Virus record (IMG/VR): IMGVR_UViG_3300030042_000123 | Span: 6,941 to 70,940 of that record | Strand: one strand, 5' to 3' | From: a virus | DNA length: 64,000 nucleotides | Part shown: positions 1 through 64,000 of the stretch, in pieces | Numbering within the stretch: position 1 is the stretch's first letter | How the letters are laid out: every line of letters begins with the position of its first letter | Notes under the pieces: model-generated | What the model saw: the letters and a program-made list of their open reading frames with translations, nothing else | Databases searched by the model: none | Told to the model about the DNA's origin: nothing | Position numbers and translations under genes: made by a program

Positions 1-270
1 GCTGGTAGCGATGAACGTGATCGCGGGAACGATCACTTCGTCCCCATCCTGATAGCCGTGGACTTCTTTGAGGGCCGCGAGCGCAACCTGTAGGGCACTG
101 GTGCCGCTATTCATAAAAATGCCGTGCTTTGACCCGTGCAAATCAGCAAACCCCTTCTCAAAGGCAAGAGTGTACTCACCCTTTGATAGGCGATTGTTAT
201 TTAGGGCATCGTTGACGTACTGCTTGCCCTTCGTACTGATGTCCAGATTTCCTAGAGTTATGGGCCTCAT
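1..270 (-). CDS. DegT/DnrJ/EryC1/StrS-family PLP-dependent sugar aminotransferase/dehydratase, N-terminal part (runs off window start)
   Basis: Not in ORF track. Manual translation from ATG at 270: MRPITLGNLDISTKGKQYVNDALNNNRLSKGEYTLAFEKGFADLHGSKHGIFMNSGTSALQVALAAL...GDEVIVPAITFIATS. NSGTSAL and GDEVIVPAxTFxAT are hallmark DegT motifs; ATGA overlap with the upstream stop. Confidence 0.9.
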   Translation of the reverse strand, partial: MRPITLGNLDISTKGKQYVNDALNNNRLSKGEYTLAFEKGFADLHGSKHGIFMNSGTSALQVALAALKEVHGYQDGDEVIVPAITFIATS

Positions 271-815
271 AGGTGGAAAAACTCCTTCGCGGTTACGGCG
301 TGTCGATCCCTATCCGACAAGATGGGGTGATCTTTTACAGGCCAGTCGATGCCGATAACAGGATCATCCCACAGGATTGCGTCATCGAATGCTTTATTGA
401 AATGCCCCGAGCACTTGTACTGCACCTCGGAGTAATCCTCTAAAGCACAGAAACCCCGAGCAATGTCCGCCTCACCCCAAAGCTGAAGTTTGTCCCCCTC
501 CTCCATAATGAGGCTGTAGTATTGTAGGAACGTGGGGGATTGTGGGTTAACATCAACCGTCACCATAAAAACTCTACCGCGTGGAACACGCATCAGCTTT
601 GCCATGGGTGGTGTAGACTGAAAGTGCAGCCCTCGAACTACGTCCTTCATGGAGCGGGAGTGGAGATCGCGGACAAACGGCGGGAGACCCATTTCTTTCA
701 TCTCGTCATCGAGGTAAGTGATGTTAAAAAAGCCGCGACTATCCTCAAAACAGGTTGAGGATATCAACTTCACACGCCCGCCAAACTTCTCGTCTTCTAC
801 CTTAAAGTGATTCAT
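267..815 (-). CDS. rmlC: dTDP-4-dehydrorhamnose 3,5-epimerase (RmlC/RfbC)-like cupin
   Basis: FEDSRGFF, VVRGLHFQ, KLMRVPRG..VTVD, ARGFCAL, VQYKC, I.WDDPVIGIDWP motifs. Confidence 0.88.
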   Translation of the reverse strand: MNHFKVEDEKFGGRVKLISSTCFEDSRGFFNITYLDDEMKEMGLPPFVRDLHSRSMKDVVRGLHFQSTPPMAKLMRVPRGRVFMVTVDVNPQSPTFLQYYSLIMEEGDKLQLWGEADIARGFCALEDYSEVQYKCSGHFNKAFDDAILWDDPVIGIDWPVKDHPILSDRDRHAVTAKEFFHL

Positions 816-1815
816 GTAGCCCCCTATGCCACGCGATTGTTCTCTTCAGACCCTCTTCCAGAGTGGTGTACTCGGTCTTTCCTAAGTCAGCCTCCATTAG
901 AGAGATGTCCATCCGAGGCAGGGCGTGAGAACCGGGCAGTTCCTTATCCTCCTCTGGAATTTGAATCGTTGACCCTGTAAGCCGAGCAACGATGGTTGCT
1001 AATTCGGCGATACTGGTTGTGGAACGCTCGCCAACGTTGTAAACGGGTTTTGTGCCGTGAAGGATAACCCTCCACAACATCGTCGCAACGTCTTTAGCGT
1101 AGCAGCATGTCCGCATCTCTTTACCTGAAAATTTCATCTCGATGTGATTGGCTGTTACTGCTTGATCGATAAATCCGCTTAGGGCTCGTTTGTCACCCTT
1201 ACGAGCGCCGAGGCCATAGGTCAGGTTGAGGCGGGCAGACGCCGCGTTAACACCGTTCTTACGGTAGGAGTGAGTAATTGCTTCGCCGCTCCGCTTTCCC
1301 TCAATGTAGCCCGCTCGTGGATGGTAGGGGGTGGTGGTTCCAATGTCTTCTTCCGTAGCGAACTCCTTGTGTAGACCGTGGTAAACTTCATTGGAACTCA
1401 CAAAAAGGAAACGACCCCCCGAGTTGAGGGATTCCAACAGCCGTTCTGTAACGGCTGTGTTTACAAGAATGGTCGCTGCGGGGTTAGCCATGAAAATCAT
1501 GGGTTGACCGTACCCCGCTGAGTGGATGATAACATCTGTTTGAGGCACCTTCATTGAATCGTGATAAAGATCGAACCCAGCAAGGGTCGCAAGCTCTTTG
1601 GTGTACGGCGCGGGTTCGCTGTGGTACTGTCCGAAACCCTCAATCTTGTACCCCTCCCGTTTGAGGACATAGAGAATCGTCAGGAGGTGCATACCGATTA
1701 ACCCCGTAGCCCCCGAAATAAAAACACGAGCGCCATCGAGTGGTTTATAATCAACCACGCTTAGAGCTTCTTCAGCATCATGAATTAAGAGGTTAAGCAT
1801 TTGAGTCGTTGTCAT
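802..1815 (-). CDS. NAD-dependent epimerase/dehydratase (extended SDR)
   Basis: GATGLIG Rossmann motif, SSNEVY, YIEGK (YxxxK), [13 protein letters not shown]. Start moved to ATG 1815 (ATGA overlap with gmd stop). Confidence 0.85.
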
Positions 1816-2810
1816 TGCCAGTCCCATTCGTAAGGATTTCCACCATTAGGCCCACATTCTCTGCGAGCGTCCGCCATGTCCGCGTCAACCATCATGCGGA
1901 CTAAATTTCGAAACTTCCACTGGGGTTCCCAACCCAGCATCCTTTTTGCCTTGGATGCATCCCCGAGTAGGATATCTACTTCTGTGGGGCGATAGTATTT
2001 CGGATCGATCCCCACGTACTTGTTCCAGTCCAGTCCCAGATATTCAAATGTCTCATCCAGAAACTCCCGCACCGTGTGTGTTTCTCCCGTGGCAATAACG
2101 AAATCCTCGGGGGTGGGTTGCTGTAGCATGAGCCACATGGCTTCCACGTAATCTTTAGCATATCCCCAGTCACGTTTAGCGTCAAGGTTTCCCAGCAAGA
2201 GTTCCTTTTGGAGTCCCACCTTGATCCTCGTCGCTGCTTTGGTAATCTTGCGCGATACGAAGGTTTCGCCACGCCGAGGAGACTCATGGTTGAACAGGAT
2301 GCCGTTGCAGGCAAACATGCCCATTTCACGATAGTTCACGGTCGTCCAAAATGCAAACTGCTTGGCAATACCGTAAGGACTCCGAGGATAGAATGGGGTC
2401 TTTTCAGTCTGCGGCACTTCCAGCACCTTTCCGAACAATTCACTGGACGATGCTTGATAAAATTTGGCCGTAGGGCACTGTGCCTTGATTGCTTCGAGAA
2501 GCCGTAGCGTCCCCAAAGCATCTACATCGGCAGTGTACTCGGGGATGTCGAAGCTAACGCGCACATGGCTCTGTGCTCCCAAGTTGTACACCTCATCGGG
2601 TTGAATTTCCCCCACCAACCGACTCAGGGCACTACCGTCAGTCAAATCGCAGTAGTGGAGGTGGAGACGATCAAAAATGTGGTCAATTCGTCCAGTGTTG
2701 AAACTGCTTGATCGACGAATGACACCGTGGACTTCGTAGCCCTTCTCCAGCAGAAGTTCCGCCAAGTATGAACCATCCTGCCCCGTTATTCCTGTAATTA
2801 GAGCCTTCAT
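1812..2810 (-). CDS. gmd: GDP-mannose 4,6-dehydratase
   Basis: [87 protein letters not shown]. Confidence 0.97.
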
Positions 2811-3577
2811 ATTTTAATCCACCCGTCAGGTATGATGTCTCGACTGTCTAAATCCTTTGCAGAAAACCATCGTTTAGGTGCCACGACGATTTTATCTGGG
2901 TTCGGATTCAGCCACGCACCCCACCAACTGAAAGAACTGTTCACGATCACGTTGTGACGACAGAGGGACATCAAGTGGAGGTCTTCAAACTTGCTTCCCG
3001 TTTCAATGACCGTCCCAGTCAGGTTATCCTCACACCATTTCGGGTCATCGGAAAAGATGAAGACCTTGGGGTTGGAAACCTTTTGTGAGATTGTACCAAT
3101 GGCTGCCGTGTAATACGTTGGTTCCACCATTCCATGAAATGCGAGCAATTGCAGATAGTCGCCTCGGCGTACATGGAGGGAGATGCTTTCACAGCTTTGA
3201 ATCTCCTTGGCAATTGCTTGAGCCTTTTCACTCAGCGAGGATTTCAGGGTCAATTCTTTACGAATTGAGTCTTCGATGTTTAGGAAATACTTTTCTGTTT
3301 GAAAATAGCCGTAGACGATGGTAGGTTCGGGGATGTTAAGCATTCTCTCGTCAAAGGGTAGTCCGCTCTCGTAGAGTGGCGCTGCCCCAATAGGCGGGGG
3401 GTTGTGGAGCTTGACGATAGTATTGAAACCGTCTAGAGAATAGATGCGGTGGTCCGTAACATTGACAACCTGTATGTTCGTGAGATAGACCTCGCGACCC
3501 TGCGCTGCGAGTGCTCTACTGTAGGCGTATTGGAAAAGCTGATTCCCCAACCCTCCCATTAAATTAACTGTCACCAT
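2807..3577 (-). CDS. GT11 alpha-1,2-fucosyltransferase-like glycosyltransferase
   Basis: [63 protein letters not shown]. Confidence 0.93.
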
Positions 3578-4259
3578 GGATTTTCAACTCCTGAGCGTAG
3601 GTACGCATCATAGTAGGATCGCACGGATGAACGGCGATAAACTCGGAATTCCTCGGCATCGCGGCTACGCCTACGAATTTGCCAGCTATGGGATGATACC
3701 GCGTATCATGCTTTGGAATGATCCTAGCTTTACGCATCACCGACCCCACCCAGTGATCCTCTAATGTATTGTTTGGTTGCGCGGCTGCGACCAACCTAGC
3801 GGCCCTTGCGCTCAACCAGTACCCTAGTCCAGTCACGTAAAGGTTTTGAGGTGTATGAACGCTGGCGGAACCCACATAGTCGTAAGCCTCAAACCCGCTC
3901 TTCATCAGGCGATCCACCCAAACAAAGGTGTCATCATCAGTCTTGAAGATGAAATCGTATTGGCGCTCCCCTGACCATTGGCACACGCCTCTTGTCTTGT
4001 ACGGCAGGCTTTTGTAGTCATCTGGAACGTCCAAAAACACTTCATCGGGTAGCGGCTGTCGATTCGCTCCGCGCCCATAGAAGAACCTCACATCGACATT
4101 GGGGTAAGCTGCAAAATCCTTGACCCAAGTCTCACGGCACGCCGCGATCTGTACGTCTACGGGGATGGAATTGTGCTTCATCCTATTCGTCCAATCCCAG
4201 CCTTTACCCGGCATACCGACGTACCTATGGCAAGCCAAGATCGCTACCAGCACCTTCAT
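3564..4259 (-). CDS. GT31-like (Galactosyl_T) beta-1,3-glycosyltransferase
   Basis: RETW, DDYKSLPYKT, FIFKTDDDTFV, GLGYWLS, EDHWVG pattern typical of the Galactosyl_T fold. Confidence 0.75.
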   Translation of the reverse strand: MKVLVAILACHRYVGMPGKGWDWTNRMKHNSIPVDVQIAACRETWVKDFAAYPNVDVRFFYGRGANRQPLPDEVFLDVPDDYKSLPYKTRGVCQWSGERQYDFIFKTDDDTFVWVDRLMKSGFEAYDYVGSASVHTPQNLYVTGLGYWLSARAARLVAAAQPNNTLEDHWVGSVMRKARIIPKHDTRYHPIAGKFVGVAAMPRNSEFIAVHPCDPTMMRTYAQELKIHGDS

Positions 4260-4963
4260 GGCAAATTCCTCTGTTCAAATGGCTGCACCCCGTTCACGGC
4301 CGGGCGGTTGGGCGTACCCTTGGGGACACGCCAGATTTTGATGTCAGGAGTTTTAGTCCAGTTGTTGTACGGCAAGTCCAATTCCTTCGTCGGCGGGAAT
4401 TCGTAGAAATAGCGATTGATGTGCGACTCATCATGCCATGTGGCGATAAAGTTGTTGGCGGTGTCGATATCGATCCTCTTGCTGATCGTTTCCGCCATGC
4501 TCAAGATTTTCTCAGTTGGTCCGCCCCAGAAACCGCCAATGTACATCTTACGGATGTCCCTCTTACTGAGGTAGGCGGTGGACTTCGGGTTCTCCTCGGG
4601 AGTGCAGTAACGCCCCTTGCTCAATTCGAACGAGGCGTGTACGCAAGCCGTGATGCCGTCAGAGAGGACTTCCGCCGCAGCTATCGGGCTCATCATGTTC
4701 ATGCACACGTCCATGTAGAAAACGTACTTGTACTGGGACAGCCATTCCCGCTGGCTCAATATGGTATGGAATCGCATCAGTGTGGCGTTCGGCCATCCGG
4801 GATGCGGGTGCATCACCTGCTTGGCGACGGGAAACTGCTGAGGATTGTCCGTGAACAGAAGGATGTCGGCGGGAAAGAACGCACGCACCGAATCGACCGC
4901 CGCTTGGGTAAATTTCCAGTAGGCGGTGCCTGTACAGATGATTACGAGTGCTACGTCGCTCAC
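4256..4963 (-). CDS. GT6 (ABO/alpha-1,3-Gal/GalNAc transferase-like) glycosyltransferase
   Basis: ICTGTAY, LFTD, WPNATLMRF, YMDVC, YIGGFWGG, ATWHDESHINRYF (GT6 WHDESHLN motif). Confidence 0.9.
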   Translation of the reverse strand: MSDVALVIICTGTAYWKFTQAAVDSVRAFFPADILLFTDNPQQFPVAKQVMHPHPGWPNATLMRFHTILSQREWLSQYKYVFYMDVCMNMMSPIAAAEVLSDGITACVHASFELSKGRYCTPEENPKSTAYLSKRDIRKMYIGGFWGGPTEKILSMAETISKRIDIDTANNFIATWHDESHINRYFYEFPPTKELDLPYNNWTKTPDIKIWRVPKGTPNRPAVNGVQPFEQRNLP

Positions 4964-5397
4964 GGCGTGACTCCCATACTAATCGGTTTGAGATACTGAA
5001 TGGCTTTCGCAAGCAACTCGGGGGAGATTTTCAGCTTCTTCAGTCCCTCCATGCAGTCGGCACACAACAGCCCATGGACCCGCCCATCGCGGAAATCCAC
5101 CAAAGTCTTCCTGTTATACAATACCAACGCCAAGTCACAGATCGGGCACTTTTTATCCTGAGCCCGCCAAAGGTCGAGGTACTGACCCGGGTGCATGTGG
5201 TATTCGCGTTCGAGGAAGGCGTCATAGGTGTGAACTTTCGTCCAAAACGTCCCACAATAGGTGTTGTGGCAGGTGCGGCAGTAGTAGGAGCGGCCACTGG
5301 CGGTGCGTTTGTTGAGGCCAAAAGCCGACAAGACGAGCCACTTTTCACACTTCCGACACCATTTTGTTTTGTCGTTGAAGAGTCTTTTACGCCCCAC
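4960..5397 (-). CDS. Endonuclease VII-like homing endonuclease
   Basis: CRKC..CRTC zinc motifs then AQDKKCPIC...VHGLLCADC. Likely start is GTG 5397; the longer track ORF overlaps the adjacent HNH gene. Confidence 0.75.
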   Translation of the reverse strand: MGRKRLFNDKTKWCRKCEKWLVLSAFGLNKRTASGRSYYCRTCHNTYCGTFWTKVHTYDAFLEREYHMHPGQYLDLWRAQDKKCPICDLALVLYNRKTLVDFRDGRVHGLLCADCMEGLKKLKISPELLAKAIQYLKPISMGVTP

Positions 5398-5998
5398 TCG
5401 ATGCCCCCTCTGTTTTCGGCTCCATGCAGGACGCACATCGAGATTGCTTGCCGTTTGGCATACTAGCCTTATTTCCAAACATGTCGGGAACAAGCCACTG
5501 GCAACACCCGTTACACCAAATTGTTTGACCGTTAATTTTGCTGTAAGTCCCATCCGTGGCAACCCGATTTCGTCCACAATACGTGTCGGTTTGAGTGTGA
5601 CAGTTGGGGCAAATTTTCTGTAGGTTTTCTCGGCGACAATCACCGCCATCGCCGTTTTTATGGTCAATTTGAAACCGTAAGGGTCTACCATTCCAAATTG
5701 TCCCCTGTCCGCAGAGCATACAAGTGTCTGGTGTCTGTTTGTAAAACCGATTCTTAGCCGCCCATACGTGCTTAGAGTCTTGGCAAAAAACCTCCGCATC
5801 ACTTAATTTACGACGACTTCGCCACTCACCTGTGAAATGATCTGTACTAAGCCCCAATTGTACGACCCATTTCTTCAAATTTGCCCCGTTATTGGCCTTT
5901 AACCCCAAAGCAAGGCACGCTCCCGTCCACGACTTTGCCTGTCGAACAGCTAGTGGGAGGTCTTCGAGTTTCCACTTTTTCGGTGTTTTTGGGGTCAT
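5387..5998 (-). CDS. HNH homing endonuclease
   Basis: CMLCG...LRFQIDHKNGDGGDCRRENLQKICPNCH. Confidence 0.85.
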   Translation of the reverse strand: MTPKTPKKWKLEDLPLAVRQAKSWTGACLALGLKANNGANLKKWVVQLGLSTDHFTGEWRSRRKLSDAEVFCQDSKHVWAAKNRFYKQTPDTCMLCGQGTIWNGRPLRFQIDHKNGDGGDCRRENLQKICPNCHTQTDTYCGRNRVATDGTYSKINGQTIWCNGCCQWLVPDMFGNKASMPNGKQSRCASCMEPKTEGASSGA

Positions 5999-6120
5999 AT
6001 CAGGTAATACCGCAATCCTCCTATTATTGACTCCTAAATAGAGAGTTTGCTAGTTAACAGATTTTATTCGCTACCAAACCCATTGGATGTAGAGGATATT
6101 TCCTCCAAGGAACACTCACC

Positions 6121-8595
6121 ATGGGCGTACCAACAATCGGTCCAATTTTTACACTGACTCAGGTTGCCGCATCAGTTCTCCCCTATCCCGGGGCGACCAC
6201 TGGCACCACAGTCTACACAGGAACCATCACTGGCGGGGCAGCCACGGCATCGCAGCCGAACGGCGCTTACGCAGGCAAGGCTTTCAACATCACTGGCTTC
6301 GCCGCCCTCAATAACAACGGCGAATTCGTGTGCGTGCAGTCCTCCGCGACCACCCTTACCCTCAACAACCGCTACAGCACCGCTGTAGTTGCCGCAGGGC
6401 AGGCTCAGATATCCGTTGGGTACGGCAATCCTTCGCAGTACGCCTCCAAGGTCGAGAAACTCCAGTCCAGCAACCAAGGCGATAACGTCTACGTGAGCCC
6501 GCAGGCTGGCGATACCCTCATTGCCATCGCATTCGGCCTCAAGAGCCTCGATCCATTCGATCAGCTTCATGGCGCATCCCCGAGTTTCGGCTACCTTCAG
6601 GGCTTGAACGACTTCATGCCCACGGCTCCGACAATCTCGGACACCTCGAACGGCGGCAATAGCCCCAATGCGGTCACCGCTGAGTTGGGCTCGGCGTCAG
6701 AGTATGCCATCCTCGCCTATGCGGGTATCACGAACACGGGCGCATCCGTAGTCTCTGGCGGCAACATCGGTTCTGCCCCGACAACTGGTCCTGAGGCGGG
6801 CTTCACGTTCGTTCCTCCAGCAGCAATTGATAATGCCAGCGCGGGTGCAGCACGCACTGCGGGCAATGCAGCATTCACCTATTACAGTGGATTAACCCCC
6901 ACCCAGACTGGTCTCGCTAACCTCAGCACCAACAATGGTGGTGGTGGAGTAGGCGTCTACCACGCAGGTGTCTTCTCTGGCGGTACTTTGGACATCCCGA
7001 CTTCGATCACCCTCGATGCTCAGGGCAACCCGAACGCTTTGTTTGTGTTCATCGCAGCTTCGACTGTCACCCTTGAGAGCGGTGCATCTATCATCCTCGC
7101 AAACGGCGCACAAGCTGCGAACGTGGTCTGGGTCGTCGGAAGCTCCTTCACCTCTGTTTGGAATGGTATCTCATCGAACATGGTCGGCGTCATCCTCGCC
7201 TATACATCCATCACCCTTGGCGGCGGCACCCTCAACGGGCGTGCTCTTGCCGTAGGTGGGGGCGACGGGGCGGTCACTATCGCGTCGGCAACAGCTATCA
7301 CGACAACCGCTGGCACGGGCACCGCTATCGTCAACAACTGGGTGCTTTTGGCACACATCAACCTCGCGGACGCGGATTACAGCGGATACTCAATTCCTCC
7401 CGCTCCTAACTCCTCGTGGCCTGCCGCAGACTGGAGCCTCGACGGTTACTACCCGAGTCTCTACATCTGGGCTTGCTACTCCGCAAACGCAGGCACTTAC
7501 GCCGTGAACCTCAATTCCGTCTATCAGGACGGTGTGACGGCTCCACTTGATCTGGCGGCTGGTAAGCCAGTATTCGATGGCGGCATCAACTTCCAAGTCA
7601 TTGACTGGACGAACATGACGGGCGTATCGTTGGATGGGGTTTCAGTCGGCCTATCATCCGCTAACCCTGCGGTTGCACCAGCTTTCCAAACAACGCAGGC
7701 CAATGATCTAATCATCGCGGTCGGTCTTCAGAAGAGCGCGAACGGCTTGGGCGCTGGTGAAGGCTCGGCAATCAATACCAGCGGGCAACTGGGATCGGCT
7801 GGAAGCTACTCGATCCTCGCTGGCAGCGGCATCACCAATACTGGTGTGACCGTGGTCACGGGCGGCGTAGTTGGCTCATCCCCGACCACGACCATCGTGC
7901 CGGGTGTTGCTGTGTGGACAGTGGACAACGCTGACGCTCCTGCGGCTCAGGTCGCTGCAACGTCCGCGTACAACTACTTCGCTGGACTGCCTGCAACGGT
8001 ACTCAGCGCATCGTCGGCCAACCTTTCGACTCTGGGCAACTTGGGCGCAAGCCGCTATTCCGCTGGCGTCTACTCTGCTGGTTCCTCGATGGACATCCCA
8101 ACGAGCATCACGCTGGATGCACAGGGTAACCCGAATGCGACCTTCGTGTTCATCGCTGGTTCAACGACCACACTTGAGAGCGGTGCATCCGTCCTCTTGG
8201 CTAACGGTGCCCAAGCTGGCAACGTTATCTGGATCGTGGGTAGTTCCTTCACGCAGGTGGGCGACAACAACACGATGGTCGGTACGATTATCGCTTACAC
8301 GTCGATCACGCTGGACGGTGGAACCCTCAATGGACGTGCGCTGGCTCGCAACGGATCGGTCACCATCGCCGCAGCCGAGGCCATCAACACGGCAAACGCT
8401 ACGGGTGCCGCAGGAATGAACATCATCTCCAACGGCAAGCTGGTGGGCTCTGAAGCTCACTACTTGGTCACCTACGAAATTGGGGGCAGCCCAGTCGCAG
8501 GTTCCCCGCCAGTCGGCACTGGCGAGGTAATCGGCTTCGCCAACCCACTCGGTTACGAGACTCTCGTAGCTGTGGTCGCCTTGCAACACAGCTAA
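6121..8595 (+). CDS. Putative virion protein with two DUF3494 (ice-binding-like) domains
   Basis: Two copies of LGSA..Y.ILA..GITNTG ... ITLDAQGNPNA.FVFIA.ST.TLESGAS..LANGAQA.NV.W.VGSS ... TSITL.GGTLNGRALA (about 6682-7305 and 7783-8390) inside a beta-rich carrier; no signal peptide. Confidence 0.85.
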   Translation: MGVPTIGPIFTLTQVAASVLPYPGATTGTTVYTGTITGGAATASQPNGAYAGKAFNITGFAALNNNGEFVCVQSSATTLTLNNRYSTAVVAAGQAQISVGYGNPSQYASKVEKLQSSNQGDNVYVSPQAGDTLIAIAFGLKSLDPFDQLHGASPSFGYLQGLNDFMPTAPTISDTSNGGNSPNAVTAELGSASEYAILAYAGITNTGASVVSGGNIGSAPTTGPEAGFTFVPPAAIDNASAGAARTAGNAAFTYYSGLTPTQTGLANLSTNNGGGGVGVYHAGVFSGGTLDIPTSITLDAQGNPNALFVFIAASTVTLESGASIILANGAQAANVVWVVGSSFTSVWNGISSNMVGVILAYTSITLGGGTLNGRALAVGGGDGAVTIASATAITTTAGTGTAIVNNWVLLAHINLADADYSGYSIPPAPNSSWPAADWSLDGYYPSLYIWACYSANAGTYAVNLNSVYQDGVTAPLDLAAGKPVFDGGINFQVIDWTNMTGVSLDGVSVGLSSANPAVAPAFQTTQANDLIIAVGLQKSANGLGAGEGSAINTSGQLGSAGSYSILAGSGITNTGVTVVTGGVVGSSPTTTIVPGVAVWTVDNADAPAAQVAATSAYNYFAGLPATVLSASSANLSTLGNLGASRYSAGVYSAGSSMDIPTSITLDAQGNPNATFVFIAGSTTTLESGASVLLANGAQAGNVIWIVGSSFTQVGDNNTMVGTIIAYTSITLDGGTLNGRALARNGSVTIAAAEAINTANATGAAGMNIISNGKLVGSEAHYLVTYEIGGSPVAGSPPVGTGEVIGFANPLGYETLVAVVALQHS

Positions 8596-8613
8596 GTCGC
8601 TGGTCAGACTCAT

Positions 8614-8644
8614 CGGGCTCCTCTCGGGGAGCCCGTTTTATTTT
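8614..8644 (+). terminator. Rho-independent terminator
   Basis: CGGGCTCC-tctcgg-GGAGCCCG followed by TTTTATTTT. Confidence 0.85.
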
Positions 8645-8687
8645 GGAAAAACCTCAAAAAATTACGTGGGGTTTAGTATTATAACAC

Positions 8688-9293
8688 ATGGTCGGTGTTT
8701 ACTGCTGGGTAAATGTTGAAAACGGAAAGGTTTACATCGGGTCAACAACCGATGTGATTCGGCGGAAATATCACCACACCCGTCTTTTGAAAGTCCAAAA
8801 ACACCCCAATGTGCACCTTCAAGCCGCTTGGCTCAGATATGGGGCCAACGCTTTTGAGTTCGAACTTCTAGAACAAGTCGATGATCTTGTATGGCTTCGT
8901 GCCCGAGAACAGGCTTGGATCACCCGGCTTCAAGCGTGTGATCGAGAATTCGGTTACAACGTCACCAGTGACGCATGGGCACCCGTAACCTCGCCTGAGA
9001 CCATCGCCAAGATGAAGAAGGCTTGGATCGCACGAAAGGCTCGTGGGGACTACTACAAATTCACGACGGCGGATACTGTGAAAGGCAAGGCGGCTTCTGG
9101 CAAGAAAAACAAGGCTCGCTGGCAAGACCCTAAAATCAGAGCCGAAATGCAAGAAGCACAAAAGGCTGGTTGGACACCCGAGGTCCGAGCCGCACAAGCA
9201 AAACGTTTTGAACAACAAATCCTGAAAGACCCTACAATGCTCAGTCGAGGCGGCATCAAAGGCTCCGCTGTGCGTTGGGGAAAGGTGAACTAA
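8688..9293 (+). CDS. GIY-YIG homing endonuclease
   Basis: GVYCWVNVENGKVYIGST...R...H...HPNVHLQAAW..YG...FEFELLE...E.....FGYN. Confidence 0.88.
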   Translation: MVGVYCWVNVENGKVYIGSTTDVIRRKYHHTRLLKVQKHPNVHLQAAWLRYGANAFEFELLEQVDDLVWLRAREQAWITRLQACDREFGYNVTSDAWAPVTSPETIAKMKKAWIARKARGDYYKFTTADTVKGKAASGKKNKARWQDPKIRAEMQEAQKAGWTPEVRAAQAKRFEQQILKDPTMLSRGGIKGSAVRWGKVN

Positions 9294-9342
9294 AATTTCG
9301 GAAAACACGCCCTACTTCGACTCCATCACTTCTGCCCGCGCA

Positions 9343-10038
9343 ATGCTCCTAACCGATGAAGAGGCCCTCGAAGGGCAGACCCTTCTCAGTGCAGAGAGCG
9401 ACCCCAAGAAGAAAGAGGACCAGAAAATCCTCACCTACATTCAGGAGAATTTCCCAATGTTCCTGAAGATTTTACGTCTTCTGAAGAAGGAGGATCAGGA
9501 ACTCCTGCTGAGCTACTACCTGCTGAGCAAGACCCAAAACACACTGGCGATCATCCACCGCAGCACGCAGACGGTCTGCTCCTTCCGCATCCGCATGGCG
9601 GTCAAGGTGCTATGCGCGTTCATCCTGTATGGGGAGGAGTTCACCGAGGAGAAGATGAAGAACGTGTTGGTGCAGTCGAAACTTGAGAACAGCATCAAGA
9701 GCGTGCCCCTGAGCACGATCATTGACCTGTACATCAAAACCCGGAGCTTCCAGCGTGTTGCCGAAATTCACAAGCTCCACCGCCCTGACATCCGCCGTGC
9801 GATGAGTCGGTCAAGCAAGCAACTGCTGGAATCCAAAGACCCTGAAGAGAAGGCGTTGGGAGCGTTCATCCATTCTCTCATTGATAAAGCCAACCCAAGC
9901 GGCACGGGATTCTCGAAGCGGAAGGTTCAAAAATTGGGGAATATTTACCGAACCGATCCCGCAATCCTTGGGGACTTCCGAGTGAAAATCACAGACCCCG
10001 ATTTTGACCACATGTTCGTAAGTCGGGCAAATCGGTAG
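9343..10038 (+). CDS. Putative DNA-binding protein with tandem sigma-region-4-like HTH motifs
   Basis: LKKEDQELLLSYYLLSKTQNTLAIIHRSTQTVCSFRIRMAVKVL and RSFQRVAEIHKLHRPDIRRAMSRSSKQL resemble region-4-type HTHs. Confidence 0.55.
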   Translation: MLLTDEEALEGQTLLSAESDPKKKEDQKILTYIQENFPMFLKILRLLKKEDQELLLSYYLLSKTQNTLAIIHRSTQTVCSFRIRMAVKVLCAFILYGEEFTEEKMKNVLVQSKLENSIKSVPLSTIIDLYIKTRSFQRVAEIHKLHRPDIRRAMSRSSKQLLESKDPEEKALGAFIHSLIDKANPSGTGFSKRKVQKLGNIYRTDPAILGDFRVKITDPDFDHMFVSRANR

Positions 10039-10049
10039 TATTAAACAGT

Positions 10050-10205
10050 ATGGCGATTCGAAAGTGGCACACGACCGAGGTCAAGGACAACGATCTGGAA
10101 GACAGACTCAACAGCCTTCAAAGCCAAAGCTACACGATCTTCTCGGTAGTCAAGTCAGGACGTGGCGGCTTCAGCGAGTATTTCATGATCGTCTATTACG
10201 AATAA
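10050..10205 (+). CDS. Small hypothetical protein (51 aa), probably leaderless
   Basis: MAIRKWHTTEVKDNDLEDRLNSLQSQSYTIFSVVKSGRGGFSEYFMIVYYE; GTATTAA lies 5 nt upstream of ATG; fills the gap exactly. Confidence 0.65.
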   Translation: MAIRKWHTTEVKDNDLEDRLNSLQSQSYTIFSVVKSGRGGFSEYFMIVYYE

Positions 10206-10228
10206 GGAATTACGAATAAGGAGTAGGT

Positions 10229-10414
10229 ATGGATCAACTCACAGTCGATAAAATCATTCAACTTGGCCACGCCGGGAAGACTCAGTATGGCATCGCCACT
10301 GGTCTCAAGCTGTCGCAGACCGTGGTCGCTTATGTTCTCAACGAGGATTTACGCGGCACGAAGGCAACCAAGATCACCGAAGCCCTCAACAAGCAAGAAG
10401 CCCGTCTTGCCTAA
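10229..10414 (+). CDS. Small HTH-like protein
   Basis: RBS AAGGAG; GKTQYGIATGLKLSQTVVAYVL has HTH spacing. Confidence 0.6.
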   Translation: MDQLTVDKIIQLGHAGKTQYGIATGLKLSQTVVAYVLNEDLRGTKATKITEALNKQEARLA

Positions 10415-10484
10415 AAAGAAATAGGGTGCGGCTCTAGGCTCGCACCCCGATACTGGTTTTTCCGCGCTCACCAGCAAAACTATC
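10413..10484 (-). ncRNA. Candidate ~72-nt small RNA
   Basis: Directly downstream of a class-1 promoter, no ATG; hairpin TGCTGGT/ACCAGTA, then terminator hairpin GGGTGCG..CGCACCC plus TATTTCTTTTT. Confidence 0.5.
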
Positions 10485-10490
10485 ACTTAC

Positions 10491-10526
10491 ATTATACCCT
10501 ATCGGGGCTCGAAAAGGATAGGAATC
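10491..10526 (-). promoter_or_regulatory. Class-1 phage promoter (copy 1)
   Basis: GATTCCTATC-N18-GGTATAAT on minus strand. Confidence 0.75.
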
Positions 10527-10536
10527 CGAACTATTT

Positions 10537-10680
10537 TTAGAGCAGGTCGATGCGAGTATCGGCGTCCACCGCGTGCCAGCCGCCGTTGATGAAGCCCTCG
10601 TAGCCCAACCACTGGACCTCCAGCGGAGTCTTGCCATCCCGCTTCTTGCCTACACGGGCAGCGATGATGCGGGTCTCCAT
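10537..10680 (-). CDS. Small hypothetical protein (47 aa), weakly chromo-like
   Basis: METRIIAARVGKKRDGKTPLEVQWLGYEGFINGGWHAVDADTRIDLL; stops just before the class-1 promoter; start uncertain. Confidence 0.35.
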   Translation of the reverse strand: METRIIAARVGKKRDGKTPLEVQWLGYEGFINGGWHAVDADTRIDLL

Positions 10681-10761
10681 TCCGTGCTGGCGGACAACCG
10701 CTTTCTTGAGTTTCGTGCTCGTAGCGACCAGCCCATGCTCCGCAGCTTTGACATTGCACCA

Positions 10762-11061
10762 TTAGTTCGTCACCTTTGCTTCGAGTTCTACTTCTGCGTC
10801 AAACCTATCGTTGCTGGTAATCTTCGCGGCCTTGGGTGCGGCGGCGTGCTGCGCTCGAATCTGGCGGGCGTACTCGCCAAGAGAAATTCTCAGGATCGGG
10901 AGCGCCGTGGGCAGGACCGATGGCTTGTCCATGCACTCGCCGCTGATGACAGTCACGTCATGGGTAGCGGCGGCAACGGGGTCCGCTGGTTTGATAGGCG
11001 TGCGCGGCTCTTGCGCGAAGGCTGGAACCGCAAGCATCAGGCTGAAAAGCAATATCCGCAT
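10762..11061 (-). CDS. Small secreted protein
   Basis: Signal peptide MRILLFSLMLAVPAFA|Q. Confidence 0.7.
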   Translation of the reverse strand: MRILLFSLMLAVPAFAQEPRTPIKPADPVAAATHDVTVISGECMDKPSVLPTALPILRISLGEYARQIRAQHAAAPKAAKITSNDRFDAEVELEAKVTN

Positions 11062-11070
11062 GTCAGTCTC

Positions 11071-11274
11071 CTAGTTGAGTAAGGAAGCGATTTCGACGTT
11101 CTGTTCCTGCCCAAACTGCCGCAGGTTGGCGACGGCGATGCTCAGGGATTTCTTCGGCATCCGTAGTTGGTAGCCGTAGCGACCGTTGGCTTTGAGTTCA
11201 TCCAGCCGAGCCAATTTCGCGATGTAGGCCGCGTACAGTGCTTCGAACGTGTTGACCTTCTCGATGAACGTCAT
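11071..11274 (-). CDS. Hypothetical protein
   Basis: ATGA overlap with upstream ORF; RBS GGAGG. Confidence 0.7.
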   Translation of the reverse strand: MTFIEKVNTFEALYAAYIAKLARLDELKANGRYGYQLRMPKKSLSIAVANLRQFGQEQNVEIASLLN

Positions 11275-11495
11275 TTCGCCTCCACTGCGAAGTAAAGGTC
11301 ACCCCGCTTCGTGAGTTTTCTTGCGGCAACCAGAGCCGACATGACCTGCTCAAATTGTTCGAGGGAGCAGCCATGCGTCATCAGGGCTGCATAAAGAGTT
11401 CCAGCAGGCGTACCAAGTTTTCCGCTGGATGCCACAACCGCGATCAACGCATCGCAAATCTCTTTCAGGGCATTCGTTACTTGGGTGCTTGTCAT
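11271..11495 (-). CDS. Hypothetical winged-helix-like protein, leaderless
   Basis: ATG 6 nt after the TATAAT of a class-1 promoter; helical pattern ending LVAARKLTKRGDLYF. Confidence 0.65.
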   Translation of the reverse strand: MTSTQVTNALKEICDALIAVVASSGKLGTPAGTLYAALMTHGCSLEQFEQVMSALVAARKLTKRGDLYFAVEAK

Positions 11496-11501
11496 GTCCC
11501 T

Positions 11502-11537
11502 ATTATACCCAAAAATGGGTCAGAAACGATAGGAATT
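11502..11537 (-). promoter_or_regulatory. Class-1 phage promoter (copy 2)
   Basis: AATTCCTATC-N18-GGTATAAT. Confidence 0.8.
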
Positions 11538-11567
11538 TTGGACTATATTTGGTTTGTTTTCAACAGG

Positions 11568-11828
11568 TTATACGCCGTGGTAGCCTTCGCCGCCTGCGGC
11601 GGGAACGGCTTGACGTTTCTCTTCGTAGGGGTCGTAAGTGGTTAAGTCTTTGATGGAGCCTTCTTCGACTATCTTCAGGGAGGAGGTATCGACGATGTGA
11701 TACCAATCGTCGTTGCCCATCACGGATTCCACTTTGGCACGGGCTGCCTCAATGGTGTCGGCTGTGCCTTGGAAATCACTCCAGCCGCCGCCCGGGTAGT
11801 ATTCTTCACCTGTGAAGACGAAGAACAT
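11568..11828 (-). CDS. Hypothetical phage protein
   Basis: F.F.GEEYYPGGGWSDF..TAD..E.A...DWYHIVD; abuts the stop of the upstream gene. Confidence 0.7.
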   Translation of the reverse strand: MFFVFTGEEYYPGGGWSDFQGTADTIEAARAKVESVMGNDDWYHIVDTSSLKIVEEGSIKDLTTYDPYEEKRQAVPAAGGEGYHGV

Positions 11829-12902
11829 TTACATGCCTTCAGCGGGAGCAGTCGTGATCGGTGCGGGACGCGACTTACGCGGCTGTCCAATCGGCTTTAC
11901 TGCACCGCCGCTCGGACCATTCTCGCCCATCACGTAGCCCATGAAGCGTTCCTTCATGAAACGTGGGTTGGATGCGCGTAGTGTGCTGCACAATCCCTCG
12001 GCGATGTTGCGCTTCTCATCGGGACCGACGCTCATGTTCTTGATTGCGTCTGCCAGAGCGATGAAATCCTTCTTGCTCATCGCGGAAAGCTTGTTGCCAG
12101 CTTCTTTACCCTGAGCCTGCGGAATTTCCTTCACGAACTTCTCAGCACTTTCGGAGTGCGGTGCGATGGTGTACTTCTGCTTGGTCGGTTCCTGTGCACC
12201 AGAACCCTGTTTGTTGCCCTCAGCCTCGCCCTGAGCCTGCGGCATCTTGGCCTTCTGCGGTGCCTTGGGGTTGCCGGATGGGTCACGGTCGGTGCTGAAA
12301 GCGTCGGAGCCAGAGGCGGCTTCCTTCTCTGCTTCAGGTTCCGCGTCGTCGGCGGGTTCGGCTGCGGCTTCAGCTTCAGTCTCTTCCTTGGCTTCAAAAT
12401 CGGGACCTTCGGACTCGGCTACAGCTTCGCCCTTGTCTTCACCAAGCTCAAGTTCGTGCTTGCCTTCGTCGGTAAATGCCTTCTCAGCAGGCGTGGCACC
12501 CAAGTCGATACCCAGAGCTTCGGCGGCGATTTCCATCGCGGCTGCCTGCTCATCCAAGCCCTTATAGGCTTGCTGGAGGGCGTCAGCCAGAATATCTGGC
12601 TGCTCTTCGGCGATACGGATGAACTTCTTGCCGTACTTTTGGGCGGCTGCAACGCGGATTTTGGCGGGAGCATCCTTGGCGATTCTCGCGAGACCGAGGT
12701 TGTGACGGAGGGCTTCCATGCTGTCAGCCTGACGAGCGGTCTTGGCGACAAGCTCGTCGAGGACCTTGGCGAACTTCGCCGGGGACTTCGCTGTTTCACG
12801 CATTTTCGCGTATTGAGCCACTTTTTCGGTCTTACGGGCTTCGCGGCGGGCTACAATAGCCTTGCGAACTGCCTCACGGTCTGCCTTCTTTACGTTTGCC
12901 AT
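11829..12902 (-). CDS. Putative internal head protein with K-X-A motifs
   Basis: Likely start ATG 12902 (RBS GAGAGG); coiled-coil N-terminus, acidic middle, KEA|A, KQG|S, KLS|A junctions; shares a 25-aa motif with 36591-38057. Confidence 0.6.
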   Translation of the reverse strand: MANVKKADREAVRKAIVARREARKTEKVAQYAKMRETAKSPAKFAKVLDELVAKTARQADSMEALRHNLGLARIAKDAPAKIRVAAAQKYGKKFIRIAEEQPDILADALQQAYKGLDEQAAAMEIAAEALGIDLGATPAEKAFTDEGKHELELGEDKGEAVAESEGPDFEAKEETEAEAAAEPADDAEPEAEKEAASGSDAFSTDRDPSGNPKAPQKAKMPQAQGEAEGNKQGSGAQEPTKQKYTIAPHSESAEKFVKEIPQAQGKEAGNKLSAMSKKDFIALADAIKNMSVGPDEKRNIAEGLCSTLRASNPRFMKERFMGYVMGENGPSGGAVKPIGQPRKSRPAPITTAPAEGM

Positions 12903-12976
12903 GGTGTTTCCCTCTCTACAATAGGTGTTTGGTAGGCGTGTTTTTCCAAGTATTCTGCGGCTAATCGTTCCATGGT

Positions 12977-15900
12977 TTATTCTCCAGAGACGGGGGTTTC
13001 CTTCATGGCGCGAGCCACGCTGAGTACCAAACCCTGCTTCGTCTTGGTGCCCCATGCCGTCTGCACACGATCTTTGTTCGACGGGTCACGTTTCAGGGAG
13101 CCCCACAGCATTTCGATCAGTGGGTGGTTCTCGTACTGATTCTGCACGTCGCGTTGGAGTCCGCCGTCGCCGGGTGCTGCCTGCTTCTCTTCGCTACCCT
13201 TACGCTTTGCGGGCGGCTTTGGCTGCTTGGCTTTAGCTGCGGGCTGATCGAGCACGCTCATGGCGGCATCGACCGCCGCGTTGGTGTCTTCCCACCAGAA
13301 CGGCTCGCTGAGCTTCTGATTGTCCTCATTGTAGACCTGAAGCTCCGCTCCGTCGCCGCCTTCTGTCGCTTGAATCCATAGACGGACGGTGCCCTTCATC
13401 GGAATGGCAGGGGCATAGGTGCCCTGTCCGCGAATCTCGGAGCCCACAAGGACATACGGACCCTGATACTGGTCGAACGCCTTGACTGTGCCGCCCAGTG
13501 CCTTCGCGATGGCGTGGTGCATCGGCCATGCTTCGGCGTCATCGGCTTCAGACTGGCTCATCTCGCCCGTGGCTTCCTTTTTATTCGGACCAAACGAATC
13601 GGCTTCCCGCTTGTGTTCTTTCCACTGTTCGAAATTCAGTTTGGTGTCGCCGTTGGCAACTTCATACTGCCAGTCTTTATGGTCAGTGTCCTCGGACGAA
13701 CTCGTTGGGCTGAACTTATCCGCTTCTTCTTTGTACATTTTCCAGTCCTCGAAATTAAGCTTCGTGTCGCCATTAGCGACCTCATACTGCCAGTCTTTGT
13801 AGTCGGTGTCCTCAGCGGAAGACTGAAGTGGAAGGTCCATCTGATTCGGATCAGGTTCGGCAGGCGGGGCAATCTCGCTGCCCTCGTCCATTTCGAACAG
13901 GTTGCCGCCGTACTGCAAGTTGACCTTGTTGCCATTCATCAGTTCTTCAACCATGTCCTCGATCTGGTAACGCTCGTGCCAGTAGACGTTACCGTCTTGG
14001 TCGCTCATGAGTTCGCCGGATGTCAGTGCTCCAATGTCCTCGGGGTTGACCATCTCCCAGCCATTGGTGAAGAAGTCCTCCATGAGTTCGAAGATATTCG
14101 GCTTGTTAATCATCTCGCCGATACCCTGCACATCGCTGAGCAGGTTGGCGGTGGGCTCCAGCGTGATGCCGTACTTGTTGTAGACGACCTTGACGTTGAA
14201 CCCCTCGTCTTCGCCAGACGTGGGCTGTTCAGTCGCCGCTACTTTGTCCTCGCTGCTGTGACGAGGTGGGATTCCCTCGTTAGCCAGATCGAGGTCTGAC
14301 TTTTCGGTGAGACCCAACTGTGCGGGGGTCTTGAGCTTGCCGCCGCGTTGCGGCATTGCGTTGATCTTGTCCGATGCGTCGGATGATTCATGTTCTTGCA
14401 TGTCCTTCTCCTCAGGATGATACCCGTAAAAGTCCATCCATTCCTTAATGTGTGGCTCATCGCCGCGACCCTTCGCCAGAGCCTCGTCAACCATCGACTG
14501 CATGTACGTCTGACCGTCCGTGGTCAATGGGTTCTCAAGGAAAATGTGGCAACCAGAGCAGTGCTCGGGTGCATCGGATTCTTCCTCGAAGAACGGCCCT
14601 TTCGGGTAGTTGTCCGAATCATACGAAGCCTCGTCCATCACGTTAGGCGGCGTCTTACCCTCCGCGTCCAGCGTGGCAGCAATTTCTGTCGCACACTTCT
14701 CGCACCACACGTCCGCTTGATAGATGTACGTGCCGTCGTTGGAACCACGGATACCACTGTTGGCACCCGGCTCGAACGCTTTCTTTTTCTTTCCAATTAC
14801 ACCAAGACCCCTCAGACGGGTTTTATCGGCTTCGCCGAACTCAGGTGTCTCAATGGGTACATCGGGCTGAGGTATAACTTCTTCGACACCAGCGGCTTCC
14901 AACAATTCCACATCGCCGGGATCAATGTAGTCGGCAAGGCCCTGTAATTCCATCAACTCTCCCTGACTGATCCGCTCGGCGCGGAGTTCGCCTCGGAGGT
15001 ATTCCAAACGACCCTGAATTTCCGATGTCTCCTCCTCATCAAGCCACGCTTTCTTCGCCGAACCAGTCTTGGCGCATGGAGCTTTCGAGGCTTCCTGCAT
15101 ACTCATACCGCAACGCTTGCAGTGACCATCGGTGTCAGTGTCCAGATCGTGAGTGCTGATGTTAGTCAAGCGTGCTCCGTCCGCTTCCTTCTCGATAGAA
15201 GCCTCAATCACGTTCTCTGCCTTCGTCGCCAGCGATGACGGGATGGGGAGGGTGGAAGACTCATGGAAATTTTCTTGGCAAGAGTCGTCGCCGTTGTCAA
15301 TCTGTTCGAGATCAAGATCGCCTTCGTCGCCCATGTGGTGACCTACGTCAACAACCGACCACGTGGCTCCGCACGGCCCACAAACAATCCACCACTGCCC
15401 GTGCTCAAAGTACGGATTGCAGTTCTCGTGAATCTCGGTCTCGGGGTGCGTCTGTGCCAACTGTGCTACGCGAGCTTCCATCTCTGGCGTGTTCTGTTCG
15501 GTCAGCAATCCCGCACTCACCTTGTTGGGCGTCTCAGTAACACCGCCGCTTGATCTCTCGGTATGACCCTGCTCGGTATAGTTCGGGTCGTCGCCGACAA
15601 TTTCACGCAGGGCGTTCTCCGCGTCTTCACGATAGTCGTCGATGTCGCTCAGCGAGCCGTCCTCTTCGCGGCGGAAAGCGTACTCAAAATCCATCATGAG
15701 CTTGGAGCAGGCGATGTACTTGTCTTCGCCCTTGCCCGTGCGGGTGTAACGCTCGTTGAACACGTCCGCCAGCCCGCCCTCCTTCTTGCCTTCCATGAAA
15801 TACTCGAAGGCATCTTCGAGAATGCTTGCTGTTTTGCTGGTCATGTGCCACTTCTTTCCGGGAAGTTCGGGTACAACTGTCTTCCGCATTGGTTTCTCGT

Positions 15901-18883
15901 CTTCGGTCGTTGGTTGCTGACCCGGCAGAGCAACGGCCGTTCCGGGTGGTGGAGCTACTACTGTCTGTGGTGCGGCGGCAGGTGCGGCGGGACGTGCTGC
16001 GGGAGCCGCTGCCGCTGGAGCCGCTGTCTTCCTCGCAATAGTCATCGATACAACCTTCTCGCCTTCCTTCATGTACTTTTTCACGGCACGTTCGGCAGAA
16101 CCGTAGTCCACACCTGAAACCTGCTGTTCACGTTGCTGACCCTTGGGATCACGCAGGAGGACTTTCCATTTACCCGCTACCTTCGGTCCCGCCGTGCCTG
16201 ATGGGTACAGCTTACCGAGTGTATCATTCCAAACCTTTTCCTTCTGCGGACAATCGATCTTGTGGTGATTCGTGACCGACCCGCAGCACTCTAACGTCTT
16301 CAATGATGTCGCAATCTTTGGAGGAGCCCCAGCCGAGCCGCCTTCTTGATAAAATTCTTCACGCCACAGATCGCCTGCTCCGCGCACATCGTCCGACCCG
16401 CCCCCACGCCCAGCGAGTTCCGCAGCCTCTTTCGATCCTTGCGTGCGTCCATGAGGCAGGCGTCCAGTGTCACCCGGCGTAATGCTGGGACGAATCGCAT
16501 CCTGATCGGCGTTCACGAAGTCGTGCCCGATCATGCCTTCTTTTTCAAAGCCGGGGTCAGTCCACTCCGCACCCTCAGTTTCAAACTCTTGAAGCGTCAA
16601 TTGCTGCCCATCGTCTTTCATGACGGGTTGAGGTGTGTGCCCCTTGGCATACGGGATCATCGCTTCGACCGTGGGCTGAGGCTTCGTTGTGTCCTCACCG
16701 AAAGCGTTTGGAATCTCTCCCCACTCGTACCACATCTCCGTATTGTAAACCCACATGTGCTCCGTGGTCTCATCCGTCACATAAATAAACCAGTCCTCGG
16801 CGAGCACAACGCGCAATCCGGGAGCCGCGTACTGAGGACCTGCCGCGATAGGCTTAAAGCCGCCCTCACTGGGAAGCTTTTGAAGGGTGGGCTGCTCTTC
16901 ACCGTCCGCTTTCTTCAGGGTCTCATCAATGGACTCGCCACGACGAGCTTCCATCTTCTTGATTTTATCGCCGTACTTGCTTGCGTTCTTGTTCTCGGGG
17001 CAATCACAGCCCTCGCAGATGCAGTTCTTTTTCAGTCTATCGCAACCATCGCAGTATGGCTCCTGTACAGAAGATAAAATCTTGACCGTATTGTCAGCAT
17101 CACCCGTGCCTTGTTCCAGACGGATGTACTCGATAGTCGCATCGGTGCATGGCTGGCAGTAGCGAGTCTTGTATCCGTAAATCTCAAGCATGTGAGCGGC
17201 GGGGTTCGGACATCCGCCCGCCTTGTGACCCAGCGGGCACTCTTCCCACTCACAGGAGCATCGACCGAGGTCAGCCGCCGTGTGTTTGGAATTGTAATTC
17301 CGCAGAGCTTGGAAAGCCGTATCGTAATTGCGCTTCGCCGCCTGCCACTCGGGGGTAGCTTTGGTAGCATCGGGCGTCATGCCCGTTGGCCCTTTGGGGA
17401 ACTTCTTGAGTTCCTTGCTGAAACGATCTACGTCCTGTTCCAGCTTCGTCTGTTCCTCATTGATCGGTCTGTCGGCGTGTCCGTAAGCAGCTTCCTTCGG
17501 ATCGTTGATACCCTTGACAATGCCGTGCTCCCAGTTCTTGCCGCACTTGTTGCACTTGGCGGTCTCGAAGTCCGTGGGCATCAAGCCGTAATCGTCAGAG
17601 CCGCAATGGGGGCACTTCGGCTTTTCCGCAGCCGTGCGACAGTTGGAGCAGGAGTTCACGTTGAAAGCAATCTTCGGAGCCGAGCAACGGCAGGTCTGAA
17701 CGCTACCACACTTGCACACTTGCTTGCGGTGGTGGTTCGAGGCCGTCTTATCGCCTCGTGTCTCACCGTCCAGCAAATCTGCTTTGTTCGGGCAATAGCA
17801 GCCGTTCTCATCGTTGCCGCATTGCGGACAATACTCGGATGCGATGCACCCAGCAGCCTTAAACTTGACCTTCTCGGACGAAGCCTTGGCGGGACGTGCC
17901 TTCGCCTTTGGCGGCGGTGGGAACATGTGTTGCAACAGGTCCGCAAGCTGGTAGGAGTTGCCCAGTTGAGTCTTGTTCTCGTAAACGAAGTCGCGGAGCA
18001 AGCCGCCGATCTTGTCTCGGTACTGCTTCAGGGAATCGAAGCTCAAACCTGTGCGGTGAATCCACTCTTGAGTCAGGTCGCTGATCTTAACGTCGCCACT
18101 CTCGGTTTGCTGAGCTTGATCCCAGTAAATCTTGAGCAGGGCGGCGTAATTGGGGGCGGACTTCGGAGTCTCCTTGGTCTTCACCCACGCTTCGAACTTC
18201 TCGATAAACTGATTGATGTCGCGGTCGGACTCGGACTGACCGACGCCCGGGGTTGTAGCGTGCTCTTCGGTGTCGAGGATGTTGTAGGTCTCGCCCTCTT
18301 CTCCGGGTTGTTCCATGCTCATCTCTTCGGGGCGAATCAAAGCAATCGCGTCCTGCTTCGCGTGATCCTTGGCGTAGTAAATGAACGTGCTCTTGAGGTA
18401 GGAACTGACCTGCTCAGCGATGGGCTTCTTCTGGGTTTCCTTGTCGAAGCCTTTGACCTTCTCGGCAAAGTTTTCCAGCAGCTTCTTGCCGTTCTTCTGC
18501 GTCCGCTCGAACAGAAGGGAGACGACCGCTCGGTAGATCACCTCATCCTGAATGTCTTGGTCTTGGGTTACGGAGTTGAGAATCGACGAGTAGATTTTGG
18601 TGAGGTACTTCGCCCAGTCCATCTTGGGGTCAGTGGGTAACCCCGCCTGCTCGATGAGCGAGTTGACAATCGCGGTCAGGTCTTTGTTGAAGGCAAACTT
18701 CAGGAGGGACGCGAAATGCATCCAAGCCCCGGCAATCGGGGAGAAGTTTGCGGGGGTTGAACACGGTCGCCCCTGAAGGTCGGCCAATTTGAAGGCACAC
18801 TCTCCCGCTATTTTCAGCGTAGACGAAATGCGGTAGGCTTTTCCATCAACACCGTACACGATTTGTCCTGCGTTAAGGCGCAC
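12977..18883 (-). CDS. 1968-aa modular polyprotein (putative virion cargo) with K-X-A linkers, many Cys-rich modules and a sigma-like N-terminal module
   Basis: Single long ORF with GTG start and GAGG RBS; short unrelated modules separated by KTA/KEA/KVA/KIA/KKA/KQA. Confidence 0.75.
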   Translation of the reverse strand: MRLNAGQIVYGVDGKAYRISSTLKIAGECAFKLADLQGRPCSTPANFSPIAGAWMHFASLLKFAFNKDLTAIVNSLIEQAGLPTDPKMDWAKYLTKIYSSILNSVTQDQDIQDEVIYRAVVSLLFERTQKNGKKLLENFAEKVKGFDKETQKKPIAEQVSSYLKSTFIYYAKDHAKQDAIALIRPEEMSMEQPGEEGETYNILDTEEHATTPGVGQSESDRDINQFIEKFEAWVKTKETPKSAPNYAALLKIYWDQAQQTESGDVKISDLTQEWIHRTGLSFDSLKQYRDKIGGLLRDFVYENKTQLGNSYQLADLLQHMFPPPPKAKARPAKASSEKVKFKAAGCIASEYCPQCGNDENGCYCPNKADLLDGETRGDKTASNHHRKQVCKCGSVQTCRCSAPKIAFNVNSCSNCRTAAEKPKCPHCGSDDYGLMPTDFETAKCNKCGKNWEHGIVKGINDPKEAAYGHADRPINEEQTKLEQDVDRFSKELKKFPKGPTGMTPDATKATPEWQAAKRNYDTAFQALRNYNSKHTAADLGRCSCEWEECPLGHKAGGCPNPAAHMLEIYGYKTRYCQPCTDATIEYIRLEQGTGDADNTVKILSSVQEPYCDGCDRLKKNCICEGCDCPENKNASKYGDKIKKMEARRGESIDETLKKADGEEQPTLQKLPSEGGFKPIAAGPQYAAPGLRVVLAEDWFIYVTDETTEHMWVYNTEMWYEWGEIPNAFGEDTTKPQPTVEAMIPYAKGHTPQPVMKDDGQQLTLQEFETEGAEWTDPGFEKEGMIGHDFVNADQDAIRPSITPGDTGRLPHGRTQGSKEAAELAGRGGGSDDVRGAGDLWREEFYQEGGSAGAPPKIATSLKTLECCGSVTNHHKIDCPQKEKVWNDTLGKLYPSGTAGPKVAGKWKVLLRDPKGQQREQQVSGVDYGSAERAVKKYMKEGEKVVSMTIARKTAAPAAAAPAARPAAPAAAPQTVVAPPPGTAVALPGQQPTTEDEKPMRKTVVPELPGKKWHMTSKTASILEDAFEYFMEGKKEGGLADVFNERYTRTGKGEDKYIACSKLMMDFEYAFRREEDGSLSDIDDYREDAENALREIVGDDPNYTEQGHTERSSGGVTETPNKVSAGLLTEQNTPEMEARVAQLAQTHPETEIHENCNPYFEHGQWWIVCGPCGATWSVVDVGHHMGDEGDLDLEQIDNGDDSCQENFHESSTLPIPSSLATKAENVIEASIEKEADGARLTNISTHDLDTDTDGHCKRCGMSMQEASKAPCAKTGSAKKAWLDEEETSEIQGRLEYLRGELRAERISQGELMELQGLADYIDPGDVELLEAAGVEEVIPQPDVPIETPEFGEADKTRLRGLGVIGKKKKAFEPGANSGIRGSNDGTYIYQADVWCEKCATEIAATLDAEGKTPPNVMDEASYDSDNYPKGPFFEEESDAPEHCSGCHIFLENPLTTDGQTYMQSMVDEALAKGRGDEPHIKEWMDFYGYHPEEKDMQEHESSDASDKINAMPQRGGKLKTPAQLGLTEKSDLDLANEGIPPRHSSEDKVAATEQPTSGEDEGFNVKVVYNKYGITLEPTANLLSDVQGIGEMINKPNIFELMEDFFTNGWEMVNPEDIGALTSGELMSDQDGNVYWHERYQIEDMVEELMNGNKVNLQYGGNLFEMDEGSEIAPPAEPDPNQMDLPLQSSAEDTDYKDWQYEVANGDTKLNFEDWKMYKEEADKFSPTSSSEDTDHKDWQYEVANGDTKLNFEQWKEHKREADSFGPNKKEATGEMSQSEADDAEAWPMHHAIAKALGGTVKAFDQYQGPYVLVGSEIRGQGTYAPAIPMKGTVRLWIQATEGGDGAELQVYNEDNQKLSEPFWWEDTNAAVDAAMSVLDQPAAKAKQPKPPAKRKGSEEKQAAPGDGGLQRDVQNQYENHPLIEMLWGSLKRDPSNKDRVQTAWGTKTKQGLVLSVARAMKETPVSGE
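13590..13815 (-). repeat. Tandem 120-nt (40-aa) repeat inside the polyprotein
   Basis: EDTDYKDWQYEVANGDTKLNFEDWK... / EDTDHKDWQYEVANGDTKLNFEQWK... Confidence 0.9.
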
Positions 18884-19484
18884 AGTTCACCTCTCGCCGA
18901 CCCTTGTTCCAAGGGACTCTACCTTGAGCAGCCGACTTCATTTTCTGTATCGTGCTTTCGGAGTGCCTTCTGTCTTTGAACCTAGTACCGAGGTTTGCTA
19001 TTAGCTGCTCTTTTGAAGTTACACAGGGCATTTCACTAAGGGTTTTGCTGATCTTATCGCAAACATCTTGGGGAACAGTGCGCCCAAACATCGACTTGCT
19101 AATCTTGTCACGAACAGCTTGGGGGATGGGCTTTCTGTACTGGTGATGGTTTACCCCGCTCATCTTCCGACGAGTCTCTTCATTGGGGATTAACCCGTCA
19201 CCCCCCATCGTCAGGTTATAGCCGTTCTCAGGTTTATGGGATTGATGCAGGATAATGAAGAAGGTCTCCATTTTACGGAGTTCTTCCTTGGTCTTGGCTT
19301 GGTGCAAGACCTCGACGGTAAAAGCCTCTGCACCGTACTTGCGGATGGCGTTGTGAAAGTAGAATGGACTACCCCTGCGGGCTCTGTACCGATGCTCTTT
19401 CCACCGACGATTAACGCTGGAGCCTTCCCACTTGCCGATGTAGACCTTGCCGTTGACCGTATTTGTAATGCGGTAAACAAGCAT
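18873..19484 (-). CDS. GIY-YIG homing endonuclease with NUMOD3-like repeats
   Basis: LVYRITNTVNGKVYIG, FHNAIRKYG, GYNLTMGGDG, HSESTIQKM. Confidence 0.88.
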   Translation of the reverse strand: MLVYRITNTVNGKVYIGKWEGSSVNRRWKEHRYRARRGSPFYFHNAIRKYGAEAFTVEVLHQAKTKEELRKMETFFIILHQSHKPENGYNLTMGGDGLIPNEETRRKMSGVNHHQYRKPIPQAVRDKISKSMFGRTVPQDVCDKISKTLSEMPCVTSKEQLIANLGTRFKDRRHSESTIQKMKSAAQGRVPWNKGRREVNCAP

Positions 19485-19499
19485 TGCCAGACTCCAAAG

Positions 19500-19733
19500 T
19501 TAGTCAGTGATCGGATCGTTAGGGTCGCCGCCAGTCTTTTCGTCTTCCTTCAGGACTGACTCAAGGGTCTTCATGTAGTCTTCGTGATCCTCGAACGCCT
19601 GAGGATCGTGGGACTGCCCTGCGGCTGAGTCCTTTGCGTCCTTCTGTGCTACCTTGAGGCCTAGACGACCGAGTTCGCCCTTGTAGAGCGAGTTCATTGC
19701 TGATGCGTCTGCTGCTGCGATTTTCTTTGCCAT
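19500..19733 (-). CDS. Small acidic putative head protein
   Basis: Likely start ATG 19733 (RBS GGAG); begins MAKKIA|AADA (K-X-A). Confidence 0.55.
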   Translation of the reverse strand: MAKKIAAADASAMNSLYKGELGRLGLKVAQKDAKDSAAGQSHDPQAFEDHEDYMKTLESVLKEDEKTGGDPNDPITD

Positions 19734-19828
19734 TTTAAGCTCCGAAGGGAGGAATACCCCCTGCAAAGGGGGACTGTAGTTGAGTTTCGTTATACTTGCG
19801 AAGGTACGCTGTCTCATGACGACCTTCC

Positions 19829-21673
19829 TTAAACGCTAAACATTACAACAGGCACGACTGGCTCTCCCCCGAACGAGAATGGCGTAATCGTGCCCAGAGT
19901 GGTGGGCATAACCCCACCGCCTGTGATTGCATTTGCGGCTGAACCAAATCGGACGGGTGGGACTGGAGACGAGTACGGAAACGACCATTGATTCAGGAGG
20001 TTCGCCATCGAAGAGGAATCCTGATGGCTGAACACGGAACCGCCGTTTGAGGCATCGTAACTCCCCCACGCGAACCAGTAAATTCCCGAAGGGAGAGTGA
20101 CAGGCCCAACCGCAACCTGTTTAGTCCATTGGCTGTGATTTGACGTGTCGAGAAAATTTGCTCCCGCGTCAATCAGTTTCGTATTTCCATCCGCTGAGTA
20201 GAGAGCACACGTCATCCAACCGCCAGCACCCGAACCTGTGACCGTGGTAGCCGTGACGTGGGATATGACAAACTCAACTTCGAGAATGACTTGGATTACA
20301 TTCACGACATTGTTAGTGAGAATGCTTCCGCTAGTCCCAACTGTGCTATAGTCCTGACCGCCAAGAAACCAACCCAGTCCTGCTGTCTGGAACTTTGACC
20401 CACCACCTGCCGCCGTTTCCCACGCGGGTACACCTGCAACCACCGTCAATACTTGACCAGAAGTACCGATTGGTAGTCGCTCGGGGCCGAGCACGGCTGG
20501 GGAACCAGTCAAGCCCTCGTAGATCATATCCCCAACGGTGGTCATGGGGTTTGCAAAACCTGAACTCGGAACCGTAGCAACGAATTCAGTTCCGTTGAAA
20601 GTAAGGACAGCCCCAGTCGGTATTCCTGATGGTGGGGCGGTGATGGTGGTAGCAGTATTCATGGTAACGGCGGCGTTGGCTAGTGCCCGGCCTGCCAACG
20701 ACCCACCGCCCAATGTAATCGACGAGACAGCGAGAATGTTACCCACAGTAACAGCACCCGGACCAATCGTTGTCCATGAGCTTCCAACGACCCAAACTAC
20801 GTTAGCAGCTTGAGCACCATTGGCTAGTGTGATCGTTCCAGCAATAGCCTGAGTGATTGTCGAAGCGGTCGCGTAGAATACGAACACAGCGTTCGGACTG
20901 CCCTGTGCATCAAGAATGATTGGTGTGCTGATTGCAAGGCTCGATCCACTCTTATAATTGCCCGCATAGTAGGTGCCAGTCGGAGCACCCGCTGAATGCT
21001 GGGTGCCCATGTCTGCTGTAGTGAGTGTCTGGATGAAGGTCAAACCTTCGTAATGAGTGATTGCCGTGTTGAGGTCCGTCAAGGCTTGAGATGCGACAGG
21101 CGAGATAACTGTCGTAGGCGGTGTCAAAGTCCATGGCGGGGTGCCTGCGGTGATGGTTGTGCCTCCGACATTTCCACCGCTGATGACCGTGCCCGCACCA
21201 TCCGAGTTCGTGACCGTGGTTCCCAGTACGGCGTAAGTTGCTGCCGTAGCTAATTGCGTGGTGACGGGAGACGAAGGGCCTGAGGGAAGGGACACATCGG
21301 ACAACGAAGCCAAAGTCGTAGTAGCCCAAGCTCCGTTATTAAAAATGTAAAGCGCGTTTCCGCTGCCCACAGCCCAACCATTTTTCGGTGTGTAGTATTC
21401 CCATTCACCGCTTGGAACCGCTGGATTGTCGGTTGACCAGTAGGCGAGATTGTTAGCTTGAGCCGACCACACACCCGTAGGACTGCTTCCAATGATGTAG
21501 GAGTCTCCGTTGGCGGGGGACACGGGCGGTGTGTTCAACCCGACGCTGATAACGTTCGACTCAACGAGTGCCTGAAGCCCGCGCAGCAACGCTTCGCCTG
21601 CGGTGTAATAGCCGTCACCGAGGGCTGCGCTAACGAATAACTGCGGAATTTTGGGGCCGAAGTGGATGCTCAT
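19829..21673 (-). CDS. Tail-fibre-like protein: DUF2793-like N-terminus + DUF3494 ice-binding-like domain
   Basis: N-term TPPVSPANGDSYIIGSSPTGVWSAQANNLAYW...PKNGW (DUF2793-like); DUF3494 at about 20640-21256; LPIGTSGQVLTVVAGVPAWE fibre segment. Confidence 0.8.
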   Translation of the reverse strand: MSIHFGPKIPQLFVSAALGDGYYTAGEALLRGLQALVESNVISVGLNTPPVSPANGDSYIIGSSPTGVWSAQANNLAYWSTDNPAVPSGEWEYYTPKNGWAVGSGNALYIFNNGAWATTTLASLSDVSLPSGPSSPVTTQLATAATYAVLGTTVTNSDGAGTVISGGNVGGTTITAGTPPWTLTPPTTVISPVASQALTDLNTAITHYEGLTFIQTLTTADMGTQHSAGAPTGTYYAGNYKSGSSLAISTPIILDAQGSPNAVFVFYATASTITQAIAGTITLANGAQAANVVWVVGSSWTTIGPGAVTVGNILAVSSITLGGGSLAGRALANAAVTMNTATTITAPPSGIPTGAVLTFNGTEFVATVPSSGFANPMTTVGDMIYEGLTGSPAVLGPERLPIGTSGQVLTVVAGVPAWETAAGGGSKFQTAGLGWFLGGQDYSTVGTSGSILTNNVVNVIQVILEVEFVISHVTATTVTGSGAGGWMTCALYSADGNTKLIDAGANFLDTSNHSQWTKQVAVGPVTLPSGIYWFAWGSYDASNGGSVFSHQDSSSMANLLNQWSFPYSSPVPPVRFGSAANAITGGGVMPTTLGTITPFSFGGEPVVPVVMFSV

Positions 21674-21712
21674 GGTTTAACCGTCCTCAAGTAAGAATTC
21701 GTTAGTCCTCGT

Positions 21713-22426
21713 TTAGACTACAGTGATGGTCGCGGTAACGGGGGCGAGACCAGCAATCGGGAGACCCAAATCGGCGTTTGTAGCGGTCGCAGGATAGCCA
21801 TTCATCGTCAGGGTGATGGTGCCTAAAGCCAATCCGCTGCCCCAACTCACCCCCCACTGCTGACCCCATCCGGGTCCAAACACTATATCCAAAATGTATA
21901 CGCCACTCGGTCCTAAGAGCATCGTATTAAGTCCATTTGTATCCGTTATGACGACTTGTGGTACACCCTCAGTCAACCACAACAAAAATACGGAGTTAGG
22001 TACTGGTGAGCCAGCGATGTCATTAACAATGTTAGGATCGGCGACCAGCGACATGAACGGGCTTACAACGTCACCAGTGGGAATGTAGGTGGCAACCAGT
22101 GCAAATCCGGGTACAAATAGGGCGCTGACTGGCGACCCCGATAAAAATGCTACAAAAGGCGGGTTGGGCACGTGATGAACGACTTGAACGAAGCCCTGAG
22201 GGTCTATGGCTTGAACCAGATATATCAGGTAGCGGTTGTTGGTTCCGTCGAACGCCCACGATTGCACGGTCTGAAGTGACCCGTCCACGTAGATGCTCAG
22301 GTCGCGAGCGGGATTGAATGCACCAAGAGGTCCAATCTGCATGAACGGGCCAAAGTACGGCGAGTTCACTACAAGCTGAATTCTATTCGGGTACGGCCCG
22401 TTCGTGAGTGCCTGAACTATTTGCAC
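21713..22426 (-). CDS. Putative virion structural protein
   Basis: Beta-rich ORF within the structural module; no family recognised. Confidence 0.55.
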   Translation of the reverse strand: MQIVQALTNGPYPNRIQLVVNSPYFGPFMQIGPLGAFNPARDLSIYVDGSLQTVQSWAFDGTNNRYLIYLVQAIDPQGFVQVVHHVPNPPFVAFLSGSPVSALFVPGFALVATYIPTGDVVSPFMSLVADPNIVNDIAGSPVPNSVFLLWLTEGVPQVVITDTNGLNTMLLGPSGVYILDIVFGPGWGQQWGVSWGSGLALGTITLTMNGYPATATNADLGLPIAGLAPVTATITVV

Positions 22427-22430
22427 GTGG

Positions 22431-23456
22431 TTATTTGCCCTCTTCGCTTACGGCTAGTTCTTTTGCGCGGTCCTTAACGTACTTCCAGACCTTTCGAAGT
22501 TTTTCCATGTATTCCGGTGATTTCTTTTCCTTCACGTGTTTTCTCTCAGTTTCCTCGTATGGCAAGCCCTGATGCAGATGCGGCTCGCCCTTACGGTGCT
22601 TCTCTTCAATACTCTTCTGCTCGCTCTGATAAAGGTTCTGAATCGCTTCTTCCTCACCTTTTGGAGCGGGCTTCGGTGCTGGAGCGGGTGCTGGGGCAGG
22701 CTTCGGTTCTTCCTCGGCTGGCTCCGTCGATGGGTGATCGCGGTGCACCACGGGCTCTACCTGATCCTCCAGTTCCTCTTCGTGCATCAGGCGGGCTTCC
22801 TCCTGCTCACGCAGGGCTTCGTACAGCTTGTCCTGAACCTCCTTGTCCTTGACCTTCCTGATCTTCTCCAGTTCCTTCTTTTTCTTCATCTCCTCCTGTT
22901 TCTCTTGGAGGCGTTCGGGCGTCTTGTCCAGTTCGTCCTTCTTCTCCTGCATCGCCCGCTCGCGGAGAATCTTCACGATGTTGTGTTGGACGGAAGGCAG
23001 GATGCGTTCGAACACCGCATGAACGTGTTTGCAGATAACGAAGTTCCCCCGGAGGTCAAGCTGCTCAGAAGGTGCCTGCAATTGCGGTCTAGGCGTCCCT
23101 AGCAGCCCATCTCGCTGATGGAGGTTCCACTGGGCACCCCAATACAAGAACGCGGGGCAGGAGCAGCTAATCTGCACATCGAGGTCTTTCGCTTGGCTCG
23201 ACTCCTGTACCTTTGTCGTGTCAAATTGAACGCGCACATCGTGCCCTGCTGGGTCTGAATCCTCCTTGTTGCACTTCACGTTGTAGTGGAGGAACAGGGC
23301 TTTGGGGTTCGAATCGAGCAGCGATGGCGTGCATCCCGGGCGATACTTTTTCGAGAAGGCGTTCGTCTGGCGGACGAGATCAGGCAGTGAAATCGCAGTC
23401 TTTACCCCGAATTTCACGTACAGCCTAGATAGGGGAATGGTGACAGTCACGCTCAT
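22431..23456 (-). CDS. SWIM zinc-finger protein with acidic/coiled-coil C-terminus
   Basis: ISCSCPAFLYWG...VICKH; VKTA| near the N-terminus. Confidence 0.7.
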   Translation of the reverse strand: MSVTVTIPLSRLYVKFGVKTAISLPDLVRQTNAFSKKYRPGCTPSLLDSNPKALFLHYNVKCNKEDSDPAGHDVRVQFDTTKVQESSQAKDLDVQISCSCPAFLYWGAQWNLHQRDGLLGTPRPQLQAPSEQLDLRGNFVICKHVHAVFERILPSVQHNIVKILRERAMQEKKDELDKTPERLQEKQEEMKKKKELEKIRKVKDKEVQDKLYEALREQEEARLMHEEELEDQVEPVVHRDHPSTEPAEEEPKPAPAPAPAPKPAPKGEEEAIQNLYQSEQKSIEEKHRKGEPHLHQGLPYEETERKHVKEKKSPEYMEKLRKVWKYVKDRAKELAVSEEGK

Positions 23457-23490
23457 TTTAGACAGAAGCCCTCATCTGAGAAATTGAAAG

Positions 23491-23829
23491 TCAGTAGCCT
23501 AGCACGGAGTCATATCCCTCTCCGTAAAACACTATCTTCAAACGACTTAGACCGTCCCCGATGTAACCCAGTGAGATGAGGTTACGGACGACCCTCATTT
23601 TAACCAGCTTCCTGAACTCGGAAACTGTTTGATTGTCCTTCAGGCGATTGCAGTATTCGCAGGCGGGCAGGAGGTTCCACTCGGCGTTCGGTCCACCTCG
23701 GCTGGCGGGCTTTGCATGGTCTACGGTGAGGTCACAAAGCTCGGCGGGAGCGTAACCACAGTACCAGCACCGCCCATCGCACTTGCGAACGGTCCTCCAC
23801 CACTGGGTTTTGCGGGGCGTGCGGGGCAT
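23491..23829 (-). CDS. HNH endonuclease
   Basis: CWYCG...LTVDHAKPASRGGPNAEWNLLPACEYCNRLK. Confidence 0.9.
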   Translation of the reverse strand: MPRTPRKTQWWRTVRKCDGRCWYCGYAPAELCDLTVDHAKPASRGGPNAEWNLLPACEYCNRLKDNQTVSEFRKLVKMRVVRNLISLGYIGDGLSRLKIVFYGEGYDSVLGY

Positions 23830-24308
23830 TACAGGTCTTTAGGCTTGAGACCGAGGCCGAGACGTTTACGCACCACCGGATCAGTGAGGTCCTCGCCGTC
23901 TTTGAGACCCATCCGCTCACGGAACTCCGGGTCATCCAGACTGACCTCGGTCGGCTGAGCTTTCTTCCGCTTCTGCTTAATCTCTTCCTGTGTCGGTTTT
24001 TGCGGTGTTGATGGGGTTTTTGGTAGGTCGGGCGTGAGCTTGGGATGGGAAAGCTTGAGCAACCTCGCGCACTCGGTGGGGTCAATCGGTCGCGGTTGGG
24101 GCTTCTCGATCACTTCTTCGGCGGATTTGTCCTTGACAAAGGCGCTCATACCCAGCGAGGACTGCTTCAGGGTCTTGACGATCTGTCCATTGCGGTACAC
24201 CGTGAGGCGCTGGGCGGTCGTATCGTGGACGAGAATGTCCCCGGCGTTGACTCGGAAGCTAAATTGAACAAAATTGATCGGACTCTTGGCTACGTAGCTA
24301 CGTTGCAT
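23829..24308 (-). CDS. Hypothetical protein
   Basis: RBS GGAGG; stop/start overlap with neighbours. Confidence 0.6.
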   Translation of the reverse strand: MQRSYVAKSPINFVQFSFRVNAGDILVHDTTAQRLTVYRNGQIVKTLKQSSLGMSAFVKDKSAEEVIEKPQPRPIDPTECARLLKLSHPKLTPDLPKTPSTPQKPTQEEIKQKRKKAQPTEVSLDDPEFRERMGLKDGEDLTDPVVRKRLGLGLKPKDL

Positions 24309-24702
24309 CCTGCCTCCACTTACTTAAATACTCAATCGCCTTGTAAAATAAGGCCACATCATCTTTGAATGTGCCCAAAATGCGATTACACCGTCCGCAC
24401 AGTAAATCTCGATTGATGCCCGTAGCGTGGTCGTGGTCTACGGCTAAAAGTATTACTTTTCCTCTTCGGGTTATTGTTTCTGGTTGCCCGCACAAAGCAC
24501 ACAGACCTTTTTGCTTTTCGAATTTTTGATTGTAGCCATCCAGCGACAATCCGAACTTTTTCTTCAGATAATATCGTTTCATGGTCTGTGGGTAGTAAAC
24601 GCGATTGCGCTGATAATATTGCTTAGCGGATTCAGCGCACGCTTCGCACTTTGTTTTCCCGGGACGAGCGGGTCTAGTGCATGAACCACTGGCACATTGC
24701 AT
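24298..24702 (-). CDS. Endonuclease VII-like homing endonuclease
   Basis: KQKGLCALCG...LAVDHDHATGINRDLLCGRCNRILG. Confidence 0.88.
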   Translation of the reverse strand: MQCASGSCTRPARPGKTKCEACAESAKQYYQRNRVYYPQTMKRYYLKKKFGLSLDGYNQKFEKQKGLCALCGQPETITRRGKVILLAVDHDHATGINRDLLCGRCNRILGTFKDDVALFYKAIEYLSKWRQDAT

Positions 24703-24754
24703 ATATCCAAATATCTCCTCTACTTAATACTTGGATATTTGGTTATTATTGGGG

Positions 24755-24789
24755 AAAAAGGAAAAAGGGCTCGGATTGCTCCGAGCCCT
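24755..24789 (-). terminator. Rho-independent terminator after the major capsid gene
   Basis: AGGGCTCGGA-gcaa-TCCGAGCCCT followed by TTTTCCTTTTT. Confidence 0.88.
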
Positions 24790-24814
24790 AAGGTTAACCG
24801 CGACAACGAGAGGT

Positions 24815-25774
24815 TTAGTTCTCGCCGTAGTTGGCGGTCGCGTTGAAGCGGCCATTGACTGTGAGACGCTGGACACCTGATGGGTTGAACACCAAGAAGC
24901 CCAAGTTCTCGAAGATGCTGAAACCGATCTGACGGAGGTCAGGACGGTCGGCAGACATCACGGTCAACGGAATACGTTCTGGGATTACGCCGAGGAACTC
25001 AGCGTCCGCCAGAATGTAGATGCAGCCGTAGCCGACCTTACGAGACTGGAGGAGCGTTGCGCCCCAGAGATAGCCCATGACGCCCGTCTTCAACAGCTTG
25101 CGCTGTGTTTCACGGTCGATGTTTTGCTGCGTCCACTTCAACAGGTCCGTGTAGTCACGCGGATTGAAGAAGATGAAAGCAACCGACAGATCGTGGCGTG
25201 CAACCTGACCAAAGCCGTCTGCCAACGAGTTGATGTCGATGGGAGCGTTGATGGCGATGTCGGGGTTGTAAACCGGATCGTTGGGTGGGTGGCCGACTGC
25301 GCCTGCCGCAACACCGTCAAACAGGTTGAACACGTAACCATCTTCCGCTGCGCCTACTTCAGCCTTTGCGAGGTTGAGTGAACGAGCGACGAGATCGAAA
25401 CGACGTTCCTTGATCTGCGTGATCGGAATCATCGGGTTGGACACGATTTCAAACGTCGGAACCGTGACGCGCTTTGGCTTGGTGACGCGCACGATGTCGC
25501 CGCCTTCTTCACCTACCACAAAGGCCTCAACGAAGGACGAGCCCGGGGTGGAACCCACGGTCATCGCGCTTACATCAAATTCCTTATCGTAGATGGGCAG
25601 AGCGCCATCGGGAAGAGTTTCAACCATAAGAGCCTTGCGAGCAATGCTCATATAGTCACGACGACGACGGAGGGACGGTCCCAACGAAGCCGCAAGTTTC
25701 TGACGACCACCCGCAGTCTTGAGCAACTGTCCGAGCATAGCCGTCTGCTGTTGTGTACGAGAAAGGTTTGCCAT
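24815..25774 (-). CDS. Major capsid protein (probable HK97 fold)
   Basis: Start ATG 25774 with AAGGAG RBS; QKLAASL...DYMSIARKALMVETLPDGALPIYDKE, IPITQIKERRFDLVAR, AAEDGYVF; follows scaffold/protease/decoration genes and precedes a strong terminator. Confidence 0.8.
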   Translation of the reverse strand: MANLSRTQQQTAMLGQLLKTAGGRQKLAASLGPSLRRRRDYMSIARKALMVETLPDGALPIYDKEFDVSAMTVGSTPGSSFVEAFVVGEEGGDIVRVTKPKRVTVPTFEIVSNPMIPITQIKERRFDLVARSLNLAKAEVGAAEDGYVFNLFDGVAAGAVGHPPNDPVYNPDIAINAPIDINSLADGFGQVARHDLSVAFIFFNPRDYTDLLKWTQQNIDRETQRKLLKTGVMGYLWGATLLQSRKVGYGCIYILADAEFLGVIPERIPLTVMSADRPDLRQIGFSIFENLGFLVFNPSGVQRLTVNGRFNATANYGEN

Positions 25775-25791
25775 GTTGTTCTTTTTCTCCT

Positions 25792-26361
25792 TTACAGTAA
25801 CGACGCTACGCCGAGCCAAGCTTCGGTCGTGGTTGGAACGTGGGTGCAAATACCGACAGCGGGCGAAGCAGCGTGGCTGCGTGCCGCCGAGGTGTACTGT
25901 CCGATGTTCGCGGAAGTGGCGCAGCCACAATACAGATACGCACCGAGTGTGAACGCTGCGCTCGTATCATAGCAATTTCCGTCCGAGTTACCCACCATTC
26001 CCTGCCACATGGCACGGACAACGGGGGCTTTCTTGGAACCGGAAGGCCCAATAGCGCCAGCGAATTCGCCGCCGTTGTTGAGCAGAGTTGCGAAGGGAGT
26101 GCCAGCGTTTCCAGACCCATAGTAAGTCGCGTCCGTGTCGCATGGAGCGATGTTACCGATTTGTCCGAAAGCAGGTTGGTTGGGAGGTTGAATCGGGTAT
26201 GCAGCGTTCGTGCTTGCACCAAGAATGGCTACAATCACGCCGCCGACGTATCCGCCAGCCTTCAACGTCTGTTGGTCAGTTCCCGGATCGCCAGTGAGGA
26301 ATACCGCTGGGGTGCAGTTAACGGAATCGTTCTGACCCAGATAGTGTAATTTCACACTCAT
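25792..26361 (-). CDS. Putative head decoration protein
   Basis: Start ATG 26361 (GGAG RBS); small Gly-rich beta protein directly upstream of the capsid gene, ends LGVASLL. Confidence 0.6.
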   Translation of the reverse strand: MSVKLHYLGQNDSVNCTPAVFLTGDPGTDQQTLKAGGYVGGVIVAILGASTNAAYPIQPPNQPAFGQIGNIAPCDTDATYYGSGNAGTPFATLLNNGGEFAGAIGPSGSKKAPVVRAMWQGMVGNSDGNCYDTSAAFTLGAYLYCGCATSANIGQYTSAARSHAASPAVGICTHVPTTTEAWLGVASLL

Positions 26362-26528
26362 TTTGGTTTCTCCAGTTTTGTGTACGAGAGTTTGATTATT
26401 CTTCCCAATCCGGCCTTTTGGGGGCTCAGGACTATAGGTTGAACGACTCTCACATAAGACATGCGTATCAAATTTTTTCACTAACTAGCGATTTTTGTCG
26501 ATTTGACCGTATTAAGTAGAGAGGTTTT

Positions 26529-27278
26529 ATGTTTGTCTATCTGGTAACCAGCTTGGTTGACGGGAAGATGTACATCGGCAAAACCGAAAAGACCATTCGA
26601 GGAAGATGGCGTGAACACCTGAAGAACGCAAAACAACCAAAGCGCCATCAAGAGTACCTGTACCGCGCTCTTCGCAAACACGGCCCCGAAAATTTCCACG
26701 TGCAGCAATTAGCGAAAGCAACCACAACCGAAGAACTCAACCAACTTGAACAGTTATGGATTTTGCTTCTTAAAACCCTGTCGCCCGATGGCTACAACAT
26801 GACGGCAGGCGGGGATGGCGTACCAGCAACGCCGGAAATACGTGAAAAATTACGCATAAAAGCATTGGGAAGAGTTTCAACGAAACGGCAAAGAGAGACC
26901 ACCAGTCTGCTATTCAAAGGCAAACCCAAGCCCGCTACTCAACGCGCAAAAATAGCGGCAAGTTGGAATGATGACCGTCGTAACAAGATGAGCAAACTCT
27001 CCACAGCCGTCAACAAAATAGAAAACTCCAAGCTTAGAGATTTTACCTGTCCAGATTGCGGCACAGAATTTAAGCAAGTCGCCAAGGGTGTCTACGGCGG
27101 TCATCGACGCTTCTGCCTACATTACGGCGGATTGTACAAAGTCTGGTTAACATGGGAAGGGACTGTCGCTGAGTTTGTTGAACTCTATGGCGTCAATCGA
27201 TCCACGGTGTATAACTGGAAAAACGAAAGAAATTTTGTGGTGTTTAGCACACCACCCCCATTGAGCCCATCGGCATAA
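26529..27278 (+). CDS. GIY-YIG homing endonuclease, antisense to the structural operon
   Basis: FVYLVTSLVDGKMYIGKT, YLYRALRKHG, GYNMTAGGDG; own GTATTAA promoter-like site and GAGG RBS. Confidence 0.88.
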   Translation: MFVYLVTSLVDGKMYIGKTEKTIRGRWREHLKNAKQPKRHQEYLYRALRKHGPENFHVQQLAKATTTEELNQLEQLWILLLKTLSPDGYNMTAGGDGVPATPEIREKLRIKALGRVSTKRQRETTSLLFKGKPKPATQRAKIAASWNDDRRNKMSKLSTAVNKIENSKLRDFTCPDCGTEFKQVAKGVYGGHRRFCLHYGGLYKVWLTWEGTVAEFVELYGVNRSTVYNWKNERNFVVFSTPPPLSPSA

Positions 27279-27882
27279 TTAAATTTGCGGGCAGTGCGGC
27301 AAAGAATGATACCGCAAGCTCGGCTCCACCATTGCCTCCCACGGTCCAACCCGAGTTACTAAGAGTTGCTGCCGTGGTTTGAATTTGATAGGCACTACAA
27401 CCGACACCATAATCGTATCGGTTTTCGGGATTGGGATATGCTGGGTTCCATGGTGAACTCGCACCGACAGTTGGATAGGATGCCCCCGAATATGATTGTG
27501 TTGTAAAAAGCACCAATTCATTATCCACAGTCGGAGTCAAGCTGATGGCATACGCAGAGGAATACCAATAGCCAGAATTGGTTTGATCGAGGGCGGACGT
27601 TGCGGCTACCCCGCTAAATTCCCAAATTGTACCGAACGTAGCGGGAAAACTTACGGTGTTCGACCCCGCCTTGCAATTCATGGCGTAGAAAATAGAGGCT
27701 GAACCAGACTGAATCGCCAAATCCCATGTGTTCCCTTGACCGTCTGATACACCGCTGGTGATACCCCCTGTGTAGGATATAAAAATGAGAAGATCACCAA
27801 CAGTGTTGTTGCTTCCGTAGGTAAGACTTGAAGCTTGGGAACCGCCAGTTGTGCTCGTGTACTGTACCTCTGCGATTGACAT
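27244..27882 (-). CDS. Putative virion beta-sandwich protein
   Basis: NTVGDLLI...VSDGQGNTWDLA...EFSGVA...NELV pattern, similar to the carrier part of 6121-8595. Confidence 0.55.
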   Translation of the reverse strand: MSIAEVQYTSTTGGSQASSLTYGSNNTVGDLLIFISYTGGITSGVSDGQGNTWDLAIQSGSASIFYAMNCKAGSNTVSFPATFGTIWEFSGVAATSALDQTNSGYWYSSAYAISLTPTVDNELVLFTTQSYSGASYPTVGASSPWNPAYPNPENRYDYGVGCSAYQIQTTAATLSNSGWTVGGNGGAELAVSFFAALPANLIMPMGSMGVVC

Positions 27883-27894
27883 TATGCCGTCCCC

Positions 27895-28485
27895 TTATGC
27901 GTAGAAGAATAGTACATCGGAAGTTGCCGACGTGGAACCCGTTCGGGTCGTGGTGCAAGCAATGGTGATGCCCGTGCTCATAGCGATACCGAGATCAATC
28001 GCCTGAACTAGCCCAGCACCGTTCGTGCCTGATGCTGGAGCGGGGACAGGAATCACAAAGTCTGGAGTCGTAGTACCTACTGTGACGTTCGTGCTGAGCT
28101 TGTTGAAGACCTGAACGTAACAAAGGGCCGACCCGTTGTTCATGATTGTCCAGCCGTAAATTTGCCCGGCCGAACCCTTAACCTGCTCTTTAGTGCTCGT
28201 TAATGAAGCAGAGTAGGGTAGACCCATACCACCCGAGGTTTCCGGGACTTGCTGCACAGCAACAGTTGCGGCAATACTCACGGGTTGAGTTGTCTGCCAG
28301 AAAGTTCCTGTGACTGCAACGGAGCCCGAGACGGCAACCGTCCACGATCCTGATTGTGTGACCGCGACCGTACCTGATACAGAAATGGCGTTCTCAACGT
28401 TGACGCCTATATTGCCTGAGCCGTCCTGATTGGTCGCGAGGGCGAATACGCCGCCTGCTTCGAGAATGATTGTGCTGAGTGACAT
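27895..28485 (-). CDS. Putative virion/fibre protein
   Basis: AAGGAG RBS; Thr/Val/Ser-rich repeats (VSGTVAVTQSG, VSGSVAVTG) and C-terminal VKGSAGQIYGW..N...YVQVFN beta domain. Confidence 0.55.
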   Translation of the reverse strand: MSLSTIILEAGGVFALATNQDGSGNIGVNVENAISVSGTVAVTQSGSWTVAVSGSVAVTGTFWQTTQPVSIAATVAVQQVPETSGGMGLPYSASLTSTKEQVKGSAGQIYGWTIMNNGSALCYVQVFNKLSTNVTVGTTTPDFVIPVPAPASGTNGAGLVQAIDLGIAMSTGITIACTTTRTGSTSATSDVLFFYA

Positions 28486-28602
28486 GATGGACTCCTTACT
28501 GAAGTGACCCGTAAGCAGTGAATTAGTAACTCAGGAGGAATTTCCCAATGGGATTGGGTTATCGGGGAAATTTCACTTGCGATTTTCTAAGCCGCAGAAA
28601 AT

Positions 28603-28628
28603 AAAGCCTCAGTTTTATCCGAGGCTTT
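28603..28628. terminator. Terminator-like hairpin
   Basis: AAAGCCTC-N10-GAGGCTTT downstream of 28651-28848. Confidence 0.55.
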
Positions 28629-28650
28629 GAATTTCACGACGTTGTTGAGA

Positions 28651-28848
28651 TTATGAAATCAGCTTTGGGTAGCTTTTCGAGCCTCGATAGAGAGCGCACG
28701 CTTTTATCAACAGAGCGTTGACTTCCTCAGAGACGGGCTCGTAGTGGGTGTCCCAGTAACCCAGTCCATAGCCTCTCCAGCACAGCAGACTGATGGTGTG
28801 GCTTAGCTTGGGGCGACCGCATTTGACACACCGGGGCTCAAAGACCAT
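28651..28848 (-). CDS. Small Cys-containing hypothetical protein, leaderless
   Basis: GGTATAAT 4 nt before ATG; CVKCG...H motif. Confidence 0.55.
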   Translation of the reverse strand: MVFEPRCVKCGRPKLSHTISLLCWRGYGLGYWDTHYEPVSEEVNALLIKACALYRGSKSYPKLIS

Positions 28849-28879
28849 CCCCCATTATACCACTACTCAAATCTTTAGT

Positions 28880-29416
28880 ATGGCGACACCTCCAGCGAAA
28901 ATTCTAGCAGTGCAGATGCAGACCCCAGAGGTTATCCAACTGCCTACAGGCGGCGGGACGGAACAAACTGGATACCGATGCATCCTCGCCGTCTCTTCCA
29001 TCTTAGCTAAAGTTCAAACCACAGTCCTATTTGGCCGCGACCTGTACGGCATTGGTCTGATGAGCAACTTTCCTGAAGAACAAATCTTCCCGCGTTTCGT
29101 GAATTCGTTCAAGGACAGACCGTGGAAGTGGGCGCAGTTGAACGCGATTCCCAATCCCGCCGTCCCATACCCACAGCAGCTTCCTCCCGCGCAGCCTCCC
29201 GTCGCCACGGGTGTCATCACCGTTCTGAACTCCGGTTGGGATGCCATGTTCGGGTACTGGATCGAGTTCAAGGGCAACTACTGGCTGCATTTTCCCCTGT
29301 TTAAGGATTGGGCGAGCCTCGTTATTCGTGACGGCCCAAACTACAAAGGGTTCCAGCCATCCGTGGGCTCAGGACGAGGCGGCTCGGGGTCTGGATCGGG
29401 AAATTGTAATTGCTAG
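28880..29416 (+). CDS. Hypothetical protein
   Basis: Long ORF, likely start MATPP at 28880; followed by a terminator. Confidence 0.6.
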   Translation: MATPPAKILAVQMQTPEVIQLPTGGGTEQTGYRCILAVSSILAKVQTTVLFGRDLYGIGLMSNFPEEQIFPRFVNSFKDRPWKWAQLNAIPNPAVPYPQQLPPAQPPVATGVITVLNSGWDAMFGYWIEFKGNYWLHFPLFKDWASLVIRDGPNYKGFQPSVGSGRGGSGSGSGNCNC

Positions 29417-29422
29417 AAAATG

Positions 29423-29449
29423 AAGGGGCCGCTTTTAGGCGACCCCTTT
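29423..29449. terminator. Bidirectional terminator-like hairpin between convergent genes
   Basis: AAGGGG...CCCCTT with A/T runs on both flanks. Confidence 0.6.
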
Positions 29450-29473
29450 GGTGATGCACTCGGTTGAGATTGA

Positions 29474-36590: not shown

Positions 36591-38057
36591 TTATTCAGCC
36601 GAAGCTACCAGCGCCAAGCCCCTGAAAGAAGACTTCTTATTACCCTTCTCCCGGACCTTCGCAGCCGCTTCTTCGGACTCTTCCTGCATGACCTGCTTGT
36701 TCAAGGTCTTGACGGCCTCATCAGCCATCGCACCTGCGCGGAAGATACTCTCTACAAACTCGCGAACTGGACGGCTATCGTTCACCGTGCAGATCGACTT
36801 GGCGTCAAGGTAGGTCTGTTTTAGTTCCTGACCCAGCCTTTCCGCCTCCTTTACAGCTTTTTGAGCCGTCATCTCGCCAGCTAATTTGATCGGGAGCGTC
36901 GTCGTAGGACGATCCAGATGGGCGGGAGCTTCATCAATCTTGCTGTGTGCTTCGCCGATTTCTGGTGTACGTCCACCAGATTCGGTCACATCGCCTGTTG
37001 ACTGATCCCACGAGAAGAAACCAGCGGCGGCGAACTTTGCGATGACCTGATGAGCGGCTCGGAGAGCGCCCTTCTTGTCACCCTTGTTGTAGCTGGCCCA
37101 CGCCACGGCGTAAGGGTTGTCTACGTTCTCGTTCTTGAGTGCCTTCACCTGATCTTCACGACCCGGAGGAGCCACAGCGACCTTCTCGGCTGCCACGAAC
37201 CTCAGACCACCGAAGGATGCTTCCTTCTTGTCGTCCTTCTTTTCGTCCTTCTTGCCGAACGGAGGAGCTTGCTTACCACCGAAATCGCCGCCCTTCTTTG
37301 AAGAGGCGACTACGCCGGGAGCGGCAGGAGCAGGAGCGGCCTCAACTGGGCGCTGTTGGAGCTTCCCAGCCAGATTCTCAACGGCTGCCTGTACGTCCTT
37401 GTCCTGTTCGAAACCTTCGAGGCTGGTCAGCTTCTTCACCAGATCGGCGAGGAAGTCGGACGGCAGCTTGGCGAAGAGAGCATCAAGCGATCCACCGCCA
37501 GCGGCGGGGGCTGCGGGTGCGGCGGCAGGGGGAGCGACTGGAGGAGCGTCGGGCTGTGCTTCCTTTTTCTTTGCGGCAAGACGGGGAACTTCGGCTTTTT
37601 CAGGAGCCTTGGGGTTGCCCTGTTCGTCACGGTCAGTCGTGTATGCGTCATTGCCAGCGGCGGATGTCTTCTCATCGGAAGCCATCTGCGGCTGGGCGGC
37701 GGGAGCCTGTACTGGTGCCTTCTGAGTTACTTGTGCGGGACGTTGTTCCCTGCGCTTGGTTGCGATCATATCTACCTCATTCTTGGCTTGACGTGCCACT
37801 TCAGGCAGAACGGCATCGTCGAAATAATCTTCGACACTCATTGCGCCTTCGGACTGCATCTGGTCTGGCTGGCTGTGAAGCAGCGTGTCCAAATGCTTTA
37901 CGGCTTGTTCCAACTGCTGGTCGTTCTTACCTTCGGCTTGAAGAGCATTGAGGACGGATTTCCCGATGTTAACCGCATCCTGCGCCGTCTCAACGGACAA
38001 GAGAATGGTTGACTTCTTTGTCTGTGCCGCTTTGCGTTGTTCCATCAACTTGCTCAT
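36591..38057 (-). CDS. Putative internal head protein with K-X-A linkers
   Basis: KEA|Q, KEA|S, KVA|VAPPGREDQVKALK..DNPYAVAWASYNK, KGA|L, KFA|A, KLA|G; shares a motif with 11829-12902. Confidence 0.6.
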   Translation of the reverse strand: MSKLMEQRKAAQTKKSTILLSVETAQDAVNIGKSVLNALQAEGKNDQQLEQAVKHLDTLLHSQPDQMQSEGAMSVEDYFDDAVLPEVARQAKNEVDMIATKRREQRPAQVTQKAPVQAPAAQPQMASDEKTSAAGNDAYTTDRDEQGNPKAPEKAEVPRLAAKKKEAQPDAPPVAPPAAAPAAPAAGGGSLDALFAKLPSDFLADLVKKLTSLEGFEQDKDVQAAVENLAGKLQQRPVEAAPAPAAPGVVASSKKGGDFGGKQAPPFGKKDEKKDDKKEASFGGLRFVAAEKVAVAPPGREDQVKALKNENVDNPYAVAWASYNKGDKKGALRAAHQVIAKFAAAGFFSWDQSTGDVTESGGRTPEIGEAHSKIDEAPAHLDRPTTTLPIKLAGEMTAQKAVKEAERLGQELKQTYLDAKSICTVNDSRPVREFVESIFRAGAMADEAVKTLNKQVMQEESEEAAAKVREKGNKKSSFRGLALVASAE

Positions 38058-38067
38058 CGCTATCCTC

Positions 38068-38502
38068 TTAAATTGTTGTATCTATAAGCGTCGGCACCAG
38101 CATCTTCTGCCGCAAAATGTTCATCGACTGCTGAATACGCGATGTCATAACTGAGTACCAAGCTTCCGCTGCTTCGCTCGGGTTCAGCGTGACACAATCC
38201 AACTCGCCCTGAATCGGTGCTGGCTGATTCGGGTTCGACTTAGTTGGCAGAGCCAGCATAAAGCGTGCCGTCTTCGAACTCATCTGCGTCGTGATCCCCA
38301 CAATTATGTCAGTGGCGGGGAACAAGAACGTAAACGCAGGGTTCAACGGGTCTTGAAATGTTCCTGCAAGGTTCACTTGCGGATCACCGAAGGCCGCGAT
38401 ATTCGCTTTGTCGCTCGCATCAGTCGGATCACCAACAAACGTGGCTATTAGCTTCACGCTGATGATGCCGTTCGCCTGTGATACCTGCGGATGTAGTTGC
38501 AT
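38068..38502 (-). CDS. Hypothetical structural-module protein
   Basis: ORF between sheath and tube regions; stop/start overlap at 38502. Confidence 0.55.
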   Translation of the reverse strand: MQLHPQVSQANGIISVKLIATFVGDPTDASDKANIAAFGDPQVNLAGTFQDPLNPAFTFLFPATDIIVGITTQMSSKTARFMLALPTKSNPNQPAPIQGELDCVTLNPSEAAEAWYSVMTSRIQQSMNILRQKMLVPTLIDTTI

Positions 38503-38936
38503 TATGCCACTGCTCCTAATGTCTTTTGAAATTTTCGCAAGTACGTCTCAAGCTGGTGTAAGCGTTCGATGGAATCCTTCACCATACCTAAAGCCACGTT
38601 GCACGGGGTGCATAGAATCCCGCGTATTTCATCCGTTTCATGGTTATGGTCTATCGCCCACCCCTTTTTACTTCCGGGTTCGGTGTTGCCACAACTGGCG
38701 CACGTTCGACCTTGTGATTCAAAAATACGTTCTCGTTCTTCCAACGAGATGCCGTATACACGTTTAGTACGTAGTCTCTTATCTTGCATCAAAACAGCAT
38801 CCCTTGTTTCAGGGCTATCCCTACGGATTTTATTCTGGGTGTGCTGACACGACCTGCACCAAGCTTGAAACCCAGACCGCCTGCGATTGTCTCGATTGCA
38901 CTCGTCAATTGTCCCGCATTTTGTACAAACTGCCAT
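38502..38936 (-). CDS. Endonuclease VII-like homing endonuclease
   Basis: CTKC..CRSC, SQGRTCASCG...AIDHNHETDEIRGILCTPCNVALG. Confidence 0.9.
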   Translation of the reverse strand: MAVCTKCGTIDECNRDNRRRSGFQAWCRSCQHTQNKIRRDSPETRDAVLMQDKRLRTKRVYGISLEERERIFESQGRTCASCGNTEPGSKKGWAIDHNHETDEIRGILCTPCNVALGMVKDSIERLHQLETYLRKFQKTLGAVA

Positions 38937-38945
38937 GTATCCCCT

Positions 38946-41900
38946 TTATGATAGTTGGGTTTGAACAATGAACGTGACCGACACATACAAGAGACAGAAC
39001 ATCGGCTTGAAGGTGACGGTAACGTCGGCCTGTGTCGGATCGGTCGGGTCTTGCACAACCGACAAGTTCTGGTAACCGCTGATGATCTGCTGGTTAACCA
39101 AGGACGACAGGCGGGCGTTGCAGACCACCTGAATGTCGGTAACAAGCGAGTCGAGCAGCTTGCGACCGATGAACTGGTTGAGGTCGGAACGGAACACCTG
39201 CGAAACGTAGTCCGAGATCGTGGTGACTGTCGGCTCGCTGGTGAGCGGGTTCGACGGGTCAGTGGTCTTGTAGTGACGGATGAGCAGGGCACCGTTGTTG
39301 TTCAACAGGTCCGTCAAGCCATCTGACGCCATCGCGTCCAGCGTTGGGTCGTCGTAAACCACGAGCAAGCGGCTGAAGCCGACCAAGTTCTGGAACGTGA
39401 GGGACTGTGCCACATCGTTCGATGGGTTTGCGTTCAAGCCCATCATGGCGGCTGCCATGAATTCGCCACTTACCGCGTATTCCACCGCCACACCCGTGTT
39501 CGGGTCGGTGATGAGGATACCTGCGACTGGGGCACCGATTGCGATCATACGCTGATTCAACAGACCGCGAGCGTTTGCACGCATCGTGCTTGGCGTCTGG
39601 AACTGATCGTAGCCGACGAAGCCGATTGCCTCGCCCTTGTAGCGAATGTTCGCCATGGTGGTCAACTGACGGCTCAAGAACTGGTGAACAGTCGGGTCAG
39701 TGCTCAGCGGGCAGATGATGTTTGCTTTCTGGTTGGTGCCCGGGAGGTTCATGGTGAGCGTCTGGATTGCGTTCATGAAGTCCTGCGAAGTTCCCTGATT
39801 GGTGCCGGGAACCACTGGGACTTGGATGACGCCGAAGGTCTGCACGCCGTTCGCGGCCATCAACTGGATGCCGAGAGAGACGCGGTTGACCGTGTTCGGA
39901 GTACCGTAGATGGCGTAAGCAACCTTTGGGTCGGTGTAAAGATGAATCGCGTAATCAGCCGCAGTCTTCGCGGTCGTGTACGAGACGTAGTAGAACTCAC
40001 CGATGCTCGGGTCGTTGCCGCTCTTGTTGAACGTGCTGATAATCACGGAGTCGCCAGCGGTCGAACCGAAGTTCGAGATGACCGTGGTGTCGAGACCCTG
40101 AATTGCGATCAGGTTGTTCGCCTGTGCTGGGGCAATGCCGGGTGTACCAGCGTTGCGGACGGCAGCGTTTGCGCCTGTTGCGTCAGCGTACACGTTGAAG
40201 ATGAGTTTGTCGCCGGGTTCGAAGTTGTAAGCTGATGGAATGTTCGGCACACCGTAACCTGCGTGGTCGGTGGGATTGACAACCGTCACACGGAACCCAG
40301 TTGCAAGGTCCTCATAGGTCTGGTCGAGGTAGCCGATGTTGTTCAGCGAGCCCGAACCCTTCGAGTTGGGCGAAGAGACCGTATAGCTGTGCGTGACGGG
40401 GGAGGTGATTGCGTTGGTGCCGCCAGACAAATTCGTAGCGCCCGTGATTGCGGCGTTGCCTGAGGTCGTACCAGACGCGGTGCAAAGAATCTGCCCACCA
40501 TCAATCGTTTCGCCCGATGGGAACAAAGCTGCAATCGCGGCGAGGGACAGGGGCGTGCCAGCCCAGCTTGAGTAGATGGTAACGATGTCACCATTGATCG
40601 ATACTGGGTCGGCATTCAGGTCCGTAGCGTCAATCACGATTTGGACGAGGTTGCCGCCGATACCCGGGGTGGTCGCATGGAACGTCAGCGTGCCGGGACC
40701 GAACGACAGTGCCAGACTTGCTTGAACAGCGGGAACGATAGTCGCGTTGCCGTCGTTCTTGAAGGTCAGGGTAACTGTTTCATCAACCGCTGCACCTGCC
40801 TGAGCCTGTGCATCGGAGAAGTCGTTCGGGTAAACCACGCCCGTGTCTTGGAACGGCCCATTCTGAGCAACAGTGCTGGCGGCTAGGTTAAATTCCACAA
40901 GCGGAGCAACGCGGTCAAGCTCATCGGTGATGATGAACGTACCGTTGCCCGCGTATCCCGGGTTGACAACCGTGACGCTATACTGATGGTCAGCCAACTG
41001 GCTGCGGTAGTACGAAGCGTACACGTTGCTGCCCGACGCTGGGGGATTGTACAGGGTCACAAGCTGGTTTGCACCAGAGAGAGTAGCCACACGTACAGCG
41101 CCCGCAAGGAAAGCTTCCAGCGGATCGGAGCCGACGTAAACCTGAACCAACGCAGGATTGTCGGTCGTGACGCTGAGTCCGCTACCATCCACTGGTACAT
41201 CGGGGAGGGTGAAGACCGTGTTCTTGCCGTTTACAGCGCCCGCGAGCGGACGGAGATAAACTTGATCGTCCCTCAGTGCGGTGGTGATCTCAGCGGCGGT
41301 GAAGTTCGCGGATTCGCCAGCGGCGGATTGACCGATAGCCGAGGATACCGAGGCACCCCAGTTGATGGTCTGGACTGTGGAGCCATCGGGAGCAAGGATG
41401 CTGCCGAGAACGTAGTCCGTCCCCTGAACAAAGTCCGCACGATTCGGGCCGAGACCGACCTGAGTGATGGAGGAAATGTTCTGACCGGGAAGCAGATCAT
41501 ACGTGTTCTGCCACGAGTTGAAGTAATATTGGATCGTGAAGGACGTGGTAGTTCCGCCCAACGCGACTGGCGCGGAGACGGGCGAAGCCAGCGTGAAGGT
41601 CCCCGCCGCACCATTCAAGGATGCGACTGCGACGTTGTTGCCGTTCACCTGAACGATGACCTTGGTTACGTCGGTCGTGACCACGCCGCCGTTGGTCCCA
41701 TCTACGATGGGGGTGTGGGCGGTTTTGAATACTGTGTTGCTGTTGCCGCCAACGCCGCCCGTGAATGGCGTTGCACCTGCGCTCACCGTCAGCGGAGCAG
41801 TGAGGTTGCCCGTGGTCGTTGTGACCGTCAGGTAGCCGCCGTCGAGCGTCGGAATACCTGCGTTGACGAGGCTGACGAGACTGGCAAGGGTACGGGTGCC

Positions 41901-42611
41901 GCTCGGTCCATTGATGTTGATCGTGATGGCATCGGTGCCTGCACCACCAACCGCCTGAGCGTCTGGGACAGGCGAGGGGCTGGAAACGAACTGGAGGGTA
42001 ACGAGGTTACCTGTCTGGCCGGGGGTCGAGAGACCCAACACAACCGTCTGGTTTCCCGGAGGCGAGCCGCCGCCGTCAAGCACAGTCAGAGTTGCCGTGC
42101 TCGGAATCTGTGGCAGAAGATTTTCTGGGACATTGTACGGAGCCACACCACCGATGCCGATGAACGTGTCACCGCGCTTGAAGAAGTAAGTGATGAGGAT
42201 TTCGTAGCCCGTGGGGATGATGAGTTGCGTTGTGAACGTACCCGTTGCGCCGTTCAGTGAAATCACTGTTACGGGAACGATGTTACCGTTCTGGTCAATC
42301 GACTCAACCTGAACGTCGGCGGGGTTGTTCGAAATCACGCCCTTGCCAGTACCGTCCGTGACCGGGAAAAAGCTGGTCTGGAATGTGCGGGTCAACCCTG
42401 TGACTTGGTTCGAAATGTTCTCGCTGACCGACTGGTCATCCTGAACTGAGGAGGAACCACGGAACAACTCAACGTTGTTGTTGCTGAAAAACTGTTGACC
42501 TTCACCGATAATCACGGGAATACGGGCAGTCCCCAGCGTAGGAGCCGCGTTGGTTTGCAGAACTACTTGAGTGTAGACGCCCGGTGGTGCGTAGGATGTG
42601 AACAGTGCCAT
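38946..42611 (-). CDS. Tail sheath protein (large, with inserted domains)
   Basis: YAPPGVYTQV N-terminus; C-terminal sheath signature (G...L.....A.LIRHYKTT, DYVSQ.FR..L..FIG, V.QDPTDPTQADVTVTFKP...LLYVSVTF). Confidence 0.9.
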   Translation of the reverse strand: MALFTSYAPPGVYTQVVLQTNAAPTLGTARIPVIIGEGQQFFSNNNVELFRGSSSVQDDQSVSENISNQVTGLTRTFQTSFFPVTDGTGKGVISNNPADVQVESIDQNGNIVPVTVISLNGATGTFTTQLIIPTGYEILITYFFKRGDTFIGIGGVAPYNVPENLLPQIPSTATLTVLDGGGSPPGNQTVVLGLSTPGQTGNLVTLQFVSSPSPVPDAQAVGGAGTDAITININGPSGTRTLASLVSLVNAGIPTLDGGYLTVTTTTGNLTAPLTVSAGATPFTGGVGGNSNTVFKTAHTPIVDGTNGGVVTTDVTKVIVQVNGNNVAVASLNGAAGTFTLASPVSAPVALGGTTTSFTIQYYFNSWQNTYDLLPGQNISSITQVGLGPNRADFVQGTDYVLGSILAPDGSTVQTINWGASVSSAIGQSAAGESANFTAAEITTALRDDQVYLRPLAGAVNGKNTVFTLPDVPVDGSGLSVTTDNPALVQVYVGSDPLEAFLAGAVRVATLSGANQLVTLYNPPASGSNVYASYYRSQLADHQYSVTVVNPGYAGNGTFIITDELDRVAPLVEFNLAASTVAQNGPFQDTGVVYPNDFSDAQAQAGAAVDETVTLTFKNDGNATIVPAVQASLALSFGPGTLTFHATTPGIGGNLVQIVIDATDLNADPVSINGDIVTIYSSWAGTPLSLAAIAALFPSGETIDGGQILCTASGTTSGNAAITGATNLSGGTNAITSPVTHSYTVSSPNSKGSGSLNNIGYLDQTYEDLATGFRVTVVNPTDHAGYGVPNIPSAYNFEPGDKLIFNVYADATGANAAVRNAGTPGIAPAQANNLIAIQGLDTTVISNFGSTAGDSVIISTFNKSGNDPSIGEFYYVSYTTAKTAADYAIHLYTDPKVAYAIYGTPNTVNRVSLGIQLMAANGVQTFGVIQVPVVPGTNQGTSQDFMNAIQTLTMNLPGTNQKANIICPLSTDPTVHQFLSRQLTTMANIRYKGEAIGFVGYDQFQTPSTMRANARGLLNQRMIAIGAPVAGILITDPNTGVAVEYAVSGEFMAAAMMGLNANPSNDVAQSLTFQNLVGFSRLLVVYDDPTLDAMASDGLTDLLNNNGALLIRHYKTTDPSNPLTSEPTVTTISDYVSQVFRSDLNQFIGRKLLDSLVTDIQVVCNARLSSLVNQQIISGYQNLSVVQDPTDPTQADVTVTFKPMFCLLYVSVTFIVQTQLS

Positions 42612-42689
42612 GGGTTTTCCCTCTTAAAATTGACTTCAATCTAGGAGACTGGAAGTCGATTTCTCTCGTTAATCTAAGATTTTCAGCCC

Positions 42690-43028
42690 TTACTTTCCGT
42701 TTGTCGGAACAAAATCGAGCGGCCTATTGTGGGCTTTGTACTCGTCTTGTCCAACCTTCGTCAGTGCGGGTTTACCGCTTTCCTTGCGAACCTTGTCGCG
42801 AACTTCTTGCCGCTTGTTGATGCGATCCCATCGTTTCTCAGCGTCACGCCCGATTACAACATCCAAAGAAGCCTGACCCATACCACTCGTCGCTACATAC
42901 GGTGCATAGATCGTTTGTTCGCACCGCTTACCGCACTTCGGACATTTCTTATAGCTCGGCTGCTCCCCTATCGGGCAAAGATGCTCCAGAACGAGGTCGC
43001 AGTCGTGGCATTTGAATTCATAAGTCAT
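42690..43028 (-). CDS. FmdB-like zinc-ribbon protein
   Basis: MTYEFKCHDC...FE......CPKCG. Confidence 0.7.
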   Translation of the reverse strand: MTYEFKCHDCDLVLEHLCPIGEQPSYKKCPKCGKRCEQTIYAPYVATSGMGQASLDVVIGRDAEKRWDRINKRQEVRDKVRKESGKPALTKVGQDEYKAHNRPLDFVPTNGK

Positions 43029-43083
43029 TGAAAACTCCCCAGAAAACGTCTCTGATTGTGGCTTCTAAAGTCCATTTTTCCGC

Positions 43084-45123
43084 TTACACATAACTCGGGA
43101 TGAACATCGTCGCACCGAATGCCTCTACCCGTGGCGTGGCTTGGAGGTTTCCACCCCAGCTACCTACCGTGGGCTTGTTGACAATCTCGAAGCTGACCAA
43201 TCTCGTCACCAGCGGCTTGTATACCTTCCAGTCTGCGGAAGCCGTCACGGTCACGTTGTAGATGTAGTTTGACGCCGTACCCGATGCGTCACGGGCTTCG
43301 CCCACGTAGTCGCGAGTCGCCTCGAAGATCGTTAAGCCGTCCGCCTCCACGTTCTTGCGGCTAGTGATAAGGAGGTGCTGCTTAATCATCTCGGCCAGAT
43401 CGGATGAGGTCTGAAGGTCGTTGGACTTGATCTCCAACGTGAAAGTCAGGTTCTCCTTTGATCCGTATACTTGGTAAGTCTCTGTTAATGAAGGACTTAT
43501 GATGATTGCCGACTGATCGCCGACGACGGCTATGTCACCAAACGCCAACCACAAACCCGGGAAAACGTAGGCTCGATTGCCGTTTTGGTCGAGCAGCGGC
43601 TTCCCAGCCGAGGTCTGGACAACCCCCACCAGTGAACTCGGATCGGCATCAGCTACCCACTCGGCGGATACGGGGCTCCACTTACCTTCTTGATTCGGAT
43701 CGGGCTTCGCCCACTCGATTGTCATAGGATCGACGATCACTAAGCTGTTGATTTCCCATTTCTTGGCGATAGCCTTAAACGTGCCCGCGTCGATACGGAT
43801 GTCGTACCGATACGTGTCCCCCGGCTGAAGCAGGACGGGAAGTGTGATCGTGCCATCGGAGTTCACGGTCGGATCGGTGAAGTTCCCTTGCGTGGTGTGG
43901 ATGAACACCTGATTCGGAGCCAAACTCTGACTCGGCAGCATTCCGATGTTGATGATGTTTTCGGGATTGACGGGCGGCGTCGTGTAGGGGTTGAGCTTCG
44001 CTATCATGTTCGCCGTGATGGTACTCCCGGGCGGCGACTGGGACGCAAGCTGGATGTACTGGGGGCTGCCATAAAAGCGGAAGTCGATGCCGGGGCGAAG
44101 CTGATAGCCGTTCTGATCGGTGAAAGTCACCGTCACGTACTGGCCTGAAATGCCCAGAACCTCTTGTCCGCCTACGGTGGACTTGCAAATCAACTCGGTG
44201 ACCGGCCGCTCGTACCAGTAATCGGTGTTGGGATTGAGCGCGGTGCCGTTAGAGAAGGTAAGCCAAAGCTGGGTGCACGGGTTGATGAGGGTGATCGTGC
44301 CGCCGAACGACGAGTTCATGGCATTGAAAGCCACGGCTAAGCCCGTTGACGGGTCCGTCGCTATCAGCGTGTTCAAGTCTACTAGCTGGGACACTTGGGT
44401 TACGGCGGTGCCCGTGTCGTTACTGAGGTTGGTGTAGTTTGGGCCGAGGAAGTTTGCTGTAAATTGTGACGGGCTGGCGTTCAAAATCGTCACCGTTTGC
44501 CCATTCAAAAAGGGTTCCACAGCGCCATCGAGGGTCACTTTCATTCCCGCCTGAAAATTGTTAGTAGCTAAAACGGTGAGTATACCTGCTTGCGGCGGCG
44601 AAGCCACGGACCCTTTGATCGACGTACCCGTAATGTTTGCTGTCAAGGTGACTGGGGTTGGGTCTACAATGTTCGGGCGGAATGTAACCACCGAACCCAT
44701 CGCCTCGCCCTGACCTTTGCCTTCGACCCAGATGTATTTCTGAACAGTCAAGCCGATGTCGCGAGTCTCCTCGCTCACATAGTCGATGTTCATGTAATAG
44801 ACGCCCGCTTGGGGAGTCTTTTGCGTGGGGTCAACCTCTTTCGTCCATTCGACGAAGAGACCGTCCTTGTCGGCTACCTTACAAAGGATGGCTCGACCAC
44901 GCTGGGTGCACATGTAGTAATCGAAGGATAATCTGTTTCCAGAGGTGGTGACAGTCTTGACGATGACCTGAAGGTCTTTCCACCGCAGAGCAGTCGTGGG
45001 ATTGCTCATGGCGGGGATAGTCACATCGCCCAGAGCGTTGCGGAACCTTGGGTTCTTCTCAACAATTGGACGGATGAGTCGTTGCAGATACGCAACTAAG
45101 TTCGCGCCTGTGAGATCAATCAC
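43084..45123 (-). CDS. Putative tail completion/neck protein
   Basis: Large beta-rich ORF directly upstream of the sheath; no family recognised. Confidence 0.45.
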   Translation of the reverse strand: MIDLTGANLVAYLQRLIRPIVEKNPRFRNALGDVTIPAMSNPTTALRWKDLQVIVKTVTTSGNRLSFDYYMCTQRGRAILCKVADKDGLFVEWTKEVDPTQKTPQAGVYYMNIDYVSEETRDIGLTVQKYIWVEGKGQGEAMGSVVTFRPNIVDPTPVTLTANITGTSIKGSVASPPQAGILTVLATNNFQAGMKVTLDGAVEPFLNGQTVTILNASPSQFTANFLGPNYTNLSNDTGTAVTQVSQLVDLNTLIATDPSTGLAVAFNAMNSSFGGTITLINPCTQLWLTFSNGTALNPNTDYWYERPVTELICKSTVGGQEVLGISGQYVTVTFTDQNGYQLRPGIDFRFYGSPQYIQLASQSPPGSTITANMIAKLNPYTTPPVNPENIINIGMLPSQSLAPNQVFIHTTQGNFTDPTVNSDGTITLPVLLQPGDTYRYDIRIDAGTFKAIAKKWEINSLVIVDPMTIEWAKPDPNQEGKWSPVSAEWVADADPSSLVGVVQTSAGKPLLDQNGNRAYVFPGLWLAFGDIAVVGDQSAIIISPSLTETYQVYGSKENLTFTLEIKSNDLQTSSDLAEMIKQHLLITSRKNVEADGLTIFEATRDYVGEARDASGTASNYIYNVTVTASADWKVYKPLVTRLVSFEIVNKPTVGSWGGNLQATPRVEAFGATMFIPSYV

Positions 45124-45160
45124 GGTTAAATCCCTCTGTTATTGCAACAGAAAGTCCGTT

Positions 45161-45682
45161 TTACCAACCGCCCGAACCACCACGGTTCGGATGGCCTGTA
45201 GACAGATCGTCCACAGCGCCGAAGTCTTCGTGATCGACGATGGTGACGGGCTGTGCGTCGTAATTGACGCCCGGAGGAGGCGGTGGAACCGTCTGCTGGA
45301 TAGGCTCGATCCACTGGTCAATGGAGCGGCGAACGTCGTAAACGCTAACCTGAGCGTGAATGCGTGGATACCAGCGGTTCTCGATTTCAACCTGACCACG
45401 GTAGTCGTAGCCCAAAATCCACCACTGGCTGCCGTCATGTGCTTGGAAGATCGCACCCGGCATCATGTAGGCGAAGAAAACTTCATCACCTTCGATAGGC
45501 GACAGGGGGTTAGGCATGAGCAAGTTGCCCGGATTTGGAGCAAACTGAGCGAAGGTAGAGGTACGGAAGTCGTCAGGGTCACCGACCATCTTCTGGAGTT
45601 CGGGGTTCCCGTTCGGCAGGTCTTCTTCGGTCAGGATACGAGCGGTCTTGGCGACCGCGCTTGCTAGTGCGTTTGCGTCCAT
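45161..45682 (-). CDS. Hypothetical virion-module protein
   Basis: GAGGG RBS; AKTA| near the N-terminus. Confidence 0.55.
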   Translation of the reverse strand: MDANALASAVAKTARILTEEDLPNGNPELQKMVGDPDDFRTSTFAQFAPNPGNLLMPNPLSPIEGDEVFFAYMMPGAIFQAHDGSQWWILGYDYRGQVEIENRWYPRIHAQVSVYDVRRSIDQWIEPIQQTVPPPPPGVNYDAQPVTIVDHEDFGAVDDLSTGHPNRGGSGGW

Positions 45683-45715
45683 GGTATGCCCTCTAAATAG
45701 GTCTCCGAAAGTCCG

Positions 45716-47083
45716 TTAAGTTTGGATTTTTCCAAACGTTGGAGTACGTCCAATCGGGATGTTGGGGTTCTCCCAGTCCTTGCCCGGGACAGTGCGCGGG
45801 TCAAAGATGGGCTCGCCGCTGCCCGTGGGATTCGGGCCACCTGATGGTCCTTTGTTCCCGATAAACGGACCCGCTTCGCCATCATTTGGATCGGGACGGA
45901 CGACCGGGTTGTAGATCGTGGGTAGGCCAGTATTGATCGGGATCAAGTACCGCGTATCCCCTTCATCCAAAAGGGATGACATGAACTCCTGCTGGAGGAG
46001 GATACCTCTCGGGTTCTTGGAAACCACGTTATTGATGACCAACCGCTCCGCGTTGCGACGAACGATCAGATCACCAGCCTGAATGATGGGGGTGGGACCG
46101 AGGTAGCTGCGGGAGTCTCTGGTCACCTTCCTGCCGCCTTCGTTGAGTTCCACACTCATTGCGGTGTCGGGAGAGATGTAGATGAAGTCGTAAGGACCGT
46201 AGTAGCCGCCCACGATACCCACGCCGAAGCAGGATGGGCACGTGCTGCGGGCTTGACCCAACCCAGTCTCGGAGCAACCACAGAGCTTCCCACGAGTCTT
46301 TTTGAACATCAGGTAAGCGGGCTCACCCACTTCTTCGAAAATCCACTGGTTACGGCGGACCATCTCCTGATACTCCCACGTGATCTTGTCAACTTCCATC
46401 GTGTTGACGATCATCGAATCTCTTTCACCCGGCTTGTGGAGTTCGCCATTTTCTCCCACGGGTACAATCGTGTAAAAGGTCCTGACCATCGACTCGTAAA
46501 TCTCTACGAAGTTGTGGAGCTTCTTGTATCTGACTTGAAACTTCTGCACCCCAGAATAGTCAGCCTGCCACACCACACCATCCGACTTCAGCGGGTAAGC
46601 ACTCACCGCACCACCGAGGGGCAGCGTGTTGTCCATCTGTAGCCAAATGGTTTTGTCCAGCCCGGACACCTGAGCGGGTTTGAACTCCTGCCCGTCGAGG
46701 ATGACAGTAATGATGAGGGAGCCATTGGGTCCGTAGGGGCTATTTGCCAGCACTGGGCGACCCTGTACCACATCGGAGTACGGGAAATCGGGGATGCGGA
46801 AAACCCAACTGCCCTGACCGCGATTTATGGATGACCCGTTATAGGGCGTGCCTCGTGCGAGCCAATCCTTAGGTTCAATCGTGTAGAGCACCTCTTCGAG
46901 AGCCGACTGGTCCCGATAGAAATGTCCGGGCCAAGGGTATGAGTTGAGCTTCACCCAGTTGGTGGGATAGTCAAAAGCGCGGTAGATGTTGTAGCCCTTC
47001 TTGCCTTGACGGTCGTCATCCACCCACCACAGATCGCGGCTGCCGACGTAGCTCGAATTCATCACCAGCAGATTAGTTATCAT
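45716..47083 (-). CDS. Putative head-tail joining/closure protein with Zn motif
   Basis: LCGC...CPSCFGVGIVGGYYGP; position between adaptor and sheath. Confidence 0.5.
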   Translation of the reverse strand: MITNLLVMNSSYVGSRDLWWVDDDRQGKKGYNIYRAFDYPTNWVKLNSYPWPGHFYRDQSALEEVLYTIEPKDWLARGTPYNGSSINRGQGSWVFRIPDFPYSDVVQGRPVLANSPYGPNGSLIITVILDGQEFKPAQVSGLDKTIWLQMDNTLPLGGAVSAYPLKSDGVVWQADYSGVQKFQVRYKKLHNFVEIYESMVRTFYTIVPVGENGELHKPGERDSMIVNTMEVDKITWEYQEMVRRNQWIFEEVGEPAYLMFKKTRGKLCGCSETGLGQARSTCPSCFGVGIVGGYYGPYDFIYISPDTAMSVELNEGGRKVTRDSRSYLGPTPIIQAGDLIVRRNAERLVINNVVSKNPRGILLQQEFMSSLLDEGDTRYLIPINTGLPTIYNPVVRPDPNDGEAGPFIGNKGPSGGPNPTGSGEPIFDPRTVPGKDWENPNIPIGRTPTFGKIQT

Positions 47084-47258
47084 TCAAACGTCCTTCCAAA
47101 TTTTTCTTCAGCCACGCGGAAACCTTTTCGATGGTCTCTTCAACGCTGTCAACGCACAGGCGACCCGAATGGAATTGGGGATTGTCTGTAATCGTGATGT
47201 GCAGACTTGGATACTCCGTGTGCCCCTGATACATTGCGATCTTCTTCATGTTAACCAA
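47073..47258 (-). CDS. Small hypothetical protein
   Basis: Overlaps both neighbours in operon fashion. Confidence 0.5.
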   Translation of the reverse strand: MVNMKKIAMYQGHTEYPSLHITITDNPQFHSGRLCVDSVEETIEKVSAWLKKNLEGRLNDN

Positions 47259-48204
47259 GCAGCCAGCGTTGCTGGCGCAAGCCCACGCTCATCGGACGGT
47301 TGGCTGTCACGAGTGGAGCCATCGTGTTGAACTGTGTCATGTACGAATCGCCTAAGCCGCCGTACAGATCGGCCTTATTGATATCCAAGCTCACACCGTT
47401 CAGTGAGTAGCTGAACTGATCGGCTGCCCAGCGGTTGCCTTCCTGCTTAAGACAGAGCCCAGCGGCACCGAGGGCGGCGATGCGACCCCAATCCAACGGG
47501 ATCGTGTCAAGCGTGTAGTTGTAGACGTTCATCGGGTTGTACCAGTTCAACATGCTGATCGCCATGTCCAGTTGCATCAAAATTTCCGCATCCAACCAGA
47601 TGTAGCCTACGCGAGTGTTGTAACCTGCGACCACACGGCTCGGCGTCGGCGGGCGGAAGTGGTAATTACGGTCGGGGTTCGTATCCGACAAGAGCGTGCG
47701 GACGTACATCACCGCCTTGGCAAACATGGCGGGGGTAGTCATCCCAGAATTGACAATGGACTCTGGAACGGCGATGATAACCGATGGGGCTTCGAATCCC
47801 GGGTTGGTTGGGTCAATGCCCTGAACAACGAATACTTCGACCACGGTGTCCAGCGGGCAGTCGGGATACATCTGGATGTTCCACACCAGACGGTAGACGC
47901 CCTTCCACGTGGTGGGAATGGTGATCGGCACGTAGTATGCGCCCTGCGACACGCGGGTGGGAATCGCCTGCGGGCAGCCAGCAAGCTGCACGTTCTCTTG
48001 CGGCAACGGAGGTCCGCCAGCCATGTTCTGGGGCTGGTGCAGGTCGTACTCATACGCCTGCGTGACCTTCATGGGTATCTGATCGGTGACGTGGAAAATC
48101 GTGTAGTTGATGAGAGTGGGGTCCACCAAAGCCCCTGTCGCATCCCGTACTAGGATGCTGAGGTTACTTGCTCCCAACGTCATGCCTTGAGTGAACGTGA
48201 CCAC
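47251..48204 (-). CDS. Putative head-tail adaptor with N-terminal Ig-like domain
   Basis: N-terminal beta sandwich; C-terminal VRTLLSDT...WLDAEILMQLDMAISMLN...FSYSLNGVSLDI helical adaptor-like part. Confidence 0.5.
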   Translation of the reverse strand: MVTFTQGMTLGASNLSILVRDATGALVDPTLINYTIFHVTDQIPMKVTQAYEYDLHQPQNMAGGPPLPQENVQLAGCPQAIPTRVSQGAYYVPITIPTTWKGVYRLVWNIQMYPDCPLDTVVEVFVVQGIDPTNPGFEAPSVIIAVPESIVNSGMTTPAMFAKAVMYVRTLLSDTNPDRNYHFRPPTPSRVVAGYNTRVGYIWLDAEILMQLDMAISMLNWYNPMNVYNYTLDTIPLDWGRIAALGAAGLCLKQEGNRWAADQFSYSLNGVSLDINKADLYGGLGDSYMTQFNTMAPLVTANRPMSVGLRQQRWLLG

Positions 48205-48776
48205 TATGCACCTACCTGTTTACGATGGGTTTCCACCCAGTTTTTCTGAGGCAGGATGCGGCGAAGCACGGGGCTCAACTCCATCATGTCCTCATAAGAG
48301 AGATAGTTATTCTTAATTCGATTGCAAACGATACAGGCGACGACGCAGTTCTCTTTTGAATACCCCAAAGCGTTGTTTTTTCGATCAAGGTTTGTGCGGG
48401 CGTTTCCCCTTCCTTGATTGTGATCCGTCCATAAAATAGTCGAGCCGCAATAATGGCATTCGGCGATTTGGGTAAACTCCAAAAACTCTTCGTATGTCAG
48501 CATCACGGTCAGACCGCGCTTGGAGGAGATGTGGCGCAGTCTGTTCAGCAGCCACTCAAACGGGCGTTTGCGGAGACCCCTCTTGCGTGGAAGGATGGCT
48601 TGAATCCCGTCACGGCTGCAACAAGACCGACAGAACCCTCCGTGGGTCGGCAGTTTGCTCGGGTCAATCCAGAGGTCCTTTCCGCAACCCGCACAGCGGT
48701 ACAGACACATGGTTTTGTTCTGCTTTCCCTGCGGGCGAAGTTCCATTCGAACGGCATCTGTGATTTGCAAACTCAT
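48204..48776 (-). CDS. HNH-like homing endonuclease
   Basis: CHYCG...NLDRKNNALGYSKENCVVACIVCNRIK. Confidence 0.8.
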   Translation of the reverse strand: MSLQITDAVRMELRPQGKQNKTMCLYRCAGCGKDLWIDPSKLPTHGGFCRSCCSRDGIQAILPRKRGLRKRPFEWLLNRLRHISSKRGLTVMLTYEEFLEFTQIAECHYCGSTILWTDHNQGRGNARTNLDRKNNALGYSKENCVVACIVCNRIKNNYLSYEDMMELSPVLRRILPQKNWVETHRKQVGA

Positions 48777-48819
48777 GGATTCTCTCTAGAGAAGAGTTCA
48801 AAAGTCAGTATTCATAAAT

Positions 48820-49392
48820 ATGAGCTTTGGACCGAGCAAAATCGCAGCGGACATACGACAGCTTCATGCCGCTTTGACCGTCAGAGGGATGTTGAACTGG
48901 GCGACCGACCCAAATCTGTCGATGTTCGCAACGGCGATCTTCACTCGTCTTCAATATCTTGATAACAAACAAATTACGAAGGAGAACGTGCCCTCGCTCC
49001 TACCGCAGGTCGGCCCGAGGAAGAAATATCCGAAGATCAGCCGCGTTTTGCAGGGCGCTGACGATCTTGATTGTGTCCCTGCAACGATAGCGTGTCTGAC
49101 GGGCAGCACATTGATTGAGGTTTTGGAGGCAGTGAAGAACGATGCGATTGGTGGTGCGGATAAGTTCGCCTACGACAAGGGCATGAGGCTGATAGACATG
49201 GTGCAAGAGCCTGAACTTGGGAGACGATATTTGGCTCTTGTGGTTGGCGGCAACGAGGAGAAACCCGGCCACGCCACGGTCTTAGATTACGACGGTACGT
49301 TTGTGGACCCGTCACCCTTCCTCGCGGATCGCATCCCTTTCGACATCTACCCACTCCCGTTTATCGTCTTCGCCGAGGTCGATTATGTTTGA
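48820..49392 (+). CDS. Papain-like (C39-like) peptidase
   Basis: LQGADDLDCVPATIA (Gln/Cys), GHATV (His), VDP (Asp). Confidence 0.6.
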   Translation: MSFGPSKIAADIRQLHAALTVRGMLNWATDPNLSMFATAIFTRLQYLDNKQITKENVPSLLPQVGPRKKYPKISRVLQGADDLDCVPATIACLTGSTLIEVLEAVKNDAIGGADKFAYDKGMRLIDMVQEPELGRRYLALVVGGNEEKPGHATVLDYDGTFVDPSPFLADRIPFDIYPLPFIVFAEVDYV

Positions 49393-49614
49393 TTCAGTTA
49401 TGACAACCATAGATAAGGAAACATTTCAAAAGGAAGGCTCCAACATGGCAAATCACATTTCTGAACTTCCCCTTGGCGCGAGTACGGGCACTTCTGCGAA
49501 GAAGATAGAGGCTAAACCCGTTGATAACGCGGCTTGGGTTCAACTCGGGCGGATGCTCTCACCCTTGAAGATCAGGGTGCGACGTTCCTAACAAATCTAC
49601 TTGGGGACAAGCGA

Positions 49615-50205
49615 ATGGTGCTTTTCAATTTGTGCGGGGGTCCGGGAGCGGGAAAGACCACATTTGGATACTATCTGGCGTATCGGCTTAAAAAGGCGGG
49701 GGTTAGGGCGGATTTGCTGTACGAGCCCGCCCGTGATCTCATCTACGGCGGCGTACCCAACACGGTGCCGCCACAACTTCTCGACAACCAAATCCTCATG
49801 GTCGGACAGACCTATGAGCGGGTGCTGCGGCTCCAGCGGCACGGCTTCGAGGCGGTCGTAAGCGACTCCCCCATCATCCAGTGCCTACTTTACTGCAAGG
49901 GTCACATCTACTACGACAACCTCAAAAAGGCCATCCGCGATATCGAACCAAATTTCGATACCTTTAACGTCTTCATCCATCCGCGACCCGGAAGTTACGA
50001 CCCCGAGTCCCGCACGCAGCGGACGGAGGCGGACGCACGGGCTCTCGACACAACTGTGCGCGATCTAGTTGGGGATTTTTGGTTGGAGATTAACTGGGAT
50101 CAGGAGAGTCTTCTGGGGGATCGGGCTGTAGAGCTAGTTCTTTCCACTCGGCAATCTCTTCCGGCGTCGGCGGCTTCTTCCACCAAGGCTCCTTCACGGG
50201 AGTGA
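49615..50205 (+). CDS. NadR/Ttd14-like (AAA_28) P-loop kinase
   Basis: FNLCGGPGAGKTT, EPARDL, VVSDSPII; likely start MVLF at 49615. Confidence 0.7.
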   Translation: MVLFNLCGGPGAGKTTFGYYLAYRLKKAGVRADLLYEPARDLIYGGVPNTVPPQLLDNQILMVGQTYERVLRLQRHGFEAVVSDSPIIQCLLYCKGHIYYDNLKKAIRDIEPNFDTFNVFIHPRPGSYDPESRTQRTEADARALDTTVRDLVGDFWLEINWDQESLLGDRAVELVLSTRQSLPASAASSTKAPSRE

Positions 50206-50449
50206 CGTACTTCCCATCAACGGGAAGCTCGGTGAGGCAAAGAGAACAAGTCGGAGGTTCAGGGTCAACTTCACCTTCCGCGAGAAATGCCTTGTACAAA
50301 TCCACGAGCGTGTCGTCGTGGCCGTGCTTCATGCAGTAGATGGAATTCCACACGTGAACGATGGCGTGTTTGAGCCATTCGGGTGCCCAAGGTATCCAGC
50401 CGTGTTTCCAGCCGTAGCAGAAGTAGCCATCATGGAGCACCAGCCCCAT
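50090..50449 (-). CDS. Hypothetical Trp/His/Cys-rich protein
   Basis: C..HGHD...C.LC pattern; 3' overlap with the convergent gene. Confidence 0.5.
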   Translation of the reverse strand: MGLVLHDGYFCYGWKHGWIPWAPEWLKHAIVHVWNSIYCMKHGHDDTLVDLYKAFLAEGEVDPEPPTCSLCLTELPVDGKYVTPVKEPWWKKPPTPEEIAEWKELALQPDPPEDSPDPS

Positions 50450-50456
50450 CTTGTGT

Positions 50457-50867
50457 CTACGTCTCCAGCCAGCCCTCTTTGAGTTCTTGGTCGGTGAATT
50501 CATACGTTTCAGATCGAATCTTGCTGTTAAGCCGATACCCCATCATCTCGGAATAGTGGTGTCGTCTATGTTTCAGGTATTTCAGATTTCGCTGCCAGTG
50601 CAAGTGTGGGCGTTTTGTTTCTTCCGAGGCGACAGACCATTCTTCGTTTGTTAAGGAAGCTGGTTTGATCTCTTCCAATCGCTGCATCGCGTGGACGAAA
50701 CATTGCTCCAAGAAAACGCCCAGCGAGCGGGCAAGGCCCGCATCCGTGTGTTCGTCACTCAACGGAAAGCGAGTTCGCAGTTCGTTGAACAACGGACCAA
50801 CGGTATCGTTGAACCGCATGATGGGCAGTAGGAATTCCTCAGCGGGCAGTTTGATTGGCGAGGACAT
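50457..50867 (-). CDS. Hypothetical protein
   Basis: Operon-like packing. Confidence 0.55.
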   Translation of the reverse strand: MSSPIKLPAEEFLLPIMRFNDTVGPLFNELRTRFPLSDEHTDAGLARSLGVFLEQCFVHAMQRLEEIKPASLTNEEWSVASEETKRPHLHWQRNLKYLKHRRHHYSEMMGYRLNSKIRSETYEFTDQELKEGWLET

Positions 50868-51144
50868 TTTTAGCGTGTTCTCCGACGATGCCGATCAACC
50901 ACTGTGCTGCCAAGAGATCGCCCTGCGTTTTCTTGTTGGTGCTGATGATGCCCACGGGCTCAATTTCGTACTGCGCGGGAACCTTCTTACGGGCCGCGTC
51001 GGTTGCTTCAAACATGTAGTTGACGACCTCAAGCCCACCCTTTAGGTGCTTGGCGACGATCTTGAGATTGGGGTCGTTGGATTTGCGGAGCGTGGCTGCC
51101 GCTTTGCGGATCAGTTCGGATTGCTTCTTTGTCAGTTTTCTCAT
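50839..51144 (-). CDS. Hypothetical protein
   Basis: Operon-like packing. Confidence 0.55.
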   Translation of the reverse strand: MRKLTKKQSELIRKAAATLRKSNDPNLKIVAKHLKGGLEVVNYMFEATDAARKKVPAQYEIEPVGIISTNKKTQGDLLAAQWLIGIVGEHAKNVLANQTAR

Positions 51145-51147
51145 AGA

Positions 51148-51492
51148 TTAACCATGTGCTTGTATTGTATCAGGCGCATGGTTTGCTGGCAAGGCTCTTC
51201 CCATCTGGGATATTTGGGCGCTGGCGGCGGAATACTCGGGTACGTCGCCGTTCTGTTTGAGCTTCAAGTCCTCGTATGGGCGGGTGACACGCTCGTCGAA
51301 CTCAGCCATTGCCTTCTGGAGGACGCCCGCGACGGAATTGATGTTACCGTAGTCGATGCCCTTATCGAGGAGCCACTGCATGAAAAGGCGAGTAATGGCG
51401 TAGTTGAGATCGCCCGGGCTGTGAAGCTGCTCGGCGAGCGGGGTGATGAAGGGGTCAATGGCCTCGCGGCTAGACTCGTGAATGTACGGCAT
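51148..51492 (-). CDS. DUF6899-like phage protein
   Basis: MPYI....R......PGDLNYAITRL...Y......GVL.....EF..R...PYED.K...NGDV; GGAGG RBS. Confidence 0.6.
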   Translation of the reverse strand: MPYIHESSREAIDPFITPLAEQLHSPGDLNYAITRLFMQWLLDKGIDYGNINSVAGVLQKAMAEFDERVTRPYEDLKLKQNGDVPEYSAASAQISQMGRALPANHAPDTIQAHG

Positions 51493-52237
51493 GGGTTACC
51501 TCCTCAGGCAGAGAGACTTCCAGAATGAGGCTCCACGCGATTACGCAGTAGCCCAACAAATCCTTGATCGCGTCCGCCTTCGGTTCGTAGTTTGCTGTCC
51601 TGCCCAGAGCACTCAATTGGGCGTAGCGAGCCATCTTGTCCCAAATGCGAGGGACGGTGCCTTGTAGCCCGTGGCGGCGGAAGCTCTCGCCGTAGTCGGC
51701 GGTCTTGCTCAGGAGGGTCTCCGTGATCTTTTGAATTTTGAACTGCACCATCGGCAGGAGATCGACCATGCCTTCTTTGGTTGGGGCTCCCTTGATTACT
51801 CCATCTTCGAGTAGGCACATGACCGCCGAGATGTACACCATGAAGTGCAAGGTCTGCTCGATCATTTGGAGCATCCCCTGCGACCATTGTGCGAGTGGAG
51901 TCTCGCGGTAGCCGTCGCCCACACCTTCGAGGATGTAGTAGTGATACATCCATTGGAGGAACAACGCTTCTTGGTTATAGTGGTAGTCTGGAGGCAGTGC
52001 CTCGGCGAGGATGGCAGCGTTGGGAGTAGTATCAACAGGCTTCCCACGGATGATCGCGTGTCCAGTGAAACCTGAGGCGAGTAGCTGTTCGTTAGTTTGA
52101 AGCCCCCGAGCAACTAACTCGGTATCAATCATTTCAGGGAGCGCCAAGAGTGATTTACGCCACTCGTAATCACGTATCACAAAGAGGCCGGTGCGGACTT
52201 CTTGCCAGAAAGGAGAGCCTTTGAAAATGTCGTCCAT
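51470..52237 (-). CDS. Protein with C-terminal nucleotide-modification-associated (DUF1599/Nmad1-like) domain
   Basis: LLSKTADYGESF...G...RIWDKMAR...L...E...DAIKDLLGYCVI; start ATG 52237 with GTATTTA 5 nt upstream. Confidence 0.65.
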   Translation of the reverse strand: MDDIFKGSPFWQEVRTGLFVIRDYEWRKSLLALPEMIDTELVARGLQTNEQLLASGFTGHAIIRGKPVDTTPNAAILAEALPPDYHYNQEALFLQWMYHYYILEGVGDGYRETPLAQWSQGMLQMIEQTLHFMVYISAVMCLLEDGVIKGAPTKEGMVDLLPMVQFKIQKITETLLSKTADYGESFRRHGLQGTVPRIWDKMARYAQLSALGRTANYEPKADAIKDLLGYCVIAWSLILEVSLPEEVTHAVHSRV

Positions 52238-52275
52238 GACTATAAATACTGCGATTTTGGGTATTAAACAGTAGC

Positions 52276-52656
52276 ATGGCGAAAAAGAGATCGCACCCCG
52301 TAGAGGCACCCAAGCCGAGGCCTGTCCAAACGGAAGAACCCGTCGAGGTCCACGTATCAGTACCGCGAACAGGGTTCCCCGAACGGTTCAAGGTTTACGT
52401 CAACAGAAACGGACAGCAGACCGAGAACAGCTACTCGCAGACGCAGATGGAAGGACTCTACGAGCAGGCGTGTGCTTTGAGCACGACGAGTGGGCTGGCG
52501 AACTGTCACACGTGGGTGGAAGGCTTGAAGATCGACTATGCCGCCGCCGTGTGGATCATGGACATCATGGAGTACCGGGGGAGGGTTAAACCTATCGTGT
52601 ACAAAGACGGGGTAGCCGAATCCAGCGAACCCCGAAAGTTTACTGCGTCTTCCTAA
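52276..52656 (+). CDS. Hypothetical protein
   Basis: Divergent ORF with GTATTAA upstream. Confidence 0.55.
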   Translation: MAKKRSHPVEAPKPRPVQTEEPVEVHVSVPRTGFPERFKVYVNRNGQQTENSYSQTQMEGLYEQACALSTTSGLANCHTWVEGLKIDYAAAVWIMDIMEYRGRVKPIVYKDGVAESSEPRKFTASS

Positions 52657-53050
52657 ACTTTACCCGACCTTCCGCACTCGTAGGTGCGCCGTTGCACTTA
52701 CCGGGACGAAACCTCCATCCGCGCATGGCTTGCAGTACGGCTCGGACATCAGGATCGTTTACAGAGCCCTCCAGCACGAACGGGCTGTACACCGCACCAT
52801 CCCACCCCACGATAAAGTCCACCACCACGAGAGATGGGCCGTTCAACAGCGGGTTCGGCGTGTTCACTGGCGTTGGATTGACCGTATCGTAGCAGGCGGC
52901 AAGCCCGCTGCGGTCGCCGTAGCCTGTGTTGGCTACGGTTTTGTACTCTTCGATGCGGCTGACGAACCCAAAATTGGGAGTTCGTGGGGCTGGTGTCTGA
53001 GCTTGAGCGACCATCGACAACAGCAAAACGGCGATAAATGAGTGAGCCAT
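52640..53050 (-). CDS. Secreted TonB C-terminal-domain-like protein
   Basis: Signal peptide (FIAVLLLSMVAQA|Q); VVVDFIVGWDG.V....V........VRAVLQAMRGWRFRPGKCNGAP. Confidence 0.75.
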   Translation of the reverse strand: MAHSFIAVLLLSMVAQAQTPAPRTPNFGFVSRIEEYKTVANTGYGDRSGLAACYDTVNPTPVNTPNPLLNGPSLVVVDFIVGWDGAVYSPFVLEGSVNDPDVRAVLQAMRGWRFRPGKCNGAPTSAEGRVKFRKTQ

Positions 53051-53092
53051 GAGGCTATTCTACCTCATGGCTCACGAATTCAGCTAGGAATT
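53042..53092 (-). promoter_or_regulatory. Class-1 promoter (copy 3) with its -10 in the loop of a perfect 13-bp inverted repeat
   Basis: AATTCCTAGC-N18-GGTAGAAT-N6-ATG; GTGAGCCATGAGG-N8-CCTCATGGCTCAC (53042-53075). Confidence 0.8.
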
Positions 53093-53112
53093 TCCCCAAC
53101 AGAATCAACTAC

Positions 53113-54549
53113 TTATGCGTACACTTCCAACGGCACTTCCGCAAGCTGCCGAATTTCAGGGAATTTCTGGAACCGCAGGACCTCGCCGTTCAGGTACGCT
53201 GGTTCAAGAATGTCAAACGGGTAGCCCATCTTGCCGTCACCCCTGTACTGCATGGAGTGATAGCCGCCCTGCTGGTCGTCCAGAAGGGCCTGCCGCCCGC
53301 GCTTCGATGCCTTGCCGGGATCGGTGATCGGGTCTTTCCAGATTTCAATCTGCTGACCGTTGATGACAGCGTTGCAGCACTTGATTGCAACCTTCTGCGT
53401 ATCTCGGTTCAATTTCTGGAGCAGCCCACCACCCATACCAAACACGATGTTGGCTGCGGACCACTTGGCGTCCTTCATTGCCTGCAAAATCTTGCGGATG
53501 CCGTAGTGGTCGATGCCGTCGCCCCAGAGGACGCCGACGCAAGGCGGAAGCAGCTTGTAGCCGTTGCTCGTCTCGCGGATGCCGAACTTCTCGCCCAGAA
53601 TTTCCAGCACGCGAAGAGTGATCGCTACTGGATCACCGGAGTCGGGACGGACCACAACCTTGCCGTTACGGTTGCGGATGCGTTCGCGATACGTGCCGCC
53701 GATGATGTTGGCAGTGAAGTTGAAAATGTCGTAGGAATCGCCAACGAGGGAGAGAATACCCGTGGGCACTTCATCCAGTGCGTTCTCGACAAACTTTGAT
53801 TCGTACTCACGGCCCCACATAGTGGTGACGGAGTGCTCAGACGCGAATACGGAGTAACCCGGCATTTCGCCGCCGAACTTCCCGAATCCGTAGAACTGCT
53901 CGATGTAGTCAATTCCGGGCAGTGTGTCCGTGCCTTGGAAGTTGACAAGGTGAGCCGCAGCACCGATACCCATTTGCTCGACGCAAGTGACGCCGCGACC
54001 GCCGAAATCGTGAAGCTGATACGGCAACGTGGAGAAATCATCAGCCGTCTCCGCGAGGAACTCAGCGAGGATTTGCTTGGTATAGCGAGACCGCGTGACG
54101 ACAGCCGAGGGATACCACACGTGCTCCAGAATTGTTTCCGTCCAGCCCGGAACCCACGCACATTGATCGCAGGTGTTCTTCATCGTCCACATGACGTTCT
54201 TCACGGGGATCGGGAGACCTTCCTTGACCGCACGGATGTCCAGCGGTAGGTAGCCGCCATGTGCGTTGATGACGTGCCGCCAGCCTTCCTTGTTGAAGGC
54301 GCGGTCGTTCATGAAGTGCAGGCCCGCTTTGTACTCCGCTTCCTCAACATCAGTCAGCGTAGCGAACTTGCCCTCGATGTTGCGGATCATGTTGCCCTGC
54401 AAATCGAACAGGACGGTGTACGGGTACTCGCCGCCGCGAGCCTCATAGTAATACAGCATTTCCGTGGTGCCCGGAACGATGAACCGCCAGTGACCGACCT
54501 TGTAGCTGTCAGTCTTATGTAGTGGACGCGGTTTGAATGGACGTGGCAT
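53113..54549 (-). CDS. nadV: Nicotinamide phosphoribosyltransferase
   Basis: KTDSYKVGH, LHDFGGRG, HLVNFQGTDT, SEHSVTT, SLVGDSYD, VRPDSGDP, GDGI, FGMGGGLLQKLNRDT, KASKRGR. Confidence 0.95.
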   Translation of the reverse strand: MPRPFKPRPLHKTDSYKVGHWRFIVPGTTEMLYYYEARGGEYPYTVLFDLQGNMIRNIEGKFATLTDVEEAEYKAGLHFMNDRAFNKEGWRHVINAHGGYLPLDIRAVKEGLPIPVKNVMWTMKNTCDQCAWVPGWTETILEHVWYPSAVVTRSRYTKQILAEFLAETADDFSTLPYQLHDFGGRGVTCVEQMGIGAAAHLVNFQGTDTLPGIDYIEQFYGFGKFGGEMPGYSVFASEHSVTTMWGREYESKFVENALDEVPTGILSLVGDSYDIFNFTANIIGGTYRERIRNRNGKVVVRPDSGDPVAITLRVLEILGEKFGIRETSNGYKLLPPCVGVLWGDGIDHYGIRKILQAMKDAKWSAANIVFGMGGGLLQKLNRDTQKVAIKCCNAVINGQQIEIWKDPITDPGKASKRGRQALLDDQQGGYHSMQYRGDGKMGYPFDILEPAYLNGEVLRFQKFPEIRQLAEVPLEVYA

Positions 54550-55456
54550 TTTGTGCCTCCTTGAATTTCTTGAGATAATTCTGCAACATGACGAGAAGCT
54601 CCATGTGTTCCACCATCATGTCAAATGCCGTGAGTTTATCGAGACGGAACCAGCGAACATCCTTCACGTCGTCCTTCGCCACGGCCCCCATGTTACTGAC
54701 ACGTCCTGCGTAGAATGCGGTCAGCACGCTGCGGTCGGCAACACGGTAACGCCAGTCGTCGATGATGGCGGACCCGATGTACTCTTGGTCAATCAGGTCG
54801 CAGCCCGTCTCTTCAATGGCTTCGAGCCGAGCGTTCTTTTCGATGTTGCCCTTTCGAGCTTCAACGTGCCCGCCTGCGAATCGCCATTTGTTTTCACCGG
54901 GCTTTTGAGCGAGAAGAACCTCGCTACGGTCATAGCTCAGGATGGCGATATCGACCATCATAAGCGTTACAGGCCACAGATGGTGAATAGCGTAGATCAT
55001 GCCCGCACGGAAATCGGAAGATTCGAGCACCTTATCAGAATGTTCCTTGCGGTTAGCCGTTGCACTAATGGAGGCATCAACGGAGAGAGCCAATTCAACA
55101 GGCTTGAATCTGCCGTGGTAGTGCGGGACAAAAGAGTCGCGTCCGCCGTACAGTGTAACGTCGGCGAAATCGGCACACGAGGAAATGGCGTAATCCAGTT
55201 GCTCGCTCCAAGACTCATCGTCTCGGGTATCGCGGAGTGGGAGCACGATGAACTCGGGGAATTTGGCTTGGATCATAGCCTTCCGCGTCGGGAAGTCCAG
55301 AGGGTGGTTCTGTGTGAGACTTGCGGGTGCCACACCGACGAACACGATTACAGTTTTGTGATTCCGTCGAACCTGACGGAATAGCTCCATGTGCCCTTCG
55401 GTTAAATCGGTGACTTGGAACCGTCCGACGATGACGCCGTAGCTCGGTTTAATCAC
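54515..55456 (-). CDS. nadM: Bifunctional NMN adenylyltransferase / Nudix hydrolase (NadM-Nudix, NatV-like)
   Basis: IVGRFQ...LTEGH, NHPLDF..RKAMI, YGGRDSF, SATANR, DFRAGMIY; Nudix box GGHVE......ARLEAIEETG. Confidence 0.92.
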   Translation of the reverse strand: MIKPSYGVIVGRFQVTDLTEGHMELFRQVRRNHKTVIVFVGVAPASLTQNHPLDFPTRKAMIQAKFPEFIVLPLRDTRDDESWSEQLDYAISSCADFADVTLYGGRDSFVPHYHGRFKPVELALSVDASISATANRKEHSDKVLESSDFRAGMIYAIHHLWPVTLMMVDIAILSYDRSEVLLAQKPGENKWRFAGGHVEARKGNIEKNARLEAIEETGCDLIDQEYIGSAIIDDWRYRVADRSVLTAFYAGRVSNMGAVAKDDVKDVRWFRLDKLTAFDMMVEHMELLVMLQNYLKKFKEAQNATSIQTASTT

Positions 55457-55776
55457 TTTGTTGGCTCCTGTTCTTTTGATGCTTTCAGGTCGGCGAGAGG
55501 CACATTTTCTTTCACGCCGAATCGCGGTTTACGGTTGGCCTTGTGCATTTCTGTGTTGCGTATAAGGCAGGTCTCGGCTTCGAGTATGGTGACGGAGCCG
55601 ATCATCTCGTGAGCAATCTGACGGAGAGGGTAACCTTCCACCAGATACTTTTCCATGATCGGTCTGAGAGCACTTAGGGATTCGTCAAAGAGGCGGTTGC
55701 CTTCCTCGGTGCTCACTTCCCAATCATTATAGAGACTTCGGTTTGGTACTTTCGCTTCCATTGAGTGCGTCCTCAA
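55453..55776 (-). CDS. Hypothetical protein
   Basis: Operon-like packing (ATGA overlap). Confidence 0.6.
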   Translation of the reverse strand: MRTHSMEAKVPNRSLYNDWEVSTEEGNRLFDESLSALRPIMEKYLVEGYPLRQIAHEMIGSVTILEAETCLIRNTEMHKANRKPRFGVKENVPLADLKASKEQEPTK

Positions 55777-55924
55777 TCACTTTCATGCGGCGTTGCTGCT
55801 CCGCGTTCGACAGGAAATTTGGCATTCGCACGCTCATTCTACCGTCTGGCGTGTCCATGTAAAACTCGGTCGTCCACCGTTCGGTGTCCATGACCTGTTC
55901 AGCCTGCGTGTAGCCTTTAGCCAT
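55727..55924 (-). CDS. Small hypothetical protein
   Basis: Operon-like packing. Confidence 0.5.
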   Translation of the reverse strand: MAKGYTQAEQVMDTERWTTEFYMDTPDGRMSVRMPNFLSNAEQQRRMKVIEDALNGSESTKPKSL

Positions 55925-56153
55925 TAGGGAAGAGTTCCTTCTCCAAGTCTGATGCGACGATGGGGTTGTTCAGGCGAAACGAACAGACCGAATCCCACCG
56001 TTCTTGCAGGATGATGGCCTGTTTCCGCTTAAACTCTGGCAACCCGTTTTCGTATTTCAGACCATGGAGAAAATTCGCCATCTGAGTTCCGATGAAATCG
56101 AGACGGCTGACCTGCGAGCGTTTCGCCCGCTTCTTAGCGACGGCTGTTGGCAT
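55917..56153 (-). CDS. Small hypothetical protein
   Basis: GGAGGGG RBS downstream of a class-1 promoter. Confidence 0.65.
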   Translation of the reverse strand: MPTAVAKKRAKRSQVSRLDFIGTQMANFLHGLKYENGLPEFKRKQAIILQERWDSVCSFRLNNPIVASDLEKELFPNG

Positions 56154-56171
56154 TGTACCCCTCCGTAGACT

Positions 56172-56207
56172 ATTCTACCTAGTGTACACTGATTTCGGCT
56201 AGGAATC
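56172..56207 (-). promoter_or_regulatory. Class-1 phage promoter (copy 4), heading the NAD-salvage operon
   Basis: GATTCCTAGC-N18-GGTAGAAT. Confidence 0.8.
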
Positions 56208-59118
56208 TAGAGGGTTTTAGCATAATTACGTTGGGGGAGTCGGGCTGCTGGTACATGGCGGGGACGCACAAATTGAGGTAGTCCCGTGCCCGCGTGCAAG
56301 CTACGTAAAACAAACGTCTTTCTTCTTCAATCTCGTCCTCAGACCCCATGGAGAACTTGTGGGGAAGGGAGCTTTCCACGACGTTTGCCACGTAGACCCG
56401 CTTCCATTCGAGCCCCTTGGCGCTGTGGATAGTGCTGATGGTGACCGCGCCTGACTCGTCATCATCCTTCGGGCGATCAAGCGTAAGCTGGAAAATAATG
56501 TCCTCGGCGGTCATCTTGTTGTCGGCGACCATCCCCTCAAGAAGCTGGGCGAACCGATCCAAATTTTCGAGTTTGGTTTTAACCTTGTTGCTGTCTCTTT
56601 TGTACTTCTCGGCAAGGTAGGTCGTATACTGGGTCAGGGCGAGCGTCCGTTCCAGCATAGCAACTGGGTCTTCACCAAACTGGGATATGAGCCTGACGAT
56701 CCCGCCGAACGATGCTATCTTGGCGTTCTTGTCGCCCTCCGCTGCGGCGATCAGATCACCATCATGTTTGTCGTTGGCGATGGCACGAATCTTTTCCAAT
56801 GCCACTTCGCCACACCCCCTACGCGGCACGCTTGCAGCCCGCACGAATGCCATGAAATCCCTATGGTTGGTCGCCAGCCTCATATACGACAGTACGTCTC
56901 GCACTTCTTCGGTCTGCAAAAGCCCCCGCCCGCCGCGCACGACATACGGGATTTTGCGTCTCACCAACTCAGCTTCAATGTCACGAATCTGAATCGCCGC
57001 CCGAACTAAGATGCAGTTCTCACGGTAGGAGATCGGCCTAGCCGCCGACTCTCGGGGTTTTACCCCATTGGCAACAGAAGCGGCGTCACGCAGGAACTTC
57101 TCGTTGTCCTTGTAGATTTCAATGGCGATCTCGGATGCAATGTCTCGCGACATCGTACCCCGGATGATCTCGATTTTGCCCTTCTCCCCGTTCAAACCAC
57201 GCCAACTTTCCATCTTGAGCGGGATGGTACGGGTCATCTTGTTCTGAATCGCATTCGCCATGTCCACGATTTTTTGACCGCTGCGGTGGTTACGGGCAAT
57301 TCGATATAGCTTGGGCTGAACGCCCCGCCAGTTCTCGCTGAAGTCCTTCAGGATTTGCGGCACGGCACCGTTGAACCCGTAGATCGAGTTCCCCACTACG
57401 ATGCCGTCTACAACGTAAGTATGGTCTTTTTCAACGTCCAGCGAATACACCAGTCCTTCGTATGGCATTTGCGGCATGACGAGTATTGGGGTTGACTGAT
57501 TATTTCCTTCGATAGGAACGTAGACTTGAAGACCCGCACGAACTAAAATCTGAACGTTTGCGGCTGCGGTTTTGAAGTACCCCCGCCAGTTATGGTTGTA
57601 CTGACGTTGGTTTTCCGACCACCGCACCATGGAAGGACACTCCCATAGCAAGCGGAATGCTTTCAAACACGCCCAACCACTGCCGCCCTTTCCTTCTCGC
57701 CGACGATCCTCAAAAGGCAGAACAGCCGTGAGTGAACCACTTGTTGGAGATGACGCTTCTACGGTCGCAGTTTGTAGACTCTGAAAAATATCGAGACGCT
57801 CTAAATCAGCCTCGAAACATGTCTGAGGGATTCCGTAATAACACGAAACGATCTCTTCAAGTTTCCGCGCTTCTCTCTTAGAGTCCTTAACCGCGAGTAC
57901 CCAACCTTTATCAGCTTTCTCCTGACGCATCCGAGCCGTCAATCCGAAAGCATGATTGTTGCGCTTCAACTTCGCCATACCGACTCTGAAACCGAAGTTT
58001 TCACGCCACATGAGATAGACGATGTATTTACCACTCGTCTCCGAACCGAGACGTACCCACAATTGATGATTGGGAGTGACACGGGTCTGCTTTCCGTCCC
58101 CAGTGCAGACCTTAAGAAGAATTCCTTTGTATGGTCTAGATGCGACCTTAATCTTCCTACCGATTTTATAGGTTCGTTGGTCTTTCCGTGTCCATGATTC
58201 CGCCAATTCACCATCAACTAGCGTCGAAATGTCTTTTTCCACCCACTCAGAAGGCGTCCAAGGTTTTCCATATCCGTTCGGTTTATGCCCAGATACTTTG
58301 ATTTTCACCACTGAACCGGGAGGTTGACATTGGCTCATGTCGCCGACGACGTAGATGTTCATGTTGCTGGGGGCAAGCAGCGAGTTGACGAACTCCCACT
58401 GTACGGGGTTCGTATCCTGAGCTTCATCCATCAGGACGTGATCCCACATCGCTTGAATAGCCCCACGCCACTTCGCGTCCCTGCGGAATCGTCGCACAGT
58501 CAGGTGCAACATGTCGTCGAAATCCACGACCGAATTCCGAGCCTTTTCCTCTTCGTACAGTTTCCACAGACACAATTCGGTCTCACCCATCGCATGGTAG
58601 CCGCCGTGCATTACCTCGGCTTCCGCTGCGATCTCTTCCGTGTAGTCACTCATGAAACCAACACCACGGGCTCGGTGAAATGAGATGTTCTCCAAGACAC
58701 GCCACGGATTGGTGTCCGTGATCTTGCCCCGCTCGATGATCTTCTTCATCATCTGGCTCTGATCGTAATCGTCGAGTGGGGATACCCTGTCTTTTAATTC
58801 GCATTCGCCCTCGACACTAAAGGCTGGCGGATTCTTACGGATGGCACCCAGAGCGAGGGAGTGGATTGTCGAGACACGGGGGTTCAGAAGCGGGGTATCG
58901 TTTGTATCGAGCCCCAAGCGGGTTAGGAGTTCGCCTGCGGCTTTGTTGGTAAACGTCACCGCGCAAATACGCTTTGGGACGACGCCCTTTTTATCCATCA
59001 AATGGCGAACACGCTCGGTGAGCACGCGAGTCTTGCCGCTGCCCGCGCCTGCGATCAAGCAAGCGGGTTCGTTGAGCGGATGTTCGACCGCGAGCGTCTG
59101 TTCTTCATTTAGCTGCAT
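56179..59118 (-). CDS. uvrD: UvrD/Rep/PcrA-family helicase containing an intein
   Basis: IAGAGSGKT, VTFTNKAA, TIHSL, DFDDML, MDEAQD, GDMSQ|SIYGFNGA, NHRS, STIHSAKGLEW, EEERRLFYVACTRA. Confidence 0.93.
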   Translation of the reverse strand: MQLNEEQTLAVEHPLNEPACLIAGAGSGKTRVLTERVRHLMDKKGVVPKRICAVTFTNKAAGELLTRLGLDTNDTPLLNPRVSTIHSLALGAIRKNPPAFSVEGECELKDRVSPLDDYDQSQMMKKIIERGKITDTNPWRVLENISFHRARGVGFMSDYTEEIAAEAEVMHGGYHAMGETELCLWKLYEEEKARNSVVDFDDMLHLTVRRFRRDAKWRGAIQAMWDHVLMDEAQDTNPVQWEFVNSLLAPSNMNIYVVGDMSQCQPPGSVVKIKVSGHKPNGYGKPWTPSEWVEKDISTLVDGELAESWTRKDQRTYKIGRKIKVASRPYKGILLKVCTGDGKQTRVTPNHQLWVRLGSETSGKYIVYLMWRENFGFRVGMAKLKRNNHAFGLTARMRQEKADKGWVLAVKDSKREARKLEEIVSCYYGIPQTCFEADLERLDIFQSLQTATVEASSPTSGSLTAVLPFEDRRREGKGGSGWACLKAFRLLWECPSMVRWSENQRQYNHNWRGYFKTAAANVQILVRAGLQVYVPIEGNNQSTPILVMPQMPYEGLVYSLDVEKDHTYVVDGIVVGNSIYGFNGAVPQILKDFSENWRGVQPKLYRIARNHRSGQKIVDMANAIQNKMTRTIPLKMESWRGLNGEKGKIEIIRGTMSRDIASEIAIEIYKDNEKFLRDAASVANGVKPRESAARPISYRENCILVRAAIQIRDIEAELVRRKIPYVVRGGRGLLQTEEVRDVLSYMRLATNHRDFMAFVRAASVPRRGCGEVALEKIRAIANDKHDGDLIAAAEGDKNAKIASFGGIVRLISQFGEDPVAMLERTLALTQYTTYLAEKYKRDSNKVKTKLENLDRFAQLLEGMVADNKMTAEDIIFQLTLDRPKDDDESGAVTISTIHSAKGLEWKRVYVANVVESSLPHKFSMGSEDEIEEERRLFYVACTRARDYLNLCVPAMYQQPDSPNVIMLKPSRFLAEISVH
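57388..58329 (-). mobile_element. Intein (314 aa) in helicase motif III with a putative GIY-YIG-like endonuclease
   Basis: Starts CQPPGS after GDMSQ; block B TPNH; ends VYSLDVEKDHTYVVDGIVVGN followed by Ser; central YIVYLM...FRVG. Confidence 0.9.
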
Positions 59119-59327
59119 TTTAGGGCGTAGTAATTTGGGTCGGTTTGCTCTTCTTCGGACAGCTTATCAATCTCCCATCGGCCACGCGGGTCGGTGCCAA
59201 GAAGTCCACGGTTAGCCGCACGGATGATTTCACGGTCGGCGGGGGTGAATGACGCATAGCGACTCATGATGTCCAGAATGGTCATCAGGGCTTGGCGGGG
59301 TTCTTCTACTTCGGATTCGCGAATCAT
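59109..59327 (-). CDS. Small hypothetical protein
   Basis: ATGA overlap; GGAG RBS. Confidence 0.6.
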   Translation of the reverse strand: MIRESEVEEPRQALMTILDIMSRYASFTPADREIIRAANRGLLGTDPRGRWEIDKLSEEEQTDPNYYALKCS

Positions 59328-60115
59328 GATCTCCTCCAGAGAATGGCCGTCACGTTGTCACCCGTAGGGATGCTGACGGCGTAATCGACGAGTTCCTTGG
59401 CGTTGACATCCTGCTCTTCGATCATCTTAACGATATCGAGGAGCATCTGCACTCCAGATTCATCGTGCCCCGGGGATAGCAACCCGTCCGATCCTACCAG
59501 AACCCACCCACCCAAATCAACCGTATAGACCTCAGGCTGGCGGCAGAGAATCTTACCCAGATCGCGGTCACCGAAAGCACGGCTCATCTGCAACCCATGC
59601 CCCTCAGGGCCGTAGCAGATGTAGCCGTTCTGGGAATAGTACCCGCCGCGTGCCTGAGCCGCTGCACGTTCCGCCATGTTAGTGCGGACGTTGTGTTCAG
59701 GGCTGACATGAAATGTCCCATCTGGTTGCTGCACGATCACCGGGGAATCGCCGAGGATGGCTACGTGGACCTTGGTTTCTTTCCCCGTGTTAGCCTTGGG
59801 GATGAAGGCAATGCTCATGGTAGACCCGCACTCCATGTTGGAAGTAAGCATGTCGAATTTGTCGAAGAGTTCCTTGAACAGAAAATCGGGACTCTTCTCG
59901 GGGGAGAAGACAGAATCCCAAACCTCGCAGAACTTGCTCTCCAGTTCGATAGCGCACGCTGCGTCACCATGACCGTCCATAACGACCATTATGAGGCCCT
60001 CTTCGGCAGAGATCATCAGATGGCGGTCTTCCTGATAGCCGCGCATTCCTTTATTCGCGGCACCCGTCAACACCAGAGGGCGGTTAACCGCCTGTTTGCT
60101 CTTACGCTTACTCAT
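59324..60115 (-). CDS. PP2C-family (PPM) Ser/Thr phosphatase
   Basis: QEDR, VMDGHG, LGDS, MSRAFGD, GSDGL, GDNVT. Confidence 0.9.
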   Translation of the reverse strand: MSKRKSKQAVNRPLVLTGAANKGMRGYQEDRHLMISAEEGLIMVVMDGHGDAACAIELESKFCEVWDSVFSPEKSPDFLFKELFDKFDMLTSNMECGSTMSIAFIPKANTGKETKVHVAILGDSPVIVQQPDGTFHVSPEHNVRTNMAERAAAQARGGYYSQNGYICYGPEGHGLQMSRAFGDRDLGKILCRQPEVYTVDLGGWVLVGSDGLLSPGHDESGVQMLLDIVKMIEEQDVNAKELVDYAVSIPTGDNVTAILWRRS

Positions 60116-60729
60116 TAGTCTCTCTTTTTCTTCATGCTGGCGAGCTTCTTGGAAATGAGTTTGATTTCCTTTAGCTCTTTTGCGTGAGCGGCATTAGCTT
60201 CGTCACAGACGTGGCACGGCTTGCCGCATTGATTCTTGGGGTCTTTCTGGTGCTCAGCAAATCGGACTTCCATCTCAGCAACCATCTTGCAGGCTTCGCA
60301 GCACTTGGAGATGTCTTCCTTGGTGCCAGCGTTAGGATTTCCCTCTTTACGCCAGACATCGTGCTCCCGCTTGAGCTTGCGATTGTACGTCATCCAGTCG
60401 GGATAATCCTTGGGGACGAATGGAACCTCGCCCGCAGCCTCTAGAGCCAGCAGGAAATAGCGCATCTCCGACGTGTTCGCCATGGCCTCGACGCGGCTGT
60501 GGCACGGGCAACCGCAATCATTCACGTCTGGGTTGTTGAAATAGGTGATACAGCAAGCGCAATCGTAAGCCCCGCCCCACTCACTGTCGGCGGAATTGCC
60601 CTTCCAGCAGAATATCCAACGCCACTTGTGGTTGTGCAGAATCTTTTCGAGGATTAAGCCTTGCTTGGTCCGGTTTCTCACGCGGTAGCTCCTATATTCC
60701 AATACTGGATTTGCAGGCTCATTACGCAC
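60115..60729 (-). CDS. Cys-rich hypothetical protein
   Basis: CACC, CGCPCH, CCEAC, CGKPCHVC; stop/start overlap. Confidence 0.55.
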   Translation of the reverse strand: MRNEPANPVLEYRSYRVRNRTKQGLILEKILHNHKWRWIFCWKGNSADSEWGGAYDCACCITYFNNPDVNDCGCPCHSRVEAMANTSEMRYFLLALEAAGEVPFVPKDYPDWMTYNRKLKREHDVWRKEGNPNAGTKEDISKCCEACKMVAEMEVRFAEHQKDPKNQCGKPCHVCDEANAAHAKELKEIKLISKKLASMKKKRD

Positions 60730-60950
60730 AGATTTTCAGGTAGGCCGAACTCCCCTCCACGGGTCATATACGCCACGGTCGCCAGAACGTGCCGCCCCGT
60801 ATGCCGCCCCGTTTTCGGGTCCCACTCCAGCAGCATCAACTCGTCGCCCTCTTGAAAGTTGCGGTCGTTGACTCGAAGTTCGTACCGTTTGCTACCTGCG
60901 AGGATGGCACAGAACTGCTTCGGCCAAGTTTTCAGGTCGTGTCGTTGCAT
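60678..60950 (-). CDS. DUF3850/ASCH-domain protein, leaderless
   Basis: HDLKTWP..F.AIL.G.K.YELRVNDRNFQEGD.L.L.EWD....TGR; GTATTAT 5 nt before ATG. Confidence 0.88.
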   Translation of the reverse strand: MQRHDLKTWPKQFCAILAGSKRYELRVNDRNFQEGDELMLLEWDPKTGRHTGRHVLATVAYMTRGGEFGLPENLCVMSLQIQYWNIGATA

Positions 60951-60966
60951 AGTTGATAATACCACA

Positions 60967-60999
60967 AAAGTAAACCCCCCGCCGAAGCTGGCGGGGGGT
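60967..60999 (-). terminator. Rho-independent terminator
   Basis: CCCCCCGCC-N6-GGCGGGGGG followed by TTTACTTTT. Confidence 0.8.
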
Positions 61000-61019
61000 C
61001 GGGGAGGACTGTGACTCGG

Positions 61020-61793
61020 TTAGTTCCCGTCGAACATCTTGCTGCAAGCGGCTTTCATGATCTCGCAGTTTTGATCGAGGATCGGCTTGCCGTCCGGCCC
61101 GATTACCGGGTTCTGGCACGCCGCAGGAATTTCTTTGAGGCAGGAATTCACGTCGCCGTACAGGACCGCAAGCTGCGCTCGGATTGCCTTTTCTCTGGCG
61201 AGGTTGGCGTCGTAGTCGGCTTTGAGTTGCGTCATGTCCGCCTTCCACTGCGCGATGTTGGTCTGGTTGTTCTGCCAGATTTGATCCAGCTTGGATTTGG
61301 TCGCGTCAAGATTCGGACGCTGCTGATCCAGTCTGGCGTTCGCTTGGTCAATCTGAGACTGAGCCTGAGCTAACTGTGCTTTGTTGGCATCCAACTGATT
61401 CGCCTCTGCGTTGTACCCGGCGCACGAACCGTCATGGTTATACTCGATGCACTGGTGAGAGTTGTGCTGTGCCAAACGCTCTTGGTAGTTCTGGATCGAC
61501 GGGTTCAGCAACTCTTGCTGGCGGTTGGCCTCGCCCTGCTGTTGGTTGAAGGTGTTGAGGTCTTGCGTGTACTGATCGTTGTACTTGGTGTAGGCGTCCA
61601 CCGCGAACTTGATCTCGTCCTTTTTCTCGGTCAGGGCGTCGTACCGCTTCTCCATCGGCACATAAGCCTGCTGAACGTTGCTCAGTTCATCCTTGAGACT
61701 GGCGATCTGGGCGGACTTGTCTTGAGCGAACAAAGATACTGAGAGCAGAAGAACTGCGAGGAGCAAAAACGACTTGGTTTTCATGGTTTCCAT
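61020..61793 (-). CDS. Secreted coiled-coil protein
   Basis: Signal peptide MKTKSFLLLAVLLLSVSLFA|Q; long Gln/Asn-rich heptads; paired Cys. Confidence 0.75.
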   Translation of the reverse strand: METMKTKSFLLLAVLLLSVSLFAQDKSAQIASLKDELSNVQQAYVPMEKRYDALTEKKDEIKFAVDAYTKYNDQYTQDLNTFNQQQGEANRQQELLNPSIQNYQERLAQHNSHQCIEYNHDGSCAGYNAEANQLDANKAQLAQAQSQIDQANARLDQQRPNLDATKSKLDQIWQNNQTNIAQWKADMTQLKADYDANLAREKAIRAQLAVLYGDVNSCLKEIPAACQNPVIGPDGKPILDQNCEIMKAACSKMFDGN

Positions 61794-61843
61794 TCTGCTC
61801 TTAGATTTAAGGGGTGGAATGAGCAATTCCGCCCCCTATGGAC

Positions 61844-63364
61844 TTAGTTCGACGAAGGAACCAGCGTGATCTCGACGGTGCGAGTATCGCCGCTGCCGAC
61901 TTCGGTCTTGAGCTTACCCGAAGGTACGCCACTCGTGATGAACTGCTGTTTCACGCGGTTCGCACGGGTTACAGGCAGGAGAGCATCTTCCGAGGGGTTC
62001 TTGTTCCCACGAAGGACGATCACATACCCGGGGTGGAGTTTCAATTCCGCCACAGCCGCAGCGATCATTTCCTTGCAGACCGATGTCGGCCGCGAAGGAT
62101 CGACGATAGCCGCATCGCCGCCCTTAGGCACGCACTGAGTCTTGCTGGCGAAGGTGCAGATGCCAACAGGGATGCTCTCAGTGATGACGGGGGTCGCTAC
62201 TACAGGCACCGCCACTGGAGCCGCTGTCGGCTGCTGTGGGATCACGATGAACGTCGGCTGCGGAGCCACTGGAGGAGCGGGCGGTACGACAACTGGAGGA
62301 GCATCGATCATCTCGTGCGCCATGCAGTCTTCCACCGTAACATCAGCGTCCTTAGCGATACGCTTAGAGGCGGCAACTTTGACCTTGCAGCCAGCCAATC
62401 GTTCGTTCATGGAGTCGAAAGAACGAGCCAGTTCGAGCATTTGGCAGTTCTTGTCAACCTTGCTGCCGCCGAGGGCGAAGCCGAACGCCGCACCCTGTCC
62501 ACCCGCCTCGTAGCCCTTCAAACAGGGCGACGTTGGGATGGTCGTCGGAGCATACGCCGTGGGCACCGGAATCTTCGGGGCCGCGATGTTGTTCGTGGTG
62601 TTGTTCGAGTTGCTGCCGTTGCCGTTCGCTTGGTTTGAAGCGGACGACTGATTGGCATTGGTCGAAGAGTTCGATTGCGTCTGGTTGGACGAAGCCGAAG
62701 TCTGGTTGTTCGAACCGTTACCGTTGGCGTTGGACGTACCGCCGTTCGCGGTATTGGTATTCGTGTTGGACGAGTTGCCCGAGTTCGACAACTTGTTCGT
62801 GGACGTAATCACTGGAGCCACGGTCGTGTTCACGTTGTTCGTGTTCTTGACCGTAGAGTTGCCCGAGCCGCTTACTGAGCCGCCCGCTCCACCTGCACCG
62901 CCAGCCCCACCCGCACCACCTGTCGCGGAAGAGTTGCCGCTGTTGGACACGCCAGACTTGGACGAAGAATTTCCGCCTGTGGCGTTTCCACCAGTGGCAG
63001 TGCTGGACGAAGAACCGCCGTTAGCGGTCTGTCCCTGTGACTGTCCCTGTCCCTGAGACTGACCCTGAGTCTGTCCCTGTTGGTTGGTGTTGTTGTTGGT
63101 GTTGGAATTCGTGTTCGTATTCGTGGTCGAAGACCCGCCGCCCGTGGTCTTCTTGGGCACCGTGCAAACGTAGTAGTCGCCCTTGATACCTTCCGAACCT
63201 GTACCGAGGAACCACTGACCATCACCGTCACCAGCCGAGCCGCCCGGATTGACTGGGCCTACGTCAACACGCGATGCCAGAGGATCGGAACAATTCCACG
63301 CGAACGCGGAAGCAGAGAGGAGGATGGTTACGACGAAGGCGAGAGAGAAACGCTTGAGATTCAT
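61844..63364 (-). CDS. Secreted low-complexity protein with OmpA-like C-terminal domain
   Basis: Signal peptide (..SASAFA|W); about 200 aa N/S/G/T/Q low-complexity tract; C-terminal VTRANRVKQQFITSGVP is OmpA-like. Confidence 0.65.
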   Translation of the reverse strand: MNLKRFSLAFVVTILLSASAFAWNCSDPLASRVDVGPVNPGGSAGDGDGQWFLGTGSEGIKGDYYVCTVPKKTTGGGSSTTNTNTNSNTNNNTNQQGQTQGQSQGQGQSQGQTANGGSSSSTATGGNATGGNSSSKSGVSNSGNSSATGGAGGAGGAGGAGGSVSGSGNSTVKNTNNVNTTVAPVITSTNKLSNSGNSSNTNTNTANGGTSNANGNGSNNQTSASSNQTQSNSSTNANQSSASNQANGNGSNSNNTTNNIAAPKIPVPTAYAPTTIPTSPCLKGYEAGGQGAAFGFALGGSKVDKNCQMLELARSFDSMNERLAGCKVKVAASKRIAKDADVTVEDCMAHEMIDAPPVVVPPAPPVAPQPTFIVIPQQPTAAPVAVPVVATPVITESIPVGICTFASKTQCVPKGGDAAIVDPSRPTSVCKEMIAAAVAELKLHPGYVIVLRGNKNPSEDALLPVTRANRVKQQFITSGVPSGKLKTEVGSGDTRTVEITLVPSSN

Positions 63365-63468
63365 ATTCTTTTCCTTTTCCTTTTCAAATTACGGTGGTTA
63401 CAATGAATATATTACTGCTGGTTGTGTAATTCCACTATAGCACGTTAGTGGGGTGGACAACAAATCAC

Positions 63469-64000: not shown

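Follow-up and report, generated by a model that had tools for sequence, protein, structure and literature searches.

DUF3494 is the commonest microbial ice-binding fold, and work on it has dealt with secreted or cell-surface proteins. Among the characterised members, EfcIBP (6EIO) and AnpIBP (7BWX/7BWY) are free single-domain proteins secreted by cold-adapted cells. The phage domains considered here belong to the same Pfam family, share the fold and conserve the B-face segments, but they have no signal peptide and reside within larger proteins, twice inside loops. In the case of SfIBP_1 from Shewanella frigidimarina (6BG8), a proposed ice adhesin, the DUF3494 domain is carried on tandem Ig-like domains, an arrangement that recalls a fourth cassette of the phage lying near five He_PIG domains. 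SfIBP_1 is a bacterial cell-surface protein, however, whereas the platform in the phage would be a virus particle with the cassettes as internal insertions. Virus-encoded PF11999 from a cold habitat has also been found on Arctic viral contigs, as three genes recognised by annotation only (Rahlff et al. 2024, Microbiome, PMC11515562); structural-protein context, insertion and cassette exchange are not described there, unlike in the peat phage. Finally, DUF2793 tail-fibre/baseplate proteins of cultured phages (such as Pseudomonas phage PAE1 Orf31, and JBD30 baseplate 8RK3 chain E) are homologous over their N-terminal 116-120 aa to a fibre of the peat phage, with 35-39% identity. At 161-225 aa, these proteins are short and contain no ice-binding domain, whereas the peat-phage fibre is 614 aa long and has one.

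The window, that is the whole stretch of 64,000 nucleotides analysed here, comes from a jumbo myophage of ~320 kb from peat metagenomes, identified by the families found (major head protein, prohead protease and tail sheath). The IMG/VR record is 120 kb long, corresponding to 36% CheckV completeness, and genomic counts cover that part. A peat metagenome label is attached to 19 of the 20 sequencing runs that hold the phage, and the study behind the one unlabelled run files permafrost metagenomes too. Four DUF3494 domains are present in three proteins of the record (36% of the genome), three of them within the window; the fourth (PF11999, 75.5 bits) lies outside it, in a protein of 2098 aa that also contains five Ig-like domains of the He_PIG type. 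A sister phage record of 223 kb has six DUF3494 domains across five ORFs, which points to a trait of the lineage, and similar domains occur in many samples, in at least 121 stretches of IMG/VR contigs. A tblastn search with one cassette (cassette 2 below) against 50,697 GenBank phage records gave no match at E 1e-3.

Two of the domains in the window lie in an 824-aa protein, which has orthologues at the equivalent place in the genomes of two sister phages. Its gene and parts are as follows:

6121..8595, plus strand: gene of the 824-aa carrier protein (P0001), with an N-terminal beta-barrel and a beta-sandwich carrier with two DUF3494 cassettes (ORF, translation, Pfam).
6121..6435, plus strand: N-terminal small beta-barrel, aa 1 to ~105 (AF2 model of the insert-less homologue P0126).
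6436..6654, plus strand: carrier segment a, aa ~106-178, ending in 'PTISDTSNGGN' (alignment with insert-less homologues).
6655..7314, plus strand: DUF3494 cassette 1, aa 179-398, at carrier site 1 (Pfam, HMM envelope, clean gap in insert-less homologues).
7315..7755, plus strand: carrier segment b, aa 399-545, starting with 'NNWVLLAH', the conserved carrier core (profile search).
7756..8400, plus strand: DUF3494 cassette 2, aa 546-760, at carrier site 2 (Pfam best stretch 565-752; match to 6eio, E 1.1e-26).
8401..8595, plus strand: carrier segment c, aa 761-824, 'GKLVGSEAHY...NPLGYE', and the stop codon (alignment).
8614..8645, plus strand: intrinsic-terminator-like hairpin of 9 pairs (7 G-C) with a T run, directly 3' of the gene (consensus scan only).

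The third domain lies in the 614-aa fibre. In the 824-aa product PF11999 (Ice_binding) is found twice (E 2.7e-59, 200.8 bits) and in the 614-aa product once (E 4e-26, 92.4 bits), the cut-off being 28.7, with HMM envelopes at aa 179-398 and 546-760 of the former and aa 133-350 of the latter. The three DUF3494 domains proposed in a sequence-only reading of this DNA are thus confirmed by Pfam and HMM at 6655-7314, 7756-8400 and 20624-21277, a few codons off the earlier coordinates. Their pairwise identity is 46-63%, and the phage cassettes are in canonical order. Structure prediction of the fibre domain bears out the assignment: the AF2 model (pLDDT >95) has a helix at 195-209 and stacked strands, which is the IBP-1 fold, and superposes on solved ice-binding proteins in Foldseek (7bwy, TM 0.83; 6eio, TM 0.77; range 0.75-0.83 including FfIBP). 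From their 46-51% identity to the fibre cassette, both cassettes of the 824-aa protein are predicted to adopt the same fold. Sequence matches point in the same direction, as evidenced for cassette 2 with EfcIBP 6eio (E 1.1e-26) and for the fibre cassette with 6eio and 7bwx, and SfIBP_1 (6bg8) is a match by both sequence and fold. A crude hydropathy and charge check found no signal-peptide-like N-terminus in the 824-aa or the 614-aa protein, in agreement with the sequence-only reading; export of both proteins from the cell would come with release of the virion at lysis.

The carrier belongs to a family in which the ice-binding domain is the exception. A profile of carrier segment b retrieved 45 representatives among 1.84 billion proteins, 19 of them at E <1e-30, and most of the 45 have no ice-binding domain; among the 42 representatives new beyond the first protein search, DUF3494 was detected only in P0128 and P0125. 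In a full-length alignment, conserved blocks flank each insert on both sides, and the motifs 'P.ISDxxx|N.W' and 'VGLQKS.N...|..GKLVGSEAHY' are unbroken in eight relatives (P0126, P0137, P0141, P0151, P0153, P0155, P0157 and P0163). The carrier of P0001 is 60% identical to that of insert-less P0126. Either insertion point holds a different small domain in other relatives; for instance, site 2 in P0018, P0037, P0043, P0044 and P0050 is occupied by a copy of the N-terminal barrel (E down to 4e-29). Both insertion sites were located through the alignment, and the term 'loops' rests on secondary structure in the P0126 model rather than on coordinates. The sequence-only reading had the 'SD..GN.W' motif of the 824-aa protein split by an insert, and this split is genuine, the motif being continuous in insert-less homologues. 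Relatives without inserts, which that reading had suggested seeking, were found, and their sequence is continuous at exactly both insertion points. The ORF at 27244-27882, offered as the intact-motif reference, has no detectable carrier homology (BLASTP E 0.94; hhalign probability 1.9%). As judged from these alignments, the two cassettes of the 824-aa protein are demonstrated to be true in-loop insertions, and cassette insertion can be regarded as nearly certain.

Cassettes are exchanged between sister phages: P0005 and P0019 share 83% identity across their carriers and only 52% across their site-1 cassettes. Cassette 1 of P0001 shares 80% identity with the site-2 cassette of P0019, but only 56% with its site-1 cassette. 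Monophyly of the site-1 cassettes from the three closest carriers is rejected (AU test, p 0.006), and at site 1 a DUF3494 fold has repeatedly been replaced by a DUF3494 fold.

The fibre is organised differently, with the following parts:

19829..21673, minus strand: gene of the 614-aa DUF2793 fibre (P0002) (ORF, translation, Pfam, PHROG tail-fibre families).
21314..21673, minus strand: DUF2793 N-terminal anchor, aa 1-120 (PF10983, Foldseek, identity to sister anchors).
20624..21277, minus strand: fibre DUF3494 domain, aa 133-350 (Pfam, AF2, Foldseek, sequence match to 6eio and 7bwx).
20384..20623, minus strand: fibre neck, aa 351-430, with the repeat 'RLPIGTSGQVLTVVAGVPAW' intact (motif census).
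19829..20383, minus strand: distal C-terminal part, aa 431-614, and the stop codon (pLDDT <50).

PF10983 (DUF2793) matches aa 30-116 of this protein (E 2.4e-15, 56.6 bits, cut-off 27), which upholds the DUF2793-like N-terminus recognised earlier, and the fibre also matches the PHROG tail-fibre families phrog_35360 and phrog_7049. The anchor matches the baseplate chains 8rk3_E (JBD30) and 8gtc_S (R4C) with a Foldseek probability of 0.98, at low TM, and shares 64-69% identity with anchors from syntenic sister contigs in which the fibre has no ice-binding domain. One such sister contig, syntenic and with a head protein 85% identical, encodes P0066 as the positional orthologue of the fibre; P0066 shares the anchor and contains no ice-binding domain. 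The block of aa 102-421 is 48% identical to P0040, whose N-terminus differs, and the distal C-terminal part has no Pfam or PHROG family match. The proposal that the ice-binding domain splits a fibre-type repeat was not demonstrated. Repeated in-loop insertion, as claimed for both proteins, is supported for the 824-aa protein and goes further there, in that both loops take other domains and cassettes are exchanged. The claim is weaker for the fibre, which is better described as the product of a replacement, whereby the whole part behind the conserved DUF2793 anchor gave way to a module already holding an ice-binding domain.

A location of the fibre on the virion is well supported by its PHROG tail-fibre families and baseplate fold matches. 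For the 824-aa protein a virion location is plausible, and is suggested only because the predicted carrier fold matches phage 'minor tail proteins'. In BFVD, 21 phage proteins match the carrier fold with probability 1.0 and TM up to 0.66, among them actinophage proteins (Mycobacterium, Gordonia) called 'minor tail protein', a name that rests on annotation. The fold also matches cellular proteins with a Peptidase_S74 fibre domain; no PDB fold match and no PHROG family match was found for the carrier. The N-terminal barrel aligns (VIA-align, Z ~7) with six-stranded barrels of a generic kind, those of phage head-to-tail and endosialidase proteins among them. Display on the virion is considered probable.

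As for what the cassettes bind, the B-face segments of AnpIBP have been defined (PMC7277481), and mutation of S153 and T156 in that protein lowers activity. The phage segments that align with this face ('[AG]STxT', 'SS[WF]T', '[TA]SITLG' and 'GAVTI') are nearly invariant in 20 phage cassettes, with Ser and Thr retained at the S153 and T156 positions. Outward B-face positions are A/G/S/T in 80% of cases versus 53% in the background, and include a Thr ladder, as placed by an alignment in which the register of one strand is uncertain. This putative binding face is strongly conserved, although the identity of the phage cassettes to the first cassette is otherwise only 36-74%. Ice binding by the phage cassettes is compatible with their sequence because residues that face ice in solved relatives are conserved, and the peat habitat, with permafrost also in the study of one run, is likewise compatible. 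The B-face motifs are family-wide, and folding alone may explain their conservation. Ice as the relevant ligand is a tentative assignment, somewhat short of probable.

The best explanation would be that self-contained DUF3494 (IBP-1 fold) beta-solenoids were grafted as cassettes into outer particle proteins of a peat jumbo myophage. Because the first and last coils of the fold lie side by side, each cassette could project from its loop with the carrier undisturbed, and many DUF3494 copies would be shown per virion. If the flat Thr/Ser/Ala/Gly-rich B-face is still ice-binding, as hypothesised, multivalent display would tether particles to ice/brine-vein walls, or limit nearby ice recrystallisation, in seasonally frozen peat. 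Taken whole, with grafted cassettes, virion display and a B-face that still binds ice, this explanation is held tentatively, as not far short of probable.

Ig-like domains that decorate other phages are thought to raise adsorption as accessory adhesins, and the serious rival to ice binding is adhesion of a similar kind to host or organic surfaces, whereby cassettes on the virion would bind host envelope or capsule polysaccharide, extracellular slime or plant-derived peat polymers. The proteins that hold the cassettes are of tail-fibre type, and fibre repeats, a K1-lyase C-terminal domain or discoidin domains are present in their nearest relatives. Site-1 cassettes are swapped between near-identical carriers, and divergence is faster in the 824-aa protein (60%) than in the neighbouring gene (94-97%), which together make up the usual pattern for host-range determinants. 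Swapping of cassettes among close relatives would be expected from host-recognition modules rather than from a domain whose ligand is invariant. Phage-type cassettes also form a clade of their own, separate from the multi-domain ice-binding proteins of cells (SH-aLRT 99), their wide occurrence in IMG/VR fits adhesion as well, and DUF3494 has been assigned to substrate-binding or adhesive proteins of temperate organisms (PMC12337378). On the other hand, the putative binding face is strongly conserved, unlike typical receptor-binding surfaces, and has none of the aromatic platforms usual for carbohydrate-binding modules, while the fibre cassette is proximal and leaves a separate distal domain free for receptor binding. 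Moreover, every PF11999 domain assayed to date, to our knowledge, binds ice. Adhesion to a target other than ice is a real possibility, though one that falls clearly short of probable.

The 824-aa protein could instead be absent from the virion, and be made in the infected cell as a host cryoprotectant, released at lysis or acting inside. Viral PF11999 genes were read as auxiliary for host cryoprotection by Rahlff et al. 2024 (PMC11515562), and the gene is a single-gene unit with its own terminator-like hairpin, adjoining a glycosyltransferase operon, on the opposite strand to the head-fibre string and away from it. This reading is nonetheless unlikely, since the protein has no signal peptide, its domain architecture is that of a display scaffold, its carrier fold matches the phage and Peptidase_S74 proteins named above, and the DUF2793 fibre is not covered. 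Still less probable are solenoids without a ligand, which would serve fibres and decoration proteins as rigid spacers or as stabilising bulk and be kept since the fold tolerates insertion. Adjacent termini do make the DUF3494 fold an easy passenger (PMC11645318), and both carrier loops also take unrelated small domains, but the presence of four to six copies in each sister-phage genome, the like-for-like replacement at site 1 and the conservation of one face argue for selection on a surface function. The phage does not fit the case of a stand-alone auxiliary ice-binding protein acting for the host cell, as all four phage domains are embedded in large multi-domain structural-type proteins.

That the phage particles are ice-binding objects, such that a jumbo phage lineage from permafrost-associated peat carries many DUF3494 solenoids on its tail proteins by means of a loop-grafting scaffold, is possible, though clearly short of probable. 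If true, multivalent ice affinity would keep the virion where hosts concentrate, at ice/brine-vein surfaces, and/or protect it through freeze-thaw, and would represent the first cryo-adaptation built into a virus particle as well as a natural multivalent ice-binding nanoparticle. The preferred reading, that of grafted cassettes binding ice from the virion, also provides a testable hypothesis on phage persistence in freezing soils. If their target is instead a host or organic surface, a non-ice function would be documented for the DUF3494 fold, relevant to many DUF3494 proteins from non-freezing habitats. The insert-less relatives fix the graft points exactly and make the 824-aa protein a clean case, from nature, of domains inserted into loops, with a carrier that may be a ready scaffold for display engineering. 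In one paper on viral contigs DUF3494 was read as a host-protecting auxiliary gene (PMC11515562); here it appears as a mobile cassette in virion proteins.

Ice-binding domains of the DUF3494 type (Pfam PF11999) are found in two proteins coded in the window, and in one further protein of the same phage:

6121-8595, plus strand: 824-aa carrier protein (P0001), with DUF3494 cassettes 1 and 2 at carrier sites 1 and 2
19829-21673, minus strand: 614-aa DUF2793 fibre (P0002), with one DUF3494 domain
G000:C1:102053-108349 (L009:2053-8349), minus strand, outside the window: 2098-aa He_PIG/DUF3494 protein

PF11999 matches P0001 twice (E 2.7e-59, Pfam) and P0002 once (E 4e-26, Pfam), and the HMM envelopes (aa 179-398 and 546-760 of P0001, aa 133-350 of P0002) agree with the placement of three such domains in the sequence-only reading. 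Pairwise identity among the three is 46-63%; among solved ice-binding proteins, EfcIBP (6eio) matches cassette 2 of P0001 with E 1.1e-26, and the modelled domain of P0002 (pLDDT >95) superposes on 7bwy, 6eio and FfIBP with a TM of 0.75-0.83. The same reading was right in assigning P0002 a DUF2793-like fibre N-terminus, which Pfam DUF2793 matches, and in seeing no signal peptide in either protein, as neither P0001 nor P0002 has a signal-peptide-like N-terminus. The phage's fourth domain occupies aa 847-1070 of the 2098-aa protein, which also carries five He_PIG Ig-like domains, an architecture resembling that of bacterial 'ice adhesins'. The 223-kb record of a sister phage (IMGVR_UViG_3300038465_000091) codes for six DUF3494 domains in five ORFs, and an extra 479-aa DUF3494 ORF (L006:6248-7687) lies directly after its orthologue of P0001.

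A profile of the P0001 carrier, the beta-sandwich part of the protein, was built from the inter-cassette stretch (aa 397-545) of eight orthologues and searched against 1.84 billion representative proteins, matching 45 proteins, 19 of them at E <1e-30; among the 42 matches not already seen, DUF3494 was detected in only P0128 and P0125. Relatives without the inserts, which the sequence-only reading had proposed to look for, thus exist, and eight full-length members (P0126, P0137, P0141, P0151, P0153, P0155, P0157 and P0163) were aligned with P0001. Conserved blocks flank each cassette on both sides, and the flanks of both sites abut in all eight: at site 1, 'P.ISD' and a few residues run into 'N.W' without a gap, and at site 2, 'VGLQKS.N' and a short loop run into 'GKLVGSEAHY', again without a gap. 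Because the flanks are continuous in the insert-less homologues, the split 'SD..GN.W' motif claimed for P0001 is real, and by these alignments the two cassettes are shown to be true loop insertions. The comparator chosen for that claim fared differently: the ORF at 27244-27882, held to carry the motif intact, shows no homology with the carrier in either BLASTP (against P0001, E 0.94) or hhalign (against the insert-less carriers, probability 1.9%), and was rejected as a reference. This ORF (minus strand) is a 212-aa orphan among head genes, lacking a family match, and a search of 5.8 billion proteins returned no relative but its own near-copy.

The spliced P0001 carrier is 60% identical to insert-less P0126, in the model of which (mean pLDDT 81.7, pTM 0.75) a small beta-barrel at the N-terminus precedes a ~270-aa beta-rich domain. 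In other members, different domains occupy the same loops. For instance, P0018, P0037, P0043, P0044 and P0050 keep cassette 1 and have at site 2 a 90-100-aa copy of their own N-terminal barrel (BLASTP E down to 4e-29), and in P0129 and P0149 site 1 is taken up by another small domain. Both carrier loops, as judged from these homologues, are general graft points. The DUF3494 fold has adjacent termini, which would explain why the domain tolerates insertion into a loop (PMC11645318). PHROGs holds no family for the carrier, and an ESM Atlas search by features returned unnamed viral clusters only.

For the fibre, the arrangement is of another kind. The first 116 aa of P0002 are 64-69% identical to those of P0066 and P0062, DUF2793 proteins with no ice-binding domain. 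P0066 is the positional counterpart of P0002 in a sister phage. That phage shares the head protein (85% identity) and the upstream 341-aa gene (65%), and has an HNH gene and a giant gene downstream as well; behind the anchor of P0066 come fibre repeats and a Peptidase_S74 domain in place of the ice-binding domain. The linker, ice-binding domain and neck repeats of P0002 (aa 102-421) in turn align as one block, at 48% identity, with P0040, a protein with an unrelated N-terminus. The sequence-only reading had the domain interrupting a fibre repeat. The P0002 junction with the domain removed does resemble the 'RLPIGTxGQVLTV..G.P.W' repeat, which is found intact after the DUF3494 domain in P0002 and also in 11 other proteins. 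Relatives sharing domain and neck, however, differ in sequence before the domain and have a complete repeat after it, and the split repeat is regarded as unproven. What the comparisons support as the probable history of the fibre is an exchange of modules behind its conserved anchor, rather than the splitting of a repeat. Repeated in-loop insertion, as originally proposed, holds for P0001, with its insert-less relatives and abutting flanks, and is revised for P0002, where the domain sits in an exchanged module. Downstream of the fibre gene (12977-18883, minus strand) is a 1968-aa ORF without a Pfam family, the N-terminal 430 aa of which share 29% identity with a giant ORF in the corresponding place of sister contig L092.

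The cassettes themselves have been exchanged, and not merely inherited. The sister carriers P0005 and P0019 are 83% identical in their carriers and 85% in their site-2 cassettes, and only 52% in their site-1 cassettes. Cassette 1 of P0001 resembles the site-2 cassette of P0019 (80% identity) more closely than the site-1 one (only 56%), and a tree of 144 domains groups both P0001 cassettes and the site-2 cassettes of P0005 and P0019 in a clade of five rows (SH-aLRT 98). For the three closest carriers, an AU test rejects a single clade of site-1 cassettes (delta lnL 135, p 0.006), the test being weakened by the group having been named after the tree was seen. The site-1 cassette of P0125 is 69% identical to the cassette of the phage's 2098-aa protein.

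The parent IMG/VR record of the window (G000:C1:6941-70940) comprises 120,343 bases and is 36% complete (CheckV). The sister record is 223.5 kb at 71% completeness, so that these would be jumbo myophages whose genomes measure roughly 320 kb. The window also codes for a prohead protease and for a 1221-aa protein that contains a tail-sheath domain, and the structural genes are interspersed with many homing-type genes of the GIY-YIG, HNH and endonuclease VII kinds:

4960-5802 and 24298-24702: endonuclease VII genes
8688-9293, 18873-19484 and 26529-27278: GIY-YIG genes
23491-23829: HNH gene
24815-25930: major head protein (phrog_2522, E 2e-44)
9343-10038, plus strand: 231-aa protein without a family match; a strongly conserved neighbour, or partner, of P0001

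Homing-type endonuclease genes are unusually dense among the structural genes, and two flank genes for ice-binding domains. Such endonucleases may aid cassette and module exchange between sister phages. In the 1221-aa sheath protein (38946-42611, minus strand), tail-sheath homology is confined to aa 871-1217, and aa 1-870, a very large extra part, have no family match. The window also holds a nicotinamide phosphoribosyltransferase gene (53113-54549, minus strand; phrog_448, E 7e-140).

A good case can be made that P0002 is a virion protein. It matches PHROG tail-fibre families, its N-terminus matches JBD30 and R4C baseplate chains (Foldseek probability 0.98, at low TM), and the DUF2793 proteins of cultured phages adjoin large tail structural genes. 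The case for P0001 is indirect and leans on the P0126 model, which would place it among virion proteins. Foldseek of this model against the PDB gave nothing at E 0.001 or better, and wide VIA-align searches gave no more than weak C1q/TNF-like rows for the carrier (Z 5.6-6, rmsd about 8 Å), the N-terminal domain yielding generic barrels. In BFVD, 21 phage proteins match at E <1e-3 (TM up to 0.66), one being a 'minor tail protein' of Mycobacterium phage Gaia, and additional minor tail proteins, from Mycobacterium and Gordonia phages, match at E 1.5e-3 to 8e-3; cellular surface proteins are matched as well, one of them with a Peptidase_S74 fibre domain. The P0001 gene stands alone as a unit on the opposite strand, followed by a terminator-like hairpin, and lies between a glycosyltransferase operon and the 231-aa gene, a place that it keeps in two sister phages; there P0001 is only 60% conserved, and its 231-aa neighbour 94-97%. 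Virion display of ice-binding-type domains is likely.

Two conserved peptide patterns drawn from 20 phage-type cassettes were used to scan IMG/VR, yielding at least 121 confirmed stretches; 80 loci among them were retained. Their 82 DUF3494-bearing ORFs span 284-2083 aa, with the domain N-terminal, in the middle or C-terminal, and only two have a signal-peptide-like start. The closest relatives of the fibre cassette carry a C-terminal K1-lyase domain, as tailspikes typically do. In the 144-domain tree, phage-type domains split from cellular multi-domain ones (subtilisin, Big-like and T9SS contexts) with SH-aLRT 99, in a sample biased by the query. A recurrent family of ~1630-1710-aa proteins (L039, L041, L043, L061 and other IMG/VR contigs) starts with 'MSNALQ..GAQ.DKQ' and carries DUF3494 near the C-terminus, a further structural setting of this domain among uncultured phages. 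A tblastn search of GenBank phage records with cassette 2 gave no match. A 3.6-kb stretch including the fibre gene is present in 20 public runs, 19 of which are labelled peat metagenome; the study behind the unlabelled run also files permafrost metagenomes. One syntenic sister contig bears the record name WOOD18-1_SAMN07124888, which we take to denote the Stordalen Mire permafrost-thaw data set.

In the searchable literature, viral PF11999 is limited to three genes annotated on Arctic viral contigs, which are called 'auxiliary' and interpreted as cryoprotective for the host (PMC11515562), and no paper joins DUF3494 with phage structural proteins. In AnpIBP, the ice-binding site is the B-face, formed of six-residue strands with small outward residues, and the substitutions S153Y and T156Y abolish most activity (PMC7277481). 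The corresponding phage strands in a HMMER alignment to 7bwx ('[AG]STxT', 'SS[WF]T', '[TA]SITLG' and 'GAVTI') are nearly invariant in 20 phage cassettes that elsewhere are 36-74% identical to the first, and the predicted outward positions are about 80% A/G/S/T versus 53% for the whole domain. Conservation of this kind fits ice binding, and also an invariant ligand; alternatively, as the motifs are family-wide, it could be structural. Ice may be the ligand of the cassettes, a reading to which we give slightly less than even weight. Adhesion to something other than ice is almost as probable: DUF3494 has also been described in substrate-binding proteins of temperate organisms (PMC12337378), and the swapping of cassettes is what host-recognition modules usually show. 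These phage proteins give a known domain, DUF3494, a new structural and evolutionary context.

Follow-up and report, generated by a model that had tools for sequence, protein, structure and literature searches.

An N-terminal module shared by mosaic late proteins of soil jumbo phages weakly resembles sigma factors

Introduction

The known phage proteins delivered from the virion to redirect transcription are either polymerases, as in the virion RNA polymerases of N4 and phiKZ, or a modifying enzyme, the ADP-ribosyltransferase Alt of T4. Phages that lack a polymerase of their own are thought to begin on host sigma-70 promoters and to use their own sigma factors only later. We know of no characterised virion-delivered sigma, and to our knowledge the phylum Acidobacteriota has hardly any phage biology.

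Two groups of proteins are among the systems closest to the locus described here. The ECF (group 4) sigma-70 factors, including phage ones such as the ECF-like sigma of Tunturiibacter phage Tunturi_5 and the sigma in chain F of PDB 9m7y, consist of two helical domains with an acidic linker, the second of which ends in an HTH. The polyvalent proteins that phages and conjugative elements encode (Iyer et al. 2017, PMC5512222), like the MuF-type polymorphic toxins, are giant mosaics encoded beside virion genes.

We analysed 64,000 nucleotides of the IMG/VR record IMGVR_UViG_3300030042_000123 (positions 6,941–70,940), referred to as the window. A first-pass annotation had read, by eye, the interval 17855–18691 (minus strand) as a possible sigma70-family factor that is packaged, released by the prohead protease and injected. 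The interval encodes exactly aa 65–343 of a 1968-aa ORF in the translation of the window, and every string quoted from it is present; examined with tools, the likeness to sigma is weak but real enough to register. As a whole, the interpretation is partly supported: it is intriguing, with the sigma status of the module unproven.

Results

A conserved N-terminal module heads a mosaic late protein

The 1968-aa ORF (12977–18883, minus strand; GTG start) is a mosaic late gene, in which the N-module is followed by Cys-rich zinc-ribbon-like and acidic modules. When its relatives are compared with one another, modules are found to be common to several proteins but differently ordered. Such shuffling and a location among late virion genes, features expected of polyvalent or cargo proteins, are both present here. 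A GIY-YIG/NUMOD3 homing endonuclease gene (18873–19484, minus strand; PF01541, 2.4e-7; PF07460, 2.9e-8) is inserted directly upstream and overlaps the start of the ORF by 11 nt; the N-terminus of relatives is about 15 residues longer. The conserved upstream neighbour of the module gene encodes a DUF2793/ice-binding-like tail fibre (19829–21673, minus strand). Tunturi_5 and a 340-kb soil contig share this gene order, and the module gene is the last of the late operon after the tail-fibre genes, a position kept in three phages. Pfam searches found no domains in the cargo parts of six long relatives, and none of the catalogued polyvalent domains in the 1968-aa protein or these relatives. Megablast against phage records found nothing.

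The N-module (aa 1–344; 17852–18883, minus strand) is the conserved unit that contains the stretch singled out by the first-pass annotation. Its family comprises at least 121 clusters at 50% identity (cluster representatives at E ≤ 0.001; locus L054 of the unpublished genome G030 was excluded from all alignments and supports no claim here). The family proteins are 360–2136 aa long and carry the module at the N-terminus in nearly all cases, with shuffled modules downstream. The only homologue from a cultured phage is gp345 of Tunturi_5 (PP885688.1), a 667-aa protein that contains the full module at aa 25–385 (E 7e-50), followed by 'SLHLA|D' and by downstream sequence differing from that of the 1968-aa ORF. 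Its gene has the same position after the tail-fibre genes, and its label 'virion structural protein' is a computational annotation.

Beyond this family, a search of representative bacterial genomes with an alignment of close relatives did not find the N-module; with the stand-alone form as query, one decayed copy adjoining an IS21 element was detected in an Acidobacteriota MAG. A profile search of a 5.8-billion-protein set revealed nothing bridging the N-module to sigma families, and the module matched no family in a PHROG search. Comparison with PDB sequences (phmmer and family profile) gave only chance matches, to fructose bisphosphatase. A Pfam match to TAF1_subA (E 1.6e-4, 21.6 bits with a cut-off of 31.8; 4 of 57 members) was judged spurious.

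A capsid-targeting domain, too, would look like a conserved N-terminus ahead of shuffled, unrelated modules, and the gene always comes last, behind those for the tail fibres. It is conceivable, if somewhat unlikely, that the N-module is an anchoring or 'pilot' module that brings variable cargo into the prohead or binds packaged DNA or the portal. The Tudor-like and HTH domains described below would then bind proteins or DNA within the capsid, and the likeness to sigma would be generic helical similarity. MuF/SPP1 gp7-type domains and the P1 Dar proteins are analogues for such a role. It is at odds with stand-alone N-module copies of 365 aa, which have no cargo and lie next to replication genes, after Prim-Pol genes and adjoining a resolvase, outside any structural module. 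The absence of a PHROG family, or of a BFVD match at E ≤ 0.001, speaks against it as well.

Predicted structure of the N-module

The alignment-based AlphaFold2 model of the N-module has a mean pLDDT of 86.8 and a pTM of 0.67, whereas the single-sequence model reaches a pLDDT of only 47. Being part of a module that folds at this confidence and is kept in 121 representatives, aa 65–343 are not a chance pattern. From the N- to the C-terminus, the model contains a Tudor/SH3-like barrel and a helical domain, followed by a conserved acidic linker and then by an HTH domain.

The small Tudor/SH3/KOW-like β-barrel is formed by aa 1–50 (18734–18883, minus strand). The helical domain (aa 67–183; 18335–18685, minus strand) resembles sigma region 2 and contains the DxxDEAIH helix (109–126), a 17–28 aa insertion and a long QVTxFL...F..R helix (155–183). 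W90 is the sole invariant residue of the family. The acidic linker (aa 184–215; 18239–18334, minus strand), EE.SMEQP.EEGE.YNILDTEEHAT, is modelled as a β-hairpin at pLDDT 58–75, and its residues S189, N201, L203, D204, E207 and H208 are each conserved in 39–53 of 57 sequences. The HTH domain (aa 216–320; 17924–18238, minus strand) has four to five helices. Its turn and recognition helix are made by W..TGLSFDSLK, the most conserved motif of the family, and its best fold matches are Fur, DnaD and TFIIB-type DNA binders. As modelled, the N-module is a conserved, autonomous and confident new multi-domain fold family, a conclusion that stands even without the sigma reading.

Boundaries and putative processing of the module

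The first-pass annotation had bounded its stretch by KFA|64 and KAA|344, and the second of these falls on a junction motif conserved in the family. The first is not a boundary, because K62-F-A64 lies within a predicted helix (52–65), most relatives do not keep the K-x-A spacing (KFVLA, KFVFA), and the family profile, which spans positions 2–340 in nearly all members, begins at position 2–5 in about 115 of 130. The unit therefore comprises aa 1–344, taking in an N-terminal β domain that was outside the first-pass stretch. Its last part (aa 321–344; 17852–17923, minus strand) consists of a basic tail (PPPPKAKARPAKASS) and the motif KFKAA|G, a likely processing site ending the module. K342-A-A344 coincides with the junction motif [SGA]-[LFI]-x-hydrophobic-A, which follows a basic 'KA.PAKAS' stretch. 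We found this motif, a pattern defined after inspection of the data, in 44 of 91 family proteins, whereas windows elsewhere in these proteins give an expectation of 2.0. The BLAST segment of one relative begins at aa 341.

A head maturation protease gene (32299–33255, minus strand; phrog_18299, E 6.3e-15; no match in a Pfam search) encodes a candidate enzyme for the proposed processing. Together with the conserved junction motif, it makes release of the module by cleavage at residue 344 plausible. We infer that the module and its cargo would be cleaved, packaged and injected. A conserved junction directly after the N-module would also suit a capsid-targeting domain.

Throughout the 1968-aa ORF, K-x-A occurs 22 times (13.6 expected, p = 0.01), and for 10 of 42 homology-breakpoint clusters such a site is no more than 4 aa away (3.8 expected, p = 0.003). 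The first enrichment is modest, and four K-x-A sites are located inside folded domains of the module. Both observations would fit K-x-A being mere linker composition in a large late protein that stays in the cytoplasm, for instance as a scaffold for assembly or host takeover, and is not virion cargo. The N-module would then be a DNA-binding regulator of transcription or replication, in line with the Fur, DnaD and TFIIB-type matches of its HTH domain. We consider this highly improbable in view of the coincidence of breakpoints with K-x-A sites, the conservation of the junction motif even in distant relatives, the presence of a head protease gene and the location of the gene, which closes the structural operon in three phages.

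Sigma-like features of the helical and HTH domains

Using hhalign with our own ECF-rich sigma profiles, aa 92–204 were aligned onto regions 2.1–2.4 helix for helix (P 0.0026–0.015), while reversed controls (n = 8) gave P 0.19–0.47. The hhalign probability was 3–11%, and a larger sigma profile brought no rise. A first attempt with a 7-sequence sigma alignment was negative (P 0.11–0.27), and a profile of group 1–3 sigmas gave P 0.16. The region-2-like character claimed for the helical domain has weak support from profile alignment (P 0.003–0.015 on regions 2.1–2.4) and none from Pfam: the query had no match to PF04542 at E ≤ 1, a six-frame search of its own contig gave none either, and the single match to Sigma70_r2 among 57 family members (E 0.084) is at noise level.

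The linker had been likened to sigma region 3.2. An acidic linker is indeed present, and its alignment to region 3.2 ('sl..pigde...L.d.i.d') reaches only P 0.16. Beyond region 2, two alignments, on regions 3.2/4.1 and 4.2, are co-linear but non-significant. Of the proposed region 4, the model retains an HTH domain; neither the query nor family members match Pfam region 4 (PF04545/PF08281), and hhalign gave P 0.06–0.3. The module matched none of the sigma, CarD or HTH families of Pfam. A search for RpoE homologues returned near-identical orthologues only. The family does not conserve the aromatics by which sigma recognises the −10 element.

In structure comparisons, sigma factors recur in four weak fold-search lists with both domains in order, and make up 4 of the best 15 AFDB clusters and 5 of the best 30 Swiss-Prot matches. 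The VIA-align lists contain SigL, SigB, SigS, SigI, sigmaA, the phage sigma 9m7y_F, ShbA, sigmaE region 2 and SigD region 4; full-length sigmas cover model residues ~70–320 in order, and single-domain sigmas match the corresponding domain. The combination of AlphaFold and Foldseek that the first-pass annotation had put forward as a check yielded a confident model and weak lists containing sigmas, at Foldseek E-values of only 0.02–0.35 and with no match at E ≤ 0.001 in PDB or BFVD. A feature search of the ESM Atlas gave no usable match, and an Atlas shape search retrieved only RapA, UvrD and chromo proteins via the small barrel, all at TM < 0.3. What remains of the assignment to the sigma70 family is a sigma-like architecture with weak recurring signals; a Pfam signature is missing and region 4 is without profile support. 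These weak statistics hint at a relationship to sigma factors.

CarD-like features and predicted docking to RNA polymerase

CarD, Mfd and RapA likewise appear in the weak fold-search lists. The Tudor-like domains of CarD, the Mfd RID, the UvrD C-terminus and the RapA N-terminus are small β-barrels of ~50 aa, as in the module. In CarD, the barrel is followed by a helical domain with a conserved Trp ~85–90 residues from the N-terminus, and the module is similar. The CarD Trp wedges DNA. Foldseek aligned the module over full-length CarD (16% identity, E 0.28–0.30) and also with a CarD-like cluster from AFDB (E 0.048, probability 0.69). The module has no sequence or profile similarity to these proteins, and its barrel fits unrelated Tudor/KOW domains equally. 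The CarD_TRCF_RID signature (PF02559) was not found by Pfam in the query or family members. A profile of Acidobacteriota CarD/Mfd RIDs gave P 0.05–0.23 in hhalign. The CarD profile gave nothing (P 0.5–0.7), indicating that not every polymerase-related profile scores.

A model of the module with E. coli RpoC 1–400, a stand-in for the β′ subunit of the host, scored 0.43 (runs 0.38, 0.43 and 0.45), compared with 0.00 for the best of three controls. Contact agreement was at least 51% and partner pLDDT at least 63. This multimer prediction, also suggested by the first-pass annotation, was graded as weak support. In calibration, 58 of 80 solved complexes passed the docking mark, as did 2 of 110 mismatched pairs; only 7 of the 80 passed with scores ≤ 0.60, a range that included both of the passing mismatches. 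These counts hold only roughly here, because our own alignment was used and E. coli β′ is a stand-in. The score could reflect resemblance to solved sigma complexes. The module may bind RNA polymerase, as this weak prediction suggests.

Polymerase binding would be shared by a non-sigma factor, either a CarD/RbpA-like stabiliser of the open complex or a mimic of sigma, which would shut off host transcription by blocking the site of the host sigma, in both cases without promoter recognition of its own. The β′ docking result, the Foldseek alignment of the Tudor-like and helical domains to full-length CarD and the CarD-like cluster, and the presence of Tudor domains of RapA, Mfd and UvrD in the top small-domain matches speak for it. 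In addition, W90 is about as far from the barrel as the CarD Trp, the best non-significant hhalign path pairs the two, and the −10 recognition aromatics are not conserved. We nevertheless regard it as improbable: hhalign to CarD and RID profiles gave P 0.05–0.7, eukaryotic Tudor domains, EF-P and ribosomal proteins fit the barrel equally well, and the strong conservation of the HTH recognition helix points to sequence-specific contact with DNA.

The capsid-targeting alternative gains from every sigma signal being below conventional significance and from Tunturi_5 already having a canonical sigma. It leaves unexplained the sigma-specific hhalign signal, relative to the reversed and CarD controls, and the docking score relative to its controls.

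Transcriptional context of the phage clade

No RNA polymerase gene or canonical sigma was found in the contig itself or in related contigs (26–71% complete). The phage-specific, promoter-like motif TTCCTAKC-N20-TAKAAT occurs 5 times in the window (0 expected), and 7, 8 and 13 times in its own record and two sister records. The complete genome of Tunturi_5 is without this motif and has an ordinary ECF-like sigma besides gp345; as a query, this sigma returned one short viral match.

Discussion

Our preferred explanation, which we hold tentatively, is a polymerase-binding, sigma-like module released from a packaged cargo polyprotein. With its barrel, sigma-region-2-like helices, acidic linker and HTH, the N-module would most likely bind host RNA polymerase, the helical domain docking on the β′ clamp as sigma region 2 does and the HTH domain contacting DNA or the β flap. 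It would head a mosaic 'cargo' protein encoded last in the late structural operon, whose K-x-A type junctions are probably cut by the phage head maturation protease, freeing the module at KAA|G344. Were it packaged and ejected together with the DNA, the module would act on the host polymerase ahead of all phage gene expression, and it could serve either to confer specificity for phage promoters or to compete with host sigma. The full proposal, a sigma-like factor in a late cargo polyprotein that is cut free by the head protease at a conserved junction of the S-L-x-hydrophobic-A type, packaged and ejected, so that host RNA polymerase reads the clade-specific TTCCTAKC-N20-TAKAAT promoters at once, is in our view improbable.

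Major differences and similarities between the module and ECF sigmas can be listed in parallel. Both have two helical domains, an acidic linker and a terminal HTH; the DxxQE-like helix of ECF sigmas is similar to 'D..DEAIH', and after a loop a long helix with a T-aromatic-L pattern follows in both. Profile similarity over regions 2.1–2.4 and structural matches in domain order are weak. Unlike ECF sigmas, the module has an extra N-terminal Tudor-like barrel, an insertion of 17–28 aa that separates the region 2.2-like helix from the 2.3-like one, a place taken in sigma factors by a short loop, and a strongly conserved linker (NILDTEEHA), which varies in ECFs. It is without a Pfam signature or region-4 profile signal, is fused to ~1600 aa of cargo and is encoded in a late structural operon.

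The 1968-aa protein resembles polyvalent and MuF proteins in being a giant mosaic encoded beside virion genes. By analogy, one would expect it to undergo processing and to enter along with the DNA, acting early on the host. It has no embedded peptidase domain, which would leave its processing to the separate head protease. Iyer et al. 2017 (PMC5512222) does not contain the word 'sigma', and a sigma-like module would thus be a novelty for the polyvalent class. Even without the sigma reading, the junction motif makes processing of a phage cargo polyprotein directly testable in cultured Tunturi_5.

The proposed logic is the same as in N4, phiKZ and T4 Alt, where a head-packaged protein ejected with the DNA redirects transcription before phage expression. 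If the sigma reading is true, this would be the first sigma-like factor carried in a phage particle. A large group of soil (Acidobacteriota) jumbo phages that have no polymerase of their own would use it, and a large, so far unannotated family of their proteins would gain a function. It would also constitute a third way to seize transcription at time zero, beside polymerases and a modifying enzyme. Whereas those systems deliver polymerases or an ADP-ribosyltransferase, the cargo here would be a polymerase-binding specificity factor, in a phage that, unlike N4 and phiKZ, has no polymerase gene in the sequence at hand.

The N-module as a structural unit

The giant ORF, a mosaic late gene coding for 1968 aa (12977-18883, minus strand), begins with the N-module. 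The first-pass annotation had described residues 65-343 as a sigma-factor-like module excisable at KFA| and KAA|, and all the sequence strings it quoted are found in place. The observation is real, while the N-terminal boundary is wrong. Our AlphaFold2 model, computed with a 57-sequence alignment (mean pLDDT 86.8, pTM 0.67), contains a small three-stranded barrel (aa 1-50), a helix (aa 52-65), a helical domain (aa 67-183), an acidic linker with a hairpin (aa 184-215) and a helical HTH domain (aa 216-320) followed by a basic tail. Since KFA|64 falls within helix 52-65 and relatives do not keep its K-x-A spacing, the unit is aa 1-344.

When aa 1-345 were run with HMMER against all 1.84 billion representatives, 121 proteins passed E<=0.001 and 35 passed E<=1e-30. 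The 57-member profile spans positions 2-340 in nearly all members and starts in the first 30 residues of proteins of about 360 to 2136 aa. In a few exceptional members, residues 1-60 are missing or the N-terminus is extended.

Genomic context and distribution

The window belongs to a 120-kb IMG/VR contig with a CheckV completeness estimate of only 36%, so the source is a jumbo phage. The giant ORF lies at the end of a late structural block that encodes the major head protein (24815-25930, minus), the head maturation protease (32299-33255) and the tail sheath (38946-42611, minus; 1221 aa). The sheath matches its profile only over aa 871-1217, leaving the first 870 residues unexplained. Directly upstream of the giant ORF is a DUF2793/ice-binding tail fibre (19829-21673). 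A GIY-YIG/NUMOD3 homing endonuclease gene (18873-19484, minus) is placed between the two and overlaps the ORF start; it seems to have replaced approximately 15 N-terminal residues that are kept in relatives. The block also contains an HNH homing endonuclease (23491-23829, minus). The gene for a UvrD-type helicase (56179-59118, minus) probably hosts an intein: the N- and C-terminal halves are approximately 340 aa apart, with a weak intein-splicing match (E 2e-4). Nicotinamide phosphoribosyltransferase is encoded at 53113-54549 (minus; E 7e-140).

The module also occurs alone. In two loci (L028, 241-2116; L029, 2292-8270) a 365-aa form follows Prim-Pol genes as the final gene at the edge of a small integrated element, adjoining a serine recombinase (resolvase) where the element meets bacterial housekeeping genes. 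A truncated copy in the chromosome of an Acidobacteriota MAG (OY969886.1; L032, 5463-9020) is located directly downstream of IS21 (IstA/IstB), beside host genes. This copy is a decayed element, and it links the family to Acidobacteriota, which settles the host phylum.

Resemblance to sigma factors

Searches of Pfam, PHROGs and PDB sequences with the module gave no relevant match. In fold searches, sigma chains recur: SigL, SigB, SigS, SigI, sigmaA, the phage sigma of 9m7y, ShbA, sigmaE region 2 and SigD region 4. Full-length sigmas align over model residues of about 70-320 with the domain order kept, and single-domain chains align on the corresponding domain. Sigma factors account for 4 of the 15 best AFDB clusters and 5 of the 30 best Swiss-Prot entries. 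The scores of generic helical repeats, ORC, Fur and TFIIB are just as good, and region 2 superposes poorly (rmsd 6-8 A). A capsid-targeting or DNA-binding anchor is a somewhat unlikely alternative reading of the module. The barrel brings in three entries for CarD, three for RapA and two for Mfd; that the module binds polymerase without being a sigma is quite unlikely.

To put the sigma hypothesis to a direct test, we built sigma profiles from three kinds of sequence: sigmas of E. coli, the canonical ECF-like sigma found in the cultured Tunturiibacter phage Tunturi_5 (PP885688.1), and ECF sigmas of Acidobacteriota genomes. With hhalign, the 7-sequence profile was negative (P 0.11-0.27). For the whole module, P was 0.0063 with the 19-sequence profile and 0.015 with the 45-sequence one; the corresponding values for the first helical domain were 0.0026 and 0.007. 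The alignment was identical each time: helix 90-102 lies on region 2.1 and 'D..DEAIH..I...L..R..L..F' on region 2.2, followed by a 17-residue insertion, 'QVT.FL...F..R' on regions 2.3/2.4 and 'E.SMEQP' on the linker start. Eight reversed control profiles gave P 0.19-0.47, and CarD/RID profiles 0.05-0.7. With a correction for the few variants tried, the region-2 match stands at roughly 0.02-0.04, which is suggestive but falls short of conclusive. With a group 1-3 sigma profile, region 3.2 is matched by the acidic linker and region 4.1 by the helix that follows it (P 0.16); the HTH aligns with region 4.2 (P 0.27). These alignments are co-linear but insignificant, and region 4 has no sequence support.

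Docking of the module, with its own alignment, to residues 1-400 of beta' from E. coli, a stand-in host, scored 0.43 (runs 0.38, 0.43 and 0.45) versus 0.00 in three controls. The runs share at least 51% of contacts, with a partner pLDDT of at least 63. The tool grades this as 'weak support', a score given without an interface. In the tool's calibration with 80 solved complexes and 110 mismatched pairs, 58 and 2 respectively came up to its mark; at scores of 0.60 or below only 7 of the 80 complexes did so, along with both passing mismatches. These counts are only rough here because an alignment of our own was supplied. The pass may mirror likeness to solved sigma complexes.

Transcription context

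Searches of the contig for canonical sigma regions 2 and 4 and for RpoB-type domains found none. Sister and related contigs, 26-71% complete, likewise gave no region 2 (five searched) and no RpoB-type domain (three searched). The complete Tunturi_5 genome lacks a polymerase and has one ordinary ECF-like sigma.

The promoter-like motif TTCCTAKC-N20-TAKAAT (TTCCTAKC-N18-GG-TAKAAT) is present in 5 copies in the window versus 0 expected, all on the minus strand (10491-10524, 11502-11535, 53057-53090, 56172-56205 and 63868-63901). The full record contains 7 and two sister records 8 and 13; two distant relatives, one of them Tunturi_5, have none. The distance between TTCCTA and the -10 element exceeds what a standard sigma-70 promoter allows. 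The motif is real and its reader must be some phage factor, though nothing links the motif to the giant-ORF protein.

Junctions and possible release of the module

The giant ORF contains 22 K-x-A motifs versus 13.6 expected (p=0.01). Homology-breakpoint clusters lie within 4 aa of K-x-A in 10 of 42 cases versus 3.8 expected (p=0.003), and homology blocks begin or stop at K-x-A at aa 818, 856, 1017, 1367, 1547, 1769 and 1900. Modules downstream of the N-module are shuffled among relatives, and internal modules aa 1017-1105 and 1386-1486 are more conserved than the N-module in distant ones. In appearance, the giant protein is a chain of interchangeable cassettes.

Right behind the module, a basic stretch and then a junction (such as ...PAKASSLKVA|D, ...SSLHLA|D or ...ASLNLA|A) are retained in distant relatives. 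This pattern, defined post hoc, occurs in 44 of 91 proteins versus 2.0 expected from other parts of these sequences. Together with the head protease gene, it makes release at KAA|G344 plausible. In the major head protein, two K-x-A sites (LLKTA|G, QKLA|A) lie within about 30 residues of the likely start MANLSRTQ..., which would fit a short propeptide that is cleaved at the giant-ORF motif.

Comparison with known systems

A number of weak signals, independent of one another, suggest a sigma-2-like module that binds polymerase. Each of them is below the usual bar, and we neither confirm nor discard the sigma reading. We tentatively consider it a real possibility, short of an even chance, that a virion cargo protein here carries a sigma-like module which binds polymerase. 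The complete scenario of a sigma that is packaged, cleaved, injected and reads phage promoters is improbable, and a non-virion protein is very unlikely. We found no report of a virion-packaged sigma in the literature searched, and a survey of polyvalent proteins (PMC5512222) nowhere mentions sigma. The sole cultured relative is gp345 of Tunturi_5 (module at aa 25-385, E 7e-50). Its label 'virion structural protein' is computational, as the Tunturi_5 paper reports no virion proteomics. The gp345 gene is placed after tail-fibre genes, like the giant ORF, and a 340-kb soil contig has a matching gene order at its module gene.
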